Assembly (NCBI GenBank): GCA_964653985.1 | Contig: CAZZIC010000001.1 | Coordinates: 15,489 to 79,488, forward strand | Source: an uncultured archaeon | GTDB taxonomy: Archaea > Asgardarchaeota > Lokiarchaeia > Sigyniarchaeales > SOKP01 | DNA: 64,000 nucleotides | Reading direction: 5' to 3' | In this document: in pieces, positions 1 to 64,000 of the stretch | How the letters are laid out: each line of letters opens with the position of its first letter | Numbering within the stretch: the first letter of the stretch is position 1 | Made by a program: the position numbers and the translations under genes | Notes under the pieces: model-generated | Told to the model about the DNA's origin: nothing | Database searches by the model: none | What the model saw: the letters and a program-made list of their open reading frames with translations, nothing else

Positions 1-640
1 GGACGATCGGAGTTGGTATTACTCTTGTCCCATCCACGAATGTTTGGAGAGTGAATTCTTCGCCATCTAACTTTTCTTCTAAAATGAAAGAACTTTTTTT
101 GCTTATTAACTCTTTACAATAGTCAAGTATCTCTTGTTTAGAAAATAGATGATCTCCATATACTTTGACTCCCTTACCTCCTGTTAGTCCATCTGGTTTA
201 ACTACCACATTTTCTTCCCCGATGTTGTCAATATATTCCTCAACTCCTTCCAAAGAATCAAAAGATTTTCCTTCGACATTCGATGGAATATCATATTTTT
301 CTAATAAATTTCGGGCAAAAATTTTTGATCCTTCAATTTGTGCTGCCTCAATTTTAGGACCCACACAAGGAATCCCACTTTTTTCAAGAGCATCCACAAT
401 TCCAATGCATAAAGGGGATTCTGGCCCTATTACGGCAAAATCGATATTATTTTCTTTAGAAAAATCAATTATATTTTTAAAATCTGATTCTGAACCAATT
501 TTAATCCTTCCTTCGCTTAAATCCTCTAAACCCGCATTTTTAAAACTCATATACGCATATAATTTAGCTCCTCCATTTACTAACGCTTCTCCAATAACAT
601 GCTCTCGAGCACCATGTCCTACAACTAAAGTATTTACCAT
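1..640 (-). CDS. purD: phosphoribosylamine--glycine ligase (PurD), N-terminal ~213 aa; the gene continues beyond the left edge
   Basis: Reverse-strand translation from the ATG (complement of 638-640) reads MVNTLVVGHGAREHVIGEALVNGGAKLYAY...IDFAVIGPESPLCIGIVDALEKSGIPCVGPKIEAAQIEGSKIFARNLL...VVVKPDGLTGGKGVKVYGD...LEEKLDGEEFTLQTFVDG. This is the GARS N-domain plus ATP-grasp pattern. The frame is open to nt 1, so it is missing from a complete-ORF track. Confidence 0.85.
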   Translation of the reverse strand, partial: MVNTLVVGHGAREHVIGEALVNGGAKLYAYMSFKNAGLEDLSEGRIKIGSESDFKNIIDFSKENNIDFAVIGPESPLCIGIVDALEKSGIPCVGPKIEAAQIEGSKIFARNLLEKYDIPSNVEGKSFDSLEGVEEYIDNIGEENVVVKPDGLTGGKGVKVYGDHLFSKQEILDYCKELISKKSSFILEEKLDGEEFTLQTFVDGTRVIPTPIV

Positions 641-765
641 AATTTAACCACGTACATTTAAATATTTTTTTTTATAATTTCTACTATGTTATTTAAAATA
701 GTTTAGCAATTAATTTTAACATTAATTATTAAAATTATTAAATTCCTATTATAAGAGATGCATAA

Positions 766-2139
766 ATGAATCTTAAAAATTTAATAGAAAATTATAGAGT
801 TCCCGTATCATTTGAAGAGGATTATAAAATAGACAATAACATAATGATAAAGATTTTAGAAGCAGCAAGATGGGCTCCCTCAGCAGAAAATCAGCAAGCA
901 TGGCGATTTTTAGTAGTAGATAAGATTAAGAAAAAAGAAGACATACTCTATGCAATTAAGGAACAAGATAGTAGGTTGAGTTCGACTTTACATGAAATTA
1001 AGAAACCAAAATTAAGTCCTAGTTTTCAATATACAATTGATAATTACAACGCAAAAAATGCCAAATACTTAGAAAAAATCAAGATCAAGAATTCAGAAGA
1101 ACTTAAATGTGTTCAATCCGCTTCTTTGTTTATATTATGTGTTCACAGCGAGAAATTTTACGGGAAAATGTTTGGAGATACGGATATTGGTGCCGCAATT
1201 ATGAATATAATCCTTATAACAGAAGAATTAGGATTATCCACGAGATGGATACGTAATTTTAGCAGAAATATTATTATGGATAAGTTTGGTATTCCTTCCC
1301 ATTTTAAGATAGATGCTATATTGGCAATTGGTAAAAAAAGGGGTTCTTCGGAGAAAACAGAATTAGCAAAGAAAGATTTTAAAGCTTATTTTTATCAGAA
1401 TAAATGGCAAAAACCGCTGGAGGCTTCATTATTGAAAGTTGAAAATGATCTCCCTAGTTATGATGTAGAGGTTATTGATACAATATTAGATAGGAGGTCA
1501 ATTCGAGATTATAAAGAAGCTGAACTAATTGGACACAATCTTATAAGAGAATTAATTAAAGCAGCAATGATGGTACCTCTAATGATTAATAAACCATACA
1601 TAAAATTATTGATTATTGATGATCCAGAAAAATTGGATGAAATAGCTAAGAATTCTAAGATTATTGTAAAACAAAGCCACGTTCAAGAGGTTCCTTTGAT
1701 TATTTCTGCAACTTTTGATTGTTCTAATAATGCTCCTGCATTTTATGCTGAGACTGATACTGGGGCTATTTTGCAAAACATCCTCTTACGAGCTTTTTCA
1801 TTGGGAATAGGTTCTTGTTGGATTGGTGCTTTTAGTAGAAAAACCACGAGTAATGTCCTCAACATCCCTCCTAATTGGCATCTTCCTTCACTTGCAATTT
1901 TTGGGTATCCTGACCATTATCCATCCCCTACCCCTCGTAAGGATTTAGGAAAAATTGCCTATAAGAATAGTTGGAAAAATAGGATAGAAAAGAGAAAACG
2001 CTCTCTCTTTCCCAATTACCATATATTTAGTGTTTTCACCAGAAAAATAAAAAATACTAATGTGAAAACACCTTTAAGACAAAGAAATGTTGGAGAGTTA
2101 GAAGGCATCCCCGAATTTAAGCGGTTAGAAGATGAATAA
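766..2139 (+). CDS. tandem (duplicated) nitroreductase-family flavoprotein
   Basis: The N half carries AARWAPSAENQQAWRFLVV and a C-terminal-type RWIRNF...ILAIG. The second half restarts with a nitroreductase N-terminus (ILDRRSIRDYKE...AAMMVP) and ends GIGSCWIGAF...LAIFGYP. Two ~200-aa nitroreductase folds therefore sit in one chain. Confidence 0.75.
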   Translation: MNLKNLIENYRVPVSFEEDYKIDNNIMIKILEAARWAPSAENQQAWRFLVVDKIKKKEDILYAIKEQDSRLSSTLHEIKKPKLSPSFQYTIDNYNAKNAKYLEKIKIKNSEELKCVQSASLFILCVHSEKFYGKMFGDTDIGAAIMNIILITEELGLSTRWIRNFSRNIIMDKFGIPSHFKIDAILAIGKKRGSSEKTELAKKDFKAYFYQNKWQKPLEASLLKVENDLPSYDVEVIDTILDRRSIRDYKEAELIGHNLIRELIKAAMMVPLMINKPYIKLLIIDDPEKLDEIAKNSKIIVKQSHVQEVPLIISATFDCSNNAPAFYAETDTGAILQNILLRAFSLGIGSCWIGAFSRKTTSNVLNIPPNWHLPSLAIFGYPDHYPSPTPRKDLGKIAYKNSWKNRIEKRKRSLFPNYHIFSVFTRKIKNTNVKTPLRQRNVGELEGIPEFKRLEDE

Positions 2140-2337
2140 ATTATGATTTGAGTGTGCTTTTAATTCTTAAAACTATGTAGTCTATCTTTTTTTTAAATTC
2201 AAGTACTAGGATAACTTTCCTATTAATCTCCTCTTTCAATAAGGTTAATATTCATAAAATAAAGATTTAAGTAAATAATCCTCTTTAATTTATTAGTCTT
2301 TAAGAAATTAAAATATAATAGAATAGAGGATATTAAA

Positions 2338-2967
2338 GTGTCGGAATTTATTAATGAAATTGTAGAACTAAATGAAGATAAGGTGAAGGAATTACTGGAT
2401 AAAAAGATTGAGAGCGAAGATCCTCAAAAAATCATGAAGGAGGTCAGAGAAGCGATGAGTAAGATCGGAGATAAATACGAGAATAAGGAATATTTCTTAC
2501 CAGATCTAATGATGTCAGGAGAGATCCTAAAAGATATAATGAATAAACTGGGGCCCAAATTAAAACAGACACAAGAGTCAGAACTTGAAGGAAAAGTTTT
2601 ATTGGGTACAGTGAAAGGAGATATTCATGACATCGGGAAAGATGTTGTAAAATTCATGCTGGAAGCGAATGGAATAGATGTAAAAGATTTGGGCGTTGAT
2701 GTACCCGCTGATAAATTTATAGAAGCAATTAAAGATTACGAACCTGATGTTGTAGCTTTAAGTGGATTTTTAACTTTAGCTTTTGATTCCATGAAAGAAG
2801 CGGTTGAAAAGATAGAAAGTGCGGGACTCAGGAGAAAAGTTAAAATTATGATTGGCGGAGGTACAATTGATGAGTCTTTAGTAGAATACACTGGAGCAGA
2901 TGCTTTTGGTGAATCAGCTGTAGATGCTGTTAACATCGCTAAAAAATGGATTAGAGGTGAAGCTTAA
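2338..2967 (+). CDS. cobalamin-binding corrinoid protein (MtaC/MtbC/MttC-like)
   Basis: The DxHxxG lower-ligand motif GDIHDIGKD lies at nt 2620-2637. It is followed by ALSGFLT and IMIGGG B12-binding Rossmann elements, with an N-terminal helical cap. The GTG start lies a few nt after a GAGGA. Confidence 0.85.
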   Translation: MSEFINEIVELNEDKVKELLDKKIESEDPQKIMKEVREAMSKIGDKYENKEYFLPDLMMSGEILKDIMNKLGPKLKQTQESELEGKVLLGTVKGDIHDIGKDVVKFMLEANGIDVKDLGVDVPADKFIEAIKDYEPDVVALSGFLTLAFDSMKEAVEKIESAGLRRKVKIMIGGGTIDESLVEYTGADAFGESAVDAVNIAKKWIRGEA

Positions 2968-2969
2968 AA

Positions 2970-4256
2970 ATGGAAAAATCACCCGAAGAATTATATAATG
3001 AAAGAATGGAACGTGTATTAACCACAGTAAGTCTAAAAGAACCAGATAGGGTACCAATCACCCCTATGGGCATATTTTATGCAACTGAACAAATGGGGTT
3101 CACCAAGAAAGAAGCAATGTATGAACCTTTTAAACTGGCAGAAGCATTTTATAAGGTATATAGCCCCATGGGTTGGGATATGGTCCCTCCATTATTAGGT
3201 ATTTTTCCAGCTGGAGTATTTGATCCGTTAGGTGTTCAATTCTTTAAATGGCCAGGTGCTGAGGATAAAGAACAGAGATTAGATGATGAAGTTCATTTCC
3301 AATATGTTGAAGGAGAATATATGGATGCTAATGAATATGAAGATCTCTTCCGTGATCCCACCGGATTTGCTTTAAGAAAGATGTTTCCTCGCCATTTTAA
3401 AAATCTTAAGCCATTTCAGATGTTTCCGGGTCTTGTTAATTTGTTTAGTGGATATGGAGCCTTTATGAATATACCAATGTTTTTCGGATTACCCCAGAGT
3501 CGTGAAATGATGGAAAAAATCGGGAAAGCAAGTAAATCTCTTTTTGAATATACTCAAGCAAATGAAAAATATACGAAAGATATGAAAGAAGCAGGATATC
3601 CCACATGTTTTTCATTATTTGTCCAAGCTCCGTATGATGTTGTGAGTGAGTTCCTTAGAGGAATGCGTGGTGCAATGCTTGATATGTTTAGACATCCAGA
3701 AGAATTGAAAAGGTTACTAAATATGTTAGTTCCATCTTCAATTCAGAGTACAGTTATGCTGGCCCAAATGAATCCTGAGAATAATATTGTCTTTATTCCT
3801 CTTCATAGGGGAGCAGACGGCTTCATGAGTAGAGAGCAATTTGAAGAATTCTACTGGCCAACATTAACAGCAATTATGGAGGGATTAATTGGAAATGACC
3901 TTATCCCTTGTCCATTTTTTGAAGGTGGATATAATGAAAGACTTGATTATTTAGGCGAATTTGCGAAGAAACATCCTGGTAAAATGATCTATTGGTTTGA
4001 TAGAACTGATATAATCCATGCAAAAGAAGTTTTCGGTGATTATGTTACTATACGTGGCAATGTTCCGGGATCTATGTTAGCAACGGCTACTCCACAAAAA
4101 GTCAAAGATTATGTGAAGAAAATTATCGATGGATGTAAGGAAGGAGGAGGATTTATCGTAGACGGAGGAGTTTCGGGAATCCCAGATGAAGCAAAACCCG
4201 AGAATGTAAGAGCTATGACAGACGCTGTATTTGAATACGGAGAATATCGAAAATAA
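2970..4256 (+). CDS. uroporphyrinogen-decarboxylase (URO-D) family methyltransferase, MtaA/CmuA-like
   Basis: The ATG lies 2 nt after the corrinoid gene stop. Length (428 aa) and segments such as FIPLHRGADGFMSREQFEEFYWP, PFFEGGYNERLDYL, WFDRTDIIHAKE, IRGNVPGSML and GGGFIVDGG fit URO-D-fold corrinoid methyltransferases. The family call is by eye. Confidence 0.65.
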   Translation: MEKSPEELYNERMERVLTTVSLKEPDRVPITPMGIFYATEQMGFTKKEAMYEPFKLAEAFYKVYSPMGWDMVPPLLGIFPAGVFDPLGVQFFKWPGAEDKEQRLDDEVHFQYVEGEYMDANEYEDLFRDPTGFALRKMFPRHFKNLKPFQMFPGLVNLFSGYGAFMNIPMFFGLPQSREMMEKIGKASKSLFEYTQANEKYTKDMKEAGYPTCFSLFVQAPYDVVSEFLRGMRGAMLDMFRHPEELKRLLNMLVPSSIQSTVMLAQMNPENNIVFIPLHRGADGFMSREQFEEFYWPTLTAIMEGLIGNDLIPCPFFEGGYNERLDYLGEFAKKHPGKMIYWFDRTDIIHAKEVFGDYVTIRGNVPGSMLATATPQKVKDYVKKIIDGCKEGGGFIVDGGVSGIPDEAKPENVRAMTDAVFEYGEYRK

Positions 4257-4664
4257 TAATCATTAGTCTTTTATTATTATCTTTTATCTTTTAACTAAAA
4301 TTTAAACCATTTTTTTTTTATTATTGAAATCTTATCATAAAATCTTTTTTTGAAATCAGTTCTTTTTTATCTAACCGTTTAGGAGTCATATTTATGTTTA
4401 TAAACCTCTATTGTTAGTTTCATATTTGAAATTATATTCTCACAAGAGATGTTTATCGATATATTTATTAATTAATCTGGTGAAAAATTGAAATGATTCC
4501 CTCAAAAAATTTAGTTAAATCTAATTGATCGGTTATGTAAAGAATTACTAAAAGAGAAGTAGGTTAATAAATCTAGAAATTTTGGTGTTAAAAGAAACGT
4601 TTATTAAATCAAGAAACAATTATGTTATTATCTATAAAGTTAACCAACAGAAGTCATAATTATC

Positions 4665-5807
4665 ATGTCAGAAAGAAAAATTAAAAAAGCTGCTCAAATC
4701 ATTATAAAGGCAGGAATGTTACCTTTTCCTGTTACAGAAACGTTAAAAAAATTAGTTGAAATTTTATATAAAGAAGAAGAGCTTGATTTTATTATTAAAG
4801 CATTCAAACGTCGCGCTTCTCAAACATTGGAACAATTAAAAGAAACTACTAAGATGCCAGAAAAGGATATTCTTCGAATCACGGAATCTCTAGCGGGAAA
4901 AGGAGCGTTGTTTAATCAACCCAATTCAAAAGGGGTGATGGTTTATAGGTTATTACCATTGATATTTGTAGGAATTTTTGAATATTATCTTATGAAAAAA
5001 ATTGAATATACGGAAGAAGAAAAAAAAGTTGCAAGACTTTTTAGTGACCTATTCGATGAATTGAGAGATATTGTTCAAGATAAATATGAAGTATTTCTGC
5101 CTGCATTTAGGAACGTCCCTCCCTTGGATCGAACAGTTCCATTCCATGAAGATTCAGAGGGGGATGAAATCACAATAAAAGTCAATAAAGAAGTTGAAAC
5201 CCCAAAAGAAAAAGTTATAACGACCGATCATATTGAAGAAATAATACATAAATTTGATGATATTACAGTCGGACATTGCTTTTGTAGACAGCATCAGGAT
5301 TTATTGGGAAATCCTTGCGAAATCACAGATTTAAGAGAAAATTGCTTTACATTTGGGAAATCGGCAAGATTTGTAGCAGAACAAGGATTTGGCAGAAAAA
5401 TCACAAAGGAGGAAGCTATTGACATTATTAAGCAATCCGAAGAGGAAGGATTGGTGCATAAAGCGTATCACCCCTTTGGAAAAGTTGAAAAATTGGAAAC
5501 TAGTGTATGTAATTGTTGCAAAGATTGTTGTGGTACATTCAATCTATGGAAAGAAGGAGTTCTACCAATGATTAACTATACTAACTTCCTATCGGAAATT
5601 AATGAGGAGACATGCATCGGATGTGGAACATGCATAGAAAAATGTCCGGTTGATGCCATAACTCTGAATGAAAATGATAAAGCTGAAAGAAACCCCGAAT
5701 GGTGTATTGGATGCGGGATTTGTGCTCATTTCTGTCCAGAATCAGCGATATCTTTATTAGAAGGTAAGAGAAAGGTATTTGTACCCCCACCTAAATTAAG
5801 AGAATAA
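4665..5807 (+). CDS. Fe-S protein: C-terminal 2x[4Fe-4S] ferredoxin domain plus an extra Cys cluster and an N-terminal helical (possible wHTH) region
   Basis: Two CxxCxxCxxxCP motifs are present (CIGCGTCIEKCP, CIGCGICAHFCP). Additional cysteines are HCFCRQH...C...C and CNCCKDCCG. Confidence 0.65.
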   Translation: MSERKIKKAAQIIIKAGMLPFPVTETLKKLVEILYKEEELDFIIKAFKRRASQTLEQLKETTKMPEKDILRITESLAGKGALFNQPNSKGVMVYRLLPLIFVGIFEYYLMKKIEYTEEEKKVARLFSDLFDELRDIVQDKYEVFLPAFRNVPPLDRTVPFHEDSEGDEITIKVNKEVETPKEKVITTDHIEEIIHKFDDITVGHCFCRQHQDLLGNPCEITDLRENCFTFGKSARFVAEQGFGRKITKEEAIDIIKQSEEEGLVHKAYHPFGKVEKLETSVCNCCKDCCGTFNLWKEGVLPMINYTNFLSEINEETCIGCGTCIEKCPVDAITLNENDKAERNPEWCIGCGICAHFCPESAISLLEGKRKVFVPPPKLRE

Positions 5808-5861
5808 TTTATCTGTATTCTCTTGTTTTATTTAAAATAATTTAGAACAAGCTTTTAGCTA

Positions 5862-6584
5862 TTAGTATTCTAATTCTTGTTTAAAAGTATCAATTACACT
5901 ACAAATCTCATTAATTTGTATTTTAAACTCTTTTGGGTTCATCTTTTTTAACTCTTCAAAATTTGTAATGATTTCTTTTAGTTCATTTATCCAGAGGTTC
6001 ATCAAGATTTCTTTTTCTTTATTTTTAACCGCTTCATTCATTTCTTTATGGATCTCAGATTTCATTTTTTGAAGAAGCTTTTTTTCGTTAATGGAGTACG
6101 ATATCTTCAAAATGTCCTGTTCACTCCTTAAATCGTCTAAATCAGAAATGAATTTATTTTTATAGTTCAAAAGTTCATCGTTGAATTTTTTGATCATATC
6201 CATAATGATTTCTTCTTGATTCTTAATGTGTTCTTTTATATCTTCTTGACTACGAGCTAATTTATTATCAATAGCATCAACTTTAGTATTTAAGGTTTTA
6301 AATTTTTCTTTTAAATCTGAAATCTCTTGTTTAAGATTCTCTTTTAAGTCATGTTCTCTCTCTAATGACTTTTTTTGATTATCTTGAATTTTTTGCGAAA
6401 GTTTTTCTTCCAGATTTTTAATTAATTCTTTTGCCTCATTTTTAGTTTTTAAAAGTCCTTTTCTTACTTCGGCTTCAATTCGTCTATTATCTTTTTTAAT
6501 TTCATTTTTAAAACTATTCAAATCTGTTTGTACTTCTAGTATATCCTCCTGTGTTGCGTTTTCAACTTCTTTCTTCTTAAACAT
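5862..6584 (-). CDS. coiled-coil protein (K/E/N-rich), unknown function
   Basis: This is a 240-aa ORF with a heptad-like K/E/L/I composition throughout. Its ATG lies 2 nt after the stop of the upstream GTPase gene (TAAttATG), which suggests co-translation. Confidence 0.6.
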   Translation of the reverse strand: MFKKKEVENATQEDILEVQTDLNSFKNEIKKDNRRIEAEVRKGLLKTKNEAKELIKNLEEKLSQKIQDNQKKSLEREHDLKENLKQEISDLKEKFKTLNTKVDAIDNKLARSQEDIKEHIKNQEEIIMDMIKKFNDELLNYKNKFISDLDDLRSEQDILKISYSINEKKLLQKMKSEIHKEMNEAVKNKEKEILMNLWINELKEIITNFEELKKMNPKEFKIQINEICSVIDTFKQELEY

Positions 6585-6586
6585 AA

Positions 6587-7588
6587 TTATTTACTCACAA
6601 CCTCTTCTTTAACATGTTCCTCTGATATAGGTTCTGGTTCAGATTCCAACCTTTCAAAATTAAGTAAAGTATTAAGTTTTACTTCGAAATCTTCCATAAA
6701 AATATCTAGTTCTCTATTGGTTCTATTAACCCGTTCAATTAAAGAGCTAATTGGGGTATTTTTCAGACCAACAATTAGATCTCGAAGTGATCGCATATTC
6801 TCATTAAAATGATTAATTATCTGTCCTTTTATTATCTCAAGATTTTCAAATCGTTCTCTTAACATTAAATAGGTCTCATCTTCTTCCGTTTCTTCTTCCA
6901 GTACTGTTTGAGTAATATCGATTTCGGGTTCTTTTTTAATCGTAAATGATTCGATATTTTCCGTATTCATAAACAGATTATTCAATTCATTGCCAGTTTT
7001 ATCAACTTTATAAAGAAATTTTTGGCTAAGATCAGGGATATCCTTATCTGGAAAAATGTTTTTGAGCTCCTTTAGGTACGTATAGATAATTAATTCAAAA
7101 GCTTTTTGAACATTCTCACCTGTTTTTGCCGAAATTACAACAAATGGTAATTCTAATTCTTCAATTTTAAGTTTATCAATTATTTCCTTTAATTCTTCCT
7201 TCCCTGATATTAAATCAAGTTTATTTCCTACAATGAAAGGTAGACATTCCTCAGAATGCTTCTTTAAGTTCTTTAAATAGACATTTTTTAGTTCTTTAAA
7301 TGATTCTTTCGGTCTAGATAAATCAAATACGAGAAAAGCGGCATCAATATTGCTGAAAAATACAGGGTTGAAAAGATTGAAAGAACGTTGTCCGCCAATG
7401 TCCCAAATATTAACCTTAATATTGTAATTGTCCTCTTCAAGTTTGTAGTTCTTTTTGTTGATTGAACTTCCAATAGTAGGTATATATCGTTCTGGATACT
7501 CACTATTCGTAATTCTATTTACAATAGAAGTCTTTCCCGCACCTCCTTGACCAAGAAGGGTTAATTTTATGTTCAGTTCATCTACCAT
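6587..7588 (-). CDS. Rab/Ras-like small GTPase with ~150-aa acidic/coiled-coil C-terminal extension
   Basis: All G motifs are present: G1 GQGGAGKTS, G2 region YIPTIG, G3 WDIGGQ, G4 GNKLD, G5 SAKTG. The longest ORF begins at a TTG (7591), and the adjacent ATG at 7588 is the more likely start. Confidence 0.85.
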   Translation of the reverse strand: MVDELNIKLTLLGQGGAGKTSIVNRITNSEYPERYIPTIGSSINKKNYKLEEDNYNIKVNIWDIGGQRSFNLFNPVFFSNIDAAFLVFDLSRPKESFKELKNVYLKNLKKHSEECLPFIVGNKLDLISGKEELKEIIDKLKIEELELPFVVISAKTGENVQKAFELIIYTYLKELKNIFPDKDIPDLSQKFLYKVDKTGNELNNLFMNTENIESFTIKKEPEIDITQTVLEEETEEDETYLMLRERFENLEIIKGQIINHFNENMRSLRDLIVGLKNTPISSLIERVNRTNRELDIFMEDFEVKLNTLLNFERLESEPEPISEEHVKEEVVSK

Positions 7589-8125
7589 CAAATCAAATCA
7601 ATACCTATCGTTCCCCAAGTATTATATAATAAATATAAAATTAGAGATATTTAAATTTGATATAAAAGTAAAAAAACAAGAATATAATTCAGAGAGATTT
7701 TATATATAAAACTAATCTTCTGGTTCGAGTTCTGGAGGTTCTGGTTCAGTTGGCTTTGGCTCTGGTGGTTTAAGTTGATTTCTAAACCTTTTTCATACTT
7801 TAAATTACTCTTTTTGAAATATTATTTCATTTACTTACAGTTAAAGTTAAAGAAATTTTTTACCAATGAGCAGTTGTTTATTTATTGATAAAACTCCTAA
7901 GAGCGATAGTAAATATTCAATGTTGATTATTTAGAATTATATACTTTAAACTTTGGTAATGAATACTTAGTTTAAAAGCAATTTACTCTAATTATTCACG
8001 GAGTAAATCTAATAAAACCTTATCTTAAATAAGAATCTATATGAATTACATCTGTTAGGTACAAAATTTAAATTCTCATAATACTAATATGATTATAGAT
8101 AAAAAATTCCATAAAGTAAATCAAA

Positions 8126-8998
8126 ATGTCGGAGGAAAAACAAGATCCCCCAAAAATTTTATTACCTAAACAGGGAGAAATAAGGGCACTGGAGGAACCT
8201 GAAAAATCTTTCTCGATTCAGGAAATATTTGAAAACATTACACCACATACACCTAAAATCAAACTAGTGAGTAATTTAGGCTCAAAAAAAATTTCCACAT
8301 TATTTAACATCTCAGCTTTGACAAAAAAAAAGAAATATGGCAGTAAAGAATCAATTAAACTGGGAGAAAATGACGAAGAATTAATTGATGCCACTTTATC
8401 ATTAACAGAAAATATAATCTTCTATCCTAAAATTGAATTCAGAGGAGAAGGGAAGTTAACAAAAGCTCAGAAGCAAAAAGGAATTGAGAAAAAAATTATT
8501 ATCAAATCAGTACATGGGGGGATTAGGAAATCGGTACCGGTCGATGGTGAAGGAAATTATGTTAAAAAGAAAAATATTGAATATTATAAAAGAGAAGATG
8601 AAGAGAGTAAACTTCCGGTTTACCCTTCAAACTTATATAGTGATAAAAATCCGAGGAAAATAACTATAAATGAAGTAGCGGAAATTGAGAGAATTTTAGA
8701 CACTAATATTCAATCTAGGTACATCTTGTTTCCTGTTGAAAGTCAGGATGATTCCGAATTTAAAAATCTGGTAAATAATATGGAAGCGGTAGGACCGCAT
8801 TTCTTAACATTCAAATTCAATTATCGAAAAGGGACAAACCAAAAGGATGCATTTCTTGTCTTAATTGAGGAAGACGGTAATGAATATATCTTGATGTGCG
8901 TTGGGTTACAAATGGATATTAAATGGGTTGGTTTGGAAGAGTTGCCCGAAGAGAATCTTTTTTTCTTCGAGAAGTTGGACCTAGATTTAAAAATCTAG
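8126..8998 (+). CDS. hypothetical protein (candidate Ku-like beta-barrel core, unverified)
   Basis: This 290-aa ORF is the first gene of the plus arm that ends in the DNA ligase. The segment KITINEVAEIERILDTNIQSRYILFPVES..EFKNLVNNMEAVGPHFLTFKFNYRKG...AFLVLIEEDGNEYILMCVGL loosely follows the bacterial Ku core pattern by eye only. The protein has an acidic-aromatic C-terminus. Confidence 0.55.
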   Translation: MSEEKQDPPKILLPKQGEIRALEEPEKSFSIQEIFENITPHTPKIKLVSNLGSKKISTLFNISALTKKKKYGSKESIKLGENDEELIDATLSLTENIIFYPKIEFRGEGKLTKAQKQKGIEKKIIIKSVHGGIRKSVPVDGEGNYVKKKNIEYYKREDEESKLPVYPSNLYSDKNPRKITINEVAEIERILDTNIQSRYILFPVESQDDSEFKNLVNNMEAVGPHFLTFKFNYRKGTNQKDAFLVLIEEDGNEYILMCVGLQMDIKWVGLEELPEENLFFFEKLDLDLKI

Positions 8999-9054
8999 TT
9001 ATTCTAAAAAGTTACGAGTTTATCTTAATATTGAATTAAAGAGAGTCGAAAAAG

Positions 9055-9804
9055 ATGAGTTTACAATTCGGCAATTATAACTTCGAGATTTTTATAACAG
9101 ACGAAGATCCCAGATTAAATACAAGAGTTAGAGCAATTCCCAGATTTAAACTTATAAAAAAAATAAAAAAAACTCTTGATGGAAAAGAAGTCCATAATAC
9201 AAAGAGAGCTATTGTACCGTATGATAATGAATTTATGGAAAGATTAAGATACGATGAAAATTTACTTCAAGAATTTTTAGAAAATGATAATGAAATTGAT
9301 TTAGAACTAACAGGAAAAAGAATTTCAAGAACATTTCGAATCTTATTAAACCAAGACAACGAATTATGCTATAACTTTACAGAATATCAAATTCAAAAAG
9401 ATCGACAAGGGAGAATTATTCCATGTGTAGAATGTGGGGAACTTTTTTGCAAACACCAAGTAAAGAAAAGAACAAAATCCAATATAAACGAGGATCAAAA
9501 ACCGGTTATATTCATCAAACCGATGATGCTAGATAAATTGGAAGCAATAAAAAGATGGTCATTTGGGCGAAGTTATCAACTCAGGCATGTTGATGGATTA
9601 ACATTTAAATTTTGCTATGAATTATCCCAAAAACTTCATAAATCAGGTAAAATGGTATTAATGGCACCCATAGAAGAGAATACGCCCCAGAAAATCGTTC
9701 TTAGAAACAATACAGCTCCATTTTATGCTTGGTTAGAGGGTCGAATAAATGGGGACAAATATGCTTTGATATTACATCGTGCTACTCTAAAAATTGTGGA
9801 TTGA
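9055..9804 (+). CDS. hypothetical protein (second candidate Ku-like protein, unverified)
   Basis: This 249-aa ORF starts 56 nt after the previous gene. The segment IFIKPMMLDKLEAIKRWSFGRSYQLRHVDGLTFKFCYELSQKLHKSGKMVLMAPIEENTPQKIVLR resembles the Ku stretch (..IDPIYF.+SYYL.P...G.+AY.LL..AL...GK.aia......+..LaaLR) by eye. An internal CxxC...C..H is also present. Confidence 0.55.
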   Translation: MSLQFGNYNFEIFITDEDPRLNTRVRAIPRFKLIKKIKKTLDGKEVHNTKRAIVPYDNEFMERLRYDENLLQEFLENDNEIDLELTGKRISRTFRILLNQDNELCYNFTEYQIQKDRQGRIIPCVECGELFCKHQVKKRTKSNINEDQKPVIFIKPMMLDKLEAIKRWSFGRSYQLRHVDGLTFKFCYELSQKLHKSGKMVLMAPIEENTPQKIVLRNNTAPFYAWLEGRINGDKYALILHRATLKIVD

Positions 9805-9855
9805 AATAGATTATAATCTTTAATGGAAAATTAAGCAAAAAAGATTAAAGAAAAA

Positions 9856-11784
9856 ATGAAAAAAATCATAACTTTAGCAGAAAGAAAATTTGGAAAGGAA
9901 TTTGGAAACTACTGGCTGGGTCCTACATTCAGTGCTAATAAAAGAATTCAACAAATTACGGATGATTACAAGCTTGCTTTCCTTAAAAAATTCTATTCTC
10001 TTCCTCCCTCTTTTATAAACCCTATTAACAAAGATAAAACGTATCGAAAACTACCCGATGATCTTATAGTATCAGTTAAACGAGATGGAAGTTATTTCAC
10101 CTATGTTTATGATATACATTCCGAACCAGTTTCAGTTTTTTGTAACTCGCCAAATGCCAGGATTTTATATAATCTCCCCGTGAATCGAGAACTGGAGCAA
10201 AGAATTCCAAAAATAAACGAAAATAAATTAGGTTCGTTGAAGGAGCTTTTAAATGAGATCATCGGTGAAAACATATTCAAGAACTTTAAGACTATTCACA
10301 AAATTGTTTTAGCAGGAGAGCTTTTTTCTAATGTTGAAAAAGAGAACGATAGACCACGAGTTTATGATTTAGTTAAGGTAATGTTTAATCCTGAAAGTTT
10401 AAAAGAATTAGAAGCGATTCATTTTGACATTTTTGATATTATTTCTATTAATGGTAATAGTCTGATAACACTTCCCTACAAAAAACGCCTCGATATTTGT
10501 AAACTTTTGTTTTCCATCAATGATGAAAATAAAGCTAATATAATTGAACATAAAACTAAGGTTAAATCTAAAGACACTTACAAATTATATGAGCGATGGG
10601 TTCAGAAAAAGCATCACGAAGGAATAGTGATTCATACTAAATATAATATGTCCTATAAAATAAAGCCAATATTCAATATTGATGCGGTGATTATTGGGTT
10701 TGTTGAATTACTGAAAGAAAGTCTTCTTGAAGGTGATGAGGGTGCTATTAGTTCGTTATTGTTAGCATTAATGCATGAAGATGGAAGTTTTCAAGAGTTA
10801 TGCCGTATGGGAGGAGGTCTTTCTTATGAACAAAGAGTTGAGTTATTTAACCTTCTAAAGCAAGATGTTGTAAAATCTAGTTTTAGAGCCTCAAAACAAG
10901 ATGGAAGGGCATTTAGATTTGTAATTCCGAAATATATTGTCCAAGTTGATTATATGGACTACATTATAGAAGATAGTAAGGGTAAATCCATTCAGAGAAT
11001 GAATTTGAAATTTGAGGATAACAAATGGATTCCCATAAAAAGCATACCTTTTGTTTCTCTTATATCTCCCCGCTATGGTGTAATGCGAAGTGAGATAGAT
11101 AAAGAAAAATATCCTTCTCTTGCATATGTAAATCCAAAAGAGGTTAGATATGAGGATGTTAAATGTAAGCAGATACTCGATTTAGTTCCGATTGACCTTA
11201 TTGGATCCCAAGAGGTTTTAGAAAATCTACCTAAATCTAAAATATTATTTAAAGTTGTATTTGAAGGTGAATGGACAGGTTATAAATCGGGAAGAAAAAT
11301 AATTCTCTGGCAAACAAATAAAAAGGATTTAAATCCTTCTTTTCCAAATTATATTGTTTACTATGGAAATTATAGTTATACTCGACGGAGTCCTTTAGAA
11401 CAAAGAATTTATCCATTCAACAGTTTAGATAAGGCAATTGATCATATAAACTGGGTTTTTAAAAGACCTGATAGTAATCAAAAAGGTTTAATCAACAAAA
11501 GTGGTAATGGTTTAAAGAGATCAATAAATACACCTCCATTTGAGCTATTAATCGATAAAGGACATAAAGAAAAAATTATTAGTGGATTAGATTTTCTTAT
11601 AAAAAAAATTTTATTCAATGAAGAGTTTAAAGTAGATTTGGATTTGGATGATTTGGATTTTGATTTTGAAGAATTAGAAATGGAGGAACAAGAGAATCAA
11701 GAAATAGATAATGAAGTAGAAAAAGATTTATTAGATAAAATGTTAGAAACTGATCTAGATGATATTGACTTCGAAGATCTTTAA
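9856..11784 (+). CDS. ATP-dependent DNA ligase (minimal nucleotidyltransferase + OB core) with ~220-aa C-terminal extension and acidic tail
   Basis: Motif I is SVKRDGSY (KxDG at nt 10078-10089), motif III VLAGELFS, motif IIIa FDIFDIISING followed by LPYKKRLDICKLLF, motif IV HHEGIVIHT and motif V SYKIKP...DAVIIGF. The OB domain starts at SSLLLALMHEDGSFQELCRMGGGLS, and a motif VI-like LISPRYGVMRSEIDKEK follows. Confidence 0.75.
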   Translation: MKKIITLAERKFGKEFGNYWLGPTFSANKRIQQITDDYKLAFLKKFYSLPPSFINPINKDKTYRKLPDDLIVSVKRDGSYFTYVYDIHSEPVSVFCNSPNARILYNLPVNRELEQRIPKINENKLGSLKELLNEIIGENIFKNFKTIHKIVLAGELFSNVEKENDRPRVYDLVKVMFNPESLKELEAIHFDIFDIISINGNSLITLPYKKRLDICKLLFSINDENKANIIEHKTKVKSKDTYKLYERWVQKKHHEGIVIHTKYNMSYKIKPIFNIDAVIIGFVELLKESLLEGDEGAISSLLLALMHEDGSFQELCRMGGGLSYEQRVELFNLLKQDVVKSSFRASKQDGRAFRFVIPKYIVQVDYMDYIIEDSKGKSIQRMNLKFEDNKWIPIKSIPFVSLISPRYGVMRSEIDKEKYPSLAYVNPKEVRYEDVKCKQILDLVPIDLIGSQEVLENLPKSKILFKVVFEGEWTGYKSGRKIILWQTNKKDLNPSFPNYIVYYGNYSYTRRSPLEQRIYPFNSLDKAIDHINWVFKRPDSNQKGLINKSGNGLKRSINTPPFELLIDKGHKEKIISGLDFLIKKILFNEEFKVDLDLDDLDFDFEELEMEEQENQEIDNEVEKDLLDKMLETDLDDIDFEDL

Positions 11785-14337
11785 TTAACTGATTCTTTCA
11801 AGGACTTCCATCAATAAAGAGGGAATTTCCATAATCTTCGTGATATATACAATCTCCCCTTTTGTTTTTTCTAAAATCCATTGGGCATATCTTTTCGAAT
11901 AAGATCTTGTATTAACACCTAATAGAAATTGAACACGTTGGTTAATATATTCTTCTAACTGACTTTTTATTTGACTTTCACTCTCGCTGAAGGCACAATC
12001 TGTTAAAAGAAAGCAGAGTTTCCTTTCTGTACGGGTTTTTTGAAGTTCTTTTGCTCCCCATTCTAAAGCTGCTTTAACTTGAGTCCCTCCCCGAGCCCTC
12101 AAATCAAGTAACTCATCTGCCACATCCTCAAGATCTCGTTGATCTCCGAATTCTTTGACTATGTGAGTATTAGACTCAAAAAAACAGATTGCTACTTCAT
12201 CAGCTTTTAAGGTACCTATTAAAACCATAACTGCTATGGAACATGCGGCAAGTTTCATCCCACTCATTGAACCCGAGATATCAAGTAAAAAACAAATTGA
12301 AACCCTTCCTTTTTCAGTTCTTTGTACTAATAAATCCTCAGATGTAATCATTTCAATTGATTTTCCTTGCATTAAAATATTCTCAATGGTGGCATCAATA
12401 TTTATTAAGTCCATATCATCTCCAAGAATAAATGGTCTCAATTGAGTAGTTGGAATTAAACCCTTTTCTCCACTACCTCTTTGATTAGAAATAATATTCA
12501 TAGCAATTTTGATTAGAGCATCCCTACATAAACCTTTAACAAAACCTTTTAGATGGCTGGGGACTTGGGTTCGGTGATAAAACCACTGGATGAGTAAATT
12601 TTCTCCTGGTCCTGCATTTAAGGATTCCGCTACCCTTTTCTGAGCCCTTTTCCCTTGCTTTCCAGCAGCCTGGAAGGTTTTTCCCATATCATGATGAGAA
12701 AGTGCTCCAAGTCCAGGATAATTATTTTTTTCAAGAGCAATATCTATTAATTCATTTATTTGAGGTCCAGTTAATTTAATCTTTTTCATAATTTTCGCAT
12801 ATCTTTCAAAATTACCAATGTTTTGCTGGTACATTGATTTTAAAAGTTTATAATTACCACCAAATATTTCAATGATAATATCCTCTTTGACACCAAGTTT
12901 TTTACCAATTTTTATAACTTCTCCTTGGTTTAGGGGGACCAAATTAGAAACTAAAGATCTGAGGGAATTTTTAAACTGATCCTTATCATGTGCTGATTCT
13001 AAACCTTTTATCCCCGATTTCAAGGCGTTTCCAACAAAGGTTCCTTGGCAAGATTCGAATTCACTTTGATCTGATAAATTCATTAATTCATTCGCTAAGT
13101 CTGTGAGATTATAACTTGCTTGTCCGTTATTATTAAGATAATCCATTATTTTTCTTTCAATAAGTTCATTAAGCATTTTTCGCCATTGTGGATGTTCCGC
13201 CTGGGCTTGAAAAAGCTCCGATAAAGAAGGAGATGGATTTTGTCTTGTCCATTCTTCAAATAGTTTATTCGTTAAATTGGAGTTAAACTTTTTATCCAAG
13301 GCTCTGGAAATGTCAAATGAAGAATCAGCATCTTTCTGAACGCTATTTGAAAATACTTTATTTTGATCAAATTGAGGGATATGATTTAAAACGTTAGAAA
13401 CCTCATTTAAATCAATAATGTTATCAATTCTATCAATTAAACCGTTCGCAAGAGTGTTGATTTGAGATTTTTCCATACCTACTTGATCGAGATAATTTAA
13501 TGAGCGTGCTGAGGCTCCAACCTCTTCTGAATTCATTACATTATTAAGAGAATTCTTGAAATCCATATCACCCATCAAATATTGAGCTGTAAGATTAATC
13601 CATGGCGTTTTTGCTTGATCTAATATATCTTCCCCCCAATTTAAGTTTGTTGCTGATTGAATATCTGAAGGAGATAAATTATTTATCTCCCGTAGGATTG
13701 TTTGATGACAGTCTTTTTTTAGATCGTTGATATCTTTTATCCCTTGTTCTAAAACATATTTATAATTATCTCTTTGCTCTATAATATCAACTAAACTTCG
13801 AAATGGTTCTTTATCTTGATTTGCTTGGTCATATAGATTATTAACAAAATCCATTAAACCGGAAAATTCTTCCATAGCTTTATCAATTAATTCTTCCGTA
13901 TCCAAATTACTGATATCTAGTTTAGAATCCATTAAATCTAAAAACTCTTCCATAAAATCAGTTTTTTTATCGCTTGTTGCTTCAATATCTTCTTTTTTTT
14001 GTCTCTTTCCAGCTTTATTTTTATCTTTCTTTTCAAAAATAATGTTGAATGCAATTTCTTGGGCAATTGATTGATCCTCTATAGGTGTAGTCAGTACAGC
14101 AGCATTAATAAAGTCGTCAGGAATGAGATTATGCTTACGGTAGTACATTGCAGTTATTAATTTAGGTATCGCTATTGCTTGGCGAGTACTAGGGATGTTT
14201 TTAAGTCTGCCTTTATTCCTTCGCATTTGATAAATAAATTCAATCGTAAATGAGATAGGATTCCACTCTAAGATTTTGTTATTTGCAAAATCTCCGATAT
14301 TACCTTTATCTATTCTTCTCATCCTGTTTTTACTCAT
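11785..14337 (-). CDS. large vWA-domain protein (CbbO/NorD/ViaA-like partner of the adjacent MoxR ATPase)
   Basis: The C-terminal vWA domain has a MIDAS motif DISGS (nt 12268-12282) inside VSICFLLDISGSMSG, followed by GGTQVKAAL and LLTDCAF. The ~650-aa helical N-region is of unknown family. The gene starts 23 nt after the MoxR gene. Confidence 0.75.
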   Translation of the reverse strand: MSKNRMRRIDKGNIGDFANNKILEWNPISFTIEFIYQMRRNKGRLKNIPSTRQAIAIPKLITAMYYRKHNLIPDDFINAAVLTTPIEDQSIAQEIAFNIIFEKKDKNKAGKRQKKEDIEATSDKKTDFMEEFLDLMDSKLDISNLDTEELIDKAMEEFSGLMDFVNNLYDQANQDKEPFRSLVDIIEQRDNYKYVLEQGIKDINDLKKDCHQTILREINNLSPSDIQSATNLNWGEDILDQAKTPWINLTAQYLMGDMDFKNSLNNVMNSEEVGASARSLNYLDQVGMEKSQINTLANGLIDRIDNIIDLNEVSNVLNHIPQFDQNKVFSNSVQKDADSSFDISRALDKKFNSNLTNKLFEEWTRQNPSPSLSELFQAQAEHPQWRKMLNELIERKIMDYLNNNGQASYNLTDLANELMNLSDQSEFESCQGTFVGNALKSGIKGLESAHDKDQFKNSLRSLVSNLVPLNQGEVIKIGKKLGVKEDIIIEIFGGNYKLLKSMYQQNIGNFERYAKIMKKIKLTGPQINELIDIALEKNNYPGLGALSHHDMGKTFQAAGKQGKRAQKRVAESLNAGPGENLLIQWFYHRTQVPSHLKGFVKGLCRDALIKIAMNIISNQRGSGEKGLIPTTQLRPFILGDDMDLINIDATIENILMQGKSIEMITSEDLLVQRTEKGRVSICFLLDISGSMSGMKLAACSIAVMVLIGTLKADEVAICFFESNTHIVKEFGDQRDLEDVADELLDLRARGGTQVKAALEWGAKELQKTRTERKLCFLLTDCAFSESESQIKSQLEEYINQRVQFLLGVNTRSYSKRYAQWILEKTKGEIVYITKIMEIPSLLMEVLERIS

Positions 14338-14360
14338 TCATCAATATTTAAGTATTCTAT

Positions 14361-15272
14361 TTAAGAAACTCCAACAACCTTTGTCAAAATGTGCTTAATA
14401 AACTTCTTAACATCTTTTCCGGGTCTAAGTTCTATTGAATCTTGCAAAATTAGTTTTGCAGATTCAGCGATTAATTTATTATCCACACTAGTATTGAGTC
14501 GATTTGCTCTTTCTGAAACAAATCTAGCAAGTCCTATACTTGTCCTCAAACTGGGTGGCCGTTCAACTTCAGGAGCGTCCCGGCATTGGATCATTAATTC
14601 GATGATCTTTTCTTGCGTTAATGCTGAAAGATTATATTCTGGACAATTTGAAACCATTATCTTCTGTTCTAATGACTTCGGGGGATAACTTAGATGGATC
14701 CAAACTTTTATTCTATCTTTTATAGCAGAGGGTAATCGTCTGGTTCCTTTCAATTCGGTAGGATTCATCGCCGCAATTACATAAAATTCATCTTTTGTCT
14801 TCAACCATGTCTTCAATTGAGGAATATACAAGCGACGCTCCTCCATAGCATCTAACATACTATTTAGAACATACTCATCTCCTCTATTCAATTCATTTGC
14901 TAAGAAGATACCTCCTTTGAGAGCAGCCAAAGAAAAAGGACCCGGGATATATGAGTCTGGTGAAAATCCGTATTTAAAGACCAATGTAGGATCGAATGAA
15001 CCGATCAGTGTGGAAGGCCGTATTAAATCAGAAAAAGTAACCCAATGAAACTCCCTTTCAAGATCGTATGCAAATTTACGACACAATGCTGTTTTACCAC
15101 ATCCCACGGGTCCAACTAAGCCAACAAATAAACCCGCATTATAAGCATCTAGCATTGCTTCATAAGCGTACTTATATTGACCTTCTAGAACTAAATTAAT
15201 ATCCTCGCGGATATCTTCTATTTTACTTTCTTGAATCAATTTTGAAAATTCTTTAACTTGTTGCTTGGACAT
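14361..15272 (-). CDS. MoxR/CbbQ/NorQ-family AAA+ ATPase
   Basis: Walker A is GPVGCGKT. The Walker B region IFLANELNRGDEYVLNSMLDAMEERR has Asn where MoxR proteins have Asp. Sensor 1 and the Arg finger read VIAAMNPTELKGTRRLPSAIKDRI. The 303-aa length is typical of this family. Confidence 0.8.
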   Translation of the reverse strand: MSKQQVKEFSKLIQESKIEDIREDINLVLEGQYKYAYEAMLDAYNAGLFVGLVGPVGCGKTALCRKFAYDLEREFHWVTFSDLIRPSTLIGSFDPTLVFKYGFSPDSYIPGPFSLAALKGGIFLANELNRGDEYVLNSMLDAMEERRLYIPQLKTWLKTKDEFYVIAAMNPTELKGTRRLPSAIKDRIKVWIHLSYPPKSLEQKIMVSNCPEYNLSALTQEKIIELMIQCRDAPEVERPPSLRTSIGLARFVSERANRLNTSVDNKLIAESAKLILQDSIELRPGKDVKKFIKHILTKVVGVS

Positions 15273-15323
15273 TTATTATACACTTTTTTAAATTATTTTT
15301 ATTAGGAATTTATTTATAAGGTT

Positions 15324-15851
15324 TCAATTTTCGAAAAATAATTCCGTTTCTGTAGGTTGAACAACTATTGGAACCTCATAATTTAATTTTTCAATCGCTT
15401 TTACAACTCTGTTGTATTCTTCTTCTTCTAAAACTGTTCTTCGGCCGAATTTTAACCTCTTCATAATGTAATCTCCAAAATATGTTTCCTTAAGATCTTT
15501 CACATAATACTTTTTGCCTTTCTTCTTTACTTGTGAATTTTTTAATTCTTTAATTCTCTTTAATAGAATTATTTTAGCGAGAGGTTTCCAAGATTTCTCT
15601 TGTTTTAAAGCTTCTAAATCAAAATCTCTATGATTTAATTTATCATCTTTTACCATTAAACTAATATTCTTTAAAAACGCAGTAAAATATTTTCTTTTAA
15701 AATTTTCAATGGAACTGGTATCTGTTATTTGATTTGTAAGCTTTGAAAATAGATCCTCAATGATTTTTTCATTCGTGTTTTCATAATATTTTTGAATCTG
15801 TTTTTTTAAGTTAACAGTAAATATATCACACTCATTGTTCTTATTTTCCAA
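15324..15851 (-). CDS. hypothetical protein (175 aa)
   Basis: The TTG start lies 6 nt after an AGGTGA (complement of 15858-15863). It sits 18 nt downstream of the Rad50-like gene and 51 nt upstream of the MoxR gene. I recognise no motif. The C-terminus is ...TETELFFEN. Confidence 0.5.
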   Translation of the reverse strand: MENKNNECDIFTVNLKKQIQKYYENTNEKIIEDLFSKLTNQITDTSSIENFKRKYFTAFLKNISLMVKDDKLNHRDFDLEALKQEKSWKPLAKIILLKRIKELKNSQVKKKGKKYYVKDLKETYFGDYIMKRLKFGRRTVLEEEEYNRVVKAIEKLNYEVPIVVQPTETELFFEN

Positions 15852-15869
15852 TCCTATTCACCTTTTTTT

Positions 15870-18389
15870 TTATTTTTTTAGTTCAATTTTATTATTACAG
15901 ACAATCTTGTCTACATCTTGATGAGTTATGAGTATTACTTGAGTATTTTCCGCCATTGATGAAATATTGGATAAGAGATTTTTTCTATTATTTATATCAA
16001 TGAATTCGGTTGGTTCATCAATTAAAAGAAAAGATGATACATTGATGAGTTCACTAAGTGAAAATTTATAAGAAAGTCCTAATAAAAGTTTATGACCTCC
16101 ACCCTCATATACCCATGCTGGATAATATGTATTAAGACTCATTCCTTTCGGAGTAACAGACAACGAATAATCATCGCTATCAATAAAAATTTTCTCAAAT
16201 TCTTCTTCCGAGGATAAAACCTTATGATAATCTAAAATTCTTTCTTCCAAAGCATTCGAAATATTGTCTCGAATTATTCCTTGGGTCTTTTTAAAAACGT
16301 TCTGAAAATATCTATATTTTTCTGCTAGCTTTTCTTTAAGGAGAAGTATTTGTATTTTTTTTTCATTAACTGCTATTTGCTTGTCTAATCTTTTTATTTT
16401 GTCTTTAATATCTTCCAAATCTTTTTTCAATTGAACTTTTTGCTCTTCCAAATGCTTTAAACTAGATGAAATTTCAGACATTTTCGAAATTATTAATTCA
16501 TTAAAATCCTCTTTCAATTTAGTTGCCGCCTTAAGAGATAAATCGCTTTTAAAGTTATCAATTTGATTTAAAACTACCTTTAAGGGCTTTATAACGCCGT
16601 CATCCTCTCCTAAAAGCTTAATGTATTTATCTAATTCCGTTTTAACAGTATTTAGTAAGATAATGAGATTCCTTTTACCTTCTGTAAGATTTTCTTCAGC
16701 ATCTTTTTTATCTTTTTGAATCTCTTTCATTTTTGAGTTTTGTTTCTCTACTTGCTTGACTGATGAGTTTAAATCATTTAATTCTTTCTCTTTTTTTCGA
16801 TGTTCTTCCCTTAAATCGTTTAAAGCTGTTTTTTTTTCTTGAAGAAGCTTTTCATATTTTTCAATTTTGGTAGTTACATGCTGAATTTGTTCATTTAAAT
16901 CTTTCTCAGAAAGATTATTGATTTTTTCCTCTAAGTCGTTTATTTGTTCAAATAGATTTTTCTTCTTTAAATATTCTTGATAACTCTGTTTTTCTTTTTC
17001 TCTCTGTTTTAATAACTTCTTAGATATATCATTAAGATTTTTTTCATTAGAATCTATATTAGAATCAAAATCCTTTAACTTTTTTTTACATTCCTTGATT
17101 TCTTCTGTTATCTTGGATGCATCGATCGGTGCTCCACAATATTCACATTCTTGATTATCTTTATTTGATTTTCTCCTCTCTAAAATACCGGAGATATTTC
17201 CCTTTTCCCGTTCAATAGTTCTAAAGAAGGTTTGTAATTCCTTCTGTGCTTTTTCTAGCTCATTTAAGTTTTCATTAGTTTTTAAATATTCATCTTTAAA
17301 GTGTTCTATTTTTTTCGCAAGATTCTCTTTCGTTTCAAAAGGTTCAAGAAGTGATTCCTTTTCTTTTAAAATATTCTTTTCTTGTTTCTTTAGAGCATCT
17401 AATTCAACTTTTTTATTTTTGTTTTCTTGAATTTTTTGTTGTAATTTTGAGATTTCTTTCTCTTCATTTTTGATTTTATCATTAGAATCTTCAATAATTT
17501 TATTCAAAGAATTAAAATTTTTCTTTAAATCGTCAACTGATCCGAATTTATTCTTTATTTCTTCGAGTTCTTTTTTTATCATCTCAGTTTTAATATTAGC
17601 TTCTTCAACTGTTTTTTGAATTTCTTCTAAAGAATTAACAGCATCACCGATTTGTTCTGAATATTTCTTGAATTCTTTTAATTGTTCTAATCGATCAGAT
17701 TCTTTTTTAATCTCATCTTTTATGGTGTTTTCTTTATCCTCTTTTTCTTTTAGCTTCTCTGTTTGCTCTTGTTTTTCTTTCTTTGCCTGCTTTATTATCG
17801 CTTCAAATGTATCAAGAACCTTCACCTCTTTTTCGAAATCTAATGCTCGACTCCCAAACATCTTTGCTAAGGCAGTAGCAGATGTTATCCCAAATACTAT
17901 GTCTAATTTTTTATCTCCCGTTAATATATTGGAGATTTCACCTTGGGAAAAATGGACTCCAGTTTCAAAAAATCTCTTTGACATTCCTAATATCTCTAAT
18001 AACTTTAAAGCTAAATCCTCTTCATGGTTCCCAAAATCAGAAGCTAAAATATATTTTTCTTCACTTTCTGAAACCAATTTTTTCAAAGTAAAGAATCCAG
18101 TTGCTGATCTCGTTTTTCCCTTTAATTTATGCATTCTTTGGAGTTTGTATTTAGATCCATCCTTTCCTTTAAAGATGAGCTCTACTCCAACAGAATTTTG
18201 TTTGAATTTGGCTAATTGAGCGATTTTCTTAAATCCTCCAACGCCCCCAAAAAGACAGTATTCAATGGCATAAAAAATTGTTGTTTTCCCCGCATTATTT
18301 CTTCCATAGATCAAATTAAACGTTGGGTCAAATTGTAAAAGAATATCTTCATGTCTCCTAAAATTTTTCAACCTAATTGATTCAATCAC
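15870..18389 (-). CDS. Rad50/SbcC-like SMC-family ATPase, paralogue 2 (CxxC zinc hook, degenerate signature motif)
   Basis: Walker A is GRNNAGKTT and the Q-loop is HFSQGE. A long coiled coil carries the central hook CEYC (nt 17136-17147). EGGGHK replaces the LSGGE signature. Walker B is FLLIDEPTEFID and the H-loop is ILITHQD. The longest ORF extends to a TTG at 18461. The GTG at 18389, 9 nt after GAGGAGG (complement of 18399-18405), gives the typical Rad50 N-terminus (V/M)IESIRLKNFRRH. Confidence 0.8.
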   Translation of the reverse strand: MIESIRLKNFRRHEDILLQFDPTFNLIYGRNNAGKTTIFYAIEYCLFGGVGGFKKIAQLAKFKQNSVGVELIFKGKDGSKYKLQRMHKLKGKTRSATGFFTLKKLVSESEEKYILASDFGNHEEDLALKLLEILGMSKRFFETGVHFSQGEISNILTGDKKLDIVFGITSATALAKMFGSRALDFEKEVKVLDTFEAIIKQAKKEKQEQTEKLKEKEDKENTIKDEIKKESDRLEQLKEFKKYSEQIGDAVNSLEEIQKTVEEANIKTEMIKKELEEIKNKFGSVDDLKKNFNSLNKIIEDSNDKIKNEEKEISKLQQKIQENKNKKVELDALKKQEKNILKEKESLLEPFETKENLAKKIEHFKDEYLKTNENLNELEKAQKELQTFFRTIEREKGNISGILERRKSNKDNQECEYCGAPIDASKITEEIKECKKKLKDFDSNIDSNEKNLNDISKKLLKQREKEKQSYQEYLKKKNLFEQINDLEEKINNLSEKDLNEQIQHVTTKIEKYEKLLQEKKTALNDLREEHRKKEKELNDLNSSVKQVEKQNSKMKEIQKDKKDAEENLTEGKRNLIILLNTVKTELDKYIKLLGEDDGVIKPLKVVLNQIDNFKSDLSLKAATKLKEDFNELIISKMSEISSSLKHLEEQKVQLKKDLEDIKDKIKRLDKQIAVNEKKIQILLLKEKLAEKYRYFQNVFKKTQGIIRDNISNALEERILDYHKVLSSEEEFEKIFIDSDDYSLSVTPKGMSLNTYYPAWVYEGGGHKLLLGLSYKFSLSELINVSSFLLIDEPTEFIDINNRKNLLSNISSMAENTQVILITHQDVDKIVCNNKIELKK

Positions 18390-18636
18390 TTTGTTTTTCC
18401 TCCTCTTTAGCTGGGAAATCACCCTCAATTTCTTTAATATCAGATTCAAACATTTCTTCAATTCTAGAAGCTAATTTTTCCCTCGCTTTTTTAGCCAATT
18501 TAAAAGTTTTGGTCAAATTTTCTTCATCATCAAATAAATAGTTTGTAAATTCAAAAAGGGAAACCAGGTTTTCTTTTTCATTTTCTTCTAATTCAAACTT
18601 CTCTAGAATATCTGAAATGCTAAATTTAAATTCCAT
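18382..18636 (-). CDS. small acidic protein (84 aa), unknown function
   Basis: This ATG-started ORF lies between the two Rad50-like genes. Its last 8 nt overlap the proposed GTG start of the downstream gene (GTGATTGA). Its composition is helical and acidic. Confidence 0.5.
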   Translation of the reverse strand: MEFKFSISDILEKFELEENEKENLVSLFEFTNYLFDDEENLTKTFKLAKKAREKLASRIEEMFESDIKEIEGDFPAKEEEKQSD

Positions 18637-18720
18637 CTTTTTTACCCTATCTCTTTATTTTTGTCTTAATTTGATTAATTTAATTATTATATCATTTTAA
18701 AGATTTTTTAATATTTAATT

Positions 18721-21432
18721 TCATACATTAGTAAGATAACTTACCTGTGTGGATTCGTTATTATCTTTTGAAAGTTTAATAACATACTCGCTGTGACGCT
18801 TAAAGGAATCATCATGGGAAATGACAAAAAGTTGGTTGAATCCCTCTATATTATTTATATATTTGCTAAGATTATTTCTTGATGTCTCATCTAGGTTTGT
18901 TGTCGGTTCATCAAAAATTGCAAACTTTGCCGAAGTGAGTGTCTTTAAAATGGCTAATCTTACTGCTAATGCAGCTGCCATTTTTTCTCCTCCTGATAAT
19001 CTGATAAACTTCTTTTTGCTTTTTGCTTTTAAAATCTCAATTTCATAGTTTTGATCCCACTGTAATGAGGTATTTTGATCTCCTCTAATGTTACGATATA
19101 TTTTTGAAGCTTGTCTATTTACTTTCTGAATTAATTGTTGTCTCATTTTTGGTTTAAAATCTTTTAACCAATTCCGTATTTTACTTACAAATTTTTTTTC
19201 GGCTTCTAATTTTAGCTCAATTTCTTTAAATTCATCTAGTTTTTTCTCTTTTGATTCTAAATTCTCGAGTTCTTCATTAATTTCGTCTAATCTCTGCTGC
19301 AAATTACGCAAATTTTCTTCTAACTTAATTATATTCCGGTTTTTTTCATCGAATTCTTCTTGTAATTTTTTATGGGTGACTTCATTATATTTAGCAGATA
19401 ATTCTTTTAACTCCTCTAAGCTCTCAGAATACTGTTTTACCAAATTCTCTAATCTTTGCTTGGCTCTATTAACTTTTTCTTTTCTTTGTTTTAATTTTTC
19501 TGCTTCGTTTATATTTTTCTGATATTGGTTATATGCTTTTTCTAAATTATTTAATTTCTTTCTTATCGCCGATAATTTATCTGGAATATTTCCTAACTTA
19601 GCTATTTTGCTTTTTAGATTTTCCTTCTTAGATTCTACTTCTTCTACTTCTACCTTTAGTTCTTCTAACTGATTTTCTATATCCTTGAGATCTTCTACTT
19701 TTCTTTTATGAATAAGATAATCATCATGAAAAGGTTGTAATGCTTCTCGCTTTTCCATAAGCTTTTTTTTAGAGTTAATCAATTGAGATTTTTCTGTAAT
19801 TTTACTATTAATTTCATTTATTTCTTCTTTCATAGACTTATATTGTTTTTCAAACTCTTCTAATTTTATAGCATTCCGTTTTAGATGTTCTATTTCATCC
19901 TGAAAGTCCTCCTTTTTTTTTAATTTCTCACTGATTTCATTCAAATCCCTTCTCTTAGATTTTAACTCTTCATTCTTTAAGATAATATCTTGATTAAAAT
20001 AATCTATATCAAACTCGCCATCTAGCATATTTTTACATTGTTGATCCGTAAATGGACATAGTTTTTGTTCTACTTTATTTTGATGATTTTGAAAGAATGA
20101 TATATCATTTTTTATACTTGAAATTTCTAATGCTAATGTGTTTTTCTTTTGTTCAAGTGTTTTGATATTTTCCAGCTTCTCTTTTAATTTTGGTAAGTTT
20201 TCTACTTCTTTTTTTATAGTATTTATATTTTTTTTAAGGGATGATACTCGTTCTTTTTTTTTATTAAGTCTCGACTCTGCGGCTTTAATAACTGCGATTT
20301 GTTCATCCAATTTTTTGATCTTAGATTCTAATTTTAAAAATCCTTCATATTTTGGTTCAATTTCTTTTATAATTTTTGAGGAATTCTTTGCTTCATTTAA
20401 CTTTTCCTTCTTATTGGAATATTTATTTTTTATATTCTGATATTTTTGATTCATCTCATTAAGTTTTTCCTTTAATCTACTTAGTTCTTCGCTTTCTTTA
20501 ATTAATTCCTCTTTCATTTCAGAATTCTTGAGGTATTGTTGGTAGTCATCTTTTGTATCGTTCACAACTTCTTTAGCGTGGCTAGACTCTTTTAATTGCT
20601 GCTGAAACATCACTAGATTTTGTTCTTCATTCTTCTTTTTTACTTCTAATTGCCTATACGTAGATGTTATCTCATCTAACTTTCCTTTTGTTGATTTGAA
20701 GTCATCCAATTCATTTTTGATTTTCTGCTTTTCCCTTCTGAATTCGTTTAATTTTTTTGATTTATTATCAATCTCTTTGGAAACTTCCTTTTTGTACCTT
20801 ACCTTAGATTCTTTTTCTTTAGTTTCCCCAGTTAATTCACTGATTTGATTTTGGATAGTTACTAATTCATCTCTAAAACTCCTTTCAATTACACCTAAAT
20901 TATCCCAATATTCTTCATATGTGTCTAGCTGAAAGATCTCATCAAAATATTCCTTCCTCTCCTTAGGACTCCTTAAAAAGATGTTAATTATCATTCCTTG
21001 AGGAATCCCAATAGCAGTATTAAACAAGGTCTGGAGATCTATATTATTTTTTACTCCAAGTTGATGTTTTATCCAAGATCTAAATTTTGAAATAGTCTCA
21101 ATCTGGGGAGAAACTTCCTTTCCTTTCTCATCTTTTACCTCAATATCAGTTTTTCCGATTTTTCGCTTAATTGTGTAGATTTTATTATTTAATCCATTTA
21201 TCCATATTTTAATAGATCCATATTCGGGCTTATCATTTTCAACTGATCGAACATAATCTGAATGTTGAGTTTTTGATTTTAAGAAATCGAACAAAACATA
21301 CCCGATCATTTCCAAAACGGTTGATTTACCAGTTCCGTTGTTGCCATAAAGGACATTTAGCCCTTCATTAAACGTTATTGTAGTATCTTTATGTGTTTTA
21401 ACATTTTCGATTTGAATTTTTCTAATTAGCAT
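18721..21432 (-). CDS. Rad50/SbcC-family ATPase, paralogue 1 (canonical signature, atypical hook)
   Basis: Walker A is GNNGTGKST and the Q-loop is GIPQG. A ~600-aa coiled coil carries the central CPFTDQQC (nt 20035-20058). The signature is LSGGEK, Walker B is FAIFDEPTTNLD and the H-loop is VISHD. The longest ORF reaches 21477 through an ATG run that is the out-of-frame reading of the Mre11 Asp-codon run. The ATG at 21432 lies 8 nt after GAGGTGA and gives MLIRKIQIENVKTH. Confidence 0.85.
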   Translation of the reverse strand: MLIRKIQIENVKTHKDTTITFNEGLNVLYGNNGTGKSTVLEMIGYVLFDFLKSKTQHSDYVRSVENDKPEYGSIKIWINGLNNKIYTIKRKIGKTDIEVKDEKGKEVSPQIETISKFRSWIKHQLGVKNNIDLQTLFNTAIGIPQGMIINIFLRSPKERKEYFDEIFQLDTYEEYWDNLGVIERSFRDELVTIQNQISELTGETKEKESKVRYKKEVSKEIDNKSKKLNEFRREKQKIKNELDDFKSTKGKLDEITSTYRQLEVKKKNEEQNLVMFQQQLKESSHAKEVVNDTKDDYQQYLKNSEMKEELIKESEELSRLKEKLNEMNQKYQNIKNKYSNKKEKLNEAKNSSKIIKEIEPKYEGFLKLESKIKKLDEQIAVIKAAESRLNKKKERVSSLKKNINTIKKEVENLPKLKEKLENIKTLEQKKNTLALEISSIKNDISFFQNHQNKVEQKLCPFTDQQCKNMLDGEFDIDYFNQDIILKNEELKSKRRDLNEISEKLKKKEDFQDEIEHLKRNAIKLEEFEKQYKSMKEEINEINSKITEKSQLINSKKKLMEKREALQPFHDDYLIHKRKVEDLKDIENQLEELKVEVEEVESKKENLKSKIAKLGNIPDKLSAIRKKLNNLEKAYNQYQKNINEAEKLKQRKEKVNRAKQRLENLVKQYSESLEELKELSAKYNEVTHKKLQEEFDEKNRNIIKLEENLRNLQQRLDEINEELENLESKEKKLDEFKEIELKLEAEKKFVSKIRNWLKDFKPKMRQQLIQKVNRQASKIYRNIRGDQNTSLQWDQNYEIEILKAKSKKKFIRLSGGEKMAAALAVRLAILKTLTSAKFAIFDEPTTNLDETSRNNLSKYINNIEGFNQLFVISHDDSFKRHSEYVIKLSKDNNESTQVSYLTNV

Positions 21433-21440
21433 TTTATTTT

Positions 21441-21447
21441 TCACCTC
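21441..21447 (-). promoter_or_regulatory. Shine-Dalgarno-like site (GAGGTGA) that contains the Mre11 stop codon, 8 nt upstream of the Rad50 ATG
   Basis: The minus strand reads GAGGTGAaaaataaaATG. The TGA (21446-21448) is the Mre11 stop. Confidence 0.6.
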
Positions 21448-23041
21448 AGATATTTGTATCTTCATCATCATCATCAATTATACTATCAATATCAAAATCT
21501 TCACCTTCTGCATCTAAAAGTTCTTTAAATTCGCCGAATTCTTGTGAGAAATCCTCTTCTTTCCAAGCTTCTTCTATAGAGATTTGTTTCGTTTGTTTTT
21601 TCTTCTTTTTCTTTTTCTTCGTTTTTTTAACTTTTGGTTTTTTCGAAGCTTTTTGATGTTTAACTATTTTGAGCATTTCATTTAAAATATCTTGGTTTAA
21701 ATTAAACCAATCCTCTAATTCAGTTTTAATTACATTATAATCAGCATTTTTGGTTAGTTTTCCCTTTAATTCATTTAAGATTAAATTAGTGATTTCTTTT
21801 TTGTAAGGTTTAAACTTTGCCTCGTTATCGATTGTAGATAAAAGAGCTTCTTTCTCGATTTTTTCAAAATTCCAATCATCCTCAATATCAAGCGAGTAAT
21901 TTTTTTCGGAATAAATTTGATTATTAAGTCGAAGACCTAGGATTTCAAAATTGTCGAAAATCCTATTTTTCAGTTCAGTCAAATCAATTTCCAATTCCGA
22001 ATACTCAATCCAACCTTTGATAAATATATATAAAACAGGAATATCCAAATTAGATAGATTAGTCTCATCTCCCGTTTTTTCGGGGACTCCTAATTTTCTT
22101 AGTCTAGAAATTACCATCTCTTGAGCTTCTTCGAAGGATTGTGATTCTGTGATATTAATAGAGGAGTAGGTTAGAAATCTTCTATTTGGAATAGAAAAAC
22201 GATTATCTGTACTTCCATTTTCACAAAGTATTGGTTGAGCAGTAAAGTTAAAGTTATCCTCTGGAAAAATGTTTACCAAATAAATACCTCGGTCATCCCC
22301 CAATTCAGTAATTTCATTAACTTCTAGGCTGCCAGGATTAAATATCCACGGATTATTCTCTGGTTTTTCATATTGTATATGAAAATGTCCTAGGGCTAGG
22401 TAATCTACTTTATCATGGAGTTCTTGTAGACTCTTTGTTAAAGGATATCCTTTTTTTCTTTTATCTTCCCCTTGGATTCCGAAGTGCATCATTAGAATGA
22501 CAAATTTTTCCTCCTCGTCAATTTCCTTCTCTATTAAAGGATATAAGTTAGGTGTCGAACTTCCAAAATAACTAATCCCATAAATTGTTGTATTACCGAT
22601 CTGTATTTTTCCCCCTCTATGCTCTCTATATGAATAGTCTTCAAAAATAATTCTATTCGCTGCTTTATCATATTTTCCTGAAAGTAAAATAATTAGCTCT
22701 AAATCTGCAAGTAATTTTAGCCATGTACGATCTGAAAAAAATGGGGTTTCATGATTTCCTTCAATACAAATTATCGGAATTTTTCTTTTTAAGCTTTCTT
22801 CACATTTTGATTGAAAATCTTTAATAGTTGTTATAATATTTCCTAACGTCGACGGATTCACTTTTCTCTCACTATCTATTAAATCCCCGCTAATTAAGAC
22901 GAAATTCACCTCTTCGTAAATTGCCTTGTTAAGCAACCATTCAAAAGCTTTAAAAAAATCATTATATCGTTGTTTTATTCCATATAAGGTTTTTCCTAAG
23001 TGAAGATCAGCAGCATGTATAAATTTAATATTTCCACTCAT
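21446..23041 (-). CDS. Mre11/SbcD-family calcineurin-like phosphoesterase (nuclease) with K-rich then acidic C-terminal tail
   Basis: The five phosphoesterase motifs are I IHAADLHLG, II LISGDLID, III IEGNHE, IV LMMHFG and V LALGHFH. The tail reads KKPKVKKTKKKKKKKKQTK ... DAEGEDFDIDSIIDDDDEDTNI. Confidence 0.85.
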   Translation of the reverse strand: MSGNIKFIHAADLHLGKTLYGIKQRYNDFFKAFEWLLNKAIYEEVNFVLISGDLIDSERKVNPSTLGNIITTIKDFQSKCEESLKRKIPIICIEGNHETPFFSDRTWLKLLADLELIILLSGKYDKAANRIIFEDYSYREHRGGKIQIGNTTIYGISYFGSSTPNLYPLIEKEIDEEEKFVILMMHFGIQGEDKRKKGYPLTKSLQELHDKVDYLALGHFHIQYEKPENNPWIFNPGSLEVNEITELGDDRGIYLVNIFPEDNFNFTAQPILCENGSTDNRFSIPNRRFLTYSSINITESQSFEEAQEMVISRLRKLGVPEKTGDETNLSNLDIPVLYIFIKGWIEYSELEIDLTELKNRIFDNFEILGLRLNNQIYSEKNYSLDIEDDWNFEKIEKEALLSTIDNEAKFKPYKKEITNLILNELKGKLTKNADYNVIKTELEDWFNLNQDILNEMLKIVKHQKASKKPKVKKTKKKKKKKKQTKQISIEEAWKEEDFSQEFGEFKELLDAEGEDFDIDSIIDDDDEDTNI

Positions 23042-23097
23042 TTTTACGTTTAAACACTCTTATTATTATTATTATAATTTTTAATTGGATTTGTCAA

Positions 23098-26000
23098 CTA
23101 TTTTTTGTATCTTAATTTCACTTTTTGTAATAAATTTGTAGATTTATTTTTAATCTGAAGTGGGATCTCCCTATTACAATATTCTTTAACATACATATAG
23201 ATTTTTGATGAATATTTAAGGATTTCCCTCTCATCGGGTATATAATTTATGAATTTATTACTAGAAATAAAAATAAGCTTACTTTTGGCTCTAGAGGTTA
23301 ATACATTAAACCTGTTTAAATTATAAATAAATTCATCCTCCATTTGGAGTTTATCCTCATCAGATAACCCAATCGAGCAGATAATTAAATCCCTATCAGA
23401 GCCTTGAAACTTTTCAACCGAATATACAGTTTCCTTTAAAGCTTGCATTAATTTAGATTTTGATAATTTAGTAAAGGGCTCAAATAATTGAAAAATGTTT
23501 CGAATTATAGTCCTTCCTTGTGCATTATGTGGAGCTACCACACCAATCTGTTGCTGCCAAAAGGTATTCTCTTCTTGTACAGTTAATGGGCTAATCATTT
23601 CATAGAATCCCTTGACAATCTCTGCTACAATTTGAGCCTCAAAAAGACTGATTCCAATCTCAAATTTTTCAGAATGAATGATGGAGCATGCTACTCTACT
23701 AGGTTTCAAAACTTCCTTTATCCAAGATTGTTTAATATCATCTACGCTCCCTTTAAGAACTCTATTCGCATTTTCTTTATACGCCTTTAAATTATCATAA
23801 AGTCCCAATTTGGATGTAAATTCAACTATATCTTTATGGGAACGATAATTAACTTTTAACTGCTTACGCGATATCTCATGCCCCTCGACATAGTATCTAA
23901 AAATATTATCTAAAATAATTTCAAGATTTTTAGGTGGTTTTTTAACCCTTACAGGGGGAAGTTGATTATGATCTCCAACGACCACGACTTTAGTCAGGGA
24001 ATCGTCAATAATTTTGTTATCAACAAGGGTTATTTCTTTAATTGAATCCTTATTAGTAATCCGCTTTCTCGGATTCAAATTTTCAAGTTTTTCGATATTT
24101 ATTTTGGGTTTTTTAATGAATTGAAGACTAGCCATAAAATAATCTGCGGGAAGTTGACTTGCCTCATCAACACAAATTAGATCAAATGTAAAATCTTCGG
24201 AAACACGTTTAGGTAAATGATATAATTGATGAGCATTAGCAAAAATTATAAAATCATTTTTCAAGGATTCTTCTAATGGTTTAGTTTTCGTAATCGTATA
24301 AGATTCACCATTTAGCTTCCATGTGTCTCCGTCTCTTAATATATTATCCACATCTCTTAGGGTAGGATCCCTCCCTATCGGTTCCTTAGAGATAGAATGA
24401 ATAAAAACCATTTGGAGTCTAGAAGAAGGAGTAGGCTTATTCAATATGTTTTTACTCCTTCGAACCTTGTCGATTACCACTCGTAAAGCAGCGTAAGAAA
24501 ATGACGTAATTAGAATTCTTACATTTTTATTCTGTTTTTTTCGCCTTATAACAAATTCGTCTATCAAAGAAGCAATGGTCTGAGATTTACCGGTACCAGG
24601 AGGTCCTAGAATCGCTGAAATTATATTTTCAAGGGAATTTAGTATTGCTTCTTTTTGAGAGGTGTCTGGAATAGGTTTTATTTTCGAAATTAATTTTTCA
24701 TTGTTTATAGTTTTATTGACTTTCTTTAAAACAGAAGGAGCATATAGATATATTGAAGGCGTTGTAAAATTCCACTTTTCTGGCCATTTTAATTTAGGTT
24801 TACTCCTTAAATCCCATAAAAATGCCAACCGAGCTCCTAGCCATGATCTCCCGAAATGCTCTCTTTGAAGCAAGCCTCTACTCTTATTGTTATATAATTT
24901 ACTTGACCAAGCATCAGAGCTAATAGGATAAATATACCATTTTTGGGTATCTGGATTAAGACCTTCGCCTTTACATATTTCAATTACATTTGTAGTAGTG
25001 GGTTTTGTAGAGATTTTATTTCCTTTAATTGATTGTTCCCATTTTATCCTCTCAATATAGACAATCCACTTGTAAATTCTTTTATCAAGTTTTATTCCTC
25101 GTTTAGAATTGGGAATCAGTAAAACTCGATCACCCTCTTTTAATTTCATGTTACTTGAAAGTCCAATAAGATTAAAGGTATATTTTAAAGATTTTCCTTG
25201 TAATTTATGAATCTTCAAATCTCTTACTCGCGCTGAAATTAACTTTCCAATGCTAAAATCAGGAAACATGGTTCTGAAATATTCATCATCTTGCTGTTGA
25301 AGAGCACTATTTAATTTTGAAAACAAATACCATACATGAGCAATGTCATGATAATCAGAAGGTAAAATTGCACTTTTATAATCATGACGGCTGATAGTTC
25401 TTGCATTTTGGGATAAAGCAATATTTCCTTGTTTTTGAAAGCGAATACGCAAGCTGTCTATAACGTGTAATTTTAGGATTATTTGATTTTTGATAACATC
25501 TCTTTTCTTCTTTTTTTTGTTAGAATCTTCTTCTCTTAGATACAACAACCAAGAAGCTAAATCTAAATAGTTAAAATGAGGTACCCAATACATTCTTGTT
25601 TTGATCTCTAACTTATCAAAAAGCTTATTGGCGATACTATGCCAAGTATAGTTAATTACATCTGGAAAACCAATACAAGATTCCGCAAAACTCTGGATAT
25701 CAAACAGCTTTTTGTATTGATAAGGATTACTCACTTCTGTATCGGATGGCGTAAAATACATTAGAATTGCCTCATAAGCAGCTCTTGCTTCTATGTTATC
25801 GATTACTAAATCTAAATTTCTCTGAATCATATCTTGAAGATGATCTAATTGATTTCGAGACCAATAAAAAATACTTGTATCTGGTCCTATCTGGTACCTT
25901 CCGTATTTTCCATCGATATCAATAATTATATGATCTTCAATTATACTGCACATTTGAAGTATTAGATTCAACTTTTTAATCATCTTGATAGTGAGTTCTG

Positions 26001-27573
26001 CTTCACTCTTTTTCGTGATATCCTTGTTAACACTGGAAAATCTATACATTACACTCGTTCCAGCAGAAGTTTTTTCTCCTCTTAATGTAATTTCGATTGT
26101 CTTTAATTTTTTCAAGCAATCAAGAAAATAATCAACATTTTCAATTGCAATTCCTTTTACTAAATAATCATTGAGCTTTTCTTGAATTTTTTTTGTAGAT
26201 TTATCTTCTTTTAACGCGTTCTTCCAAATCCTCCACCAATTGTCAAAAATACCATGATATTTTAACTTTGAAGGAATGAACATTTTTAAAAGAATTCCAA
26301 CCGCAAAAATCCGATCTGTGTTACGATCATATTCAACATCAAAATAAATTGCTAAGGGTGAATATCTGGGAATCGAATACGAATAGGTTTGTTTATTTTT
26401 TGGGAATATCAGTCTATTATTTTTTAATGCTCTTGTCTTAAGTTTTAAGGTTGGTAATTCAGAATAAAGAGGTTTAGGTATGTTCCCTACCTTAATTCTA
26501 TCGAAATTATTTGATAGTTCGCCAATAGTCTGTATGTTAAATTCATTTTTCAACTGTTGAGCGATGGATTTCGAGGTGAATGGAAGAAGTTCGATAGCCC
26601 AATCCTCTGGATTATCCCTATCCTTCATTCCTAAAGTATTTTTACAATCCTCAATAAACTGACAATAACCACATCCATCATGGATATTTGTTTTTACTTG
26701 AGAAATTGGACATGGAGCTTTTCTCCATAATTTTTCAACAACTTTAACCACTCTGTTGTAAATTCGATTTGATTCTTTCCAACTTATTGGAGTAATCAAC
26801 TCCTTGGCAAAGATATCTGCTATAAATGTAAGATCTTTAAATTCCTCTTCATCGTGCAATGGAAAGATTCCGTTATAATTTGCTCTAACGTAAAAAAGAT
26901 TATCCAAACCAATCTCTTTAAGATATAAAGCTAAGGTCTTTAAATAGTAAAAAATCTCAAAAAAATGTTTTTTACCAATATTCTCCTCATTAGTGTACTT
27001 TATATCAAAAATGGAAATGCCCAACCGGTCATTTTCCTTTTCTTTCGGTATTTTTTTTATACTTCCATCAGATAAGATTTCATATACAGAATCCAAATAA
27101 TGGTTTATCTTGTTTCCAATAAAAATTAAATCAGGTCTTTGGGAGGAATAATCTACTGGAATATTTTTTATTTTAGCTTTAGGATCAAAAAGTTTATAGA
27201 AAAAAATTTTAGGAATTTCAAATTCATATTCTAATAATAAAATGAGTGAGTTTGGAAATTTTCCTTTGAGTCTTTTATTTATATCAGTTAATATTTTGGG
27301 AGTAAGATAAGAATCTTGGATTATTCCATTGTGTTCATTATAGATGCTATTCTTAAGATTTTTAATATAAGAATAAATTAACTTTTCATATTCTTTTCCT
27401 TTCTCTTTGAGAAATTTTGTCTGAAAGATGAGTCTTTCAGGAGGAGTAGATGGTATTGGTCTCACGGGATTAAACCACAAATTTGGCTTATCTCGCCCTA
27501 ATTCCAAAAACAATCTCCTTTTACAATTAGTGAGAATATAGCTCTGAAGTAATGTCTTATTAAATTTAGCCAT
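23098..27573 (-). CDS. Cas4/Dna2-type Fe-S PD-(D/E)xK nuclease + RNase H-like domain + SF1B (Upf1/Dna2-like) helicase fusion, 1491 aa
   Basis: The N-terminal nuclease has C17, then RPDLIF, SIFDIKYT and FYYLKTLALY, then C301-x2-C304-x5-C310 (CGYCQFIEDC, nt 26644-26673), which is the Cas4/AddB/Dna2 iron-staple pattern. The middle region contains AIYFDVEYD...IFYWSRNQLDHL...LFDIQ, which looks DnaQ/RNase H-like. The helicase motifs are I GPPGTGKSQT (nt 24583-24606), II LICVDEASQL, III VVVVGDHNQLPPV, IV YRSHKDIVEF, V VEKFQGSDRDLIICS and VI FNVLTSRAKSKLIFI. Confidence 0.85.
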   Translation of the reverse strand: MAKFNKTLLQSYILTNCKRRLFLELGRDKPNLWFNPVRPIPSTPPERLIFQTKFLKEKGKEYEKLIYSYIKNLKNSIYNEHNGIIQDSYLTPKILTDINKRLKGKFPNSLILLLEYEFEIPKIFFYKLFDPKAKIKNIPVDYSSQRPDLIFIGNKINHYLDSVYEILSDGSIKKIPKEKENDRLGISIFDIKYTNEENIGKKHFFEIFYYLKTLALYLKEIGLDNLFYVRANYNGIFPLHDEEEFKDLTFIADIFAKELITPISWKESNRIYNRVVKVVEKLWRKAPCPISQVKTNIHDGCGYCQFIEDCKNTLGMKDRDNPEDWAIELLPFTSKSIAQQLKNEFNIQTIGELSNNFDRIKVGNIPKPLYSELPTLKLKTRALKNNRLIFPKNKQTYSYSIPRYSPLAIYFDVEYDRNTDRIFAVGILLKMFIPSKLKYHGIFDNWWRIWKNALKEDKSTKKIQEKLNDYLVKGIAIENVDYFLDCLKKLKTIEITLRGEKTSAGTSVMYRFSSVNKDITKKSEAELTIKMIKKLNLILQMCSIIEDHIIIDIDGKYGRYQIGPDTSIFYWSRNQLDHLQDMIQRNLDLVIDNIEARAAYEAILMYFTPSDTEVSNPYQYKKLFDIQSFAESCIGFPDVINYTWHSIANKLFDKLEIKTRMYWVPHFNYLDLASWLLYLREEDSNKKKKKRDVIKNQIILKLHVIDSLRIRFQKQGNIALSQNARTISRHDYKSAILPSDYHDIAHVWYLFSKLNSALQQQDDEYFRTMFPDFSIGKLISARVRDLKIHKLQGKSLKYTFNLIGLSSNMKLKEGDRVLLIPNSKRGIKLDKRIYKWIVYIERIKWEQSIKGNKISTKPTTTNVIEICKGEGLNPDTQKWYIYPISSDAWSSKLYNNKSRGLLQREHFGRSWLGARLAFLWDLRSKPKLKWPEKWNFTTPSIYLYAPSVLKKVNKTINNEKLISKIKPIPDTSQKEAILNSLENIISAILGPPGTGKSQTIASLIDEFVIRRKKQNKNVRILITSFSYAALRVVIDKVRRSKNILNKPTPSSRLQMVFIHSISKEPIGRDPTLRDVDNILRDGDTWKLNGESYTITKTKPLEESLKNDFIIFANAHQLYHLPKRVSEDFTFDLICVDEASQLPADYFMASLQFIKKPKINIEKLENLNPRKRITNKDSIKEITLVDNKIIDDSLTKVVVVGDHNQLPPVRVKKPPKNLEIILDNIFRYYVEGHEISRKQLKVNYRSHKDIVEFTSKLGLYDNLKAYKENANRVLKGSVDDIKQSWIKEVLKPSRVACSIIHSEKFEIGISLFEAQIVAEIVKGFYEMISPLTVQEENTFWQQQIGVVAPHNAQGRTIIRNIFQLFEPFTKLSKSKLMQALKETVYSVEKFQGSDRDLIICSIGLSDEDKLQMEDEFIYNLNRFNVLTSRAKSKLIFISSNKFINYIPDEREILKYSSKIYMYVKEYCNREIPLQIKNKSTNLLQKVKLRYKK

Positions 27574-27600
27574 GAATTAATCCATCTTCTTTCTAGTAAT

Positions 27601-27609
27601 TATATAAAA
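27601..27609 (-). promoter_or_regulatory. candidate archaeal TATA box for the nuclease-helicase/Mre11/Rad50 operon
   Basis: The minus strand reads TTTTATATA with 27 nt between the box and the ATG at 27573. This predicts a leaderless or very short-leader transcript. The background is AT-rich, so specificity is limited. Confidence 0.4.
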
Positions 27610-27843
27610 CTTTTGATTCTTTTTAAACAATAGACTAAGGAAATTTTTTATAAAAGAGGTCCTCTCTTTTAATTTTATAAATATTCAGAAATGTTTAACG
27701 TAATTAGGTTTAAATTAATTGTTATCAAACAAAAAATAACGGTATATATACTTGTTTAATAATGGGAAATGACTACAGTAAATTAAATTAATTTTAATTC
27801 CCTAATTAATCAGTTAAAAGTTATACTTATTTTACGTTAAGAT

Positions 27844-27942
27844 ATGAGTGTCTGTTGTAATATTTGCGGATATGAAATCGAAAAGGAAGAAGAGGGCTTT
27901 TATTATTGTCCAATATGTGATGGAGAAACTTATTTTTCTTAA
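27844..27942 (+). CDS. 32-aa zinc-ribbon mini-protein
   Basis: The sequence MSVCCNICGYEIEKEEEGFYYCPICDGETYFS has a CxxC-x14-CxxC pattern. It falls below the ORF-track length cut-off and lies 35 nt upstream of the next gene. Confidence 0.45.
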   Translation: MSVCCNICGYEIEKEEEGFYYCPICDGETYFS

Positions 27943-27977
27943 AAATCTTTTAGTCGTACATTCCGGTTGAATAAAAA

Positions 27978-28304
27978 ATGTCCAATAAAAAAAAATATGA
28001 AGATACGTGGAAAACTAATCGACAATGGCTTATTGATCTTCTTAAAGACAAAAAATATGAATTAAATTTAGAAGATGTGATGAGAGATTTTGAATATCGA
28101 AGCAAGAAAGCGTTAATTAGAGATGTGATGAGCGTAGCCAACACTCTTAAAAACCAAGAAATCACTATTTTGGTCAATCCTGCGAGATGTAAGGATTGTG
28201 GATATAGGTTCCGACAAAGAAAAAGAAAGTTAAAAATCCCCTCTAAATGTCCAAAATGTAAAGGAGAACGTATATCTTGGCCTTCGATTAAAATAGAAGA
28301 GTAG
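27978..28304 (+). CDS. small HTH + Zn-ribbon putative transcriptional regulator
   Basis: This 108-aa protein has a helical N-half and a C-terminal ribbon CKDCGYRF...KCPKCKG, an architecture like archaeal HTH-Zn-ribbon regulators. Confidence 0.6.
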   Translation: MSNKKKYEDTWKTNRQWLIDLLKDKKYELNLEDVMRDFEYRSKKALIRDVMSVANTLKNQEITILVNPARCKDCGYRFRQRKRKLKIPSKCPKCKGERISWPSIKIEE

Positions 28305-28461
28305 ATTATGTTCATTTTTATTTGTAATTGACTTTTCGTTCCTCATTTAAAATATATATTCATTTAGTGATTCGTTCTCTTACAATCTTAACAAGACTTT
28401 TTGATAATGATTTTTTATTATACCTATTAGATTCTAATAAGAAAAAAGTGAAGAAAAGACT

Positions 28462-29655
28462 ATGGAAAATAAAGATATAGTTATATGTTATGCAAAAAGG
28501 ACACCGATTGGAGATTTTGGAGGTTCTCTTTTACCATATAATGCAAGTAAACTGTTATCTCTCTGTATAAAGGATTGTATTGAAACTACAAGTATAGATC
28601 CAAATATAATCGCTGATATAAAATCGGGCTGTTGTATGGAACCACAAGAAGAAATGAATGTTGCGAGGGTTGCATCTCTAATGGCTGACATTCCAAATAA
28701 GGTTCCGGCAGTCACAATAAATCGTGTTTGTACATCTGCAATGGAAGCGGTGAGAGCAAGTATGGTAGATATTCAATTGGGATATGGAGATGTTGTACTT
28801 GCGGGAGGGACTGAAAGCATGAGTAATGTATCCTATTATGTTCCTTCAGCCCGTTTCGGGGCTCGGCTTTTTAACAAGGAGCTAAAAGACGGGATAATGG
28901 AAGGATTACATGCGGGTTCTAAGGTATTTGGGGAAGGTTATATTATGGGCATGACGGCTGAATTTATCGCTGATAAGTATAGCGTAACTCGAGAAATGCA
29001 AGATAAAGCTGCATTAGATTCTCATAATAACGCCGAAAAGGCAACAAATTCAGGAAGATTCGAAGAGGAAATTATTCCTGTAGAAGTTAAAACGAAAAGG
29101 AAATCATATGTCTTCGATAAGGATGAGCATTTCCGTAAGGGTTTAACTATGGAAGATCTAAGTAAATTACGAACGGCTTTTAAAGGAGACGGAACTGTAA
29201 CTGCTGGAAATAGTTCAGGTATAAACGATGGGGCTTGTATGACTTTAATTACTACCAAAGAAAAAGCCGAGGAATTAGGCTTAACTCCATTAGCAAGAAT
29301 CGTGACCATTAGTAAAGTCGGAAATGACCCGAAATACATGGGTATGGGTCCGAAATACTCAATTCCAAAAGCTCTAGAGCAAGCAAATATGACAAAGAAA
29401 GATATTGGATTGATAGAAATAAATGAAGCATTCGCTGCTCAATATGTTGCTTGTATGGAAGATCTTGGGCTTGATTATGAGATCACAAATGTAAATGGAA
29501 GTGGAATTGGATTAGGACATCCAGTTGGATGTACTGGAGCAAGAATTATAGTAACACTTATTCATGAAATGTATAAGAGAGATGTTTCATACGGTTTAGC
29601 TTCCTTGTGTGGTGGTGGCGGAGTTTCAGAAGCCACAATCATTGAAAAACTTTAA
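28462..29655 (+). CDS. acetyl-CoA C-acetyltransferase (thiolase II type)
   Basis: The motifs are NRVCTSAMEAV (acyl-Cys), GNSSGINDGA, NEAFAAQ, GHPVGCTGARI and LCGGGG. Confidence 0.9.
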   Translation: MENKDIVICYAKRTPIGDFGGSLLPYNASKLLSLCIKDCIETTSIDPNIIADIKSGCCMEPQEEMNVARVASLMADIPNKVPAVTINRVCTSAMEAVRASMVDIQLGYGDVVLAGGTESMSNVSYYVPSARFGARLFNKELKDGIMEGLHAGSKVFGEGYIMGMTAEFIADKYSVTREMQDKAALDSHNNAEKATNSGRFEEEIIPVEVKTKRKSYVFDKDEHFRKGLTMEDLSKLRTAFKGDGTVTAGNSSGINDGACMTLITTKEKAEELGLTPLARIVTISKVGNDPKYMGMGPKYSIPKALEQANMTKKDIGLIEINEAFAAQYVACMEDLGLDYEITNVNGSGIGLGHPVGCTGARIIVTLIHEMYKRDVSYGLASLCGGGGVSEATIIEKL

Positions 29656-29773
29656 ACCTTTTAAATCCTCTTTTATTTTTTCTTAAAATAGTATATTTGA
29701 ATATTATTTGATGTTTTCTAATAATGTTTTACAGAAAATAAAAAAATGATTCCGAAAAAAAAAAAATTAGGAA

Positions 29774-30901
29774 TTAGTTATTTTTTTTATTACAAGAAGA
29801 TTTTCTATTACGTATTAATAGTATAACAATTGATATACTAAATATTGCTATTATCGTGCTTAGTTTAAATCCGGGAATTTTATTTGACTTTATAGTGATT
29901 TTAATTGTTTTTGAAACATAATTTCCCGAGGGATCATATGCTCTAATTTCTAACCAGTAATTTCCGACTGAAAGCTGATTTGTATTGGTAAGAATCCCAT
30001 CCGAATCAATTTCGAAATTCTCCGTCTCATTTATCCAATATTGTTCTATCTCATTGTTGTCTGACGCATTCAGATCATATGAGAATGATTCTCCAATATT
30101 AAGAGTTTGATTAGTTGGAGGTTCATCCCACGTTGGTTTCTCTTGATCTTGAATCAAGAGTTTATAAATAACAGCATTTGAATGATCTGACTCCCATATA
30201 TATTGTCCGTCCCATGCTAATCCATGGTTATTTTCCGCTGTACCCTTGAAATCAGCAACAATCATACCATTTGAATGATCTATTCTATATATCTTTTTTT
30301 CTGAGGTTATTGAGACTAGTAAATCTTGTCCATCCCATGTCAATCCTTTGGGATCTATCCTTGGAGAATCAAATGAATCGATTAGTTCCCCACTAGATGG
30401 ATCTATCTTAAAGATTTTTCCTAGGGCATTGTCAGCATTCCACAAATATCGTCCATCCCATGCTAAGCCCGTTGGTTGATCTTCAGGAGCTTCGAACGAT
30501 TCAATAATACTTCCAGATGAAGGATCCAGCTTATAAATCATTGCCTCCTCCCATTCAGCACACCAAAGACTCTCTCCGTCCCATGTTAATCCAGAAGGCT
30601 CATTTCCTGGAGCATCGAATGATTGAAGAAGATCACCGTTTGATGGATTCATTTTATATATTTTATCTTGGTCATTTTCAGCAAGCCATAAGTGATCACC
30701 ATCCCATGCCAACTCAGTCAAATATTTTGGAGCAGATAGGGAATCTACTTTATTTAATGTGCCTTGTGGTTTAAGTGGATGATCTGAATAATTATTATAT
30801 CCATTATTCGCTGTAATTCCCAAAAATATTGGATTAAATGAAATCAATAAAATCAAGAACAAAAAAATTACAATTGGATTTTTTTTAAAAAAGTTTGCCA
30901 T
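29774..30901 (-). CDS. secreted/surface protein: signal/TM, five-blade beta-propeller-like repeats, Ig-like domain, PGF-CTERM-like anchor
   Basis: The N-terminus is hydrophobic (IVIFLFLILLISF). A WDG motif recurs at residues 66, 107, 148, 189 and 230, giving an exact 41-aa period (nt 30155-30721). The C-terminal IPGFKLSTIIAIFSISIVILLIRNRK lies at nt 29777-29875. Confidence 0.75.
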   Translation of the reverse strand: MANFFKKNPIVIFLFLILLISFNPIFLGITANNGYNNYSDHPLKPQGTLNKVDSLSAPKYLTELAWDGDHLWLAENDQDKIYKMNPSNGDLLQSFDAPGNEPSGLTWDGESLWCAEWEEAMIYKLDPSSGSIIESFEAPEDQPTGLAWDGRYLWNADNALGKIFKIDPSSGELIDSFDSPRIDPKGLTWDGQDLLVSITSEKKIYRIDHSNGMIVADFKGTAENNHGLAWDGQYIWESDHSNAVIYKLLIQDQEKPTWDEPPTNQTLNIGESFSYDLNASDNNEIEQYWINETENFEIDSDGILTNTNQLSVGNYWLEIRAYDPSGNYVSKTIKITIKSNKIPGFKLSTIIAIFSISIVILLIRNRKSSCNKKNN

Positions 30902-31147
30902 ATTTAACCAATATATATAATAAGGAAAGGTCTTTATAAGTATAATTTTTCAATAATCTTTTAAATGGGATATTTCGAGTCTTTTGAAAAATAGGTTATT
31001 TTAGATCTACTATTAAAAAAGATTTTTCTTGATTTTAGCGATGGAATTTTAAAATTGAAGTTTCCTCAAGAAGGGGAAATAAAAATAATTATTATTCTAA
31101 AATTTCAAAATTTTTTTAAAAGGTTTTAGGCTAATTATTTATTATAA

Positions 31148-32272
31148 ATGAATGATAAAAATGAAATTATCTCTGAAGTAGAATTATATAAGTATACTTT
31201 ACCCTACAAAGTTCCATCCAAGATCGCGCTTGGTACCTCCTATGAAGCAAATAATCTATTGGTTCGAATAAATACTAAATCGGGACTCTATGGCTTAGGT
31301 GAATGCTCCTCCAGTTATAAAATTACAGGGGACACCCAAGGATCAAACTTTGAAGTGGGAAAATATTTAGCAAAGATAATTAAGGGAAAAAATTTCCTTC
31401 CAATAGATTATTTAAGAGAAGAAATTAATAATGCTATTGTAGGTCAAACTCAAATAAAGAGTGCCTTCGATTTAGCACTTTATGATTTACTGGCCAAATA
31501 TTATGACGTTCCTCTTTATTCATTATTAGGGGGAGAAAAAAGAGAAATTTACACCGACTGTACTTTATTCATCCATGATGATTTGGAAGATTCTATCAGA
31601 GATGCTAAACTAATTGCTAAAAATGGATTTCCGGCAATTAAAGTTAAAGTTGGAATTAATGATACACAAGATTTAGAACTCGTAAGTTCAATAAGAGAAG
31701 AATTGGGAGAGGATATCGAAATAAGAATTGATGCTAACCAAGGATGGAATCTTCCTCAAGCTATTAGAATGTTAAATAAATTAAGAGAATTTAATCTTCA
31801 ATTTGCCGAACAACCATTAAAAAGATGGGATTATCAAAATCTAGTTCGTCTCAAAGAAAAAAGTAGCATTCCTATTTGTTTAGATGAATCTTTATTTAAT
31901 GAACACAACGCCTTCCATCTTGCTTCAATTGGAGCTTGTGATATTTTTAATATTAAATTAGGTAAATCAGGAGGGATTCATAGTGCCCTTAAAATTAATG
32001 AAATTGCAAAATCTACGGGGATGAATTGCATGTTAGGTTGTATGTCCGAATCTAGGTTAGGTCTAAGTGCGGCAGCACATCTTGCTTCTGCTAGACCTAA
32101 TATTAAGTATTTGGATTTAGATTCCGCTCTATTTTTTAAATCAGATCCCATTGAAGGAGGAATTAAATATGATAATCAGATTAAAGGAAAAATAACACTT
32201 CCAGATACTCCTGGACACGGCGCAAAGATTAGAGATGATTTTCTCAGAGAGCAAGAAAAATTAATAATTTAG
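31148..32272 (+). CDS. enolase-superfamily dipeptide epimerase (L-Ala-D/L-Glu epimerase-like)
   Basis: The motifs are AIKVKVG (KxK), IRIDANQGW, FAEQP, LDES, FNIKLGKSGG and MLGCMSES. Confidence 0.8.
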   Translation: MNDKNEIISEVELYKYTLPYKVPSKIALGTSYEANNLLVRINTKSGLYGLGECSSSYKITGDTQGSNFEVGKYLAKIIKGKNFLPIDYLREEINNAIVGQTQIKSAFDLALYDLLAKYYDVPLYSLLGGEKREIYTDCTLFIHDDLEDSIRDAKLIAKNGFPAIKVKVGINDTQDLELVSSIREELGEDIEIRIDANQGWNLPQAIRMLNKLREFNLQFAEQPLKRWDYQNLVRLKEKSSIPICLDESLFNEHNAFHLASIGACDIFNIKLGKSGGIHSALKINEIAKSTGMNCMLGCMSESRLGLSAAAHLASARPNIKYLDLDSALFFKSDPIEGGIKYDNQIKGKITLPDTPGHGAKIRDDFLREQEKLII

Positions 32273-32593
32273 ATAAGAAAAAGAGAAAAGGAAAATGAAA
32301 AATTAAAATCCTTTAAGATCCCTTTTTTCATTCTCTTTGTGAATAGTTTTCAAATACTCTTTTTCTTTCTCCTTATGGAGTTGGTAAATGTTTTGCAAAG
32401 ACAAAACCGTTTAAAATACCATTTGCTAAAAGACCTAAACTATAATTAATTTTAATTTTACCATGGATATATTCTTCTTCCAAAATTTTTTCATTATCCA
32501 TAACCTTATCTCTCCTATAGGCTTTATATACCTTTCTATAAATAGAATTGAGATTTCAAATTGTAGAAATGTAATTTAGAACATCTTCCTTGT

Positions 32594-33226
32594 TCAGTTA
32601 GACCTCGATTCTGGTTCTAAATCCTCGTGAGGATCTGTTTCTTTAAGCTCATTAGTTTCATGAGATAAGTGTTTTGATGCAAATATAATTCTTTGTAGTG
32701 CCGTTAAATTAGTACCGATGGCCATGAAGATCATAGTCCAGAATAATGCTATATTAAACCATATTTGTAAAATCGCCCCAATCAAAAGAATTGGGACTCT
32801 ATCCGTTCTCTCCAGCAAACCGACTCCATATAAATCTTTTATTCCCGCAACTTCAATCCTTGCTCTTGTATAAGAAGTCATCAATGCTCCAATTAAAGTG
32901 ATAAGAGCAATGGGTATTGTCGTATATCCACTGAATAAAATTCCTATAAGAATTGCAAAATCTCCATACCTGTCTAATGTTGAATCTAAAAAACCCCCAA
33001 ATTTTGTTGGTCCTTGAGCCCGAGCAACTATCCCATCAAGTTGGTCAAAAAATTCGGTTAAAAACAAAAATATAATGATGATGGGCAAAAATTGAAGGTA
33101 AAATCCAAAAAAACTCACAATAGCACATATTAAACCTCCAATCGTGAAATAATTTGCTGGAATGGTGGATAGTTTCTCACCAAGAGGCTTTAATTTTTTA
33201 GAGATCTTTTTTATCTGTAAGAGCAT
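32594..33226 (-). CDS. CDP-alcohol phosphatidyltransferase (archaeal polar-lipid head-group synthase type)
   Basis: The motif DGIVARAQGPTKFGGFLDSTLDRYGD matches D-G-x2-A-R-x8-G-x3-D-x3-D. The protein has multiple TM helices. Confidence 0.85.
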   Translation of the reverse strand: MLLQIKKISKKLKPLGEKLSTIPANYFTIGGLICAIVSFFGFYLQFLPIIIIFLFLTEFFDQLDGIVARAQGPTKFGGFLDSTLDRYGDFAILIGILFSGYTTIPIALITLIGALMTSYTRARIEVAGIKDLYGVGLLERTDRVPILLIGAILQIWFNIALFWTMIFMAIGTNLTALQRIIFASKHLSHETNELKETDPHEDLEPESRSN

Positions 33227-33405
33227 CCTTTCTTCTCCTTAACTTGATCTTACTTTCATTTACTCTTAATATAAACTCTTTAAATAGTGTCTTAATAAGT
33301 CTAGTAATACATTTAAAACTTTTATTTCTGAACTATTATTCCTTGAGATTCCGTTATTTTTCAAGACCTACAAGAAAAAAAAGAAAAAAGATTTGAAGAT
33401 AATTC

Positions 33406-34902
33406 TTACAACTTGTATACTGGATAGAATTTATCCTTCACATAATCAATGAAATATTGTGGATTTAACTTTTCTCCAGTTACTTTTTTGATTAAATCAC
33501 GGGGTTCGTATGTTTTTCCAAAACGATGCACATTTTCTCTCATAAACCCTAATAGATTGGAGAAGTCTCCGTTTTCATAGTCTTTTGGCAGATCTGGATT
33601 TACTTCTAAGGCTTTTTTATAGATTTGAGCCCCATAAAGATTTCCTAGAGCATACGTTGGAAAGTACCCAAAAGCACTCATACTCCAATGGATATCTTGG
33701 AGGACACCTTTAGCTTGATCCGGAGGGGTAATACCCAAATATTCATCCATCATAGTATCCCATATTTGAGGTAATTCTTCAATTTTAATACTCTCTTCAT
33801 TAATCAGCTTCTTTTCTAATTCAAACCTAAGAATAATATGCATCGAATATGTTACCTCGTCTGCTTCCACTCTAATAAGTGAAGGTTGCACTGAATTAAT
33901 CGAACGGTAGAATTCTTCTTTGGGATAATTTTTCAGAACGCTTGGGAAATAATCTTGAAGAATTGGATACCAATATGTCCAAAATTCTTTACTTCTTCCA
34001 ACAATGTTTTCATAAGTTCTGGACATGGCTTCGTGAATCCCTAATGAGCTGCCATCAGCTAGGATAGTATCATGAAGTTCTTCCATATATCCCATTTCAT
34101 ATAAGGCATGACCACATTCATGAATTGTTCCAAAAAGACATTCATTCAAGAAATTTTCGTTAATTCTGGTTGTGATTCTCACATCTTGTGAGGATAGAGA
34201 TGAAGTAAAAGGATGTGTGGATTTATCTTGGCGTCCTATGTTGAGATCAAAATTTAACTTTTTGATCACTTCCATACTAAGATCCCATTGTTTTTGTTTA
34301 TCATATGATTTTTTTAAGATCTCTTGGTTAGGTTTATCACTTGATGTGTTTAATTTATCCAGAATTTTACTTAATTGTGTTTTTAAATCACCAAATACTT
34401 TAGAGATCCATTCAGATGTTGCTCCTGGTTCATAATCATCTAATAATGCATCATATCTGGTTTTACCAATATCTAATTTATCAGCGTATTCTTTCCTAAG
34501 ACCTATAAGCTTTTTTAAGTGTGGTTGGAAAATTGAGAAATCATCTTTAGCTCTTGATTTTTTCCACGCTTCTTGTCCTAATGAGGCTGCTTTAGAAATC
34601 TCCACTGATAATTCGACGGGAATCTTAACTGCCTTATCATATTTTCTCCTTGCTTCTCTTACATATGCGGATTCAATTAGGTTTAAGTCGTCTTGCTTCT
34701 CTGCTGCCTTAATTAATTTGCCCGTTTTCTCTGAAATTAATTTTTTATGGTAAATTTCACTTATTAAGGCAATTTGCTCGGATCTTCCTTTAGCTGAGCC
34801 TTCTGGCATGTTAACCTCTTGGTCCCAACCAAGTAGAGAAGAGATATAACTTAATCGTCTTAATTTCTTAAAATAAGCATCTAAATCTTCAATCGCAGTC
34901 AT
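33406..34902 (-). CDS. M32 carboxypeptidase (Taq-type metallocarboxypeptidase)
   Basis: The motifs are HECGHALY (HExxH), GIHEAMSR, DIHWS and GYFPTYALGN. Confidence 0.9.
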   Translation of the reverse strand: MTAIEDLDAYFKKLRRLSYISSLLGWDQEVNMPEGSAKGRSEQIALISEIYHKKLISEKTGKLIKAAEKQDDLNLIESAYVREARRKYDKAVKIPVELSVEISKAASLGQEAWKKSRAKDDFSIFQPHLKKLIGLRKEYADKLDIGKTRYDALLDDYEPGATSEWISKVFGDLKTQLSKILDKLNTSSDKPNQEILKKSYDKQKQWDLSMEVIKKLNFDLNIGRQDKSTHPFTSSLSSQDVRITTRINENFLNECLFGTIHECGHALYEMGYMEELHDTILADGSSLGIHEAMSRTYENIVGRSKEFWTYWYPILQDYFPSVLKNYPKEEFYRSINSVQPSLIRVEADEVTYSMHIILRFELEKKLINEESIKIEELPQIWDTMMDEYLGITPPDQAKGVLQDIHWSMSAFGYFPTYALGNLYGAQIYKKALEVNPDLPKDYENGDFSNLLGFMRENVHRFGKTYEPRDLIKKVTGEKLNPQYFIDYVKDKFYPVYKL

Positions 34903-34962
34903 TTTATCATCTTTTTTTTAATAATTATATTGTAAAATACGTTTTATTGTATAAGTAAATTT

Positions 34963-35787
34963 CTATAGGTAGATTTTACTTTCTTTCTTGTTTACAGATT
35001 CTTCGGTTAGATCTTCAATCTTTTTCAAAATTGACAATAAGTTACTTATATTTTGAACTTCCAAAGCATTTTCCGGACATATTTGAACACATTTTAAACA
35101 GCGCATACAATTTTCGATATCAATAGATTGATCTTTAAGATCTATCGCATTAGTAGGGCAATTTTGCTCACAAATTCCACAAGATGTACAGTTCTCCAAA
35201 AAATTTGGCGGTTTGAGGGCATCAAATGCTCTTTTTCTGATCCTTTTTAGAGTCTTCTCGTTGAGAGCTGGAGACTGAATTTCAATAAAACATTTTTTGG
35301 ATTCCGCTTTAAATCTCTTAAAGATTATTTTTGCATAGTCTTTCGCTACTTTAAAATCCCTTTTATTCGGTCTTTCTTCAAGTAGGTCCCAACCAGCTAA
35401 ATTAAAAGTATGTTTTCCTAAAAATTCTGCTGTTGAAATTACATTAAAATTTCGCTCCTGAAACATCCTTATAGTATCATTATGTACAGCCCCTGGTGAA
35501 ACTCCTCCATAAGTAAAAAATAATGCGGTTTTAATTTTTTTGCCATTTAACTTTTTAATCCATTCTCGAATAAATTTAGGAGTACGATAAGCATATACTG
35601 GAGATCCGAATATGAAACCATCAAATTTACTCAAATCAAGGCTTTCCGCTAAAGCTACTCTTTTTTCATTCTCACAAATATTGTAATATTCAACGGAAAC
35701 TCCAAATTTATTAAAAGAATTCATAAGTACTTTTGCGATTTTAGCCGTATTTCCTGTAGCAGAATAATAAATCAAAAGTGTGTTCAT
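34963..35787 (-). CDS. flavodoxin-domain protein fused to a 2x[4Fe-4S] ferredoxin domain
   Basis: The N-terminus is LIYYSATGNTAKIA (flavodoxin FMN loop). The C-terminus has CTSCGICEQNCP and CMRCLKCVQICP. Confidence 0.8.
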   Translation of the reverse strand: MNTLLIYYSATGNTAKIAKVLMNSFNKFGVSVEYYNICENEKRVALAESLDLSKFDGFIFGSPVYAYRTPKFIREWIKKLNGKKIKTALFFTYGGVSPGAVHNDTIRMFQERNFNVISTAEFLGKHTFNLAGWDLLEERPNKRDFKVAKDYAKIIFKRFKAESKKCFIEIQSPALNEKTLKRIRKRAFDALKPPNFLENCTSCGICEQNCPTNAIDLKDQSIDIENCMRCLKCVQICPENALEVQNISNLLSILKKIEDLTEESVNKKESKIYL

Positions 35788-36059
35788 TATTTTTTAAATA
35801 GTTTTTAAGATTGATATTTCGTACATTTAGTTAATAATGCATATTCCATGAAATGACTTATGATATTAAATACTCCATCTTAATTAGGTAAGCAACATAA
35901 ATTTAATTATATAAATTTGTTTGTTCTTATTGTGTTATTATAAAAAATATCATTTGTTTTGTAATAATAATTTATCTTTTCAAAAGCTTAAATATTATAA
36001 AAATTTTAATAATGTAGACAGAAATAAAAAAGGGGTTTTTTGATATTTCGGCAATAAAC

Positions 36060-37838
36060 TTGGAAGAAATAAAACATAAAATTGACGCTGGAGAATTCTT
36101 AAGTGCGCTTAATGAATTAATGTCTTTAGTAAATGATGATAATTATGATGACTTACCTGAAATCTTAGAAGGAATTTTTGAGATTCAAGGGGAGGGTTTT
36201 TTACTAAACCAGGAGCAATTACAGAAGATCAAGCCCTATATTGATGACTTCGATGAGGACATACAGAATTACGCTACGAATATATTTTTAAAAAATATAA
36301 ATAAAGGAATCACCTCCACTAAGGAAGATCTTTCATTTTTAATCTTGAAATTAAGTTCTCTTGATGCTAGCGTGAGAGAAAACATTATAGATTTTTTGAT
36401 TAAAATACATTATAACTTAGAAGAGGATGAAACTAAAAGAATTGTAATTGATGGATTAATAGAGAATTTAGATGATGAATTATGGAATATTCGTATTAAG
36501 ATTATTCGTTTTTTAGATGAAATTCTTACAGATCGCTCAGATCTTATTAAAAAATTCGAAGGTCAATTAGAAATATTATATAATGAGAAAGATATTGATG
36601 TTAAAAAAGAAGCGTTAGATTTTTTATTAAGAGTATTTATAGAAACCTATACAAAAGATGATATAAAAGAAATAATAAATTCAATACCTTATGATGATTG
36701 GGATATACAAGAAAAGAAAATCTTTATAATCGGAAAGCTTGGAATCAATAGAGAAAATTTAATTAGACCAGTGGTTAAAGATTTTATTTATCTATTAGAT
36801 AATAAAAATTATTTGGTTACTAAGGCGATAAAGGATGCAATAACGGAAATGATGGATTACCATGTCCAATTATTTGATGATTCTTTTTTAGAAATTATAA
36901 AAAATAATGAAATCGATCATATAGAATCCATAGAAGAATTAATTAAACTCTCTATTGTAAGAAATGGATTTGAACGTTTTTACCAAATCTTCAAGAAGAT
37001 TCCCCATAACTCTCTACGTCTTGTTAAACCATTAAACACTATTATCAAAAAATTGAATTCTTCAGAGCCTGACTTCTTAGATTCCTTAATGTATCAATTA
37101 ACTATAGAAGTTTTAAAAGATCTAACTAAAGAAAATTATTCTAAACTAAAACTAATTTTACAAGCAAACATGCATTATCATCTCTACTCAAATTGTTATA
37201 AAGCTTTAAATGAAATCGATATTTCCCACGGTAAAGAGGCTGAGATGAAAAGAAGAGAATTATCCCGCTTTTTGGTGGAGAGAATGCCCGATCTTAATTT
37301 TCTTAATGTACAAAAATCGATTGAGTTTAAATTAATGGAAGGTCCCGTACATCTAGGAGAAATAGCAGAAGAATTTGAAGTTAATAAATCAAAACTTAAG
37401 AATTTTATTAATGATTTAATTGAAAAGGAGGAACTTGATGCCTTATTATCTAACGATACCTTAGCATTAAAAGCCTCTACAACTACGGAAGAAGAGGACT
37501 TTCTATTTTTCAAAAAATGGAATATCAATAAAAAACCAAGAGATCCGAAGAACTATGAGGTTAGACTTTTTATTCTAATTAGAAACGTATCGGAAGTGGA
37601 TGTTAATAATTTAAGTGTAAACTTAGAATACCCAGTAAAATTATATGATATTAAATTGGATAGCCAAATACCTAACTCTTTGGAACCGAATCAAGAGCTC
37701 ATACTAACATATGTTTTTCAAAAGAATAAAAAAAGAGAACAATTTCCTAAGACAAGTAATATTAAAGTCATCTTCAACTATAAGAAAAATGGAAAATCTT
37801 GTACAATTGAGAAGAAGTTAGATGTATTATTTTTATAA
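36060..37838 (+). CDS. HEAT/ARM-like alpha-solenoid protein with a possible winged-helix segment and C-terminal beta-rich domain
   Basis: The protein is 592 aa with repetitive ~40-aa helical units (DASVRENIIDFL, LWNIRIKIIRFL, DVKKEALDFL). It also has GPVHLGEIAEEFEVNKSKLKNFINDLIEKEELD and a beta-like tail VRLFILIRNVSEVDVNNLSVNLEYP. The TTG start is uncertain. Confidence 0.5.
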   Translation: MEEIKHKIDAGEFLSALNELMSLVNDDNYDDLPEILEGIFEIQGEGFLLNQEQLQKIKPYIDDFDEDIQNYATNIFLKNINKGITSTKEDLSFLILKLSSLDASVRENIIDFLIKIHYNLEEDETKRIVIDGLIENLDDELWNIRIKIIRFLDEILTDRSDLIKKFEGQLEILYNEKDIDVKKEALDFLLRVFIETYTKDDIKEIINSIPYDDWDIQEKKIFIIGKLGINRENLIRPVVKDFIYLLDNKNYLVTKAIKDAITEMMDYHVQLFDDSFLEIIKNNEIDHIESIEELIKLSIVRNGFERFYQIFKKIPHNSLRLVKPLNTIIKKLNSSEPDFLDSLMYQLTIEVLKDLTKENYSKLKLILQANMHYHLYSNCYKALNEIDISHGKEAEMKRRELSRFLVERMPDLNFLNVQKSIEFKLMEGPVHLGEIAEEFEVNKSKLKNFINDLIEKEELDALLSNDTLALKASTTTEEEDFLFFKKWNINKKPRDPKNYEVRLFILIRNVSEVDVNNLSVNLEYPVKLYDIKLDSQIPNSLEPNQELILTYVFQKNKKREQFPKTSNIKVIFNYKKNGKSCTIEKKLDVLFL

Positions 37839-37873
37839 ATATGAAATAATTGAAAAAGATAATTTGAAAGTTA

Positions 37874-39616
37874 TCAGAATCTTTCCTTTTTAGCCTTTTC
37901 AAAGAACGACTCATCTTTAAAGAGACTGATCCTGTCCCCTTCATTTCCGTTAGAATAATCTTGAAATCCGATATAAACCCACTTTATTAAGTCATTAAGA
38001 ACATAATGTCCATCCCAAGGGAGTCCAATCGGATGAATATTGTGCTCTCCTACTCTCGGGAATCGATATGCACCTAATAATGAGAATTCTTCTGCGACTT
38101 CCTCAATAAACTCGTCAGATCCATAAACTGATATAGTCTGAAGGTATTGTTGTAATTCTTCTTTTCGAATAGAATAAATTAGATTATTAATGTCAGATAC
38201 TCTGGTTACTATTACAAATCGATTTTGACACATATCTATTTCACCCTTTTTCGGTAAATCTCTTAAATAGACAACAGTCCAATCTAATTTCTCGTTAGGA
38301 GGAGTTATAATAGTTGCTCGATTTTTTGTAGCATAATTCATAAAGAAATATTCACGTTTTCTAGTCATTTCCAACCCATCCGTATGTGTAAGATTTGCAC
38401 GAGGTAAAATTTTATCTGTTCTTTTTAAACTCTCTGCAAGTAATCGAGCGAAGCCAATAGGTGATAACTCCGATAGTTCATTTCTGACCCTTTTTACTGA
38501 TCGCTCCATTAAAGCTTTCATATTGCGATTAAATGAACTCTCTGCTTCTGAACTCTTATTATAAGTCTTAATTAGGGAATCTACGATAGATTTATTCGCT
38601 AAAGTTCCATTAGTTTTAGATCTTATTTTATTATTATTATTATTATTAGTTTGAGACCCTACTGCTGATTTATGAGGATCATCAACAATATAGATAACTC
38701 TCGGACTTAAACATGCCTTCTGATTCCAACAAGCAACATCTATAGCCAATTTTTGAATTAACTCACTCATTTTTTCCTCATTTTGAAAAAAAGATTCAGA
38801 GATGACGCTAAAGGACAGCTTAGGTCCATGATCTATTACTTTAATTCCAAAGCGATATGCTCTTCTCCTTATTTCCTCGATAGAATAAATCCCTCCCCAT
38901 GCAATTACTGCATCTATATATCCAGAATTGAAAAGGTCATCGTAAATATCTCCTCGACTCCCTCTCCAATAAAGAGCCGCAATTTCCTTTGCGATATTCT
39001 TATCCACATCCATTATGGATTCGCATAATTTAATTATAATATACGGTTCTCCGTGTGATAATTTTACTAAATTTACATTTTTAGAAACGAGCCCATAAAA
39101 TAAAGTTAGGAAACCTAAGTTAAAGGCATTCCCGGCCATATTATGCATTACTAAACCTCTGGGTTGTGCATGAATTTTAGAATTTCCTTTAGGGATCCAA
39201 TCCTCTAAAAATCGCTTTCCTCCAATTTCCCGTGATAATTGGAGTTCAGCATTATCTTTATTCCACAATTCAGTGGTTCCACTTAATTCTATTTCACAAA
39301 GTTCTTTTGATTCTCCGGTCATTAAGGGCAGTACTTCCATTATTTCTTTACGTATGTCATAATTACGATCTGCCCAAAGACTCCCGACTTGATCGATGAT
39401 TTCGAGCACTTCTTCAATATCTCTATTATGTGCTCTTCTTTTTTTATAGGAAAGATTTTCAGCAATTTTAAGTACTTTCTCTTTATCATAAATTGGAAAT
39501 TCAATTTCTAAAACATCATCTTGTCGTTTGATCACTATCTTTTCTTTGGTTTCACCAAATTTTGGTTCAAATATAAAGGCAGGTATATTTCTTTCTATTT
39601 TTGTCATTTTAACCAC
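37874..39616 (-). CDS. LuxC-like acyl-CoA reductase (aldehyde-forming) family protein with a poly-Asn insertion
   Basis: The candidate catalytic-Cys segment is WNQKACLSPRVIYIV. The overall length is ALDH-fold-like and the gene is adjacent to a LuxE-like gene. A low-complexity insertion reads GSQTNNNNNNKIRSKTNG. Confidence 0.65.
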   Translation of the reverse strand: MVKMTKIERNIPAFIFEPKFGETKEKIVIKRQDDVLEIEFPIYDKEKVLKIAENLSYKKRRAHNRDIEEVLEIIDQVGSLWADRNYDIRKEIMEVLPLMTGESKELCEIELSGTTELWNKDNAELQLSREIGGKRFLEDWIPKGNSKIHAQPRGLVMHNMAGNAFNLGFLTLFYGLVSKNVNLVKLSHGEPYIIIKLCESIMDVDKNIAKEIAALYWRGSRGDIYDDLFNSGYIDAVIAWGGIYSIEEIRRRAYRFGIKVIDHGPKLSFSVISESFFQNEEKMSELIQKLAIDVACWNQKACLSPRVIYIVDDPHKSAVGSQTNNNNNNKIRSKTNGTLANKSIVDSLIKTYNKSSEAESSFNRNMKALMERSVKRVRNELSELSPIGFARLLAESLKRTDKILPRANLTHTDGLEMTRKREYFFMNYATKNRATIITPPNEKLDWTVVYLRDLPKKGEIDMCQNRFVIVTRVSDINNLIYSIRKEELQQYLQTISVYGSDEFIEEVAEEFSLLGAYRFPRVGEHNIHPIGLPWDGHYVLNDLIKWVYIGFQDYSNGNEGDRISLFKDESFFEKAKKERF

Positions 39617-39706
39617 CTTAATTTTAATTTAGTAGTAATATGAATAAAATTAATGTAAAAAATATAAATTTTAAACGGAAAAAAAATAAAATAGTTTAAT
39701 AATCTT

Positions 39707-40891
39707 TTAATTAGAACTATCCTCAACTATTTGCGCTCCGCAACCTCTAGCCTCTGTTCCTTCTGCTCTCCCGTGAATCTCGATAACTTTTCCTTTTCTT
39801 CCACAAGGACATTCATCTTCCATAACTATACTTATGATATCGTCTTGAAGCACTGAGACCCCACAATAGCTATATGCGATCGGATTAATTACATTCGCCA
39901 ATCCTTTCTCTCCTATCCCTACTGGCTCCATGGTTTCAACATCTCTTACGATTATCTTTTGCCAAGGTAATAAATGTTTATTATGGTGTTCACATTCCAC
40001 GTGGACATTATCAGTTTCTGTAAAGCTATAAACATCAAAAATATGATCTTCTCTTAATCCCAATATTTTAACCATATCTTCCCTAAATTTTTTTGGTTCA
40101 ACTGCCTCACCTGAATAAGTTTTCCAGCCTCCGCCAACACAGATTACGGAATCTTCACCGACAGTGAATGTATTTCCGGTTTTATTATGATATTCAGATA
40201 GAGTCTTATACATCAAAGGAACGGAACCTCCGATCCAACCTCTCCCTTTTTCGGAAGGATTTGAACTGAGAAATCCAAAAGTTCTTTCTGGATCGAAATC
40301 GAACAATTTTCCTTTTTTTCTCTCTTCTTCACTAGCTAACTTTAGCGCATATACACGATCTTCCATAGGAAGTTTGTTTGCCACGTTAAAGATATATCCC
40401 ATATGATTCATTGGAGTCTTAACCTCGTCATCCACAGTAAGTCGTCTCTGTGGTTGTGGTTGAAAAAATAAACTCCATTGATATTCTGGTAAATTACACA
40501 TTTCAGTCATAACAAACTCAAACATCTTAAAATATCTATCAATAGTCACTTTATCTCTTCCAATAATAGAAGGATCACCGGATGTCCCGCTTGATCGGGT
40601 CCACACTTGGATTTGTTCTTCTGGAACACATAGCAATTCTTTGGGTGTGCCCGAATGTTGCTTAAAATTAGCTGTTGTAAGATAAGGAATATTTTTTATA
40701 TCCTCTGGTTCTTTTAAGTCTCTCTTCGGATTGAAGTTTTTTTGTTTACAAAATTGGCGATACTTACTACAGTTCTTAATTTGGTGCATCGCTGTTTCCT
40801 TAATCGCCTTAAACCGTTCTAATTTTACTTCTTCTTGATTTTCTTTTCTAAGGTTTTTTTTACCCTTATTAAATAACGTATCGATTATCAT
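39707..40891 (-). CDS. LuxE/PaaK-like acyl-adenylate-forming enzyme (acyl-protein synthetase family)
   Basis: The adenylation P-loop is TRSSGTSGDPS. The size is ~390 aa, the gene is paired with a LuxC-like gene, and the C-terminus has CPCGRKG. Confidence 0.65.
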   Translation of the reverse strand: MIIDTLFNKGKKNLRKENQEEVKLERFKAIKETAMHQIKNCSKYRQFCKQKNFNPKRDLKEPEDIKNIPYLTTANFKQHSGTPKELLCVPEEQIQVWTRSSGTSGDPSIIGRDKVTIDRYFKMFEFVMTEMCNLPEYQWSLFFQPQPQRRLTVDDEVKTPMNHMGYIFNVANKLPMEDRVYALKLASEEERKKGKLFDFDPERTFGFLSSNPSEKGRGWIGGSVPLMYKTLSEYHNKTGNTFTVGEDSVICVGGGWKTYSGEAVEPKKFREDMVKILGLREDHIFDVYSFTETDNVHVECEHHNKHLLPWQKIIVRDVETMEPVGIGEKGLANVINPIAYSYCGVSVLQDDIISIVMEDECPCGRKGKVIEIHGRAEGTEARGCGAQIVEDSSN

Positions 40892-41011
40892 TTTTGACCT
40901 TTAAAATTTATTCTTATGATAAAACTATCATAAAATTATTCATTTATTAATTTGAGTTTTTAAAAAACGTCAAAACAAAAAAGAAAAAAAAGAGTTAATA
41001 AGATATTGTGC

Positions 41012-42328
41012 TTAATCTCCACCAACTATTGATACAAAGGCCATGTTGTTGAAGTAATAATCCAAATCTTTGTTTCCGTATATTTCTCCTCCAGAACCTA
41101 AAATCATCTTTGGAATATCCTTACCTATTGTTTTATTAATCTTTTTAACTATGGTAGGAATGTTATCTCCATAAGCAAATAAGCGTATGGCACAATCGAA
41201 GCCTAAAAAGAATTTAGGATTTGGTATTCCTTCTATTGCTTGAGTGACGGTATCCACAGCGGTTTTAATTAAGATATCCATGTTACTTCTAAAAATTTCA
41301 ATTTCGTCGGGGACTCTCTCAAAAGGAAACCCGGTATTTAAAAGGCTTTCAAACTCTGGATTCGTAATTGTCGCAGTTAAATGGATATAATCACTGTTTC
41401 CGATCTTTTCTTGTGTACCCAAAATTGTGTGATAATTAAGATAATCAGCTGTTTTTAGCTCATGTAATGACTCCATTTTGATATTTGCTGCATTGCATAA
41501 TCCTATTAAGGCAGGTTCATCATCGATCCTTAAAAGAAAGCTGCCGATATTTTTAGTTGGGACACATTTATTTCCCGTCGGTTCTGCCCCAGCAGCAAAT
41601 CCGAACCCAAATTTGGTTTTATTCTGGGGGGTAAGAAATACTCCGATAACATTATCATCCCCGACTTCATTATTATAGAATTCAACAGAATCATAATTAC
41701 GTACATTTGTAGCAACATTTCCTACGACACGGTTTTCCCAACCTTGTGAATACAATTCTTCCAATAGTTCTTGGACTGATGGCATACCTTGTCCTTCTTC
41801 TTTGAAGTCCTCAAGTTGTTTTTTAAAAAAACGATTAACAAGCCCAGAAAAAAGTGAAACTACACGGCTATTAAGAGTTTCTTGTTTTTTCAATACCTCT
41901 GGAGGGAATTTCATTCCATCTTGAAACATCAACAAGAAACGATCGTCGTTATCTTCTAAATTCTTCGCTATTTCATGAATTTGTCGGGCTATTTTTTCAT
42001 ATTCTAACCTTGATTTTCCAAAGTTAAACGATGCGTCAACGAAAAAATCTCCACCTAACACCATCAAGCCAACACTGTGTAAAGCAAATCTGTCATTTAC
42101 AAGTACTCCATTAGTTGTACTTCCGATTAGGATAACATCTTGTCCTATTACATCTCTGACTCCTTTTAACACATCTTTATAGTTATATTTTACACGGGTT
42201 AGAGAATCGACCCCTAATATTGCGAGTTTAGGATCTGTGCTAATCATTTCCAAAGCTTTATCAGCAACTGTCTTTCCAGCCTCATAACTATTATCTTTTG
42301 TTGATATTCCGGTTCCTGCTTCAATCAT
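41012..42328 (-). CDS. FIST-domain (FIST_N + FIST_C) sensory protein
   Basis: The N-terminus GTGISTKDNSYEAGKTVADKAL...PKLAILGVDS and the later GGDFF...FGF..G pattern are typical of FIST proteins. This is a by-eye call. Confidence 0.55.
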   Translation of the reverse strand: MIEAGTGISTKDNSYEAGKTVADKALEMISTDPKLAILGVDSLTRVKYNYKDVLKGVRDVIGQDVILIGSTTNGVLVNDRFALHSVGLMVLGGDFFVDASFNFGKSRLEYEKIARQIHEIAKNLEDNDDRFLLMFQDGMKFPPEVLKKQETLNSRVVSLFSGLVNRFFKKQLEDFKEEGQGMPSVQELLEELYSQGWENRVVGNVATNVRNYDSVEFYNNEVGDDNVIGVFLTPQNKTKFGFGFAAGAEPTGNKCVPTKNIGSFLLRIDDEPALIGLCNAANIKMESLHELKTADYLNYHTILGTQEKIGNSDYIHLTATITNPEFESLLNTGFPFERVPDEIEIFRSNMDILIKTAVDTVTQAIEGIPNPKFFLGFDCAIRLFAYGDNIPTIVKKINKTIGKDIPKMILGSGGEIYGNKDLDYYFNNMAFVSIVGGD

Positions 42329-42386
42329 AATTTATAATTTTAATTTTTGATTTTATTATTCGATTTTAGTCTTTTTTTTTAATATT

Positions 42387-42974
42387 TTAGATACCTTCTA
42401 AGAATGTACTGATTTTTTTTTGGATCTCTCCCATATCATTTGATAGATCTTTCAAGAACGATTTTAATTTTGAAATTATTTCTTCTTCATTTACTTCCGC
42501 TCCTATAGGTTCAGTGAATTCTGGTTTGGGTTCTTTTGTTTTAAGGGGTTTAATTTCGGCTTCTAATTCTGATTCCTCCTCAGTAAGAAGGATTTCCTCA
42601 AATTCTTCATCTCGTTCAATAATTCCTTCGAGTTTAGCAAGCTTAGGGAATTGCTCTGGTTCGCTTCCACTTTCCACAACCTCTATACTAGCCCCATAGA
42701 GCTTTTTCTTAGCCTTAATCTTCGTTGCTGAGACGCCTGCGAAGTATCTATCCATCATGTTTGATTTAGCTCCGCTCCAAATCCAAATTTTCGTTCTTTT
42801 CGCATGAGTATCAATGATTATGTAGATTTTCCCTTCATTAAGTTTTGTCGTATCAATAGGTTCGATTTTCCTTCCTTCTAATTGATATATTTTTAAACTC
42901 AAAATACTCACCATTTTATTTTTATTATCTGACCATTTATCATAATTTATGTTTTTATAATTCTTTGTTTCCAA
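42387..42974 (-). CDS. gelsolin-domain protein (single gelsolin/villin-type domain + acidic helical tail)
   Basis: The segment LKIYQLEGRKIEPIDTTKLNEGKIYIIIDTHAKRTKIWIWSGAKSNMMDRYFAGVSATKIKAKKKLYGASIEVVESGSEPEQFPKL follows the gelsolin repeat pattern (sL.sgd.yiLd.g..iyvW.G..s...e+..A...A..i......a.i..v.eg.EP..F). The start is ambiguous: a TTG at 42974 overlaps the upstream gene by 28 nt, and the ATG at 42914 is the alternative. Confidence 0.7.
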   Translation of the reverse strand: METKNYKNINYDKWSDNKNKMVSILSLKIYQLEGRKIEPIDTTKLNEGKIYIIIDTHAKRTKIWIWSGAKSNMMDRYFAGVSATKIKAKKKLYGASIEVVESGSEPEQFPKLAKLEGIIERDEEFEEILLTEEESELEAEIKPLKTKEPKPEFTEPIGAEVNEEEIISKLKSFLKDLSNDMGEIQKKISTFLEGI

Positions 42975-43963
42975 TTTTCGATACTTTTACCTATCCTGAT
43001 ACTTTCATCGGAGTTGAGGGCTCTCTGGATTTTTTTTAATCCTTTTGCCGTCTTTGAAATATCGTAAAGAGCAAGGGACGTTCCAATGTTAAGTAAAATG
43101 ACATCTTTCAATTCTTCAAGTACTTTAAACAACTCATTTCCAGAAAGATATTGGAGGTTTTGCTTTATATTGTCAAATATTTTTCTGAGAGTTTCATACT
43201 TTTCTGTACCCGCTGTATCTTTCAATGATTCTATCATATCTTTTAATTTCATGACCGTATCTTCTTGCGGAATAACGGTTTCTTGAGATGGTGCTTCTTC
43301 GATAGGTTCAAGTTTGACTGCTCTCTTTTCAACATGTTCCATAGGAATACTTTCTTTTTTTGCTTCGCTCCCTTCTGTTTTTATCACTTCTGGTCTACTT
43401 GCTTCCACTTCAAGAGATTCTATGGGTACTTTTTCTGGCTTTACTTCTTTTTTGGCTGAAATTTTCTCGGCAGCCTTAGCAACTGGAGCTTGAACTTCAT
43501 CTGTTTCTCTAAGAGAGACTTGGGTCGGTATTTTTTCTGCCTTTTCTCCTAAAGCGCCAAATTTCTTTCCCGGTATTTTTAAGATCTCATCACCCATATC
43601 AGCGATTTTGCTCCTTATCCTCTCTAAAATATCAATCATAGCTAGCTTCACATAGGATAAATTCACTTCGTCTGAGCCCATAGCTAATAAGAGCAAATGA
43701 GGAGGAATATCATATAATAAAATATACCCTTTGTCTCCTTCTATCATTAACTCATTAAGGGCACCATGATTAATTCCATGAGAAAATTGTCTAAATGTGT
43801 CTCTAAGAACACCAATTTCCCATAAGATTTTCTCTGGAACTTTAAATGGAATAGTTGATTCAATAACTTCGTCATTTTTCACATTTATGAAAAAACACCC
43901 ATTTAAGTCAGTAATCTTTTCTATTTCGTTTAAATAACTAGTTAAATTGTAATTGTCGCTCAA
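42947..43963 (-). CDS. Roadblock/LC7 (MglB-like) domain protein with long A/E/K/P-rich linker and helical C-domain
   Basis: The N-terminal ~120 aa, LNGCFFINVKNDEVIEST...ALNELMIEGDKGYILLYDIPPHLLLLAMGSDEVNLSYVKLAMIDILERI, matches Robl/LC7. The TTG start overlaps the upstream stop (TTGA), with GGAGGTG 8 nt upstream (complement of 43972-43978). Confidence 0.7.
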   Translation of the reverse strand: MSDNYNLTSYLNEIEKITDLNGCFFINVKNDEVIESTIPFKVPEKILWEIGVLRDTFRQFSHGINHGALNELMIEGDKGYILLYDIPPHLLLLAMGSDEVNLSYVKLAMIDILERIRSKIADMGDEILKIPGKKFGALGEKAEKIPTQVSLRETDEVQAPVAKAAEKISAKKEVKPEKVPIESLEVEASRPEVIKTEGSEAKKESIPMEHVEKRAVKLEPIEEAPSQETVIPQEDTVMKLKDMIESLKDTAGTEKYETLRKIFDNIKQNLQYLSGNELFKVLEELKDVILLNIGTSLALYDISKTAKGLKKIQRALNSDESIRIGKSIENWKQRIIKT

Positions 43964-44367
43964 ATATCAGACACCTCCAACTTAAATCCTTTCAATAATT
44001 TTTCAAGTTCAATGGAAATATTGCTCATACCGAAAGCAATTCTAAAAAGATCAGCATTTTTATCAATAATGGTAGTTAGTATTGCATTTTTTCCAGCATT
44101 TTGAATGATCACTCTCCCATAGTCAGAGTTCATATAAAGTCTTTTAAGTTCCCCTTTCCGCAATTTATTGCATAAATATCTAAAGGTTAACTTTACTGCG
44201 GCGGAAAGAGCTCCAACTAATATTGGATCTATTTTTCCTTTCCATGTATTTACGATTGGTACACCATCAGGATAAGCTATAACTATCTGACCTTTAACAT
44301 CGCTCTGAGACTCAGTAAATTCTCTAATTATTCCTTTTAATTTATTTAATGTTTGATCATTCGACAA
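43960..44367 (-). CDS. Roadblock/LC7 (MglB-like) protein
   Basis: The 135-aa sequence VKGQIVIAYPDGVPIVNTWKG...ILVGALSAAVKLTFRYL...LKRLYMNSDYGRVIIQNAGKNAILTTIIDKNADLFRIAFGM shows the typical Robl fold pattern. Confidence 0.75.
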   Translation of the reverse strand: MSNDQTLNKLKGIIREFTESQSDVKGQIVIAYPDGVPIVNTWKGKIDPILVGALSAAVKLTFRYLCNKLRKGELKRLYMNSDYGRVIIQNAGKNAILTTIIDKNADLFRIAFGMSNISIELEKLLKGFKLEVSDI

Positions 44368-44583
44368 AATAATCAGTCTTTTTTACATTTTAATGTAGAT
44401 ATATAATCTTAATTTGAGCATAAAAACATTTAGATTTTTGATGTTTACAATATTGGGAAAAAGAACTTTGTAAGAAATAGGGAAAATTGTAGATTTATTC
44501 TAATCTAATAGAATCTAACAGATGATAAAACTATTAAAGTTGCAAAAAATAATATTCGCTCTAAGTCTTTTGGAATTAAAGGA

Positions 44584-46128
44584 TTAAAATCCTTTTTCTT
44601 CTTGTGAGACAAAGAATTCACTCGCTAACTTTACATCTTTAAAAGTTAGTTCTCTCTTTAAAGAGTCCTTTAAATCCTTAATATATTGTTTACAAAGATC
44701 TAATTTTAACGAACTTCCTCTCATTTCAATCATATTTTGTAATGCCTTGGCGAAATCCTCAATGCTTTCTAAATCTTCATAATCCTCTTTTTTTATTTCA
44801 ATATGATTTTCTTTTTCCTTTTGTTTTTTATCGAAGACATTTAATTCAATGTTTATATCTTCAGGTGCCAATCTCAATTTTCTTTTTTTAGCTTTTTCTT
44901 TATTCTCTTCTTTTAATTTATTTATAGATTTCTCATCCTTGGTCGAGATTGGTTTAACGGTTGGCTTTCTGCCTTTTGATTGAGGAAGGGGTTTCACAGA
45001 AACCTTTTTTGTAAATCTTATCTTTTCAGGGGGAGCAAATTTTTTCTTTCGCTCCAGCTTTTTTCTAATCTCCTTTTCTTCTTCCAATTCTTTATTTAGT
45101 TTTTCAACTTTCTTCTTAAATGAATCAATATATGTAAAGTTCTGATATTCATTACAGATATTAATCAATTGCTTATATTTTGATATCGCAGCAGCTAATT
45201 GATGTTGCTCCTCGAAAGTTTTAGCCTCTTGCTGCAATTTATCAAAAGATTCTGGTAATCCTTTTTTTAATTTGAGAGTTTCTCCAATCAATTGGTTAAT
45301 TTTTATTTTCGCGTCTGGTGATTTTAGGGAAATCTCCTCGAAATTTTTAATCCCTAACTCATTTTTAATCTTTGGGATGGCAGATTTATCTATTAAATCT
45401 TTTTTATTTCCTAACTTAAGAAATTTAGATAGATTAGCTTCTCTTTTCTTGAGATCTAAAAAATGGTGAATAATTTTAAGGTTATATTTTGATAAATCAA
45501 AAAGAAAAATAACAAGATCTGACCCTTTGATAAACTTTGACCACAATAAGGAAAAATTGTCTTTTAATTGAAAATCCCATAAATCAAAACTTACATCATT
45601 AATAATATATTTTGATGCTTTTGCGAAATTCATAATTGATCGTTCATTTTCAACCCTTAGCAAATCATAGAGAGTGGTTTTCCCCGCATTCATGGGTCCG
45701 ATAATCGCAATTTTTGAATGCAATTCTTTTTGCATTTCGCTTAAAAACTTTAGGAAGTCTTCATATTCGGAAGAGTTTTCATCTATATTTTTTGGGGTTG
45801 AAAAAAGGTCGGAAAATGTTTTTATTATTTTAGAGAGTATTTTGTCAACATAATTAATTGAATCAATGGGATCGGTAATAACGATAAAATATAACTTTCC
45901 CTTACCTTGATGGAACAGTTGATATTCTGAAAGAGGACGCTGAAAAGCTTTTCCAGGCATAGGCATATCAATATATGACTTTATTAATTCAAGTGATTTA
46001 TCAAGATCTTCTCTTCCCAGTGCTTGGGCATAAGAATGAGTAAACACGACCTTTCCATCATATAAAACATGAATTTGTCTTAACATTTTTCTCGGGTAAT
46101 TTATTGTAGCCGCAAAATTTTTTTTCAA
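44584..46128 (-). CDS. multidomain small GTPase: N-terminal longin/roadblock-like domain, P-loop GTPase core with atypical G3, K/E-rich coiled-coil tail
   Basis: G1 is GPMNAGKTT. At the G3 position the sequence is LWDFQLKDNFSLLW where DxxGQ is expected. G4 is GNKKDL. The N-terminus MLRQIHVLYDGKVVFTHSY...KLYFIVITDPIDSINYVDKILSKIIKTF is longin-like. The longest ORF starts at a TTG (46128), and the ATG at 46086 is an alternative start. Confidence 0.7.
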   Translation of the reverse strand: MKKNFAATINYPRKMLRQIHVLYDGKVVFTHSYAQALGREDLDKSLELIKSYIDMPMPGKAFQRPLSEYQLFHQGKGKLYFIVITDPIDSINYVDKILSKIIKTFSDLFSTPKNIDENSSEYEDFLKFLSEMQKELHSKIAIIGPMNAGKTTLYDLLRVENERSIMNFAKASKYIINDVSFDLWDFQLKDNFSLLWSKFIKGSDLVIFLFDLSKYNLKIIHHFLDLKKREANLSKFLKLGNKKDLIDKSAIPKIKNELGIKNFEEISLKSPDAKIKINQLIGETLKLKKGLPESFDKLQQEAKTFEEQHQLAAAISKYKQLINICNEYQNFTYIDSFKKKVEKLNKELEEEKEIRKKLERKKKFAPPEKIRFTKKVSVKPLPQSKGRKPTVKPISTKDEKSINKLKEENKEKAKKRKLRLAPEDINIELNVFDKKQKEKENHIEIKKEDYEDLESIEDFAKALQNMIEMRGSSLKLDLCKQYIKDLKDSLKRELTFKDVKLASEFFVSQEEKGF

Positions 46129-46299
46129 TAAAGATTTTTAATTAACATAAGTTTTCCTAATAAGATTATAAAAAAACTCTATTATAATATTTTATACTTT
46201 CTTAGGATTAATTACACTTAATAGAAATTAAAAAAATTTGTATTTTAATAATTATTTATTTAAAAAAGCAATCACGTCATAACTTGGTAGACTTAAAAA

Positions 46300-47253
46300 A
46301 TGCCCTTAGAAGGAGACCACATATTAAAATTTTTAGGAAATCCGGTAAATGAGAGATATAATGATGAGTTATTAGATTTATTTATAGAGAGGATCGATGA
46401 ATTATGCTTCAAGGAATGCGAAATTGACCGAATAGCGTGTACATTAACCCCCATGTGCTCAAGACGCTACCTGTTAAAGCTCCGCATAATAAATGGATTG
46501 GGCATAGATGATTTGCCAAAGTTTTGTTATAGTGTTCATAAAGGAGTAGTAGAACGGGAATTTCGCGGAAAAACAGTTATATATAGACCCTTTGATTCAT
46601 ATCTTTATTTAATTGATTTTTTAGACATTTATTTCCATGGAGATTACAGAAAATTAAATAAATATATTTCATTTAAAAATTGGGAAGAAGCGTTTGAAAT
46701 CCTTGATAAGAGAATATCAAAGGGAGAGAAGTTTAATTATCATAAAACAGATAACTACATTATTTTTAAATTTGAGGAAAGAATGCATATAATTTTTATT
46801 GAACAAAAGTATGTTATTTGCAATGTGAATAGGGAAAATCTTCCTTCTCTTGAATTAATTAAGGGAATACTTGAATTGAATTCACAAGTAAATTTTCCCG
46901 AAGTTAAAATTAAGTTAAGTCCATCCCATTTTGTAGAATTAAGAATCAAATTACCAAATGATGTAATTTCAAAAGTTAAACATAATTATTTAGAAAGTGA
47001 GGAAAAATCTACAAGAGACACTTACTTTTGGGAAAAATTCCCTGAAGATATATCCTCATTAACAGAATTTTGTCAAGAAATAAGTATGGAAATGAATTGG
47101 AGTAAAGATTTAGAAATTAAATTATTTATAAGCACAAACAAAAACTATTCCAATCATATAAATAAAAAAGCTCCTTTACGATATAGAGATTTAAGATCGA
47201 TTATTGAATTTATTAATAAAATCTACAACCAGTTCTATGTGATTTGGGTTTAG
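46300..47253 (+). CDS. hypothetical protein (317 aa)
   Basis: This is a long ORF with an ATG start and coding-like composition. I recognise no motifs. Confidence 0.5.
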   Translation: MPLEGDHILKFLGNPVNERYNDELLDLFIERIDELCFKECEIDRIACTLTPMCSRRYLLKLRIINGLGIDDLPKFCYSVHKGVVEREFRGKTVIYRPFDSYLYLIDFLDIYFHGDYRKLNKYISFKNWEEAFEILDKRISKGEKFNYHKTDNYIIFKFEERMHIIFIEQKYVICNVNRENLPSLELIKGILELNSQVNFPEVKIKLSPSHFVELRIKLPNDVISKVKHNYLESEEKSTRDTYFWEKFPEDISSLTEFCQEISMEMNWSKDLEIKLFISTNKNYSNHINKKAPLRYRDLRSIIEFINKIYNQFYVIWV

Positions 47254-47301
47254 AAAATTAAGTTAAGATATTTAAATTAAAATTTAAAAAAGGTATTGAA
47301 T

Positions 47302-48429
47302 ATGCCAGAAAACCAAAAAGTACCCGAGGAAATTGAAAGGGTCAAAGAATTAGTAAATGAAGGAAGAATAGATGATTCTGTAGAGGTCATAGCTGAGTAT
47401 TTAGAACGCTCTGAGGAAGATAATTACATTGATAGATTAGAAAACATTATAGAAATTTTACTTTCATTACATGGTGGAAAAACAGTTCTTAGATTTCTTA
47501 TTGAGCATCAAATCATAGATATTCCATCATTATTAAAGAATCTCTCGAAACGTGATAGTTTATTGAGATACTCTTTTCTATTACTCCTGAAATCTATGTG
47601 TGAAAACGAAAGTGATTTATTTTTACCTTATGCTGAGGATCTATTGGAAAATGAAGATCCTAATGTAAAAGAAGCCGCTCTTCAATTAATGGTTTTTATG
47701 GCGGGTGGTGAAAAAGATATTGCTGACGATTCATTAATTCAATTACTTGGATCAAAATTAACAGATGAAAAAGAATTTGTTATTGAAAAGGCAACTCAAG
47801 CTCTAGTTGCGCTAGGTAAGAAATCTCCTTCAATAATAACCAAAACCTTAAGTAATTGCGCTCGAGAATATTCTGAAAACGAGGAACTTAAAGATAATAT
47901 TGACGATGTTTTAAAATCAATTGTTTCCATAGAAAAATTTGAAGAAATTGTTGAGGAAGAAAAAGAGGAACCCAAAGAAAAGCCCACTACTGAAGAAGAA
48001 TCCATGGAAATCTCCGAAAAGGCGGAAACTAAAAAGGAAGTTAAGCCTGAAAAAGAAGAGGAAAAAAAGGAAAAAAAGAAAGGAGAAATTAAAAAGGCAG
48101 AAAAAGAAATAAAAGAGGAAGAAGGAAAGATCTTGGATAAAGAGCTAGCATTAAAAAAGAAGAAATTAGCGTTAAAAAAGAAAAGATTGGAACTTCAAGC
48201 CAAAGAAAAGGAGTTAGAAGAAAAAGAAATTGCTGAGAAAGAAAAAGCGCTTAAAAAGAAACAAGAATTGATAGAAAAAGAAAAAGAACTTTCTCAAGTA
48301 GAATTAGAATTAAAAGAAAAATCAATTGAAGAGAAGGAACAACAAATTAAGAAACAAGAAGCTAAGCGCCTCAGAGAACAAATCAAAAGTATGGAAGAGG
48401 AAAATAAAGAGAATAATGAAAATTCTTAG
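47302..48429 (+). CDS. HEAT-repeat N-domain protein with a K/E-rich coiled-coil C-half
   Basis: The helical repeats include DPNVKEAALQLMVFMAG and EFVIEKATQALVALG. The ~170-aa tail has E/K heptads (KEKELEEKEIAEKEKALKKKQ...). The track ORF begins at a TTG (47296), and the ATG at 47302 is preferred. Confidence 0.55.
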   Translation: MPENQKVPEEIERVKELVNEGRIDDSVEVIAEYLERSEEDNYIDRLENIIEILLSLHGGKTVLRFLIEHQIIDIPSLLKNLSKRDSLLRYSFLLLLKSMCENESDLFLPYAEDLLENEDPNVKEAALQLMVFMAGGEKDIADDSLIQLLGSKLTDEKEFVIEKATQALVALGKKSPSIITKTLSNCAREYSENEELKDNIDDVLKSIVSIEKFEEIVEEEKEEPKEKPTTEEESMEISEKAETKKEVKPEKEEEKKEKKKGEIKKAEKEIKEEEGKILDKELALKKKKLALKKKRLELQAKEKELEEKEIAEKEKALKKKQELIEKEKELSQVELELKEKSIEEKEQQIKKQEAKRLREQIKSMEEENKENNENS

Positions 48430-48437
48430 GACATTTT

Positions 48438-49412
48438 CTATATAGGTGTTTCTTTAAGGCGTTTTTTCATTTTCCTTACTTCATTTATTCTATGATCTTC
48501 TGAAGGTAATTCTTTTGATAAATTATCAGTAAGATGATATGCTTCCTCAATAAACCTTAAATTTTCTAAGAATTCAATCAATTGAATCTTGTTGTCAACA
48601 TTACTTATTTTTTTTTCAAATTCAATGAGTTTTTCTTTAATGATATTATGAATGTTCCCTTTTTTCTCAAGATCCTTCACAGTTCGTATCAATTGTGTCA
48701 AGGTATTCATAATATTATATTTTTCTCCTTCAGAATATTGATCTAAGTGAGTTAAGATATCGCTTACATAGGTTTCAGCCTGCTTATATTCTTCATGTTT
48801 CACTGATAATTCAATTAATTCCATTAAGGATAATTCATAAAGAAACTTGCTTTCCACATTGGGAACGACCTTTTCATATATCCAATTAATAAGCTTTGGA
48901 TAATCGAATTTCTTAATAACATCAGCTAAGAATTTTATTACCGAAAAATAGAGTTTCGCATTCTCTGTTTTTACAGAGGTTAGAAAGGAAACCAAGGCAT
49001 ATTTTACTCGACCTATTGCATCATCAAACTGTTCCGGATCCTCAGCAAATTTATAATAAGCAGATTCGAGAATTGATTTAATCTTTTCTTGATTTTTAAA
49101 ATCATATATGAAGTATTCCGTCCATATTGGCTCGGGAACTCCCTTCTTTTGGGTTTTCTTGCTCTTTGAAGAAGAACTTTTTTCCGATGATTTTTTTTCC
49201 TCATGTTCTTCTATTTCTTTCTCGGAAATAACGTTTAATATTATTTTTTCTTTATTTTTAGGAACAATTAGATTAAAGTATACATCTTCCTCCTCTTCAA
49301 ATAAATCATCTCGAAGTTCCTTAGGAAAAGTAATTCCAGTTTTAGTTTTCTTGATTATTTTTTGGTAATACGGTTCTTCCTCCAATTCATTGGAACCCTT
49401 TTTATCTTCCAT
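48438..49412 (-). CDS. hypothetical protein; possible AbrB/SpoVT-like N-terminus, helical C-domain
   Basis: The N-terminal TGITFPKELRDDLFEEEEDVYFNLIVPKNKEKIILNVI resembles a swapped-hairpin DNA-binding motif. The similarity is weak and by eye. Confidence 0.45.
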   Translation of the reverse strand: MEDKKGSNELEEEPYYQKIIKKTKTGITFPKELRDDLFEEEEDVYFNLIVPKNKEKIILNVISEKEIEEHEEKKSSEKSSSSKSKKTQKKGVPEPIWTEYFIYDFKNQEKIKSILESAYYKFAEDPEQFDDAIGRVKYALVSFLTSVKTENAKLYFSVIKFLADVIKKFDYPKLINWIYEKVVPNVESKFLYELSLMELIELSVKHEEYKQAETYVSDILTHLDQYSEGEKYNIMNTLTQLIRTVKDLEKKGNIHNIIKEKLIEFEKKISNVDNKIQLIEFLENLRFIEEAYHLTDNLSKELPSEDHRINEVRKMKKRLKETPI

Positions 49413-49514
49413 AGTATTCTAAACCTAAATTTAAAATTAAATGTTCTTGTTCAAAATGACTCTGACTGAAGCTTTAGATTGTATTATAAAGATTTCTTTT
49501 AAATAGTAATTTTA

Positions 49515-50111
49515 TTATCCTGTAATATTTACTAATTCAACCCCACGTACATCAAAATTTTTATCTATAAAACAAAGAATCGCATGTCCTTTATGACTAT
49601 ACACTAAGGGCACCGGATAGGAATCAGCAGATTCCACAAAACTCTTTTTAACAAAAATGGGGAGAACTGTTTTGCATACTCTGCAATGTACATTAATTTT
49701 TTTCACAAGGTTCAAATCTTTAAAATTTTTAACTGATTCTTCTGCTACTTTCTCGAAGTTTTTAAAGATGCTTGCTGTGATATTTTCGAATTCCAAGATT
49801 ACAGGTATATCAAACATCTCATTAAATTTTATATCAATATGTTCAAGAAGAGCTTCTAATAGCTGAAATTGAACTTCATTGACAGCGCCAACCGTATATA
49901 TCAAATTGTTCTTCCTAATATGGACCATTTTACTGTTTCCTTTATATATATGAAAGAAGATACCTTCTGTTGCATGTTCTTTGACGATATTTAAATCTAA
50001 AATATAGCTTTTAAAAGAACGAGGAGGCTTCCATTCAAATAAAGTCATATGATCCGTTGAGATATTGATAAAATTAAGCTTGTCTTGAATATTATTATAA
50101 TTAGAATTCAT
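49515..50111 (-). CDS. hypothetical protein; possible longin/roadblock-like N-domain, C-terminal CxxC...HxGH segment
   Basis: GIFFHIYKGNSKMVHIRKNNLIYTVGAVNEVQFQLLEALLEHIDIKFNEMF is longin-like. The C-terminal segment is VHCRVCKTVLPIF...VYSHKGHAILCFID. This is a by-eye call. Confidence 0.45.
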   Translation of the reverse strand: MNSNYNNIQDKLNFINISTDHMTLFEWKPPRSFKSYILDLNIVKEHATEGIFFHIYKGNSKMVHIRKNNLIYTVGAVNEVQFQLLEALLEHIDIKFNEMFDIPVILEFENITASIFKNFEKVAEESVKNFKDLNLVKKINVHCRVCKTVLPIFVKKSFVESADSYPVPLVYSHKGHAILCFIDKNFDVRGVELVNITG

Positions 50112-50335
50112 GAGGGAATGATATGATTATTATAATTGAAGATTTGTTATTAGATTGATATCTTTACTATCAATTTATTGGAAAAATTACTGATTTTTAT
50201 ATATTAACCACCCTATTTATATTTTAATTTAATTTTTTGAAAATTGATTTGAAATATTTTTCATATAAACCGCAAAAGATTTTTCTTTTTTCTACTACTT
50301 ATATAACGTATTAAAAATTCTGGAGGAGTAAACTC

Positions 50336-51193
50336 TTGGATAAAAAAGAAATTTTTAGAGATCTTGAATCTTTCGATGGAACACAACGAAAAGAAAGATA
50401 TAGGGATGTTTCAATTACGGTGATTCTTTCTCAACCCGAAAGTGCAGGGAATGTTGGATCAATAGCTCGTGTGATGAAAAACTTTGATTTTGATAATCTT
50501 GTCATTTTCAATCCCATTGAGAAAAAAAAAGCGATTTTTTCCAAAAAGACTCAAGGTTTTGCCATGCATGGAAAAGATGTTCTTTTTAACGCTAAAGTAG
50601 TTGAAAGTAGAACTCAAGAGGAACATATAGGAGATTTTGAAAACTATTTAAAGAATTTTGATCTTATTATTGGAACTACGTCAAAAGGATCAAGATATAC
50701 GAACATTAAGCGATTAGCAATCTTTCCAGAAGACTTAGAGATTCCAAAAATAGAAGAAAATATGGAAATCGCGGTATTATTTGGTAAGGAATCTAGGGGA
50801 TTAACTAATGAGGAGATGCAACTGGTCGATATTCCCTTAAGAATCCCAACGAGCAATGATTACCCAACAATGAATCTTTCTCATGCGTGTGCCATAATTT
50901 TATATGAGTTTTTTAAAAAACTTAACTTTATTGAGGTTGGAAGGGGAAAACACCCAGTTTTAGTGGCAAACAAGAAAAATCGCCAAATTTTATATGATAA
51001 AATTGAAAGTGTGATATCCAAGATTAAAATCAGAAATTACAAACAGAATAGAACTATAAATGCCTTTAAAAACGTATTTGAAAGGGCGTTTATGTCAAAA
51101 AAAGAACTGAGTCTCATTTTAGGTGTGTTTTCGAAATTAGAGCACATATTAGAAAAAAATAAACCATTTAATGATTCTGATCAGAGTAAATAA
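50336..51193 (+). CDS. SpoU/TrmH-family (TrmJ-like) RNA 2'-O-methyltransferase
   Basis: The motifs are SQPESAGNVGSIARVMKNFDF, LFGKESRGLTNEE and IPTSNDYPTMNLSHACAIILYE. The TTG start lies 7 nt after GGAGGAG (50322-50328). Confidence 0.8.
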   Translation: MDKKEIFRDLESFDGTQRKERYRDVSITVILSQPESAGNVGSIARVMKNFDFDNLVIFNPIEKKKAIFSKKTQGFAMHGKDVLFNAKVVESRTQEEHIGDFENYLKNFDLIIGTTSKGSRYTNIKRLAIFPEDLEIPKIEENMEIAVLFGKESRGLTNEEMQLVDIPLRIPTSNDYPTMNLSHACAIILYEFFKKLNFIEVGRGKHPVLVANKKNRQILYDKIESVISKIKIRNYKQNRTINAFKNVFERAFMSKKELSLILGVFSKLEHILEKNKPFNDSDQSK

Positions 51194-51901
51194 CATTCCT
51201 AAATTTTGGATAATTCACAAAGAATAGTTAAAACTAACTATAATAAAAAGTAAAGTAAAAAATTGTTCGAGATGTGAATATCTTATTTTTCTTGATTTAT
51301 TTGAATGTCTCCTTGTCCATTATTCTTTATCTGGTTTTGAATCTGTTTGCGGTTCTTTTAGTTGATCTTCGGAGCCTAAATTTAAATCATCTTGTGAGGT
51401 TAGTAATTTCTTTTTAACCTAACCAATTATACTCGGAGAACTTGATAAAATGCCGAATGTTACTTACCATCATCGAGAATTACAAAATCTGTGGGGGATA
51501 AATAAGGACTATGAAGAGGTAATCATTTGTGTGATTTCTGAAACAATATTGATGGTAAAAGACAAAAGAAATTGCAGGGATCAGAAACATTATTCAAGAA
51601 AATATAAAAGTTTTTGTTCCAATTCTTGAAGATGCTTGGCTTGGTAGCCGAAAGGATTTTTAACATATTTTATTTCCCCCTTCTACTTTTTTCCTATAAA
51701 AATTAAATCTCTCAAGTTTAAAAAGAAAACTGTGAAATTTTGAATTTTAAAAAATTTAAGGCTTAGATTTTTATTTGTTTAATTCTTTGTTCTTTTACAG
51801 TAAGGTAAGATTATTTTCGAAAGATTCATTGGATATCTAACATTTAATAGAATAACCTCTGATAATTTAAAATAAATCAGAATTAATAAAAGGCTAAATA
51901 C

Positions 51902-52534
51902 ATGAACAATTTTTCAAAAATAAAGAAAGGGTTGGTTAATTTTGCCAATTTTTCATTTGTTACTCTTGTTGGCATGTTAACTGGTGTTATATTAATTTTA
52001 CTCTCTCTCTATAATTTTCCCGATTATAATATTTATAATCATTTTGTTTCAGCTTTGGGTGCGAGTGCTGGGGTTTCAGCGCCTTTATTTAATATTGGTG
52101 TGATTATAATAGGATTTAGTGCATCTTATTTTTTTTATAATTTAGGAAAGCAACTTAAGGAAGAGAATATTCATAATCAAATTCGAATTACCACTATTCG
52201 ACTTGCAGTTTTTTCCTCAATCAGTCTTGTTTTTGTAGGGATTTTTCCCTCAGCAGGTACTGTAATTAAGATTCTACATGGTATTTCTGCTTTTTCATTC
52301 TTTTTCTCAAGTATGATTTATTTCACACTCCTCGGATATCTCATGTTAAAACATTCGAAATTTACACGATTTCAATCTTATACTGCTTTTGGAGTTGCTT
52401 TCATCGCAGGTACCTTATTTTTTGACTGGGCACCCCTTTTAGAATGGTCGTTTTTTTGGGCGAGTATTTCTTGGATGTTCTATAATTCTATTTTACTTTT
52501 TATCAGACGTCTAAAACAAGTAGTTCCTCTTTAA
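51902..52534 (+). CDS. integral membrane protein (about 6 TM), unknown function
   Basis: Hydrophobic segments are regularly spaced through the 210 aa. Confidence 0.6.
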   Translation: MNNFSKIKKGLVNFANFSFVTLVGMLTGVILILLSLYNFPDYNIYNHFVSALGASAGVSAPLFNIGVIIIGFSASYFFYNLGKQLKEENIHNQIRITTIRLAVFSSISLVFVGIFPSAGTVIKILHGISAFSFFFSSMIYFTLLGYLMLKHSKFTRFQSYTAFGVAFIAGTLFFDWAPLLEWSFFWASISWMFYNSILLFIRRLKQVVPL

Positions 52535-52666
52535 GGAACCCTTTTCTTATATAATCATTCAAATTATTTTCTTTACTATCTCTACTTTAATTTATTTTAA
52601 GCACGTAATTCTCTTAAAATTCTAAAGAAGGAAAAACGATTAAAAAAGAAGAAAGAAGGGTAGAAA

Positions 52667-53308
52667 TTAAATAAAATATTTCTTTTGTAAATGAGCATAT
52701 TCATAATATTGCTCAAGTTCTTTTTCAACATATTCATAGATCAAATCATAAAATTGACGGAATAGTTCATCAGGAAAAACATTGCTATCTAATATTATTT
52801 CATTGACTAGTTCCTCGGTAACCATCTGAGAATTAATGGGTTGATGGTAAAACAAAAAATTCATCATTGCCTTGTCGATTTTATCCTTTACAATACTTTT
52901 TATCATTTTTAATCCAATATCCGATTTAGGATTTATGTAATAGGGGTAATTCTTATCATCTAATATTTTTATAATTCCTAACGACTCCACCAGCTTATCT
53001 ACACAATAATTCAAAGCACTTGGTTTAATGCCAAAGCTTTGACAAAACTCTTTTTTAGGTCCATGTAAAGGAAATGCCATTGGGTGTCGTTTAATTATAT
53101 AAAAAGCAGCGATAAAAAATTTATAGATATTATGCGGAATATTATCAGTCTTTCTTAAATATCTATAAACGAGATGTACACATTTCAAGATAATTTCCCG
53201 AGAAATTTTAAATTGTTCTAAAAATTCCTGACCACTTTTTAGCAAGTCAAGGGTTATTTGATCTCTTGTGTTATATTCTTGGTTTGAAATTTGGGATAAC
53301 TCTAACAT
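52667..53308 (-). CDS. hypothetical protein with a possible HTH/cyclin-fold-like segment
   Basis: EFCQSFGIKPSALNYCVDKLVESLGIIKILDD resembles an HTH recognition unit. The call is weak. Confidence 0.45.
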   Translation of the reverse strand: MLELSQISNQEYNTRDQITLDLLKSGQEFLEQFKISREIILKCVHLVYRYLRKTDNIPHNIYKFFIAAFYIIKRHPMAFPLHGPKKEFCQSFGIKPSALNYCVDKLVESLGIIKILDDKNYPYYINPKSDIGLKMIKSIVKDKIDKAMMNFLFYHQPINSQMVTEELVNEIILDSNVFPDELFRQFYDLIYEYVEKELEQYYEYAHLQKKYFI

Positions 53309-53331
53309 ATAAACTATACCTAATGTTTTAA

Positions 53332-53574
53332 TTATATTTGCTTAAAATCCTTTAATTCTTGTTTTAAGATCTTCCGAATTTCAGGTTTCAGAGTATCCGA
53401 GCAAACTTCTCCAGATCCTTTTTTGATGGTATGCCCATTATTTTGGCATATTGAATCAAACGGAACGGCTACTCCCTTAAAAAAATCTATATATTCCCTT
53501 TCTATTTCTTTAATGCTATTACTTCTTCTTAATACCTCTAGATCCAAATCTAATTTTAACATATAAACTATCAC
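53332..53574 (-). CDS. hypothetical small protein (80 aa)
   Basis: The ORF lies 23 nt upstream of the 213-aa gene on the same strand and is divergent from the RHH gene. Confidence 0.4.
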   Translation of the reverse strand: MIVYMLKLDLDLEVLRRSNSIKEIEREYIDFFKGVAVPFDSICQNNGHTIKKGSGEVCSDTLKPEIRKILKQELKDFKQI

Positions 53575-53662
53575 CTTGTTTGGCTGTATCTCCTCTGAAT
53601 CCGACTATATTATTCGGATATTCTATAGATAATATGTGATCATTTTCGTATATAAATATTGT

Positions 53663-53678
53663 GATGCAGATCTGCATC
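53663..53678. promoter_or_regulatory. perfect 16-bp palindrome GATGCAGATCTGCATC in a divergent promoter region (candidate operator)
   Basis: The sequence is its own reverse complement. It lies just downstream of TATAAATATT (53651-53660). Related TGCAT half-sites recur at 53746-53750 and 53757-53761, next to a TTTAAATA box (53765-53772). Confidence 0.45.
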
Positions 53679-53825
53679 AAATTATTAACAAGAGAATACT
53701 TATTTATAAATAAAAATTTATTTCTCGCAGAATCAACATCGAATATGCATCAAAAGTGCATACCTTTAAATAGTAAAAAATCTATTTATTAATAAAGAAA
53801 TTTAATTTTGTCGAAATTCTAAATT

Positions 53826-54284
53826 ATGTCTCCTGCAAGTAATTCAAGTGATGCTGATGAAATACCTCCTAAATCAGTGAGAATTACGACTACTTTAGAT
53901 TATATAGACGCAAAAATAATAGAAAACTTGCAAGGAGCTCTCGGAAATTCCCAATCCTCAGTAATAAACTATATTATTAAAGATTGGATCAAAACAAATT
54001 CAGAAAAAATTAGGCTAACATATGGAATAGATATCGCAGGAATTAGAAGAGAAATTCAATCGGTGATTAAAGGTATAGAAATTGAAGAAGAAATTCAGAA
54101 GAATGTAATGACCGAATTACAAAAAAGATTTAAGAGGATTAAAAAGATGAAAATCTCTTCCCTTGCTGAAATGATGAGTGTTCACGAACAGACATTAATC
54201 AATATTATAACTCTTAAGGGAGATGAGCTAGAAGAGCAAGGTTTGGATTTAGAAATTGATGGAGATTATATTGTAAAGAAATAA
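53826..54284 (+). CDS. ribbon-helix-helix (CopG/Arc-like) N-domain protein
   Basis: VRITTTLDYIDAKIIENLQGALGNSQSSVINYIIKDWI fits the beta-strand/helix/helix RHH pattern. The C-terminus is helical. Confidence 0.55.
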   Translation: MSPASNSSDADEIPPKSVRITTTLDYIDAKIIENLQGALGNSQSSVINYIIKDWIKTNSEKIRLTYGIDIAGIRREIQSVIKGIEIEEEIQKNVMTELQKRFKRIKKMKISSLAEMMSVHEQTLINIITLKGDELEEQGLDLEIDGDYIVKK

Positions 54285-54342
54285 AACGTGAAAAGAATTC
54301 CTGACCTATCGTACTTAATTTTTTTAGCTAAAACTCAATTTT

Positions 54343-54384
54343 TATACTCTTATACTCTTATACTCTTATACTCTTAGATACTCT
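54343..54384. repeat. 8-bp tandem repeat (TATACTCT x4 plus a variant TAGATACTCT)
   Basis: I read this directly from the sequence. The stop codon and last codons of the 54366..55343 gene lie inside the repeat. Confidence 0.9.
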
Positions 54385-55343
54385 TCTGGTTTTATACTTG
54401 TTGCCAACATAACTTGATTGATATCTTTATTTTCGCTCCAATCTTTATGCTCTTTCCAATAATTAATTATTTCAGTTTTCATATCCCAATCAGATTCGAA
54501 GACATCCATCTTCTTAGCCCCTTCTAGTCCGATCGCCAATCCTAACTCTCGAAATGCTAATCCATGGGTTCTAATATTAAATGATTGAAGTCCAAAATCT
54601 GCGGCATCCAATATATCAGGTATTAATTCATGATCTTCATCGATCTGATATAAGCGATAACAATCTACCAGTAATTCGCCAACTCCCAGAGGATCGGTAG
54701 TTGGTAGGCGGATTCTTTTTGTGATATTATACATTTCTTCAATAGGTTCTTTTAATTTCCTTTTCGAATTAATATCAACTATTTTAAATGTAACATACCC
54801 ATTGAGGGGATCATGTTGTCCCATTGAAGGGATAAGAGGTCTAGAAAGATCAATACTCATTTTCCAATACATTTTACCATCATCAACAAATTTTTCCGAA
54901 GCATTTACTAGATCTACCGCATACGTCATATATTTTTCTTCTTCTAGAAGATTATTCATTTTGACGAGTGCGATTATCCATTTTGTAAGATAGTGGAAAT
55001 ATTGTCCATCTCGTTCCCATTCGAGACGTTGGTTTATAGGATTTCCAGGTTCTCTCTCAGGAAGGGACTTTCCTATTCGAAGTCCATTTTTGGTTGGATG
55101 ATCCTTGCTTCCAAGCCATCCTTCTCTTTTATCATCTTCCCGATGTTTCCCCAGTGTTTGATGTACTTGCTCTACTAAATCCACTGCTAGTTGTTTATAT
55201 GTTTCATCATTAGTATCCTTGAACAATTGAATAAAATTGCAAACGGCAAATGCATCTGTCCAAAGATATCTTCTCGGCGGTTTATCGGAATTAAGACCAG
55301 TATTTTCTGCAAATTGCAACATTAAAGATTTGGCAAGATTCAT
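54366..55343 (-). CDS. conserved-looking hypothetical protein (possibly alpha/alpha-toroid fold)
   Basis: This is a 325-aa ORF with W/Y/D-rich helical segments (PRRYLWTDAFAVCNF, DGQYFHYLTKW). The family was not recognised. Confidence 0.5.
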   Translation of the reverse strand: MNLAKSLMLQFAENTGLNSDKPPRRYLWTDAFAVCNFIQLFKDTNDETYKQLAVDLVEQVHQTLGKHREDDKREGWLGSKDHPTKNGLRIGKSLPEREPGNPINQRLEWERDGQYFHYLTKWIIALVKMNNLLEEEKYMTYAVDLVNASEKFVDDGKMYWKMSIDLSRPLIPSMGQHDPLNGYVTFKIVDINSKRKLKEPIEEMYNITKRIRLPTTDPLGVGELLVDCYRLYQIDEDHELIPDILDAADFGLQSFNIRTHGLAFRELGLAIGLEGAKKMDVFESDWDMKTEIINYWKEHKDWSENKDINQVMLATSIKPEEYLRV

Positions 55344-55582
55344 ATAATAAGACCATAGAAGATGATATATATTTATAATGATTAAGAATTTTAAATTCTT
55401 GTTTGGTTTCTAAAAATAAGAATGATGGTAAAAAATTGTAAATCAAATAAATTTTTTAATCAGAATAATAATCCATTAAGGAAAATCGATTCATTTTACA
55501 TAGCTAACTTTCCTCCCCCTTAATTTAAGATTACTTCAAAAAATAATAATTAAAATGAATATAGCACTATACAAAATTATCA

Positions 55583-56569
55583 ATGATAGATGAGAAAAGA
55601 AATAGAATATTTGCATATATCTTACTTATTCTGACAGCCCTTATTTGGGGTGGAACGTGGCCCTTAGGAAGATGGCTTGTATCCGAGGATGTGGGAGGAG
55701 AAACCATTCCACCAATGATGATCGCAGTGATTCGATACTTTCTTGCGGTTGTTTGTTTTTTTATAATTCTGAAGTATAAAGAAGGCACCCTCCATTTCCA
55801 ATTTGCCAGGAATCATTGGAAAATATTAACATTTATGGGTTTGACATCTGTGTTGATTTACCAGATCGGATATCTTTTTGGGGAAATGTTTACCGCAGCA
55901 AGTGATGCAAGTATTTTAGTCGCTACAAATGCAATTTGGGTTATAATTATTGCGAGTGTTTTCTTGGATAAGAAATTCGAAAAGAAGAGATTTATAGGTA
56001 CTGTTTTAGCTTTTATTTCTGTTTTTTTAGTCGTAGGATTTTCACCCAATGTTGACGTTCCAAATAGAATTCTAGGAGATATCTTAATTCTTATGGCTGC
56101 TTTTGGGTATGCATCATATACGGTAGCCTCAAAGCATTTTATGAATACTGCTCAAGCGGATAAAGAATCCTATCAACCAACTTCTCTATGGATTATTACA
56201 TGGGTCTCTTTTTTTGGATTACTATTAATTACTCCGATCTCTTTGATAATTAGTCCTGAGTACATAAATCCTGTAACCTATCTTTCTGTCCCTACGCGAA
56301 TTTGGTTAGGGATTAGCTATTTGGCGTTTATTTCTACTATAGGGGGATATACATTTTATTTAGAAGGAGTTAAGCGGTTAGATGCGAGTAAGGCAGCAAT
56401 ATTTCAAACATTGGTTCCTCTTTTTGGCGTTATTCTTTCGGCTTTATTCTTAAAAGAACAGTTCGATGTTTTTGTATATCCTATTTCATTGTTACTTGTA
56501 ATATCAGGAATCACACTAGTTAACTACGAAGGAGCGATAAAAAATAAGAAAAATGATAATAAAGAATAA
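55583..56569 (+). CDS. EamA/DMT-superfamily transporter
   Basis: About 10 TM segments form two EamA-like halves (LTALIWGGTWPLGRW..., ISTIGGYTFYLEGVKRLDASKAAIFQTLVPLFG). Confidence 0.8.
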   Translation: MIDEKRNRIFAYILLILTALIWGGTWPLGRWLVSEDVGGETIPPMMIAVIRYFLAVVCFFIILKYKEGTLHFQFARNHWKILTFMGLTSVLIYQIGYLFGEMFTAASDASILVATNAIWVIIIASVFLDKKFEKKRFIGTVLAFISVFLVVGFSPNVDVPNRILGDILILMAAFGYASYTVASKHFMNTAQADKESYQPTSLWIITWVSFFGLLLITPISLIISPEYINPVTYLSVPTRIWLGISYLAFISTIGGYTFYLEGVKRLDASKAAIFQTLVPLFGVILSALFLKEQFDVFVYPISLLLVISGITLVNYEGAIKNKKNDNKE

Positions 56570-56801
56570 ACCAATTTGGATTTATCCAAACAGTGAAAAT
56601 ATTACAATTCAATCAATTAGTCTGCTTTTACTCAGCATAGGGTTCATATTAAGAGTTTTTGTTTATTTAATTTTTCCAAAAATTAATTTCTCGTTAATTC
56701 TAATTCTCTTTTTCGTAGTCCTTTTACTAAGGATATTCTATTCTTCTATTATTCAGACCAGATTCGAATCAAAAAGGATTGAGAAAAATCCCAAAATCTA
56801 A
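56553..56801 (+). CDS. small membrane protein (82 aa, 2 TM)
   Basis: It overlaps the end of the EamA gene by 17 nt and has two hydrophobic helices. Confidence 0.4.
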   Translation: MIIKNKPIWIYPNSENITIQSISLLLLSIGFILRVFVYLIFPKINFSLILILFFVVLLLRIFYSSIIQTRFESKRIEKNPKI

Positions 56802-56827
56802 AATATTGATTCGCATATATAATCATA

Positions 56828-57655
56828 ATGAATCATGTTTCTATTCAATCTTTTCAAAATGAGGATTATTATGAATTAGCAGAAGTCTTCTTAATATCAT
56901 TTAAAGGCTCAGCGTCAGATCCAAGAACAATGAAAAGGACGACTCAAAAATTCGAAATTTTTGGAGATAACAATATCACACATTTTTTTGTGGCTAAGAA
57001 ATCAGATCAAGTTATTGGAATGGGAGGGATTACTTTTTATAAGGGTTCTTCTTTTATTGGATACTTAGGTGTCCTTCCCAAATATAGAAATCAAGGAATT
57101 GGTACAAAATTGTTTAAAAAGATGTTTCATTTTGCTAAAAAGAAAAATCCAATAATTGAATTATTTGCAAATTTGGAAGCTGTTAGCATTTATCGCAGAT
57201 TTGGTTTCAAGGAAGAATTTTTTTGTAATAGATATGAATTACATCCTATTAAGAAATCATATGGGCAGAGAGTTAATCAATTAGCAGAAATTCCAAGCTG
57301 GATATTTGATTTAGATAAAAAAATAATGGGATATGATCGCTCAATGTTATTAAATTGTTTATTCTCTAAAATGAACTTTTCCTTAATCAGCTATAGAACT
57401 GAAGGATATATTTTTTATGATGATGCTAATATTGGTCCTTTAATTGCCAAAAATTCAGAAATAGCATTAGAGCTAATAAATTATATTCTAAGAGGGACCG
57501 AGTATCATGCTTTAATTCCTTCCCATTTAATCTCAGATCTTTCAATTTTTACCCCAGAAAAGGTCCATGAAACTAAAAAAATGAGATATGGCAATCAAAT
57601 AGGTCACAATTGGAAACCTGAAGTTATGGGATATTATTCATACGCAACCGGTTAA
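56828..57655 (+). CDS. GNAT-family N-acetyltransferase with a C-terminal extra domain
   Basis: The acetyl-CoA motif is VLPKYRNQGIGTKLFKKM, preceded by QVIGMGGI. Confidence 0.75.
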   Translation: MNHVSIQSFQNEDYYELAEVFLISFKGSASDPRTMKRTTQKFEIFGDNNITHFFVAKKSDQVIGMGGITFYKGSSFIGYLGVLPKYRNQGIGTKLFKKMFHFAKKKNPIIELFANLEAVSIYRRFGFKEEFFCNRYELHPIKKSYGQRVNQLAEIPSWIFDLDKKIMGYDRSMLLNCLFSKMNFSLISYRTEGYIFYDDANIGPLIAKNSEIALELINYILRGTEYHALIPSHLISDLSIFTPEKVHETKKMRYGNQIGHNWKPEVMGYYSYATG

Positions 57656-57754
57656 ATTCTACCAAATTTGAGTATTAAAGTTTTCAAATTAGGTTTTTTT
57701 AAAAATAATTTTTCTTTAGAAAAGAAATAAAAAGAGGTTCTATATATATTTTAT

Positions 57755-58864
57755 ATGAGTCTCGATGATAAAATTGCCCAAATTAAAGTTGAGATAGAGA
57801 ATAAGGAAGGAAAAGAATGGTTAGGTCTTAAAAACACAACAGAACAGCGTCTTGAGTCTCTTTTATGGTATTTAGAACATCCTAAGATAAAAGATTTCCC
57901 TCGATTATTGGAAGAAGCGGTGAATCTATATTTTAAAGCAAAGGAAAGTGGATTTTTAAAGATGGAGGGTATTATACGGAAACTTGATCAGTTGAACATA
58001 AAATTAGGAAAGTATGATTACACCAAGGAAAAGGAAGATAAGGAAGGAGGAAAGGAAAAAAGATTTCTGAATTATACTAAGGCTATTCAAGAGTTAAGAA
58101 AAAAAATTGAAATCTTGTTACAATCTCCGTTAGGAACGAGTTTACCTGAAAAAACTCAAAAATCCCTTATAACTTTACGTAATTATCTTAACCATCCTGA
58201 TTTAAAGTCTCGACCAAATCTCGTAGATGAACTATATAACGTTTATGAAACCGCAGAAGAAAATGATTTTATGCAAATGGAATCCTTTAACCAGTTCCTA
58301 AACAAACTCGAGATAAAACTTGGATCTTTAACGAAAGAAATGAAGAGTTTTAAAACAATTGAAGAAAAAATGGAAGAATTGGAAGAAGAAAAATTAGAAC
58401 TTCAACAAAAAATCGAAAATCTTGAGAAAGAAAAGCAAAACTTAAAAGAAAAAGAACGAGAATTTGAAATGGAGAAACAAGATTTAATCGAACAGCAAGA
58501 GAGATTACAAGTTGAGAAAGAGGAGTTCCAAACTGAGAGAAATGAGTTAAAGGATAAAATAGAAACACTTACACAAAAAGTTAATGCACTTCAGGAAGAA
58601 AATCAAGATTTAAAAGAGAGAAACCAACGATTGGAAGAAAAAAGAGGAGATCTGCTCAAAGAATTAGAAGAACTCCAAAAATTAAAAGCAGAAAATAAAG
58701 AACTAACTGCAAAATTACAAAAGTTGGATGATGTTGTGGGAAAAATTGAAACCTTAGAAGCTGAAAATCAAAAACTTAAACAAGAAAATAATCAATTAAA
58801 TACCGGATTAAAAAAATTAGAAGGACTCATTCAACAGTTTGAACAAAAACAACAAGAGCTTTAG
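57755..58864 (+). CDS. coiled-coil protein (E/K/L/Q-rich), unknown function
   Basis: The C-terminal ~170 aa form a continuous heptad-type coiled coil. The N-half contains an internal duplication (LESLLWYLEHPKIKDFPRLLEEAVNLYFKAKESGFLKME versus LITLRNYLNHPDLKSRPNLVDELYNVYETAEENDFMQME). Confidence 0.6.
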   Translation: MSLDDKIAQIKVEIENKEGKEWLGLKNTTEQRLESLLWYLEHPKIKDFPRLLEEAVNLYFKAKESGFLKMEGIIRKLDQLNIKLGKYDYTKEKEDKEGGKEKRFLNYTKAIQELRKKIEILLQSPLGTSLPEKTQKSLITLRNYLNHPDLKSRPNLVDELYNVYETAEENDFMQMESFNQFLNKLEIKLGSLTKEMKSFKTIEEKMEELEEEKLELQQKIENLEKEKQNLKEKEREFEMEKQDLIEQQERLQVEKEEFQTERNELKDKIETLTQKVNALQEENQDLKERNQRLEEKRGDLLKELEELQKLKAENKELTAKLQKLDDVVGKIETLEAENQKLKQENNQLNTGLKKLEGLIQQFEQKQQEL

Positions 58865-58945
58865 CTTAATTCAATTCTTTATTTTATCTAATAGTAAGAG
58901 ACTGATAATTCCTATTCAATTAAATAATAATTCTTAAAAAAAAGG

Positions 58946-59869
58946 TTATATAGAACAACTTCTAATCCCTTCAGAATAGGTTATTTGAACTGTACTTTCG
59001 ATTATATCATATTTTTCGAATAAGTAATTATTTATTTTATTGATAAACTCATCATGATTCGTGTTTTCATCAATCCGAATATGTGTTGTAAAAACTAAAA
59101 AGTTAAGTGTAATAGTCCAAAGATGAGTGTGCTCAATGTTAAGAATTTCATCAAAATTATCTCGCAAATCCTCCTCAATCATATGGATATTTAAACCGCT
59201 TGGAGCCATTTCAAGAAGTACTCTGGTGGAATCTCGCAGTATACCCACAGCCCATATAATAATGACAATCGAAATGACAAAACTTATAATAGGGTCTAAA
59301 AAATTCCAACCTGTAAAATAAATTGTAATAGAAACCACAACTATTCCAATCGAAGATGCGGCATCTCCGAGCATGTGAAAAAAGACTCCTTTTATATTGA
59401 TATCTTGCTCATGTGAGCTGTATAAGAGTGAGACACTAATAAGATTAACGCTTAATCCAAGAATCGCCACTAAAAGCATATATAAACTCTCAATCTCAAG
59501 CGGAGTTAATATTCGAAGGATTGCTTCATAGATTATGTATCCTACAATTCCCAATAGAAAAATCCCATTTATAAACGCGGCGAGAATCTCCGCTCTATAA
59601 TACCCAAAAGTCCGGTGATGACAAGTAGGTTTTTGACATAGGTAAATAGCGAATAGAGATATACTAATTGCGAATGCATGTGTAAACATATGCCCCGCAT
59701 CGCTGAGTAAGGCAATGCTATTAGTAAATAATCCGCCAATGATCTCAACAAACATTATTGATATGGTTATAGTTAAAGAAATAAGTAAACGGTTCTTTCC
59801 TACCTTTCGATATTCAAAAATACGATCTCGTCTCTCTTTTCCATTAAGTTCCTTTTCTCGATTTATCAA
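58946..59869 (-). CDS. cation diffusion facilitator (CzcD/ZitB-type) metal efflux transporter
   Basis: The motifs are LLSDAGHMFTH and HMLGDAASSIG. The protein has 6 TM segments plus a cytoplasmic C-domain. Confidence 0.85.
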   Translation of the reverse strand: MINREKELNGKERRDRIFEYRKVGKNRLLISLTITISIMFVEIIGGLFTNSIALLSDAGHMFTHAFAISISLFAIYLCQKPTCHHRTFGYYRAEILAAFINGIFLLGIVGYIIYEAILRILTPLEIESLYMLLVAILGLSVNLISVSLLYSSHEQDINIKGVFFHMLGDAASSIGIVVVSITIYFTGWNFLDPIISFVISIVIIIWAVGILRDSTRVLLEMAPSGLNIHMIEEDLRDNFDEILNIEHTHLWTITLNFLVFTTHIRIDENTNHDEFINKINNYLFEKYDIIESTVQITYSEGIRSCSI

Positions 59870-60051
59870 TATTATTCGTTTTCGTGGGTTATTTCATTGC
59901 TTGGCTTAATTTAGTCTAAAGTTTTTTCTTAATTAATCTTTTGACTTTGAATTATAAAATTGAATAGTTATATAAACCGTTAATAATTTTAGGAAGTTGA
60001 TAATATTGACAAAGTTATAAAATAAATATATTATTATTCCATTATCTTGGT

Positions 60052-61938
60052 ATGTCCGAATTCTTTGAATCGAATTTTAAAAACTTTTCTGAGCAAGAAA
60101 GGACAAATAGGTTAAAACAATTAGCCTATCTTTCGATAATTTTAGTTTTAATCTTTTTTACAAGATTTTTTAATTATCTTCTCTTTCATTCAATTTCTGA
60201 GCTTTTTAGTATAGTAATTGCTGGGGGAACCTTCTTAATCGGCTGGAACTCACGCCGTTATATGGAGAATTCTTTTTTTCTTGTACTTGGAGTTTCTTTT
60301 CTCTTTGTTGGGGTATTAGATTTAATACATACTATAGGATATAAAGGAATGGGGATCTTAATGAATGCAAGTTCTAATCTCCCTACTCAATTATGGATTT
60401 CTGCTAGATTCTTACAAGCATTCTCCTTTATTTCCTCATTTTTCTTTTTAAACAAGAAGATAAAACCAGAAATCTTAGTTATTTCCTATACCTTTATAAC
60501 TGCAGCTTTATTTCTAATGATTTTTACAGGTATCTTCCCCGATTGTTATTCTGAACCAACAGGTCTAACACTTTTTAAAATTGTGAGTGAATATGTTATA
60601 ATTAGTATATTTTTAAGTTCCATTATTCTTTTGTATCACTTTAGAAAAGAATTTGATAGAGAAATTTCATATCTATTATTCGGAGCATTTATCATCTTCT
60701 CATTATCTGAGTTTTCCTTTACATTATATTTAGATGTCTATGGAATTTTTAATCTTATCGGACATCTCTTAAAGATTACTGGATTCTTTTTTATATACCT
60801 GGCTATTATAGAAACAGGTTTTAGAAATCCTTTTGATTTATTATTCAGGAAATTAAAAACGCAAGAAGAAAGAATTAAGGCAGAAAGAGATATTCTTTTA
60901 AATATCTTTGATGGAATGACGGATAAAATCTATATTGTAAATCAGTATTATAAAATTACTTATGCAAACCCTTCATTCATAAAAGAATTCGGAGAAATAA
61001 AAACTAGAACTTGTTATAAATATCTACATAATAGGGATTCTCCTTGCTCTGATTGTAAATTTCCACAAATTATGAAAGGAAATGTAGCAAGATGGGAATG
61101 GCATGCAGAAAAAAGGGACAAATATTATGATCATATTGATACGCCAATTAGAGGAATTGAAGGACATATCTCTAAACTCGCTATTTTAAGAGATATTACT
61201 GACATGAAAAAGACCCAAGAGAACTTAAAGAGTTTTGTTTCAACGGTTTCACATGAATTAAAAAATCCAATTGCTGTTTTATCACAAACCATAGAAATGA
61301 TTGATCAATATGGAAATCAGCTCCAAGGAGATGGAAGAGAAAGATTAATGGATATTATGTCTAAGAATTCTAAATTAATGGCAGAATTGATAGAGGATCT
61401 CCTTGTACTTTCCAAGATAGATGATAAAAGATCAGAATTGGATATTGAAAGATATAACTTGAGGACAATCTTAGAAAATACACTCCAAAAATTAAATCCA
61501 CTACTAAAAAACAAGAAACTAAATGTAGATTTGAAAATTGGAGAAAACATCTTTTTATACGGTGATACTCAAAAATTAGAACAAATCTTTAGAATTCTTA
61601 TTGATAATGCTATTAAATACTCTTATGAGAATTCAGAAATCAAAATTGATGCAAGAGATAATTATGAAGGGGAATTTAATCCTGAAAAGATTGGAGGGGT
61701 TTTGGTAAGTTTTACAGACACGGGCAGAGGAATCTCTGAAAAAGATCTACCTCATATTTTTGAACGATTTTATCGGTCTGAGAAGGTAAAGGAAATAACA
61801 GGTACTGGTTTGGGATTAGCTATAGCCAAAGAATTGCTTGATTTGCATGAAGGAAAAATATATGTTGAGACAGAATATGGAAAGGGAACGACCTTTCATT
61901 TACTCTTACCTAAGAATTTAAAGAACTCAAAAAGATAA
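60052..61938 (+). CDS. sensor histidine kinase: 7-TM (MASE3-like) N-domain, PAS-like domain, HisKA + HATPase_c
   Basis: The H-box is VSHELKNPI, the N-box IDNAIKYS, G1 DTGRGI and G2 GTGLGLAIAKE. The PAS region has a Cys-rich insert (C..H...C.DC). Confidence 0.85.
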   Translation: MSEFFESNFKNFSEQERTNRLKQLAYLSIILVLIFFTRFFNYLLFHSISELFSIVIAGGTFLIGWNSRRYMENSFFLVLGVSFLFVGVLDLIHTIGYKGMGILMNASSNLPTQLWISARFLQAFSFISSFFFLNKKIKPEILVISYTFITAALFLMIFTGIFPDCYSEPTGLTLFKIVSEYVIISIFLSSIILLYHFRKEFDREISYLLFGAFIIFSLSEFSFTLYLDVYGIFNLIGHLLKITGFFFIYLAIIETGFRNPFDLLFRKLKTQEERIKAERDILLNIFDGMTDKIYIVNQYYKITYANPSFIKEFGEIKTRTCYKYLHNRDSPCSDCKFPQIMKGNVARWEWHAEKRDKYYDHIDTPIRGIEGHISKLAILRDITDMKKTQENLKSFVSTVSHELKNPIAVLSQTIEMIDQYGNQLQGDGRERLMDIMSKNSKLMAELIEDLLVLSKIDDKRSELDIERYNLRTILENTLQKLNPLLKNKKLNVDLKIGENIFLYGDTQKLEQIFRILIDNAIKYSYENSEIKIDARDNYEGEFNPEKIGGVLVSFTDTGRGISEKDLPHIFERFYRSEKVKEITGTGLGLAIAKELLDLHEGKIYVETEYGKGTTFHLLLPKNLKNSKR

Positions 61939-61950
61939 TGTAGTAAAAGC

Positions 61951-63174
61951 TTACTCTATCTTCTTAAATTTTATTTTGTTTTGTATTGTAAAATAAAAAA
62001 GAAGTCCGATTATTGCCACGAAGGAGAGGGTAAAGTAAGTAAAGTTGATCCCTACATCCGCGATAAAGCCTCCCAAAAATGTCCCCAAAAAGAAACTTAA
62101 ACTAATAAAACTCTCAAAATAAAAGCCATATTTAGAAGTATTTTCTATTATATTCCTTAAAATAATCATTTTAAATGAAAAACAATATAAGAATGCTAAA
62201 GAAGTTCCAAATGCTCCAAATAAAATTAAAAATAAATATACGTTAGAGTTCAATCCAGCGATAATTAAAACGATGGATAATATTGTAATAGATCCGATCG
62301 CTAACCTTTTTAGTGTTTTCAAAGAAAGACTCATACCTTTAAAGGTAAAGGTTGTTTGGAAAGCTATCAGAATAAATGAGGATAGATAATTAATAAAGAG
62401 CGGAAAGCCCAATATCTCATATTTTATTGGATATATTAAGCCGTTTGCGTGTTCTAAAAATCCGTACATACTAATTATGAAAAAGGGAAGGAAAACAGGA
62501 TAATTTACATTCTTAAACTTGCTTACTTCAATATTAGGCTGCTCAATAGAAGGGAGTTCCTTGTTTTTTTTATTCATTTTTTTGGGTTCCTGAAAAAGGA
62601 AGGTTAAAATCAAGCATATTAAAATATAGAGAAAGCTAATGTCAAACATTAAATTAATGTCTGCGATAAAAAACAAAAGAAAGCTTCCTAATAAGAAAGA
62701 GAATGCAGAACCTAAATTCCAAGAAAGGGAATACTTTCTAATGAGTTTACTTTCCATTAAATCTTCACTTTCATTCTCTCCACCTAATTCATTTTTCTCT
62801 ACGGAGGTTAACATGGATAATGAAGAATTTAAAACAGGCCAAAATAAACCCAACATCAACCCTTCTATTAGTCGAAGTCCTAGGAAGGTATAAGGATTCG
62901 CAGTAAATTGATAAAATAATTGAGCTCCCGTTATTACCAAAATACAGATTATGAGAGAATTTTTATTCCCTATCTTTTCCGGAATATTCTTGAAAATTAC
63001 TGGCGAAAAGATATAGACAAAATTCATTGAGGCACTTATAATTCCAATCAAACCTGGGGCATAACCTAATTGGAAGAAAAAGATTGGTATAGCCAAATTA
63101 ATAATAACAATATTCGCGACACGAAAGAACCCCAATAATAGGAGAGGATATATCTTATATTCCGATTGATTCAT
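61951..63174 (-). CDS. MFS-type transporter (about 12 TM)
   Basis: Two six-helix halves are separated by a charged loop (QEPKKMNKKNKELP). An MFS-like LRLIEGLMLG motif follows TM2-3. Confidence 0.7.
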   Translation of the reverse strand: MNQSEYKIYPLLLLGFFRVANIVIINLAIPIFFFQLGYAPGLIGIISASMNFVYIFSPVIFKNIPEKIGNKNSLIICILVITGAQLFYQFTANPYTFLGLRLIEGLMLGLFWPVLNSSLSMLTSVEKNELGGENESEDLMESKLIRKYSLSWNLGSAFSFLLGSFLLFFIADINLMFDISFLYILICLILTFLFQEPKKMNKKNKELPSIEQPNIEVSKFKNVNYPVFLPFFIISMYGFLEHANGLIYPIKYEILGFPLFINYLSSFILIAFQTTFTFKGMSLSLKTLKRLAIGSITILSIVLIIAGLNSNVYLFLILFGAFGTSLAFLYCFSFKMIILRNIIENTSKYGFYFESFISLSFFLGTFLGGFIADVGINFTYFTLSFVAIIGLLFYFTIQNKIKFKKIE

Positions 63175-63356
63175 AATGAAAACTTAATTATAATTTTATT
63201 CTTTAAAGAAATACTTCTTTAAAATATTAAATATTTAATCTGTATTATAAAATGAGTTAAAAATAACCTAAAATGAACTAATCAAAAATAAGTTATACAA
63301 CCTTAAATTATGATAAAAAAGTCCTATCCTCTTCTATCCTAAAAATAAGGGTTAAA

Positions 63357-63524
63357 TTAATGTAATTCAGTAATTTGAGTAAGAAGTTTTTCTTTTTCAT
63401 CTTCTGTAGGTTCAGTATGACTCTCAATGGCTCTACAATGATCTATATAATTTTTCATTAACTCTTCAACTGTTCTCCCGTGTATTCTAGCCTCACATTT
63501 AGGACATTCCAATACTTTAGTCAT
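63357..63524 (-). CDS. 55-aa small protein with an N-terminal CxxC and His/Cys-rich core
   Basis: The sequence is MTKVLECPKCEARIHGRTVEELMKNYIDHCRAIESHTEPTEDEKEKLLTQITELH. It falls below the ORF-track cut-off and has an ATG start. Confidence 0.4.
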   Translation of the reverse strand: MTKVLECPKCEARIHGRTVEELMKNYIDHCRAIESHTEPTEDEKEKLLTQITELH

Positions 63525-64000
63525 AATATTTTCCCCTTAGGTTTTTATTATTTTTATATTATTGAAATAGAATGTTCTATTCAAATATTAATATTAATAA
63601 ACAATTTTTAGGTTAATCTTTAATGACAATTCTTAAGTAGAAATACGCAAATATAAATTCAATATTTATAATTTATTACGTTTTTCCGAATATAAAATAA
63701 GGTTAGCTTTAAAGAATCTTTCTATGGAAGGCATTTGAATCTTATTCTAGACAGAATAGGAAAGAGAGAAAAATATTACAATTTCTAATTATTTTTCAAT
63801 TAACAAAATTTCTAACTCAAGAGACTCCCCTTAGCATGAAAAAATTCATGATTTTATGCTCCAAAATCGATTTGAAATTAAAACTTTAATATACAAATTT
63901 AAATAACCGACTGAAATAATGATTATTATGGTAAATACGCATAATAAAACCTTTTTCGGAATCGACTCAGCGCTTTTAATAAGAAGCGATTCCAAAAAAA

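Follow-up and report, generated by a model that had tools for sequence, protein, structure and literature searches.

A single Lokiarchaeial locus, contained in the 64,000-nt stretch of DNA analyzed here (hereafter the window), was found to bring together most of the parts that eukaryotes use to repair broken chromosomes, because a break-processing operon adjoins a trio of genes for a Ku-like protein, its partner, and a ligase. The locus probably serves double-strand-break processing and end joining, with the trio (module L) joining ends and the processing operon (module A) handling those that are not directly ligatable. No published description of the locus was found.

Eleven ORFs were recovered with exactly the coordinates given by an earlier sequence-only reading, which had described one "8+3" supercluster of DNA-end chemistry in two convergent arms. 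Each of the eleven genes is either part of DNA-end metabolism or found in consistent linkage with it. The recomputed minus-arm spacers were 56, -32, 84, -80 (-41 with the database start), 18, 51, and 23 nt, in agreement with the claim that the genes overlap or lie at most 84 nt apart, and the two arms converge where the ligase and vWA genes end in directly adjoining stop codons (TAA/TTA at 11782-11787). A TATA-like box read from the sequence (TTTTATATAA; 27601-27610, minus strand), ~27 nt upstream of the nuclease-helicase ATG, is weak evidence given its AT-rich context in a genome of 30% GC. The adjacency was not due to chance, as three relatives keep the eight minus-arm genes in colinear order (L008, L011, and L022, with 70-73% identity to the window for the nuclease-helicase and 51-57% for the second Rad50-like protein) and the plus-arm genes recur beside Mre11-Rad50 in six further Lokiarchaeial loci. 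Only loci of the same species or genus as the window (L002-L004) had the exact 8+3 layout, and the proposed single architecture instead comprises three modules, which are also found apart and in differing orientations to one another. Module A encodes a Cas4-motif nuclease/SF1B helicase, Mre11, and Rad50; module L, on the plus arm, consists of uA (u290), u249, and an atypical ATP-dependent ligase; and module B encodes an 84-aa protein, a Rad50 paralog, a 175-aa protein, a MoxR ATPase, and a vWA protein. Profile searches upheld the earlier helicase, Mre11, Rad50, Rad50-like, MoxR, vWA, and ligase assignments, but gave no match for the nuclease.

The plus arm had been read as two unknowns and a ligase, of which the ligase stood, while one "unknown", u249 (9055-9804, plus strand), appears from structure prediction to have a Ku fold. 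Its AF2 model (pLDDT 83.6; 68-sequence alignment) was compared with the PDB by Foldseek, and the top 50 matches were all Ku70/80 or mycobacterial Ku (E 2.8e-5, probability 1.00, ~245 of 249 columns aligned), the best by coverage being Ku80 and Ku70. The predicted monomer superposed on Ku with a TM-score of ~0.46 and an rmsd of ~8 A, a CxxC...CxH insert was located in the predicted bridge region, and the sole significant match in BFVD was the Ku of mycobacteriophage Dylan. Ku was not detected by sequence, either in Pfam searches with 68 members or in PDB profile searches. Bacterial Ku proteins carry Lys/Ala/Pro-rich H1-like tails, and such tails were also present in some members of the Ku-like family.

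The Ku-like gene is flanked upstream by uA (8126-8998, plus strand), whose product carries at its C-terminus an acidic tail with a hydrophobic DF-type tip, gave no family match in Pfam, NCBIfam, or PADLOC searches, and is not detectably a Ku paralog. Downstream lies the gene for the 642-aa ligase (9856-11784, plus strand; DNA_ligase_A_M and DNA_ligase_A_C), which matched the Pfam DNA-ligase models weakly (38 and 34 bits). The protein consists of an adenylation and OB core without the N-terminal DNA-binding domain, followed by a C-terminal domain specific to the family and then an acidic tail; its closest solved relatives are the DNA ligases 9dfa and 4eq5, and the KxDG, FD, EGxV, and KxK motifs are conserved in 45 family members. 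The order uA, Ku-like, ligase was maintained without exception in the 41 metagenome loci that had room both upstream and downstream, and uA preceded the Ku-like gene in 60 of the 62 loci with room. The trio family (524 clusters at 50% identity) spans archaea and bacteria, including two bacterial loci where it stands alone (L050 and L051). Together with the predicted Ku fold, these data point to a widespread, previously unrecognized three-gene end-joining unit, in which both former unknowns, the genes that proved most informative, are united with the ligase.

Module A opens with the 1491-aa nuclease-helicase (23098-27573, minus strand), assigned to Pfam AAA_11/AAA_12 and the NCBIfam IGHMBP2-family helicases, with the Upf1/Dna2-class SF1B motor at C-terminal residues 950-1460. 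Its N-terminus carries a PD-(D/E)xK motif set and a four-cysteine signature (C...CX2CX5C) in which C17, RPD148, D190-x-K192, E206xxYY, and C301-x2-C304-x5-C310 are invariant or at least 90% conserved in 52 homologs, and no profile or fold search detected a Cas4/Dna2-type nuclease domain. The conserved middle region of ~450 aa, with an invariant VExD motif, gave no significant fold or profile match. The best fold match of the AF2 model (pLDDT 78.7) was Dna2 (5eaw), at a non-significant E of 0.05. Except for a single MAG labelled Hermodarchaeota, all members of the family come from Lokiarchaeia; a paralog with 50% identity occurs in a different, defence-like context (L048). The second gene codes for a 531-aa Mre11 (21446-23041, minus strand; Metallophos 61 bits, NCBIfam Mre11_Pyroc/Sulfo/Halo) with the phosphoesterase motifs DxH, GD, GNHE, H, and GHxH in its translation and an acidic C-terminal tail containing DFDID. 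The third codes for Rad50 (18721-21477, minus strand; 918 aa from a TTG start), which matched PRK03918 over its full length at 247 bits, below the curated cut-off, and displays Walker A/B, LSGGE, and the H-loop. Its hook is atypical (C-P-x5-C), a pattern shared by eight of nine homologs.

Modules A and L were joined in seven Lokiarchaeial loci including the window, in at least three arrangements. Three loci (L047, L057, and L081) have a six-gene A+L operon and two (L049 and L134) have divergent A and L, all five without module B; in L023, Rad50 is followed by uA, Ku-like, and ligase; and in the window the two modules are convergent. Because in Lokiarchaeia they are either co-transcribed or diverge from a common promoter region, A and L most likely act as one pathway. 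The L049 operon also includes a PNK3P-type 3'-phosphatase gene, in support of a repair role; against it, TIR, LRR, NERD, or reverse-transcriptase genes neighbour some related loci.

In the clade of the window, module B separates A from L and begins with u84 (18382-18636, minus strand), an acidic 84-aa protein with a conserved LxDDEENLTKT motif and no match in Pfam, NCBIfam, or PADLOC, whose homologs are colinear in 16 Lokiarchaeial loci and bacterial L132 and L133. It is followed by the 850-863-aa Rad50 paralog (15870-18461, minus strand; AAA_23 and weak Rad50 models), which has a C-x-Y-C-G zinc hook, Walker A/B, an H-loop, and the variant signature EGGGH, and belongs to a family of 52 clusters, nearly all from Promethearchaeota. 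The 175-aa u175 (15324-15851, minus strand) has a basic conserved C-terminal half (KKGKKY...PTETEKFF), no Pfam, NCBIfam, PADLOC, or PDB match, and conservation in 15 loci as well as L132/L133. The 303-aa MoxR-class AAA+ ATPase (14361-15272, minus strand; AAA_5 68 bits, AAA_3 55 bits) is 76-90% identical across Lokiarchaeia and scores 403 bits against its L132 homolog. The last gene encodes an 850-aa vWA protein (11785-14337, minus strand), 42-70% identical across loci, with a C-terminal VWA_2/VWA domain at residues 672-812, an intact MIDAS (DxSxS, as DISGS), and a conserved N-terminal region of ~650 aa that had no match in a profile search against the PDB.

Module B may be functionally unrelated to A and L, for instance a chromosome-organizing or cytoskeleton-linked SMC-like system inserted neutrally, a somewhat doubtful but serious possibility. 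It is an autonomous five-gene unit, colinear in 15 Lokiarchaeial species or loci and also found in Myxococcota; A+L occurs without it in the five loci named above; and it stands alone in L. ossiferum, beside an actin gene cluster, and in L012, L013, L014, and L020. Since it is alone in five species, and bacterial and perhaps mobile elsewhere, its link to repair may be only positional. Against a neutral insertion, its core is a zinc-hook Rad50 paralog and it adjoins A and/or L in three layouts: the colinear one of the window's clade, that of L023, where it is convergent on the Rad50-Ku-ligase operon, and that of L009, where it lies near a divergent nuclease-helicase-Mre11 pair. In one rumen lineage the trio is also operonic with a different, unrelated AAA_5 and vWA-like pair, an association seen in this single independent lineage.

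The sequence-only reading had offered defence as an alternative. An NTP-dependent conflict system directed against viruses or plasmids and formed by all or part of the cluster is unlikely, though conceivable for module B, and repair was favoured over it. In such a system, sensing of foreign DNA would fall to the SMC-like ATPases, its degradation to the nuclease-helicase, and control of activation to MoxR-vWA. Partial PADLOC matches to MkoA, DpdJ, and LmuB are consistent with such a role, as are the patchy bacterial distribution and variable surroundings of module B and the trio, the TIR, LRR, NERD, NOV_C, and CoiA genes near some relatives, the context of the L048 paralog, and L132, possibly a small mobile element carrying a group II intron. 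However, the PADLOC matches were to generic ABC/SF1 ATPase and helicase cores and formed no complete system, and u84, u175, vWA, uA, and the Ku-like protein had none. The suggested likeness to MoxR-vWA ternary conflict systems also failed. The traits that define these systems (Kaur et al., 2020; PMC7159879) are effectors fused C-terminally to the vWA domain, a third component of the VMAP or iSTAND type, and fast diversification, and module B shows none of them. The high MoxR identity throughout Lokiarchaeia, the sealing rather than destructive chemistry of Ku plus ligase, and the window surroundings, which hold housekeeping and Asgard signature genes and no defence island, argue in the same direction, and no relatives were contained in IMG/VR viral contigs.

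A very improbable reading is that the structural match of u249 to Ku is a false positive, or that the protein is an analogous beta-barrel, the trio instead performing RNA repair or nucleic-acid modification (e.g., by a ligase-like nucleotidyltransferase). The missing sequence link, moderate TM-scores, weak ligase scores, and unexplained uA would fit, but the top 50 PDB matches were all Ku and the sole significant match in an independent library was a phage Ku, several members have H1-like basic tails, the trio is operonic with Mre11-Rad50, and the solved structures closest to its ligase are DNA ligases. Moreover, the Ku-like gene is obligately linked to that of an ATP-dependent ligase, and in bacterial NHEJ operons such linkage is the classic genomic mark of a prokaryotic Ku.

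From the folds, motifs, and gene linkage, we infer the following activities and interactions for the repair pathway. The Ku-like protein would assemble into a ring and thread onto DNA ends, uA would either contribute a second subunit or serve as an adaptor via its acidic docking tail, and the dedicated ligase would seal the ends. Ends that cannot be ligated directly would pass to module A, where Mre11-Rad50 may recognize, tether, and clip blocked ends and the Dna2-like enzyme, which would pair a PD-(D/E)xK nuclease of the Fe-S type with a 5'-3' SF1B motor, may resect them, exposing microhomology for joining or 3' tails for recombination. As a best guess, module B would be an independent system of an SMC-like tether coupled to an AAA+ remodeller, whose task would be to assemble topologically trapped repair complexes or clear them away, paralleling the extraction of Ku rings by p97 in eukaryotes.

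Module B resembles MoxR-vWA systems (NorQ/NorD, RavA/ViaA, CbbQ/CbbO, and the ternary conflict systems) in that a MoxR AAA_5/AAA_3 gene adjoins a MIDAS-vWA gene and further components. It differs in its partners, a zinc-hook Rad50 paralog and two small proteins without VMAP/iSTAND, in a C-terminal vWA domain with no fused effectors, in proteins that are highly conserved rather than diversifying, and in having no metalloenzyme client encoded nearby.

As in the thermophile herA-mre11-rad50-nurA operon, mre11 and rad50 are adjacent and co-transcribed with a predicted helicase-nuclease resection activity. HerA is a hexameric FtsK-class ATPase. As the sequence-only reading had stated, neither HerA nor NurA was found among window ORFs of at least 150 aa, and their place is taken by a Dna2-architecture enzyme, a single-chain SF1B helicase with Cas4-type nuclease motifs; the window also adds a ligase/Ku module that the canonical operon lacks. 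This enzyme shares with Dna2 and the AddB/Cas4 Fe-S nucleases the C...CX2CX5C cysteines flanking a PD-(D/E)xK core (D, D-x-K, ExxY), and with Dna2 a nuclease region N-terminal to an Upf1-class SF1B motor. It differs in matching no Pfam Dna2, Cas4, or PDDEXK model and in its middle region (VExD), for which no counterpart was identified.

Prokaryotic NHEJ relies on Ku and an ATP-dependent ligase, such as LigD in Mycobacterium and Bacillus or the Ku/Lig/Pol/PE set of Methanocella paludicola. The trio is similar in its gene for a predicted Ku fold adjoining that of a dedicated ATP-dependent ligase, in the Lys-rich basic tails of some Ku-like members, and in forming a small self-contained operon, patchy in bacteria and archaea. 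In contrast, u249 escapes the Pfam Ku model and other sequence profiles, uA supplies an invariant, acidic-tailed third component, the ligase lacks polymerase and phosphoesterase domains and has its own C-terminal domain, and the Lokiarchaeial trio is attached to Mre11-Rad50 and the nuclease-helicase.

Compared with the eukaryotic toolkit, Nbs1/Xrs2, Sae2/CtIP, XRCC4/XLF, and DNA-PKcs were not recognized at the locus, u249 has neither the N-terminal vWA domain nor the C-terminal SAP domain of eukaryotic Ku, the Ku-like family also occurs in bacteria, and the likeness to Dna2 is one of architecture. With MRN/MRX, Dna2, Ku70/80, and Lig4, the locus nevertheless shares Mre11, Rad50, a Dna2-architecture nuclease-SF1B helicase, a predicted Ku fold, and an ATP-dependent ligase.

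The eleven open reading frames of the sequence-only reading were recovered at the positions given there. The minus arm (27573 to 11785) comprises module A, with a nuclease-helicase (1491 aa, 23098..27573), Mre11 (21446..23041), and Rad50 (18721..21477), and module B, with u84, a Rad50 paralog (Rad50-like-2), u175, a MoxR ATPase, and a vWA protein (850 aa). The plus arm (8126 to 11784) carries the trio of uA (u290, 8126..8998), the Ku-like u249 (9055..9804), and a ligase (9856..11784). Minus-arm spacers were 56, 84, 18, 51, and 23 nt plus two overlaps. The stop codons of the convergent ligase and vWA genes abut (TAA directly followed by TTA, 11782-11787) with zero intergenic bases, leaving no room for separate terminators, so that the transcripts must overlap or end inside the opposing gene. 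A TATA-like box had been proposed for the minus arm and TTTTATATAA does end about 27 nt 5' of the first ATG, although AT-rich boxes are common at approximately 30% GC. Profile searches bore out the earlier domain calls for the SF1B helicase, Mre11, Rad50 (full length), the second Rad50-like ATPase, MoxR, vWA (C-terminal domain), and the ligase (ATP-dependent core), and u290, u249, u175, and u84 had no match in Pfam, NCBIfam, or PADLOC.

The window derives from a microbial-mat Promethearchaeote (Lokiarchaeia), and the flanks hold metabolic genes and Asgard signature genes (Ras/Arf GTPases and gelsolin); nothing there points to a defence island or mobile element. The flanking minus-strand genes include a Ras-family GTPase (6587-7591), a gelsolin-repeat protein (42387-42974), an Arf-like GTPase with an N-terminal extension (44584-46128), and a LuxC/LuxE pair of acyl-CoA reductase and acyl-protein synthetase (37874-40891). 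HerA and NurA, neither of which the sequence-only reading had recognized, likewise gave no match in a Pfam scan of the window (46 of its 47 non-overlapping ORFs of at least 90 aa, one of 135 aa excepted), and neither was listed in the related loci.

The u249 protein has a Ku fold in its predicted structure. Its AlphaFold2 model (mean pLDDT 83.6, from a 68-sequence alignment) retrieved Ku as all of the top 50 Foldseek matches in the PDB (best E 2.8e-5, probability 1.00, alignment over about 245 of 249 columns). These were Ku80 and Ku70 from human and yeast together with the Ku of Mycobacterium tuberculosis, and they assign the predicted monomer to the Ku core fold, a beta-barrel with a bridge or pillar region. 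The sole significant match in the BFVD viral structure library was the Ku of mycobacteriophage Dylan; a viral origin of the family was rejected, with no relatives found in IMG/VR viral contigs. Neither the window protein nor any of 68 family members matched Pfam Ku at E up to 10, and profiles of the family built from 4 or 68 sequences did not find the Ku chains in the PDB. A CxxC...CxH insert in the Ku-like proteins of the window and of the related locus L049 falls within a low-confidence central segment, where the bridge would be in the model, and this is consistent with Ku. Lysine-, alanine-, and proline-rich tails resembling histone H1 follow the Ku-like domain in several members (P0304, P0311, P0251, and P0253); such basic tails are a feature of bacterial Ku proteins and by analogy would be consistent with Ku, as is the constant adjacency to an ATP-dependent ligase. 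Member P0253 has an additional C-terminal SAM domain.

A metagenome scan for relatives of the Ku-like protein returned more than 600 pattern matches, from which 562 relatives were confirmed, and an exhaustive profile search gave 524 clusters at 50% identity. Every ORF neighbouring the Ku-like gene was HMM-scored in the best 80 loci of the scan; among these, uA, the Ku-like gene, and the ligase occurred together in each of the 41 loci that extended far enough in both directions, and uA lay 5' of the Ku-like gene in 60 of the 62 that extended far enough upstream. Other neighbour families reached 7 of 66 loci at most, and a conserved fourth partner was therefore rejected. Bacteria also carry the trio on its own, examples being L050 (Anaerolineales) and L051. 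Divergent DUF2779 proteins adjoin standalone trios at L117:10766-13108, L082:2502-4445, L102:4526-6091, and L105:8885-10456; DUF2779 is a member of the PD-(D/E)xK nuclease clan, and hhalign found no significant profile link between these neighbours and the Lokiarchaeial nuclease-helicase. In rumen loci L084, L085, L087, and L093 (e.g., L087:1650-7225), an operon encodes ligase, uA, Ku-like protein, an AAA_5 ATPase, and DUF2201, the last with vWA-like and putative metallopeptidase domains. These four loci are 92-100% identical and so represent one lineage and one event.

The ligase retains motifs I (KxDG: K75-x-D77-G78), III (FD), IV (EGxV), and V (KxK) at 90% conservation or above across 45 members. 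It matches Pfam DNA_ligase_A_M and DNA_ligase_A_C, with an OB domain and a family-specific C-terminal domain, and its nearest solved chains are DNA ligases. No similarity of uA to the Ku-like protein, or to any protein of solved structure, was detected. Three Tubby matches at E of about 0.1 with a 4-sequence profile disappeared with a 29-sequence profile, and a paralogous second Ku subunit was unsupported at the sequence level (hhalign probability below 1% with shallow and deep profiles). The uA C-terminus is nearly always an acidic run ending in DF[SG]M[FM] or DFDIW (e.g., …DELDFSMF), in the window (8126-8998) and in uA genes of loci L047-L131. Similar DF elements occur in the tails of Lokiarchaeial Mre11 (DFDID, EFDLFD, and NDFEVF, the window's Mre11 at 21446-23041 included) and of the window ligase (DLDDIDFEDL; 9856-11784). 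The acidic DF tip may be a docking motif shared by the three proteins and, because similar elements recur in their tails, uA may be an adaptor that docks through it.

The nuclease-helicase had been described as a Cas4/Dna2-type nuclease joined to an SF1B helicase. The helicase half of this description is supported by profiles, with an Upf1/IGHMBP2-class SF1B motor in the C-terminal third (AAA_11 and AAA_12 at 970-1439 in Pfam; IGHMBP2-family helicase in NCBIfam), but no profile or fold search recognized the N-terminal 950 residues, and PDB profiles, permissive Pfam scans, and whole-model Foldseek gave nothing significant for the N-terminus and middle region. Scored over 52 homologs of 39-74% identity, the motifs C17, R146-P-D148, D190-x-K192, E206-x-x-Y-Y, and C301-x2-C304-x5-C310 were invariant or at least 90% kept, a set that we take to be the PD-(D/E)xK core and four-cysteine set of Cas4, AddB, and Dna2. 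The putative nuclease region lies N-terminal to the SF1B motor in the same order as in Dna2. No Dna2 family model matched in Pfam or NCBIfam, and the best whole-model fold match was Dna2 (5eaw, E 0.05, probability 0.18; not significant). A Dna2-like architecture is accepted and membership of the Dna2 family is not, since motifs and domain order fit but the 5eaw match falls short of significance. At L048:8746-19309, a 50%-identical nuclease-helicase paralog precedes proteins of 915, 732, 195, and 131 aa without Pfam matches. Genes for Mre11, Rad50, Ku, and ligase are all missing here, the flanking genes are NOV_C, HFX_2341_N, and CoiA_nuc, and the locus may indicate a second, different partnership for the enzyme.

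Mre11 has the phosphoesterase motifs of its family and matches Metallophos and archaeal Mre11 models, and Rad50 is an ABC ATPase with a coiled coil, aligning over its full length to archaeal Rad50 models, in both cases with scores below the NCBIfam curated cut-offs. In place of the canonical CxxC, the Rad50 hook is C-P-x5-C in eight of nine homologs of the lineage (window 18721-21477, minus strand; L008, L011, L022, L023, L047, L057, and L081), and the L049 Rad50 lacks the cysteine pair in its hook region. The module B paralog retains C-x-Y-C-G, whereas its signature motif is a variant one (EGGGH). Rad50 was called as two genes of 524 and 370 aa in an assembly of the same species from another sample (L001:4388-7131); the split stems from a frameshift, from a variant assembly, or from pseudogene formation.

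Module B (u84, Rad50-like-2, u175, MoxR, and vWA) is colinear in 15 Lokiarchaeial loci, with identities across Lokiarchaeia of 76-90% for MoxR, 42-70% for vWA, and down to 36% for Rad50-like-2. The MoxR (AAA_5/AAA_3) and vWA genes are adjacent, 23 nt apart, the vWA domain lies at the C-terminus behind a conserved 650-aa region without an effector, and u175 and the vWA N-terminal region had no PDB match. Bacterial versions occur in L133 (Myxococcota) and L132, where every component within reach of the contig has its homolog. The L132 contig (L132:1-19571) is a perfect 8.36-kb concatemer (2.3 copies) holding all five module B homologs, with the vWA gene split (701 and 145 aa), and a group II intron reverse transcriptase; either a small circular element or an artefact of long-read assembly would account for it. 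In Ca. Lokiarchaeum ossiferum (CP163304; L007:16721-22266), module B converges tail to tail on a group made up of an actin gene (362 aa) and three unannotated genes (858, 173, and 380 aa). With the central gene as anchor, the window proteins were placed on 17 related loci of Lokiarchaeia. Module A directly preceded module B only in the closer relatives of the window (L008/L019, L011, L022, and L010); it was absent within 10 kb of module B in Ca. Lokiarchaeum ossiferum and four other species. The AAA_5 and DUF2201 genes of the rumen operon are unrelated to the MoxR and vWA genes of module B and constitute a second such pair coupled to the trio. The recurrence of module B near modules A and L, albeit non-obligate, and the operonic AAA_5/vWA-like pair of the rumen trio are suggestive of an AAA+ remodeller acting on repair complexes. 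Module B may instead serve in defence or chromosome organization, and its MoxR and vWA pairing is common to the ternary conflict systems with VMAP or iSTAND. Those systems carry effector domains C-terminal to vWA and a VMAP or iSTAND third component, diversify rapidly, and have no SMC-like partner (PMC7159879), whereas module B lacks the effectors, third component, and diversification and is partnered by a Rad50 paralog, u84, and u175.

For modules A and L, the alternative of an anti-phage system fared less well. Among the ten proteins scanned, all but the ligase, the defence-system models of PADLOC matched generic ATPase and helicase cores only, namely LmuB/JetC-like ABC heads and an MkoA-like helicase core, with weak matches for MoxR and none for Mre11, u84, u175, vWA, uA, or the Ku-like protein. 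No complete system, such as the ATPase with the LmuA effector and LmuC of Lamassu, with JetA/B/D of Wadjet, or with MkoB of Mokosh, was matched. Because Ku with ligase is a sealing chemistry, repair is favoured, and modules A and L probably form a double-strand break end-processing and end-joining locus.

The sequence-only reading had taken the eight minus-arm and three plus-arm genes as one supercluster; the genes are indeed linked, but the architecture is modular, with modules found apart and in varied orientations. In L047, L057, and L081, the nuclease-helicase, Mre11, Rad50, uA, u249 homolog, and ligase form a co-directional six-gene operon; L023 has Rad50, u290-like, u249-like, and ligase genes on a single strand; and in L049 and L134 the A and L triads diverge from a common intergenic region. 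Chance adjacency of A and L is ruled out by this linkage in seven Lokiarchaeial loci and at least three arrangements. In L049 (18596-24129), genes for an LRR protein (893 aa), a PNK3P-type polynucleotide 3'-phosphatase, and a NERD-helicase lie 3' of Rad50 and co-directional with it, and the phosphatase fits end healing.

A more ambitious reading, which we consider improbable, would be that Lokiarchaeia hold an integrated eukaryote-like break repair assembly in which a sequence-cryptic Ku, the adaptor uA, and the ligase are co-transcribed with Mre11, Rad50, and the Dna2-like enzyme. The zinc-hook Rad50 paralog and MoxR/vWA machine would capture the acidic DF tails of uA, Mre11, and ligase via MIDAS and use them in loading or extracting Ku and Rad50 rings that are topologically trapped, a prokaryotic equivalent of the p97-dependent step that removes Ku. 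Among prokaryotic proteins, the nearest relative of Ku70/80 would then be the cryptic Ku and not the classical Ku of bacteria. Where eukaryotic Ku70/80 came from is unclear, and archaeal end joining by Ku is considered sporadic. If a Ku family invisible to sequence searches does exist, numbering approximately 500 clusters at 50% identity and invariably accompanied by a ligase and a third subunit of its own, prokaryotic end joining would be commoner than annotation shows. Asgard archaea are the closest archaeal relatives of eukaryotes, and the coupling in them with Mre11, Rad50, and an enzyme of Dna2 architecture would place most eukaryotic break-repair activities in one operon, a small and defined gene set in which the choice between joining and resection becomes testable. 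Two conserved systems without assigned function, uA and the Rad50-paralog/MoxR/vWA module, were also brought to light.

Full-text literature searches, incomplete in coverage, turned up no account of the cluster, of the trio, or of a Ku in Asgard archaea. The genomic linkage of Ku and ATP-dependent ligase that characterizes the prokaryotic NHEJ operon is found for the Ku-like gene, and the window differs from the canonical archaeal herA-mre11-rad50-nurA operon by the absence of the adjoining HerA and NurA genes. The known kinds are the Ku-ligase end-joining module and the Mre11-Rad50 resection operon, and the locus is a variant of both.

What the first reader, a model, noticed from the sequence alone, without database searches (positions are those of the whole stretch)
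8126..11784. Minimal ATP-dependent DNA ligase preceded by two unknown proteins that may be Ku-like: a possible end-joining module
The 642-aa protein has the full ligase motif set: I KRDG, III, IIIa, IV, V, an OB domain and a motif VI-like ISPRYGVMRSEIDKEK. It lacks the N-terminal DNA-binding domain of replicative archaeal ligases, so it resembles LigD/LigC-type repair ligases. It also carries a ~220-aa extension. The two upstream co-oriented genes (spacers 56 and 51 nt) have no obvious motifs. Each contains a stretch that by eye follows the bacterial Ku core. In the 249-aa protein this is FGRSYQLRHVDGLTFKFCYELSQKLHKSGKMVLMAPIEENTPQKIVLR, and in the 290-aa protein it is QSRYILFPVES..EFKNLVNNMEAVGPHFLTFKFNYRKG..AFLVLIEEDGNEYILMCVGL. 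Two different Ku-like subunits next to a ligase would recall the Ku70/Ku80 heterodimer. The Ku assignment is a low-confidence hypothesis.
Basis: inference. Interest (0 to 1): 0.7.

Follow-up and report, generated by a model that had tools for sequence, protein, structure and literature searches.

The report
Ligase operon with two Ku-like partners
An Asgard archaeon carries a DNA ligase gene preceded by two unannotated genes that probably fold like the DNA-end-binding protein Ku, and this three-gene unit also occurs in many uncultured bacteria, so it may be an unrecognised DNA end-joining system.

Summary
Three co-oriented ORFs lie at 8126-8998 (pA, 290 aa), 9055-9804 (pB, 249 aa) and 9856-11784 (ligase, 642 aa).

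The ligase call is solid. It matches the nucleotidyltransferase and OB-fold profiles. The KxDG lysine and motifs III, IIIa, IV and V are at least 90% conserved in 65 relatives. It has no N-terminal DNA-binding domain.

pA and pB match nothing in Pfam, NCBIfam, PADLOC or PHROGs. Profile comparisons with real Ku alignments are not significant. However, low-confidence AlphaFold models of both proteins return Ku as the top Foldseek hit (pB E=1.8e-4, probability 0.99-1.0; pA E=9e-3; pA against the viral library, rank 1 is a phage Ku).

pA-pB-ligase is a tight operon. It is complete in 58 of 62 loci with enough flanking sequence, from Asgard archaea and from diverse bacteria. It is absent from the phage, plasmid and viral-contig collections.

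In Asgard genomes the operon lies next to Mre11, Rad50 and a DNA2/Upf1-like helicase. In the window and in gut and rumen bacterial loci it lies next to a MoxR ATPase plus a vWA protein.

My best reading is a divergent two-subunit Ku-like end binder with a dedicated ligase (confidence about 0.6). The Ku fold still needs a confident structure.

The parts
8126..8998 (+). pA, 290 aa: first putative Ku-like subunit. Compared with the ~200-aa bacterial versions, the archaeal form has an N-terminal extension of about 40 aa and a Lys-rich insertion of about 30 aa.
   Evidence: ORF. Homologues. No library family. Foldseek top hits are Ku (PDB 8v53_B, E=8.9e-3; BFVD rank 1 is 'Ku protein, Mycobacterium phage Dylan', E=0.12). 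The model is poor (pLDDT 46.6).
8933..8995 (+). Acidic C-terminal tail of pA, ending in a short acidic-hydrophobic peptide (consensus ...D-E-L-D-F-x-M-x in bacteria; LDLDLKI here).
   Evidence: Present in the archaeal and bacterial pA sequences of alignment A5 and in the further family members. A role in recruiting a partner is inferred, not tested.
9055..9804 (+). pB, 249 aa: second putative Ku-like subunit.
   Evidence: ORF. Homologues. No library family. Foldseek top hits are M. tuberculosis Ku 9i91 (E=1.8e-4, probability 0.99-1.0) and 8v53 (4.4e-4). A core of about 93 residues superposes on chains of human Ku entries at 3.0 A (6erf_D). Model pLDDT is 50.3.
9424..9456 (+). Cys124-x2-Cys127-x4-Cys132-x-His134 knuckle in pB, a putative zinc site at the tip of a basic beta-hairpin. 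It is an archaeal-specific 10-residue insertion.
   Evidence: Invariant in 19 archaeal pB sequences and absent from bacterial pB. hhalign places CxxCGE over the CEACGE of M. tuberculosis Ku, but that alignment is not significant.
9856..11784 (+). ATP-dependent DNA ligase, 642 aa: 73-aa N-terminal segment, nucleotidyltransferase domain (K74 adenylation site), OB domain (~296-420, motif VI-like R411), conserved C-terminal domain (~440-552) and acidic tail (553-642).
   Evidence: Pfam PF01068 and PF04679. PDB archaeal ligases at 8.7e-9. NCBIfam LigD ligase-domain model is the best hit but below cutoff. PHROG 114 covers residues 61-333. Motif conservation in 65 relatives.
11785..14337 (-). vWA-domain protein, 850 aa, convergent with the ligase; its end coordinate directly abuts the ligase's.
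   Evidence: PF13519 and PF00092 at residues 681-808. The same gene sits next to the triad in L104. A vWA-like DUF2201 protein follows or lies near the triad in 10 bacterial loci.
14361..15272 (-). MoxR-type AAA+ ATPase, 303 aa, partner of the vWA protein.
   Evidence: PF07728 at 9.5e-19 and PF07726 at 1e-14. Conserved in L104. An AAA_5 ATPase lies near the triad in 11 bacterial loci.
15324..15851 (-). 175-aa protein of unknown function between the MoxR ATPase and the second Rad50-like gene.
   Evidence: No Pfam or PADLOC match. A 179-aa gene holds the same position in L104.
15870..18461 (-). Second Rad50/SMC-like ABC ATPase, 863 aa.
   Evidence: PF13476 and PF02463. Best PADLOC cross-hit is LmuB at 1.9e-33. 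Conserved in L104.
18721..21477 (-). Rad50-like ATPase, 918 aa.
   Evidence: PDB archaeal Rad50 at 2.5e-24. Pfam. Also adjacent to the triad in L001/L002, L003 and L104.
21446..23041 (-). Mre11-like nuclease, 531 aa.
   Evidence: P. furiosus Mre11 at 1.2e-20. PF00149. Conserved next to the triad in L001 and L003.
23098..27573 (-). SF1B helicase, 1491 aa, DNA2/Upf1-like.
   Evidence: PF13086 and PF13087. Best PDB hit is the DNA2 helicase domain at 4.4e-10. An orthologue sits next to the triad in L001, L003 and L024. A related RNaseH-like plus SF1 helicase follows the ligase in 5 bacterial loci.

Best explanation
pA, pB and the ligase form one operon that encodes a self-contained DNA-break-sealing machine.

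Inferred: pA and pB are very divergent, distantly paralogous Ku-fold proteins that pair into a pseudo-symmetric ring. Basic beta-hairpins line the ring; in the archaeal pB one hairpin is capped by a Cys3-His zinc knuckle. The ring threads onto a double-strand end and holds it.

Shown by sequence: the ligase is a catalytically intact ATP-dependent DNA ligase without a replicative DNA-binding domain. It carries an extra conserved C-terminal domain.

Inferred: the ring recruits the ligase to the end, possibly through the conserved acidic-hydrophobic C-terminal peptide of pA, and the ligase seals the break.

Inferred from gene neighbourhood: in Asgard archaea the module works beside Mre11-Rad50 and a DNA2-like helicase, which clean or resect ends.

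Speculative: the neighbouring MoxR ATPase plus vWA protein may remodel or remove the ring once it is trapped on repaired DNA.
For: Ligase:
- Pfam nucleotidyltransferase and OB domains score above their cutoffs.
- Archaeal ligase structures match at 8.7e-9.
- The nearest NCBIfam model is the NHEJ (LigD) ligase domain.
- K74, D76, G77, E155, F190-D191, E254-G255, K267, K269 and R411 are at least 90% conserved in 65 relatives.

Ku fold:
- For pB, the five best Foldseek-PDB hits are bacterial Ku chains (E 1.8e-4 to 7.2e-3, probability 0.94-1.0), and all 50 listed hits are entries that contain Ku (Ku or DNA-PK/NHEJ complexes). A core of about 93 residues fits at 3.0 A.
- For pA, the first 23 hits are all chains of Ku-containing entries (best E=8.9e-3).
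- In a second, independent library the rank-1 hit for pA is again a phage Ku.
- hhalign, though not significant, aligns both proteins co-linearly with Ku in the register beta(RSYxLxP)-helix-beta-beta-beta. The predicted secondary structure shows that order of elements.
- pA and pB are weakly similar to each other (P=0.003; 1 of 60 decoys).

Operon:
- The triad is complete in 58 of 62 loci with room on both sides.
- The order is pA-pB-ligase in 72 of 77 loci.
- Median gaps are 12 and -4 nt.
- All three trees split cleanly into an archaeal and a bacterial clade, so the three genes travel together.

Context:
- Mre11, Rad50 and an SF1B helicase lie next to the triad in at least 4 distinct Asgard loci, in two different arrangements.
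- Other neighbours are also DNA-end enzymes: an RNaseH-like plus SF1 helicase, Cas4-like DUF2779 and a beta-CASP nuclease.
- AAA+ partners recur: MoxR plus vWA in the window, in L104 and in 10-11 bacterial loci, and an AAA domain fused to the ligase in L026.
Against: No sequence method links pA or pB to Ku:
- Pfam PF02735 is not hit even at E<=10, including by bacterial members.
- hhalign E-values are 0.035-0.4, and 5-7 of 60 shuffled decoys score as well.
- A Ku HMM scores family members no better than their reversed or shuffled sequences.
- Profile searches of PDB sequences find no Ku.

The structural evidence is weak:
- The two structure models are poor (pLDDT 46.6 and 50.3).
- Global TM-scores to Ku are only 0.16-0.30, with rmsd of 14-20 A.
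- The tool itself warns that low-confidence models can give meaningless matches.
- The many Ku entries in the PDB are not independent hits.

No polymerase or phosphoesterase partner typical of bacterial NHEJ was seen. The heterodimer, the ring and end binding are all untested.
Confidence: 0.6

Rival explanations
1. pA and pB are real, obligatory partners of the ligase but do not have the Ku fold. They would be a different kind of two-subunit nucleic-acid-binding or regulatory accessory (for example a clamp-like or other beta-rich scaffold), and the Foldseek hits to Ku would be artefacts of poor, extended models.
For: All sequence tests against Ku are negative. The models have pLDDT of about 50 and global TM-scores of 0.2-0.3. 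The pA profile has a stray weak hit to a phage head-closure beta-barrel protein (E=0.014).
Against: Three independent Foldseek searches all rank Ku first, rather than clamps or other abundant beta folds. For pB the probability is 0.99-1.0 and a 93-residue core fits at 3 A. The gene context, an end-joining-type ligase with Mre11 and Rad50, is what one would expect for Ku.
Confidence: 0.25
2. The triad is cargo of mobile elements or part of a conflict (defence or anti-restriction) system, not a housekeeping repair pathway. For example, it might reseal DNA cut by restriction enzymes, or process foreign DNA ends.
For: Some bacterial loci carry DUF932, a KaiC/RadA-like ATPase, Cas4-like DUF2779, BspA repeats and a TIR-STAND protein nearby. 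The distribution among bacteria is patchy. The SMC-like and helicase neighbours cross-hit LmuB and MkoA models in PADLOC.
Against: No pB relative was found in 50,697 phage records, 72,556 plasmids or 2.9 million viral contigs. The triad has no PADLOC or PHROG family except a generic ligase PHROG. The clean archaeal/bacterial split argues against recent shuttling. The LmuB and MkoA hits are generic SMC and SF1 similarities, and the best structural relatives are Rad50, Mre11 and DNA2.
Confidence: 0.08
3. The module repairs or processes RNA. The ligase would act on RNA and pA/pB would bind RNA ends.
For: Some family ligases also hit the RNA_ligase profile PF09414 (3.4e-6 in L083; listed for P0030, P0036 and P0040). 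Neighbours include Upf1-like helicases and an RNase J-like beta-CASP enzyme.
Against: The DNA-ligase OB domain and a motif VI-like element are present and conserved. The best profile matches are DNA ligases. The Mre11-Rad50 neighbours act on DNA.
Confidence: 0.07

Closest known systems
Bacterial Ku-LigD non-homologous end joining (M. tuberculosis Ku/LigD, B. subtilis YkoV/YkoU)
   Same: An operon pairs an end-binding factor with an ATP-dependent ligase that lacks a replicative DNA-binding domain. The ligase's best profile is the LigD ligase domain. Bacterial Ku structures are the top structural hits for both partners.
   Different: There are two different partner proteins rather than one homodimeric Ku. 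Neither matches the Ku profile. The ligase has no polymerase or phosphoesterase domain and scores far below the LigD cutoffs (53 against 228 bits). It carries an unrelated conserved C-terminal domain.
Eukaryotic Ku70/Ku80 with DNA ligase IV
   Same: The end binder has two distinct, distantly related subunits. Chains of human Ku70/80-containing entries are among the Foldseek hits. A vWA domain and an AAA+ ATPase are linked to the system, and the Mre11-Rad50 plus DNA2-like context recalls eukaryotic break processing.
   Different: The vWA domain is on a separate 850-aa protein, not fused to the Ku-like subunits. No SAP domain or Ku80 C-terminal domain is present, and neither XRCC4 nor DNA-PKcs was seen. 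Nothing shows a specific relationship to the eukaryotic rather than the bacterial Ku branch.
Sinorhizobium meliloti Ku3/Ku4 with LigD4, and tandem Ku genes on rhizobial plasmids
   Same: This is a precedent for two different Ku genes side by side serving one ligase (PMC6379672, abstract seen; bioRxiv 10.1101/2023.09.30.560322). I saw tandem 'Ku protein' genes on Agrobacterium and Rhizobium plasmids.
   Different: Those are ordinary Ku-family proteins that sequence searches recognise easily. pA and pB are not.
Archaeal NHEJ of Methanocella paludicola (separate Ku, Lig, Pol and PE genes)
   Same: It is an archaeal end-joining set with a stand-alone ligase (as described in bioRxiv 10.1101/2023.09.30.560322).
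   Different: That system uses a canonical bacterial-type Ku plus polymerase and phosphoesterase proteins. By BLAST, Asgard archaea were reported to lack a complete set. The triad here is a different, unannotated set of families.

Membership tests
ATP-dependent DNA ligase superfamily (PF01068 + PF04679) | Nucleotidyltransferase domain matches the family profile above threshold | tested here: met
   PF01068 at 1.6e-9, 38.2 bits against a cutoff of 26.2. PHROG 114 at 9.3e-10 covers residues 61-333.
ATP-dependent DNA ligase superfamily (PF01068 + PF04679) | OB-fold domain C-terminal to the nucleotidyltransferase domain | tested here: met
   PF04679 at 3.7e-8, 34.1 bits against a cutoff of 27.5, residues 296-370.
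ATP-dependent DNA ligase superfamily (PF01068 + PF04679) | Motif I KxDG lysine and motifs III, IIIa, IV and V conserved | tested here: met
   K74, D76, G77, E155, F190-D191, E254-G255, K267 and K269 are at least 90% conserved in 65 family members.
ATP-dependent DNA ligase superfamily (PF01068 + PF04679) | DNA nick or end sealing activity | not testable with these tools
   Needs a biochemical assay.
LigD (bacterial NHEJ ligase; TIGR02776/TIGR02779) | Score above the curated equivalog cutoff | tested here: not met
   TIGR02779 scores 53.2 bits against a cutoff of 227.75, and TIGR02776 scores 42.8 against 373.2. Bacterial members score 61.6 and 72.2 bits on TIGR02779.
LigD (bacterial NHEJ ligase; TIGR02776/TIGR02779) | Fused or adjacent primase-polymerase and phosphoesterase domains | tested here: not met
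   No such Pfam domain appears in the ligase or its neighbours in the window or in the related loci inspected.
Ku (PF02735; Ku70/Ku80 beta-barrel) | Significant sequence or profile match to the Ku core | tested here: not met
   No PF02735 hit at E<=1 (window proteins) or E<=10 (bacterial members). hhalign against an 11-sequence Ku alignment gives E=0.035-0.4, and 5-7 of 60 decoys are equal or better. A Ku HMM gives no signal. PDB sequence-profile searches find no Ku.
Ku (PF02735; Ku70/Ku80 beta-barrel) | Ku-type beta-barrel with bridge (fold) | tested here: inconclusive
   Ku ranks first in Foldseek for pB (E=1.8e-4, probability 0.99-1.0; 93-residue core at 3.0 A) and for pA (E=8.9e-3 against PDB; rank 1 against BFVD). 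The models have pLDDT of 46.6 and 50.3 and global TM-scores of 0.16-0.30.
Ku (PF02735; Ku70/Ku80 beta-barrel) | Dimer forming a closed ring around DNA | not testable with these tools
   No complex prediction was available.
Ku (PF02735; Ku70/Ku80 beta-barrel) | Sequence-independent binding to double-strand DNA ends, and recruitment or stimulation of a ligase | not testable with these tools
   Needs EMSA and ligation assays.
Ku (PF02735; Ku70/Ku80 beta-barrel) | Gene linkage to an ATP-dependent DNA ligase | tested here: met
   The triad is complete in 58 of 62 loci with room, and median gaps are 12 and -4 nt.

The most novel reading that the evidence does not exclude
pA-pB-ligase may be an ancient end-joining system that homology searches have missed. 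Its end binder would be a two-subunit Ku-superfamily ring. In Asgard archaea it is physically linked to Mre11-Rad50, a DNA2-like helicase and a vWA/AAA+ pair. If so, the Asgard lineage already had a heterodimeric Ku with an associated vWA module, and this is a candidate relative or precursor of eukaryotic Ku70/Ku80, with the MoxR-vWA pair serving as a ring-removal device.
Probability: 0.15. Interest if true: 0.9.

Novelty: new variant of a known kind. Interest (0 to 1): 0.68.

Why it matters
A BLAST survey reported that Asgard archaea lack a complete prokaryotic-type end-joining set (bioRxiv 10.1101/2023.09.30.560322), and the origin of the two-subunit Ku of eukaryotes is, to my knowledge, unresolved.

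A conserved operon made of a dedicated ligase and two Ku-fold partners would have three consequences. It would give these archaea, and many uncultured gut, rumen, freshwater and marine bacteria, a break-joining pathway that annotation pipelines miss. It would define two new protein families absent from Pfam, NCBIfam, PADLOC and PHROGs. It would also provide a compact three-protein system that can be tested in vitro.

Even if the partners turn out not to have the Ku fold, a tightly coupled ligase with two obligate accessory proteins is a new ligase system worth characterising.

Tried and rejected
1. Sequence link to Ku. I built a Ku alignment from M. tuberculosis Ku, B. subtilis Ku, phage Corndog gp87 and eight plasmid Ku proteins. 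I compared it with shallow and deep pA and pB alignments, with decoy calibration. I also ran a Ku HMM against real, reversed and shuffled family members. Nothing was significant.

2. Profile searches of PDB sequences with pA and pB alignments. No Ku was found, only a stray phage head-closure hit at E=0.014.

3. Library searches (Pfam, NCBIfam, PADLOC, PHROGs) on window and bacterial members. pA and pB returned nothing credible. The weak ParB-like (0.0025) and Tpg (0.019) hits were judged to be chance.

4. The idea that the ligase C-terminal domain is a WGR domain. It looks similar by eye, but Pfam gave no support on ten isolated segments, so I dropped the claim.

5. The idea that longer pA forms carry a fused vWA domain, as Ku70/80 do. 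There was no Pfam support.

6. Phage or plasmid origin. There were no matches in the phage, plasmid or IMG/VR collections.

7. A scan of viral contigs with the Ku alignment failed because the alignment was too diverse.

8. Cluster look-up for organism names returned none.

9. This is why the models are weak.

Full report
**Observation**

All are on the + strand, with spacers of 56 and 51 nt, and all quoted peptides are present. The window has about 30% G+C. The closest named homologues come from Promethearchaeia (Asgard) metagenome-assembled genomes. A Ras-family GTPase lies just upstream.

**The ligase**

- Pfam finds the nucleotidyltransferase domain (PF01068, 1.6e-9) and the OB domain (PF04679, 3.7e-8), both above their gathering scores.
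- Solved archaeal ligases match at 8.7e-9 over residues 140-368.
- The PHROG ligase family aligns residues 61-333, which includes the KRDG lysine.
- In an alignment of 65 relatives, K74, D76, G77 (motif I), E155 (III), F190-D191 (IIIa), E254-G255 (IV), K267 and K269 (V) and R411 (motif VI region) are at least 90% conserved.
- Only 73 residues precede motif I, so the replicative-type DNA-binding domain is absent.
- The best NCBIfam model is the NHEJ (LigD) ligase domain. Its score is far below the equivalog cutoff (53 against 228 bits), and there is no polymerase or phosphoesterase domain. The enzyme is therefore LigD-like, not LigD.
- The C-terminal '220-aa extension' has two parts. A domain of about 110 residues (~440-552) is conserved in archaeal and bacterial members. 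An acidic tail (553-642) is archaeal only.
- By eye the conserved C-terminal domain recalls a WGR domain, but Pfam gives no support.

**The two upstream proteins**

Neither pA nor pB matches any Pfam, NCBIfam, PADLOC or PHROG family, and neither do their bacterial relatives.

Archaeal pB has an invariant Cys-x2-Cys-x4-Cys-x-His knuckle. This is a 10-residue insertion that bacterial pB lacks.

All pA proteins end in an acidic tail with a short acidic-hydrophobic terminal peptide. The archaeal ligase ends in a similar peptide.

**Is it Ku? Structural evidence**

AlphaFold2 models were built from the alignments I had at that time (5 and 19 sequences). They are poor, with mean pLDDT of 46.6 and 50.3 and pTM of 0.48 and 0.44. 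Even so, Foldseek against the PDB returns Ku almost exclusively.

- For pB, the top hits are M. tuberculosis Ku 9i91 (E=1.8e-4, probability 0.99-1.0) and 8v53 (4.4e-4). A core of about 93 residues superposes on chains of human Ku entries at 3.0 A.
- For pA, the first 23 hits are all chains of Ku-containing entries (best E=8.9e-3, probability 0.77).
- Against the viral library, the rank-1 hit for pA is again a mycobacteriophage Ku (E=0.12).
- Global TM-scores are low (0.16-0.30), as expected when a low-confidence model is compared with an extended protein. This part of the evidence is suggestive and not conclusive.

**Is it Ku? Sequence evidence**

I assembled real Ku sequences: Corndog gp87, M. 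tuberculosis and B. subtilis Ku taken from PDB alignments, and eight plasmid Ku proteins.

- hhalign of pB against Ku gives E=0.035 and of pA against Ku gives E=0.15.
- With deep alignments of 105 pB and 82 pA sequences the values are 0.22 and 0.078.
- Block-shuffled decoys reach those scores in 7 of 60 and 5 of 60 trials.
- A Ku HMM scores family members no better than reversed or shuffled sequences.
- Profile searches of PDB sequences find no Ku.

So sequence methods neither support nor exclude Ku.

The non-significant alignments are co-linear with the Ku core. The basic hairpin and the CxxCGE motif of pB fall over the corresponding Ku hairpin. The predicted secondary structure shows that order of elements.

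pA and pB are weakly similar to each other (P=0.003 over 89 co-linear columns; 1 of 60 decoys reaches the score). This would fit two paralogous subunits.

**Distribution and operon structure**

A scan of species-representative genomes found pB relatives (26-33% identity) in metagenome-assembled genomes labelled Lentisphaerae/Lentisphaeria, Bacteroidales, Cryptobacteroides, Alistipes, Propionicimonas, Propionibacteriaceae, Actinomycetes and Gracilibacteraceae. A metagenome scan found at least 515 relatives, from contigs whose names include human-gut, marine and Tara Oceans assemblies.

I annotated 94 loci with family HMMs:
- The full triad is present in 58 of 62 loci that have room on both sides.
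- The order is pA-pB-ligase in 72 loci and ligase-pA-pB in 5.
- Median gaps are 12 and -4 nt, which is typical of a translationally coupled operon.

Bacterial versions are shorter: pA about 200 aa, pB about 232 aa and the ligase about 450-480 aa.

Neighbour-joining trees of all three proteins each contain a clean archaeal/bacterial split, so the three genes have travelled together.

An exhaustive profile search with archaeal pA found only 26 cluster representatives among 1.84 billion. Some carry unannotated N-terminal extensions of 260-420 residues.

No relative was found in 50,697 phage records, 72,556 plasmids or 2.9 million viral contigs.

**Neighbourhood**

In the window, the ligase is convergent with a minus-strand gene string. 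In window order (left to right) the string is:
- a vWA protein (850 aa)
- a MoxR AAA+ ATPase (303 aa)
- a 175-aa protein of unknown function
- a Rad50/SMC-like protein (863 aa)
- a Rad50-like protein (918 aa; archaeal Rad50 at 2.5e-24)
- an Mre11-like protein (531 aa; P. furiosus Mre11 at 1.2e-20)
- an SF1B helicase (1491 aa; best PDB hit is the DNA2 helicase domain at 4.4e-10)

A genome whose ligase is 65% identical has the same layout, as far as the fetched locus extends. In more distant Asgard loci (43-45% identity), Rad50-Mre11-helicase lies divergently next to pA instead. The linkage therefore survives a rearrangement.

In bacteria the accessory genes vary, but most still relate to DNA ends or to AAA+ remodelling:
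- a MoxR-type AAA_5 ATPase plus a vWA-like DUF2201 protein near the triad in 10-11 loci, directly downstream in several
- an RNaseH-like plus SF1 helicase directly after the ligase in 5 loci
- Cas4-like DUF2779 in 10 loci
- a beta-CASP nuclease in one archaeal locus
- a ligase fused to a classic AAA domain in one locus

**Interpretation**

The most economical reading is an end-joining module. A two-subunit end-binding factor with a probable Ku fold would hand double-strand ends to a dedicated ligase. In Asgard archaea this would happen alongside Mre11-Rad50 and a DNA2-like helicase.

- Shown: the ligase is catalytically intact, the triad is an operon, it is broadly distributed, and it has this gene context.
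- Inferred: the Ku fold, the heterodimeric ring, end binding and ligase recruitment through the pA tail.
- Speculative: a role for MoxR-vWA in removing a ring trapped on repaired DNA.

I put the Ku-like end-joining reading at about 0.6. The rivals are a non-Ku accessory pair (about 0.25), a mobile-element or conflict module (about 0.08) and RNA repair (about 0.07).

**Novelty**

I found no paper describing this triad or a Ku in Asgard archaea. One survey states that Asgard lineages lack a complete prokaryotic NHEJ set by BLAST. Heteromeric bacterial Ku has a precedent in S. meliloti Ku3/Ku4, and I saw tandem Ku genes on rhizobial plasmids.

I therefore class the finding as a new variant of a known kind: Ku-plus-ligase end joining, built from families that current libraries do not recognise.

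**Main limitation**

Repeating the prediction with those alignments, and as a complex, is the single most decisive next step.

Noticed in passing
window 18721-27573 (- strand): Mre11-like, Rad50-like and a 1491-aa DNA2/Upf1-like SF1B helicase form one gene string. No HerA-NurA pair, which to my knowledge usually accompanies archaeal Mre11-Rad50, was seen in this string. The same trio occurs in other Asgard loci (L001, L003).
   Followed up: partly
window 15870-18461 and 18721-21477 (- strand): Two Rad50/SMC-like ATPase paralogues sit in tandem (863 and 918 aa). This is also the case in L104. Both cross-hit the Lamassu LmuB models in PADLOC (1.9e-33 and 1.9e-36), which is probably generic SMC similarity.
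   Followed up: partly
window 11785-15272 (- strand); L015 13135-15340; L054 9123-11376: A MoxR-type AAA+ ATPase plus a vWA or DUF2201 protein recurs beside the triad in the window, in L104 and in 10-11 bacterial loci. vWA MIDAS sites typically bind acidic ligand residues, and pA and the archaeal ligase both end in acidic peptides. The possible connection is untested.
   Followed up: partly
window 8933-8995 and 11512-11781: pA and the archaeal ligase both end in long acidic tails with a similar terminal acidic-hydrophobic peptide (LDLDLKI and DDIDFEDL). Bacterial pA ends in ...DELDFxM. This may be a shared docking motif.
   Followed up: no
window 11173-11511 (ligase residues ~440-552): A conserved domain of about 110 aa after the OB fold is found in all family ligases (pattern ...V.KF..WKTNKE..YPAYVF..TDYS..RK.PL......E......N.KKGW). 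By eye it recalls a WGR domain, but no Pfam match was found.
   Followed up: partly
L026 6672-9800: In one metagenomic locus the family ligase is fused to a C-terminal classic AAA+ ATPase domain (PF00004, 4.2e-40).
   Followed up: no
L106 11815-13287: In an archaeal locus, a 490-aa beta-CASP metallo-beta-lactamase-fold nuclease directly follows the ligase. It is RNase J-like, and to my knowledge it belongs to the same superfamily as Artemis/SNM1.
   Followed up: no
L105 7107-9206; P0057, P0060, P0065: Some archaeal pA homologues carry unannotated N-terminal extensions of 260-420 residues (total length 485-699 aa). They have no Pfam match.
   Followed up: partly
window 5862-7591 (- strand): A Ras/Roc/Arf-type small GTPase (334 aa, PF00071 at 1.1e-30) is followed by a 240-aa coiled-coil protein, just upstream of the triad. 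This is typical of Asgard genomes and probably unrelated to the triad.
   Followed up: no
L014 13670-19534 (- strand): In a Lentisphaerae locus, about 1.8 kb downstream of the triad, there is a 1954-aa protein whose sequence looks like a TIR domain followed by a STAND-type NTPase. This was judged by eye only.
   Followed up: no
L009 368-1448; L011 365-1448: Agrobacterium and Rhizobium plasmids carry two annotated 'Ku protein' genes in tandem. This is a bacterial precedent for paired Ku subunits.
   Followed up: no

Follow-up and report, generated by a model that had tools for sequence, protein, structure and literature searches.

Pairs of a MoxR-type ATPase and a vWA protein are known to remodel, or insert metals into, enzymes such as Rubisco, NO reductase and the chelatases, and also to form the cores of conflict systems. 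In the closest described pairs (NorQ-NorD, CbbQ-CbbO and RavA-ViaA), the gene of an AAA_5-type, single-ring ATPase adjoins that of a protein whose C-terminal vWA domain has a full MIDAS, as it does in the locus reviewed here. Midasin (Rea1/Mdn1) likewise combines AAA_5 modules with a charged, flexible linker, and its C-terminal MIDAS domain takes hold of the client by an acidic residue. It is, however, a single chain in which six AAA domains are fused, and it acts on pre-ribosomes, whereas our ATPase is a separate, single-domain protein in a DNA-related context. The mechanism of NorQD (PMC13036017) serves as our model for a remodeller. In the ternary conflict systems, found in lineages including deltaproteobacteria/myxobacteria, the same chaperone core is likewise joined by further components: a third component that is VMAP, iSTAND, FtsH or a beta-propeller, and effector domains that the vWA protein carries as fusions (Kaur et al. 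2020, PMC7159879). An SMC, Rad50 or ABC ATPase partner is not mentioned there, and there is no prior description of a Rad50/SMC-family ATPase as a dedicated MoxR-vWA partner in the literature and databases searched.

Here, we examine such a pair in a 64,000-nt stretch of DNA from an uncultured archaeon of the Lokiarchaeia (the window). Compared with NorQ-NorD, CbbQ-CbbO and RavA-ViaA, the locus has none of the client genes (nor, cbb, frd/nuo) and encodes a Rad50-like ATPase and two small proteins instead. Moreover, the Walker B motif reads N-E rather than D-E, and the adaptor, at 850 aa, far exceeds theirs in size and has its own conserved N-terminal domain and an alpha-solenoid. Of the features of ternary systems, VMAP, iSTAND, FtsH, beta-propeller and vWA-fused effectors were all absent in Pfam scans, and we rejected membership.

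A self-contained five-gene module

The MoxR and vWA genes are the last two (3' end) of a self-contained five-gene module, which encodes, from 5' to 3', an 84-aa protein, a Rad50-like ABC ATPase, a 175-aa protein (p175), the MoxR ATPase and the vWA protein (Table 1). Across the 96 loci compared, this order and the single strand are kept wherever the sequence suffices, both among Asgard archaea of Loki, Thor and Heimdall type and on numerous high-GC contigs from bacteria. Named carriers are Ca. Lokiarchaeum ossiferum, Thorarchaeota, one Heimdall-type contig and the bacterium Sandaracinus amylolyticus. The genes overlap or sit tightly spaced, and their catalytic motifs are intact. In the window, the stop of the 84-aa gene overlaps the start of the Rad50-like gene (GTGATTGA), a probable sign of translational coupling that we count in favour of the module; ATG/stop overlaps between module genes also occur in Sandaracinus and the Heimdall-type locus. 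Identity across domains is 56-76% for MoxR against 26-48% for its module partners. The flanks differ between loci, and in the L. ossiferum and Thor loci they resemble housekeeping genes.

ABC ATPases have reportedly been surveyed, in a work that might already describe this neighbourhood. The module, which has a second, Rad50-like zinc-hook ATPase at its centre, is apparently undescribed so far: no description was found in the family models, defence catalogues or literature searched, a search that did not cover that survey (Krishnan et al. 2020).

Table 1. Features of the module and of the linked cluster (positions in the window)
Feature	Positions	Strand	Basis
249-aa protein, linked cluster	9055-9804	+	convergent on vWA gene
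Divergent ATP-dependent DNA ligase, linked cluster	9856-11784	+	convergent on vWA gene
vWA/MIDAS protein, 850 aa	11785-14337	-	Pfam VWA_2/VWA, fold match, alignment
MIDAS Asp780	11998-12000	-	translation
MIDAS Thr752	12082-12084	-	translation
MIDAS DxSxS (DISGS)	12268-12282	-	translation, alignment
MoxR-type AAA+ ATPase, 303 aa	14361-15272	-	Pfam AAA_5/AAA_3
Walker B Asn126 codon (IFLANE)	14895-14897	-	translation
175-aa protein	15324-15851	-	ORF; TTG start 8 nt after AGGTGA
Rad50-like ABC ATPase with coiled coil, 839 aa (most likely start)	15870-18389	-	Pfam, NCBIfam, motifs
CxxC zinc-hook motif CEYC, residues 439-442, coiled-coil apex	17136-17147	-	translation
84-aa helical protein, first module gene	18382-18636	-	conserved ORF
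Rad50, 918 aa, linked cluster, outside core module	18721-21477	-	NCBIfam Rad50 2.2e-73
Mre11-like phosphoesterase, 531 aa, linked cluster	21446-23041	-	Pfam, NCBIfam
SF1 Upf1-like helicase, 1491 aa, linked cluster	23098-27573	-	Pfam AAA_11/AAA_12

A first-pass annotation of the window had listed the last three of these genes, and its coordinates for them are confirmed; because all three proteins have many homologues, they are real genes. It had, on the other hand, missed the 84-aa gene and probably placed the start of the Rad50-like gene too far upstream (TTG 18461, 863 aa). The start is most likely GTG 18389, which gives 839 aa instead. The 18-nt gap that follows this gene (15852-15869) holds only a Shine-Dalgarno-like GGTGA and so has no room for an independent promoter or terminator.

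The MoxR ATPase

By its sequence, the 303-aa protein is a MoxR-class AAA+ ATPase (AAA_5 / CbbQ-NorQ-GvpN group) in all but the Walker B Asp. It matches Pfam AAA_5 (9.5e-19, 68.2 bits; cut-off 22) and AAA_3 (1e-14, 55 bits; cut-off 27). Alignment to Midasin and NorQ, which set the motif positions, places Walker A (GxxxxGKT), the sensor 1 Asn, the Arg finger and the sensor 2 Arg, and the motifs GPVGCGKT, AAMNP, AIKDR and SLRTS are invariant (alignment A3). The nearest sequences in the PDB are the Midasin AAA domains (best), the MoxR structure 2r44, CbbQ and NorQ. The best NCBIfam match is GvpN (1.3e-16), an identity that we rejected at 60.9 bits for TIGR02640 (cut-off 266.8), with no gvp genes within the window.

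The Walker B motif departs from the canonical hhhhDE: IFLANE (14892-14909) has N-E for D-E and retains the catalytic Glu. Translation bears out this reading of Asn126, which had been noted as a departure from the family Asp. It is not peculiar to this locus: each of 26 diverse family members has it, the bacterial ones too (alignment A3). In a sister clade (Bathyarchaeia and Methanolliviera relatives), the position is Gln. The change from Asp to Asn could leave the ATPase with weak or absent hydrolysis. Found family-wide in an otherwise intact, very highly conserved AAA+ site, it amounts to a natural experiment in motor tuning.

The vWA adaptor

In all loci with sequence downstream, a vWA/MIDAS gene adjoins MoxR (after 23 nt in the window). 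As had been proposed, the recognisable part of the 850-aa protein is its C-terminus, where Pfam marks VWA_2/VWA at residues 681-812 and nothing elsewhere. The layout comprises a conserved N-terminal helical domain (26-101), a disordered charged linker with acidic and basic residues (103-151), a large all-alpha domain (about 150-620), a conserved linker (576-677) and the vWA domain (679-850). The MIDAS site is complete (D686, S688, S690, T752 and D780, all invariant), and the closest folds are NorD, nearest of all, and then the MIDAS domain of Midasin (MDN1), with BatB also matching. This upholds the pairing of a MoxR-type ATPase with a MIDAS-bearing protein. Conservation across domains covers the MIDAS, the FES-x-TH loop, the pre-vWA linker and the N-terminal domain; the central solenoid is variable. 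The JGI label 'ChlD', which would make the protein a Mg/Co chelatase D/T subunit, was rejected (TIGR02442, 32.7 bits against 779), and none of the loci carries a chelatase H/N subunit (BchH or CobN).

The Rad50-like ATPase and its small partners

Like Rad50-Mre11 and SbcCD, the Rad50-like protein joins an ABC head to a long coiled coil that carries a CxxC zinc hook. The split head (Pfam AAA_23, 1.1e-18) keeps Walker A, the Q-loop, Walker B DE, the D-loop and the H-loop, and the hook pattern C-E/D-x-C-G is kept in all aligned archaeal and bacterial orthologues. In contrast to those complexes, the signature is EGGGH or QGGGH rather than LSGGE, the module contains no Mre11/SbcD nuclease, and the accessory subunits are the unrelated 84- and 175-aa proteins. 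The best NCBIfam match is Rad50 (3e-31), whose 108 bits fall far under the cut-off of 847. On these grounds, we do not call it a curated Rad50/SbcC.

Rad50 hooks are known to assemble without chaperones, and this counts against the idea, purely analogical and in our judgement highly improbable, that the pair inserts or exchanges a metal, be it the hook zinc or some other one, in the Rad50-like protein (as NorQD does for Fe, CoxDEF for Cu, and as chelatases do). No module protein resembles a metal-delivery protein either. What speaks for the idea is the invariant hook of the client and the many MoxR-vWA pairs that insert metals (PMC13036017).

In archaea and bacteria alike, the 84-aa ORF is conserved 5' of the Rad50-like gene, with an acidic motif (F-x-Q/N-Y/F-L-L/Y/F-D-D-D/E-x-N-L-T); its bacterial orthologue has no Pfam or NCBIfam match. 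A search of 1.84 billion representatives yielded no more than 64 clusters of the p175 family. The C-terminal half of p175 is conserved and ends L-P-x-x-V-x-P-T-x-T-E-x-F-F. The AF2 model (pLDDT 88) has no fold match in PDB or BFVD, and the window protein has no Pfam match, CTD1 being noise (E 0.019, 14.9 bits against 25). One fusion to BRCT (P0179, L096) lies inside an otherwise normal module, and in P0198 p175 is fused to the ATPase head, which suggests that p175 is physically linked to the Rad50-like ATPase.

The Rad50-like protein also weakly matches arcadin-4 and ASRP (NCBIfam). Together with the GvpN match of MoxR and an actin-like gene near the L. ossiferum module, this might point to a non-DNA role, with the coiled-coil ATPase as a structural or cytoskeletal scaffold assembled by MoxR-vWA (as in arcadin-4 and GvpN-type systems). 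We regard such a role as very unlikely: the GvpN, arcadin-4 and ASRP scores are all far under the family cut-offs, and the zinc hook, together with the BRCT fusion and the linkage to Mre11 and ligase genes, speaks for DNA.

Linkage to Mre11, Rad50, helicase and ligase genes

In the window, the module lies directly downstream of the helicase, Mre11 and Rad50 genes, on the same strand and with short gaps. This Rad50 has the canonical LSGGE signature, and Cx6C replaces the CxxC hook. The first-pass annotation had seen the pair as embedded in an Mre11/Rad50 operon and as a presumed chaperone of an upstream end-processing machine (canonical Mre11/Rad50 and the helicase). The position is as described, and the link to Mre11, Rad50, helicase and ligase genes holds among Lokiarchaeia, with 11 Loki-type loci in three arrangements; Mre11 neighbours the module in 10 loci besides the window, all of them Loki-type. 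Where Mre11 is near, it comes paired with its own Rad50. Besides the window, L004 and L013 have both the 249-aa protein gene and the ligase gene next to the module, and L042 and L047 have the ligase gene there.

These are the only recurrent neighbours outside the module, and they occur only in Loki-type loci, of which about half have them. Mre11 or canonical Rad50 is beside the module in none of the Thor-type (0/4), Heimdall-type (0/1) or bacterial (0/10) loci, whereas the Rad50-like paralogue is always there. Since the module recurs without them, canonical Mre11/Rad50 are mostly not neighbours of the pair and the claim fails for them. The tie to a Rad50-family protein holds once the paralogue is counted, the invariable partners being this paralogue and the 84- and 175-aa proteins. 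In addition, an 84-nt AT-rich gap parts Rad50 from the module, and modules without the upstream cluster must have their own promoter at that position. The locus census has already weakened the Mre11/Rad50-client model, and we now think it improbable.

A possible remodeller of a DNA tether

To our minds, there is an even chance that the MoxR-MIDAS adaptor remodels the module's own Rad50-like DNA tether, with a subset of Lokiarchaeia linked to end-processing/ligase clusters. By analogy with NorQ-NorD, CbbQ-CbbO and Midasin, a MoxR hexamer would dock one vWA adaptor, whose MIDAS metal would grip an acidic residue of the client, and ATP-driven ring movement would then pull on the adaptor linkers. 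The client is most likely the Rad50-like complex, as suggested by the order of the genes and by two fusions, of which one comes from a partial protein. It would be a hook-linked dimer with p175 on the head, plus the 84-aa protein, that tethers DNA and is loaded, reset or released by the remodeller. In the Lokiarchaeia subset, window included, the helicase-Mre11-Rad50 and ligase clusters would resect and reseal the ends that it holds. The DNA role is suggested by the cross-domain CxxC hook, the BRCT-p175 fusion and the Mre11/Rad50/ligase linkage in three arrangements. We count against the remodelling model that no nuclease or other effector can be recognised in the core module, and that the Walker B change could weaken or abolish hydrolysis.

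The same molecular mechanism could serve a different biological role, namely defence against invaders. Here, the Rad50-like complex would sense foreign DNA or ends (as in Lamassu and Wadjet) and MoxR-vWA would gate activation, with the nuclease supplied in Lokiarchaeia by the adjacent helicase-Mre11-Rad50. Lamassu (ABC-3C) and Wadjet likewise encode an SMC/Rad50-like ATPase and small accessory subunits together, in a compact operon that moves horizontally. The module family is rare and patchy, and horizontal transfer is implied by its presence in both Asgard archaea and scattered bacteria, with MoxR identities of 56-63%. Besides the variable flanks, there are an Mrr-like endonuclease and methyltransferase beside L028, a large N6/N4 methylase beside L090 and a SIR2_2 protein beside L008; the window helicase matches Mokosh MkoA in PADLOC (1.3e-33), and MoxR-vWA pairs are known conflict-system cores (PMC7159879). 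Yet we consider this role rather unlikely. PADLOC gives MoxR at noise level only and no match for vWA, p175 or Mre11, and no recognisable nuclease or other effector domain lies within the five core genes. Moreover, no module orthologues were found in IMG/VR, a phage collection or PLSDB plasmids, the Loki-to-Thor identity drop roughly fits vertical descent, the L. ossiferum and Thor flanks look housekeeping, and MoxR is under unusually strong purifying selection. Lamassu membership itself was rejected: LmuA-type effector, LmuC, JetA/B and JetD were not detected, both Rad50 paralogues have generic LmuB profile matches only, PADLOC is blank for p175, vWA and the other neighbours, and neither Lamassu nor Wadjet has a MoxR-vWA pair.

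If the tether-remodelling reading is confirmed, an ATP-driven external remodeller would join the known controls of SMC-like DNA tethers, and a family now labelled 'ChlD', 'NorQ' or hypothetical would gain a function. It would also offer biochemistry a compact five-protein system, whose bacterial version comes from a named species, S. amylolyticus, that has a complete genome. More tentatively, and at less than even chances, the module may represent an undescribed class of Rad50/SMC machine that relies on an AAA+-MIDAS remodeller of its own for its working cycle: an Asn-Walker-B MoxR ring would pull a zinc-hook tether through the vWA protein, in Asgard archaea and a few bacteria, and in Lokiarchaeia the machine would be wired to a helicase-Mre11-Rad50-ligase cluster for end joining or restriction. 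Counting against a dedicated Rad50-like client, relatives of the pair also occur without a Rad50-like gene, in L090 and in L026 (Bathyarchaeia, beside thermosome genes), while the vWA protein stands alone in Methanosarcinales; the MoxR-vWA pair can thus work with other clients.

Gene organisation

A tightly packed series of genes runs along the minus strand of the window from 27573 to 11785 (see the table). The genes of the module overlap or almost touch: the start codon of the Rad50-like gene is most likely a GTG that overlaps the 84-aa gene's stop (GTGATTGA), and a gap of 18 nt containing GGTGA separates it from the gene for the 175-aa protein (p175). A scan for sigma-70 promoters and terminators carries no information in an AT-rich archaeon: it gave 35 sites against 32 expected. 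No tRNA genes or Rfam families were found across the whole window. The host is of the Lokiarchaeia type of Asgard archaea (GC about 0.30, a Ras-family GTPase encoded, homologues named Promethearchaeota). The Ras/Roc-family gene is usual in Asgard genomes and has no relation to the module; the sole Pfam match of the 240-aa protein after it is a sub-threshold Apolipoprotein (helical-repeat) model.

Features of the window and of related loci (L numbers denote fetched homologue loci)
Feature	Position	Strand	Remarks
SF1 helicase, 1491 aa		-	first gene of the series
Mre11-like phosphoesterase, 531 aa		-	after helicase
Rad50, 918 aa	18721-21477	-	after Mre11
84-aa ORF		-	between Rad50 and Rad50-like ATPase
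Rad50-like ATPase	15870-18389	-	likely start GTG 18389
p175	15324-15851	-	third from last
MoxR AAA+ protein, 303 aa	14361-15272	-	second from last
MoxR Asn126 codon	14895-14897	-	within IFLANE
vWA protein, 850 aa	11785-14337	-	last gene
MIDAS motif DISGS	12268-12282	-
Helicase-Mre11-Rad50 set	18721-27573	-	also L004, L013, L042, L044
(290-aa)-249-aa-ligase set	8126-11784	+	also L004, L013, L042, L044
Ligase, 642 aa	9856-11784	+
Ras/Roc-family GTPase (334 aa), then 240-aa protein	5862-7591	-
vWA protein, N-terminal helical domain	residues 26-101		conserved; AF2
vWA protein, first linker	residues 103-151		disordered, acidic and basic; AF2
vWA protein, all-alpha domain	residues 150-620		confident; AF2
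vWA protein, second linker	before vWA domain		disordered, sequence conserved; AF2
vWA protein, vWA domain	C-terminal		AF2
Mre11/helicase/Rad50 upstream of module	window, L009, L010, L017, L030, L031, L042	same
Mre11/helicase/Rad50 downstream	L044	same
Mre11/helicase/Rad50 downstream, with 249-aa protein and ligase	L004, L013, L014	convergent
BRCT-p175 fusion	L096 1078-1959
Actin-family gene; Hef/XPF-type helicase-nuclease	L021 16983-17906; 21028-22446		Ca. L. ossiferum
Relatives of the pair without Rad50-like gene	L026 7210-9576; L025; L090 9464-13100; L001 10001-12433

A five-gene module in archaea and bacteria

The genomic neighbourhoods of vWA and MoxR homologues were collected, 96 loci in all, and each was scored with iterated profiles built from the proteins of the window. 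Wherever the sequence suffices, five genes stand in constant order on a single strand; they encode, in turn, a protein of 80 aa, a Rad50-like ATPase, a second small protein (about 175 aa), MoxR and vWA. This gene content and order is seen directly in the complete genome of Ca. Lokiarchaeum ossiferum, in two Thorarchaeota genomes and two Thor-type metagenome contigs, in one Heimdall-type contig, in Sandaracinus amylolyticus and in about 10 further bacterial contigs of high GC (0.58-0.73). The rare, patchy occurrence of the family, common to archaea and bacteria, counts towards a defence role. Against it count the lack of an effector among the five core genes and the absence of orthologues from plasmid, phage and viral (IMG/VR) collections. 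One contig (L004/L005; Logan DRR438509/DRR438508) carries a Loki-like module, with a MoxR 78% identical to the window's, and the complete Mre11/Rad50/helicase/ligase set; at 0.58, its GC is higher than a close relative would usually show. Less than 10 kb downstream of the module, Ca. L. ossiferum carries a helicase-nuclease and a gene of the actin family.

Linkage to Mre11, Rad50, helicase and ligase

The first-pass annotation had tied the MoxR-vWA pair to Mre11/Rad50. When flanking ORFs were clustered all-against-all, only four neighbour families recurred (Mre11, helicase, second Rad50 and ligase), all confined to Loki-type loci. In the 96-locus census they are missing, within the available flanks, from all Thor-type (4/4), Heimdall-type (1/1) and bacterial (10/10) loci and from about eight other non-redundant Loki-type loci. 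In one archaeal lineage the linkage is therefore real and probably has a function. It does not define the pair, whose fixed partner is the Rad50-like paralogue.

The helicase-Mre11-Rad50-ligase genes may form a separate end-joining or restriction system. The Upf1-like helicase matches Mokosh MkoA, a resemblance that counts towards defence, as do restriction or methylase genes near some loci; the flanks in Thor loci and L. ossiferum, on the other hand, hold housekeeping-like genes. Neither HerA nor NurA accompanies the helicase-Mre11-Rad50/ligase clusters. Across three rearrangements in Lokiarchaeia, the helicase-Mre11-Rad50 and (290-aa)-249-aa-ligase sets keep adjoining one another and the module. 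In L042, L047 and the window, the ligase gene also runs convergently towards vWA, and in the window the two stop codons touch with zero intergenic bases (11784/11785). This divergent ATP-dependent ligase has no more than weak adenylation and OB-domain matches, no match to the N-terminal DNA-binding domain and a long acidic C-terminal tail.

The two ATPases

The Rad50-like protein keeps Walker A, Q-loop, Walker B (DE), D-loop and H-loop, together with a CxxC hook, which is also conserved among the bacterial orthologues. It is Rad50-like in its working, but departs from Rad50 in its curated scores, in lacking the Mre11 partnership and in its signature motif (E/QGGGH versus LSGGE). The 'canonical' Rad50 of the window shows the reverse: the LSGGE signature is intact, and its only two cysteines (C474 and C481) form C-PFTDQQ-C (Cx6C) at the expected CxxC hook site.

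Pfam AAA_5 and AAA_3 matches bear out the reading of the 303-aa protein as a MoxR-type AAA+ ATPase. Its best NCBIfam match, GvpN, lies well under the cut-off. Of the labels given to proteins of the pair's family, 'ChlD' and 'NorQ' likewise fail curated cut-offs. MoxR stands out for its conservation: its identity is 76% with L. ossiferum, 68% with Thor and 56-60% with Heimdall-type and bacterial homologues (26-48% for the other four module proteins over the same comparison); the strong purifying selection on MoxR argues against defence. Walker A, sensor 1, the Arg finger, sensor 2 and Asn126 are invariant in the aligned family. The IFLANE Walker B flagged earlier is present in the translation, and a sister clade (Bathyarchaeia and Methanolliviera) has Gln at the Asn126 position. 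The Asn is therefore a defining, selected feature and not decay. Judging from sequence, it may slow hydrolysis or give it a different metal dependence.

The vWA protein and the small proteins

As first proposed, the 850-aa protein is recognizable solely by its vWA domain (models match residues 681-812 only), and the translation contains the MIDAS motif along with MIDAS Thr752 and Asp780. With the AF2 model (mean pLDDT 76), Foldseek ranks NorD from the 2026 NorQD structures as the domain's nearest fold, followed by the MIDAS domain of human MDN1 and by BatB. The N-terminal domain, residues 576-660, the MIDAS site and a FES-x-TH loop are conserved across domains of life, and the central solenoid is variable.

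p175 has no Pfam or NCBIfam matches, in line with its earlier description as unknown. Its model is confident (pLDDT 88), and a fold search against PDB and BFVD returned no matches. With 64 clusters among 1.84 billion representatives, the family counts as rare. Profile searches with the vWA and p175 alignments against PDB sequences recovered vWA domains and otherwise noise. A MutS-domain-I-like assignment was rejected because its fold matches were weak (E 0.2-0.5, not significant), as was 'Gam', a JGI label on one homologue that Pfam does not reproduce. In one otherwise normal Loki-type module (L096), the p175 orthologue is fused at its N-terminus to a BRCT domain (Pfam score 29.8 bits against a cut-off of 21.3); in a partial protein (P0198), p175 is joined to the ATPase's C-terminal head. 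The 84-aa protein has an invariant acidic motif, LLDD(D/E)xNLT.

Known systems and a possible role

No Pfam, NCBIfam or PADLOC model covers the module. None of the five module proteins of Sandaracinus has a specific NCBIfam family, and PADLOC has nothing specific for MoxR, vWA or p175, which again speaks against defence. The module is absent from the searchable literature on MoxR/vWA with Rad50, SMC, zinc hook or Asgard; the ABC ATPase survey of Krishnan et al. (2020), which possibly covers it, lay outside that scope. The paper on MoxR-vWA ternary conflict systems nowhere mentions SMC, Rad50 or ABC partners, and the module is not one of those four systems. Lamassu and Wadjet were also rejected.

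On our reading the module is a MoxR-vWA remodeller whose client would be Rad50-like. The pair is likened in its working to MoxR-vWA chaperones, but differs in Walker B and stands without known client genes. The MIDAS metal of Midasin, CbbO and integrins is known to be completed by an acidic residue that the client supplies. In NorQD, the MoxR hexamer takes a vWA finger into its pore, and ATP drives a twist of the adaptor linker (PMC13036017). By analogy, a MoxR hexamer with vWA would grip the module's Rad50-like complex by an acidic residue, and would load, reset or release that complex on DNA. Genes and their order, motifs and folds are observed here, and from them we infer these contacts, the client and the output. 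Its zinc hook, the fusion to BRCT and the linkage to a nuclease, a helicase and a ligase that Loki-type loci alone show all locate this complex on DNA, probably at DNA ends. The module may serve in repair or in defence.

Some relatives of the pair lack a Rad50-like gene. In Methanosarcinales a vWA homologue occurs without an adjoining MoxR, and on one low-GC contig MoxR and vWA alone adjoin a large DNA methylase. In Bathyarchaeia, two thermosome genes adjoin a MoxR whose Walker B reads FVAQE and a vWA gene that is short or split.
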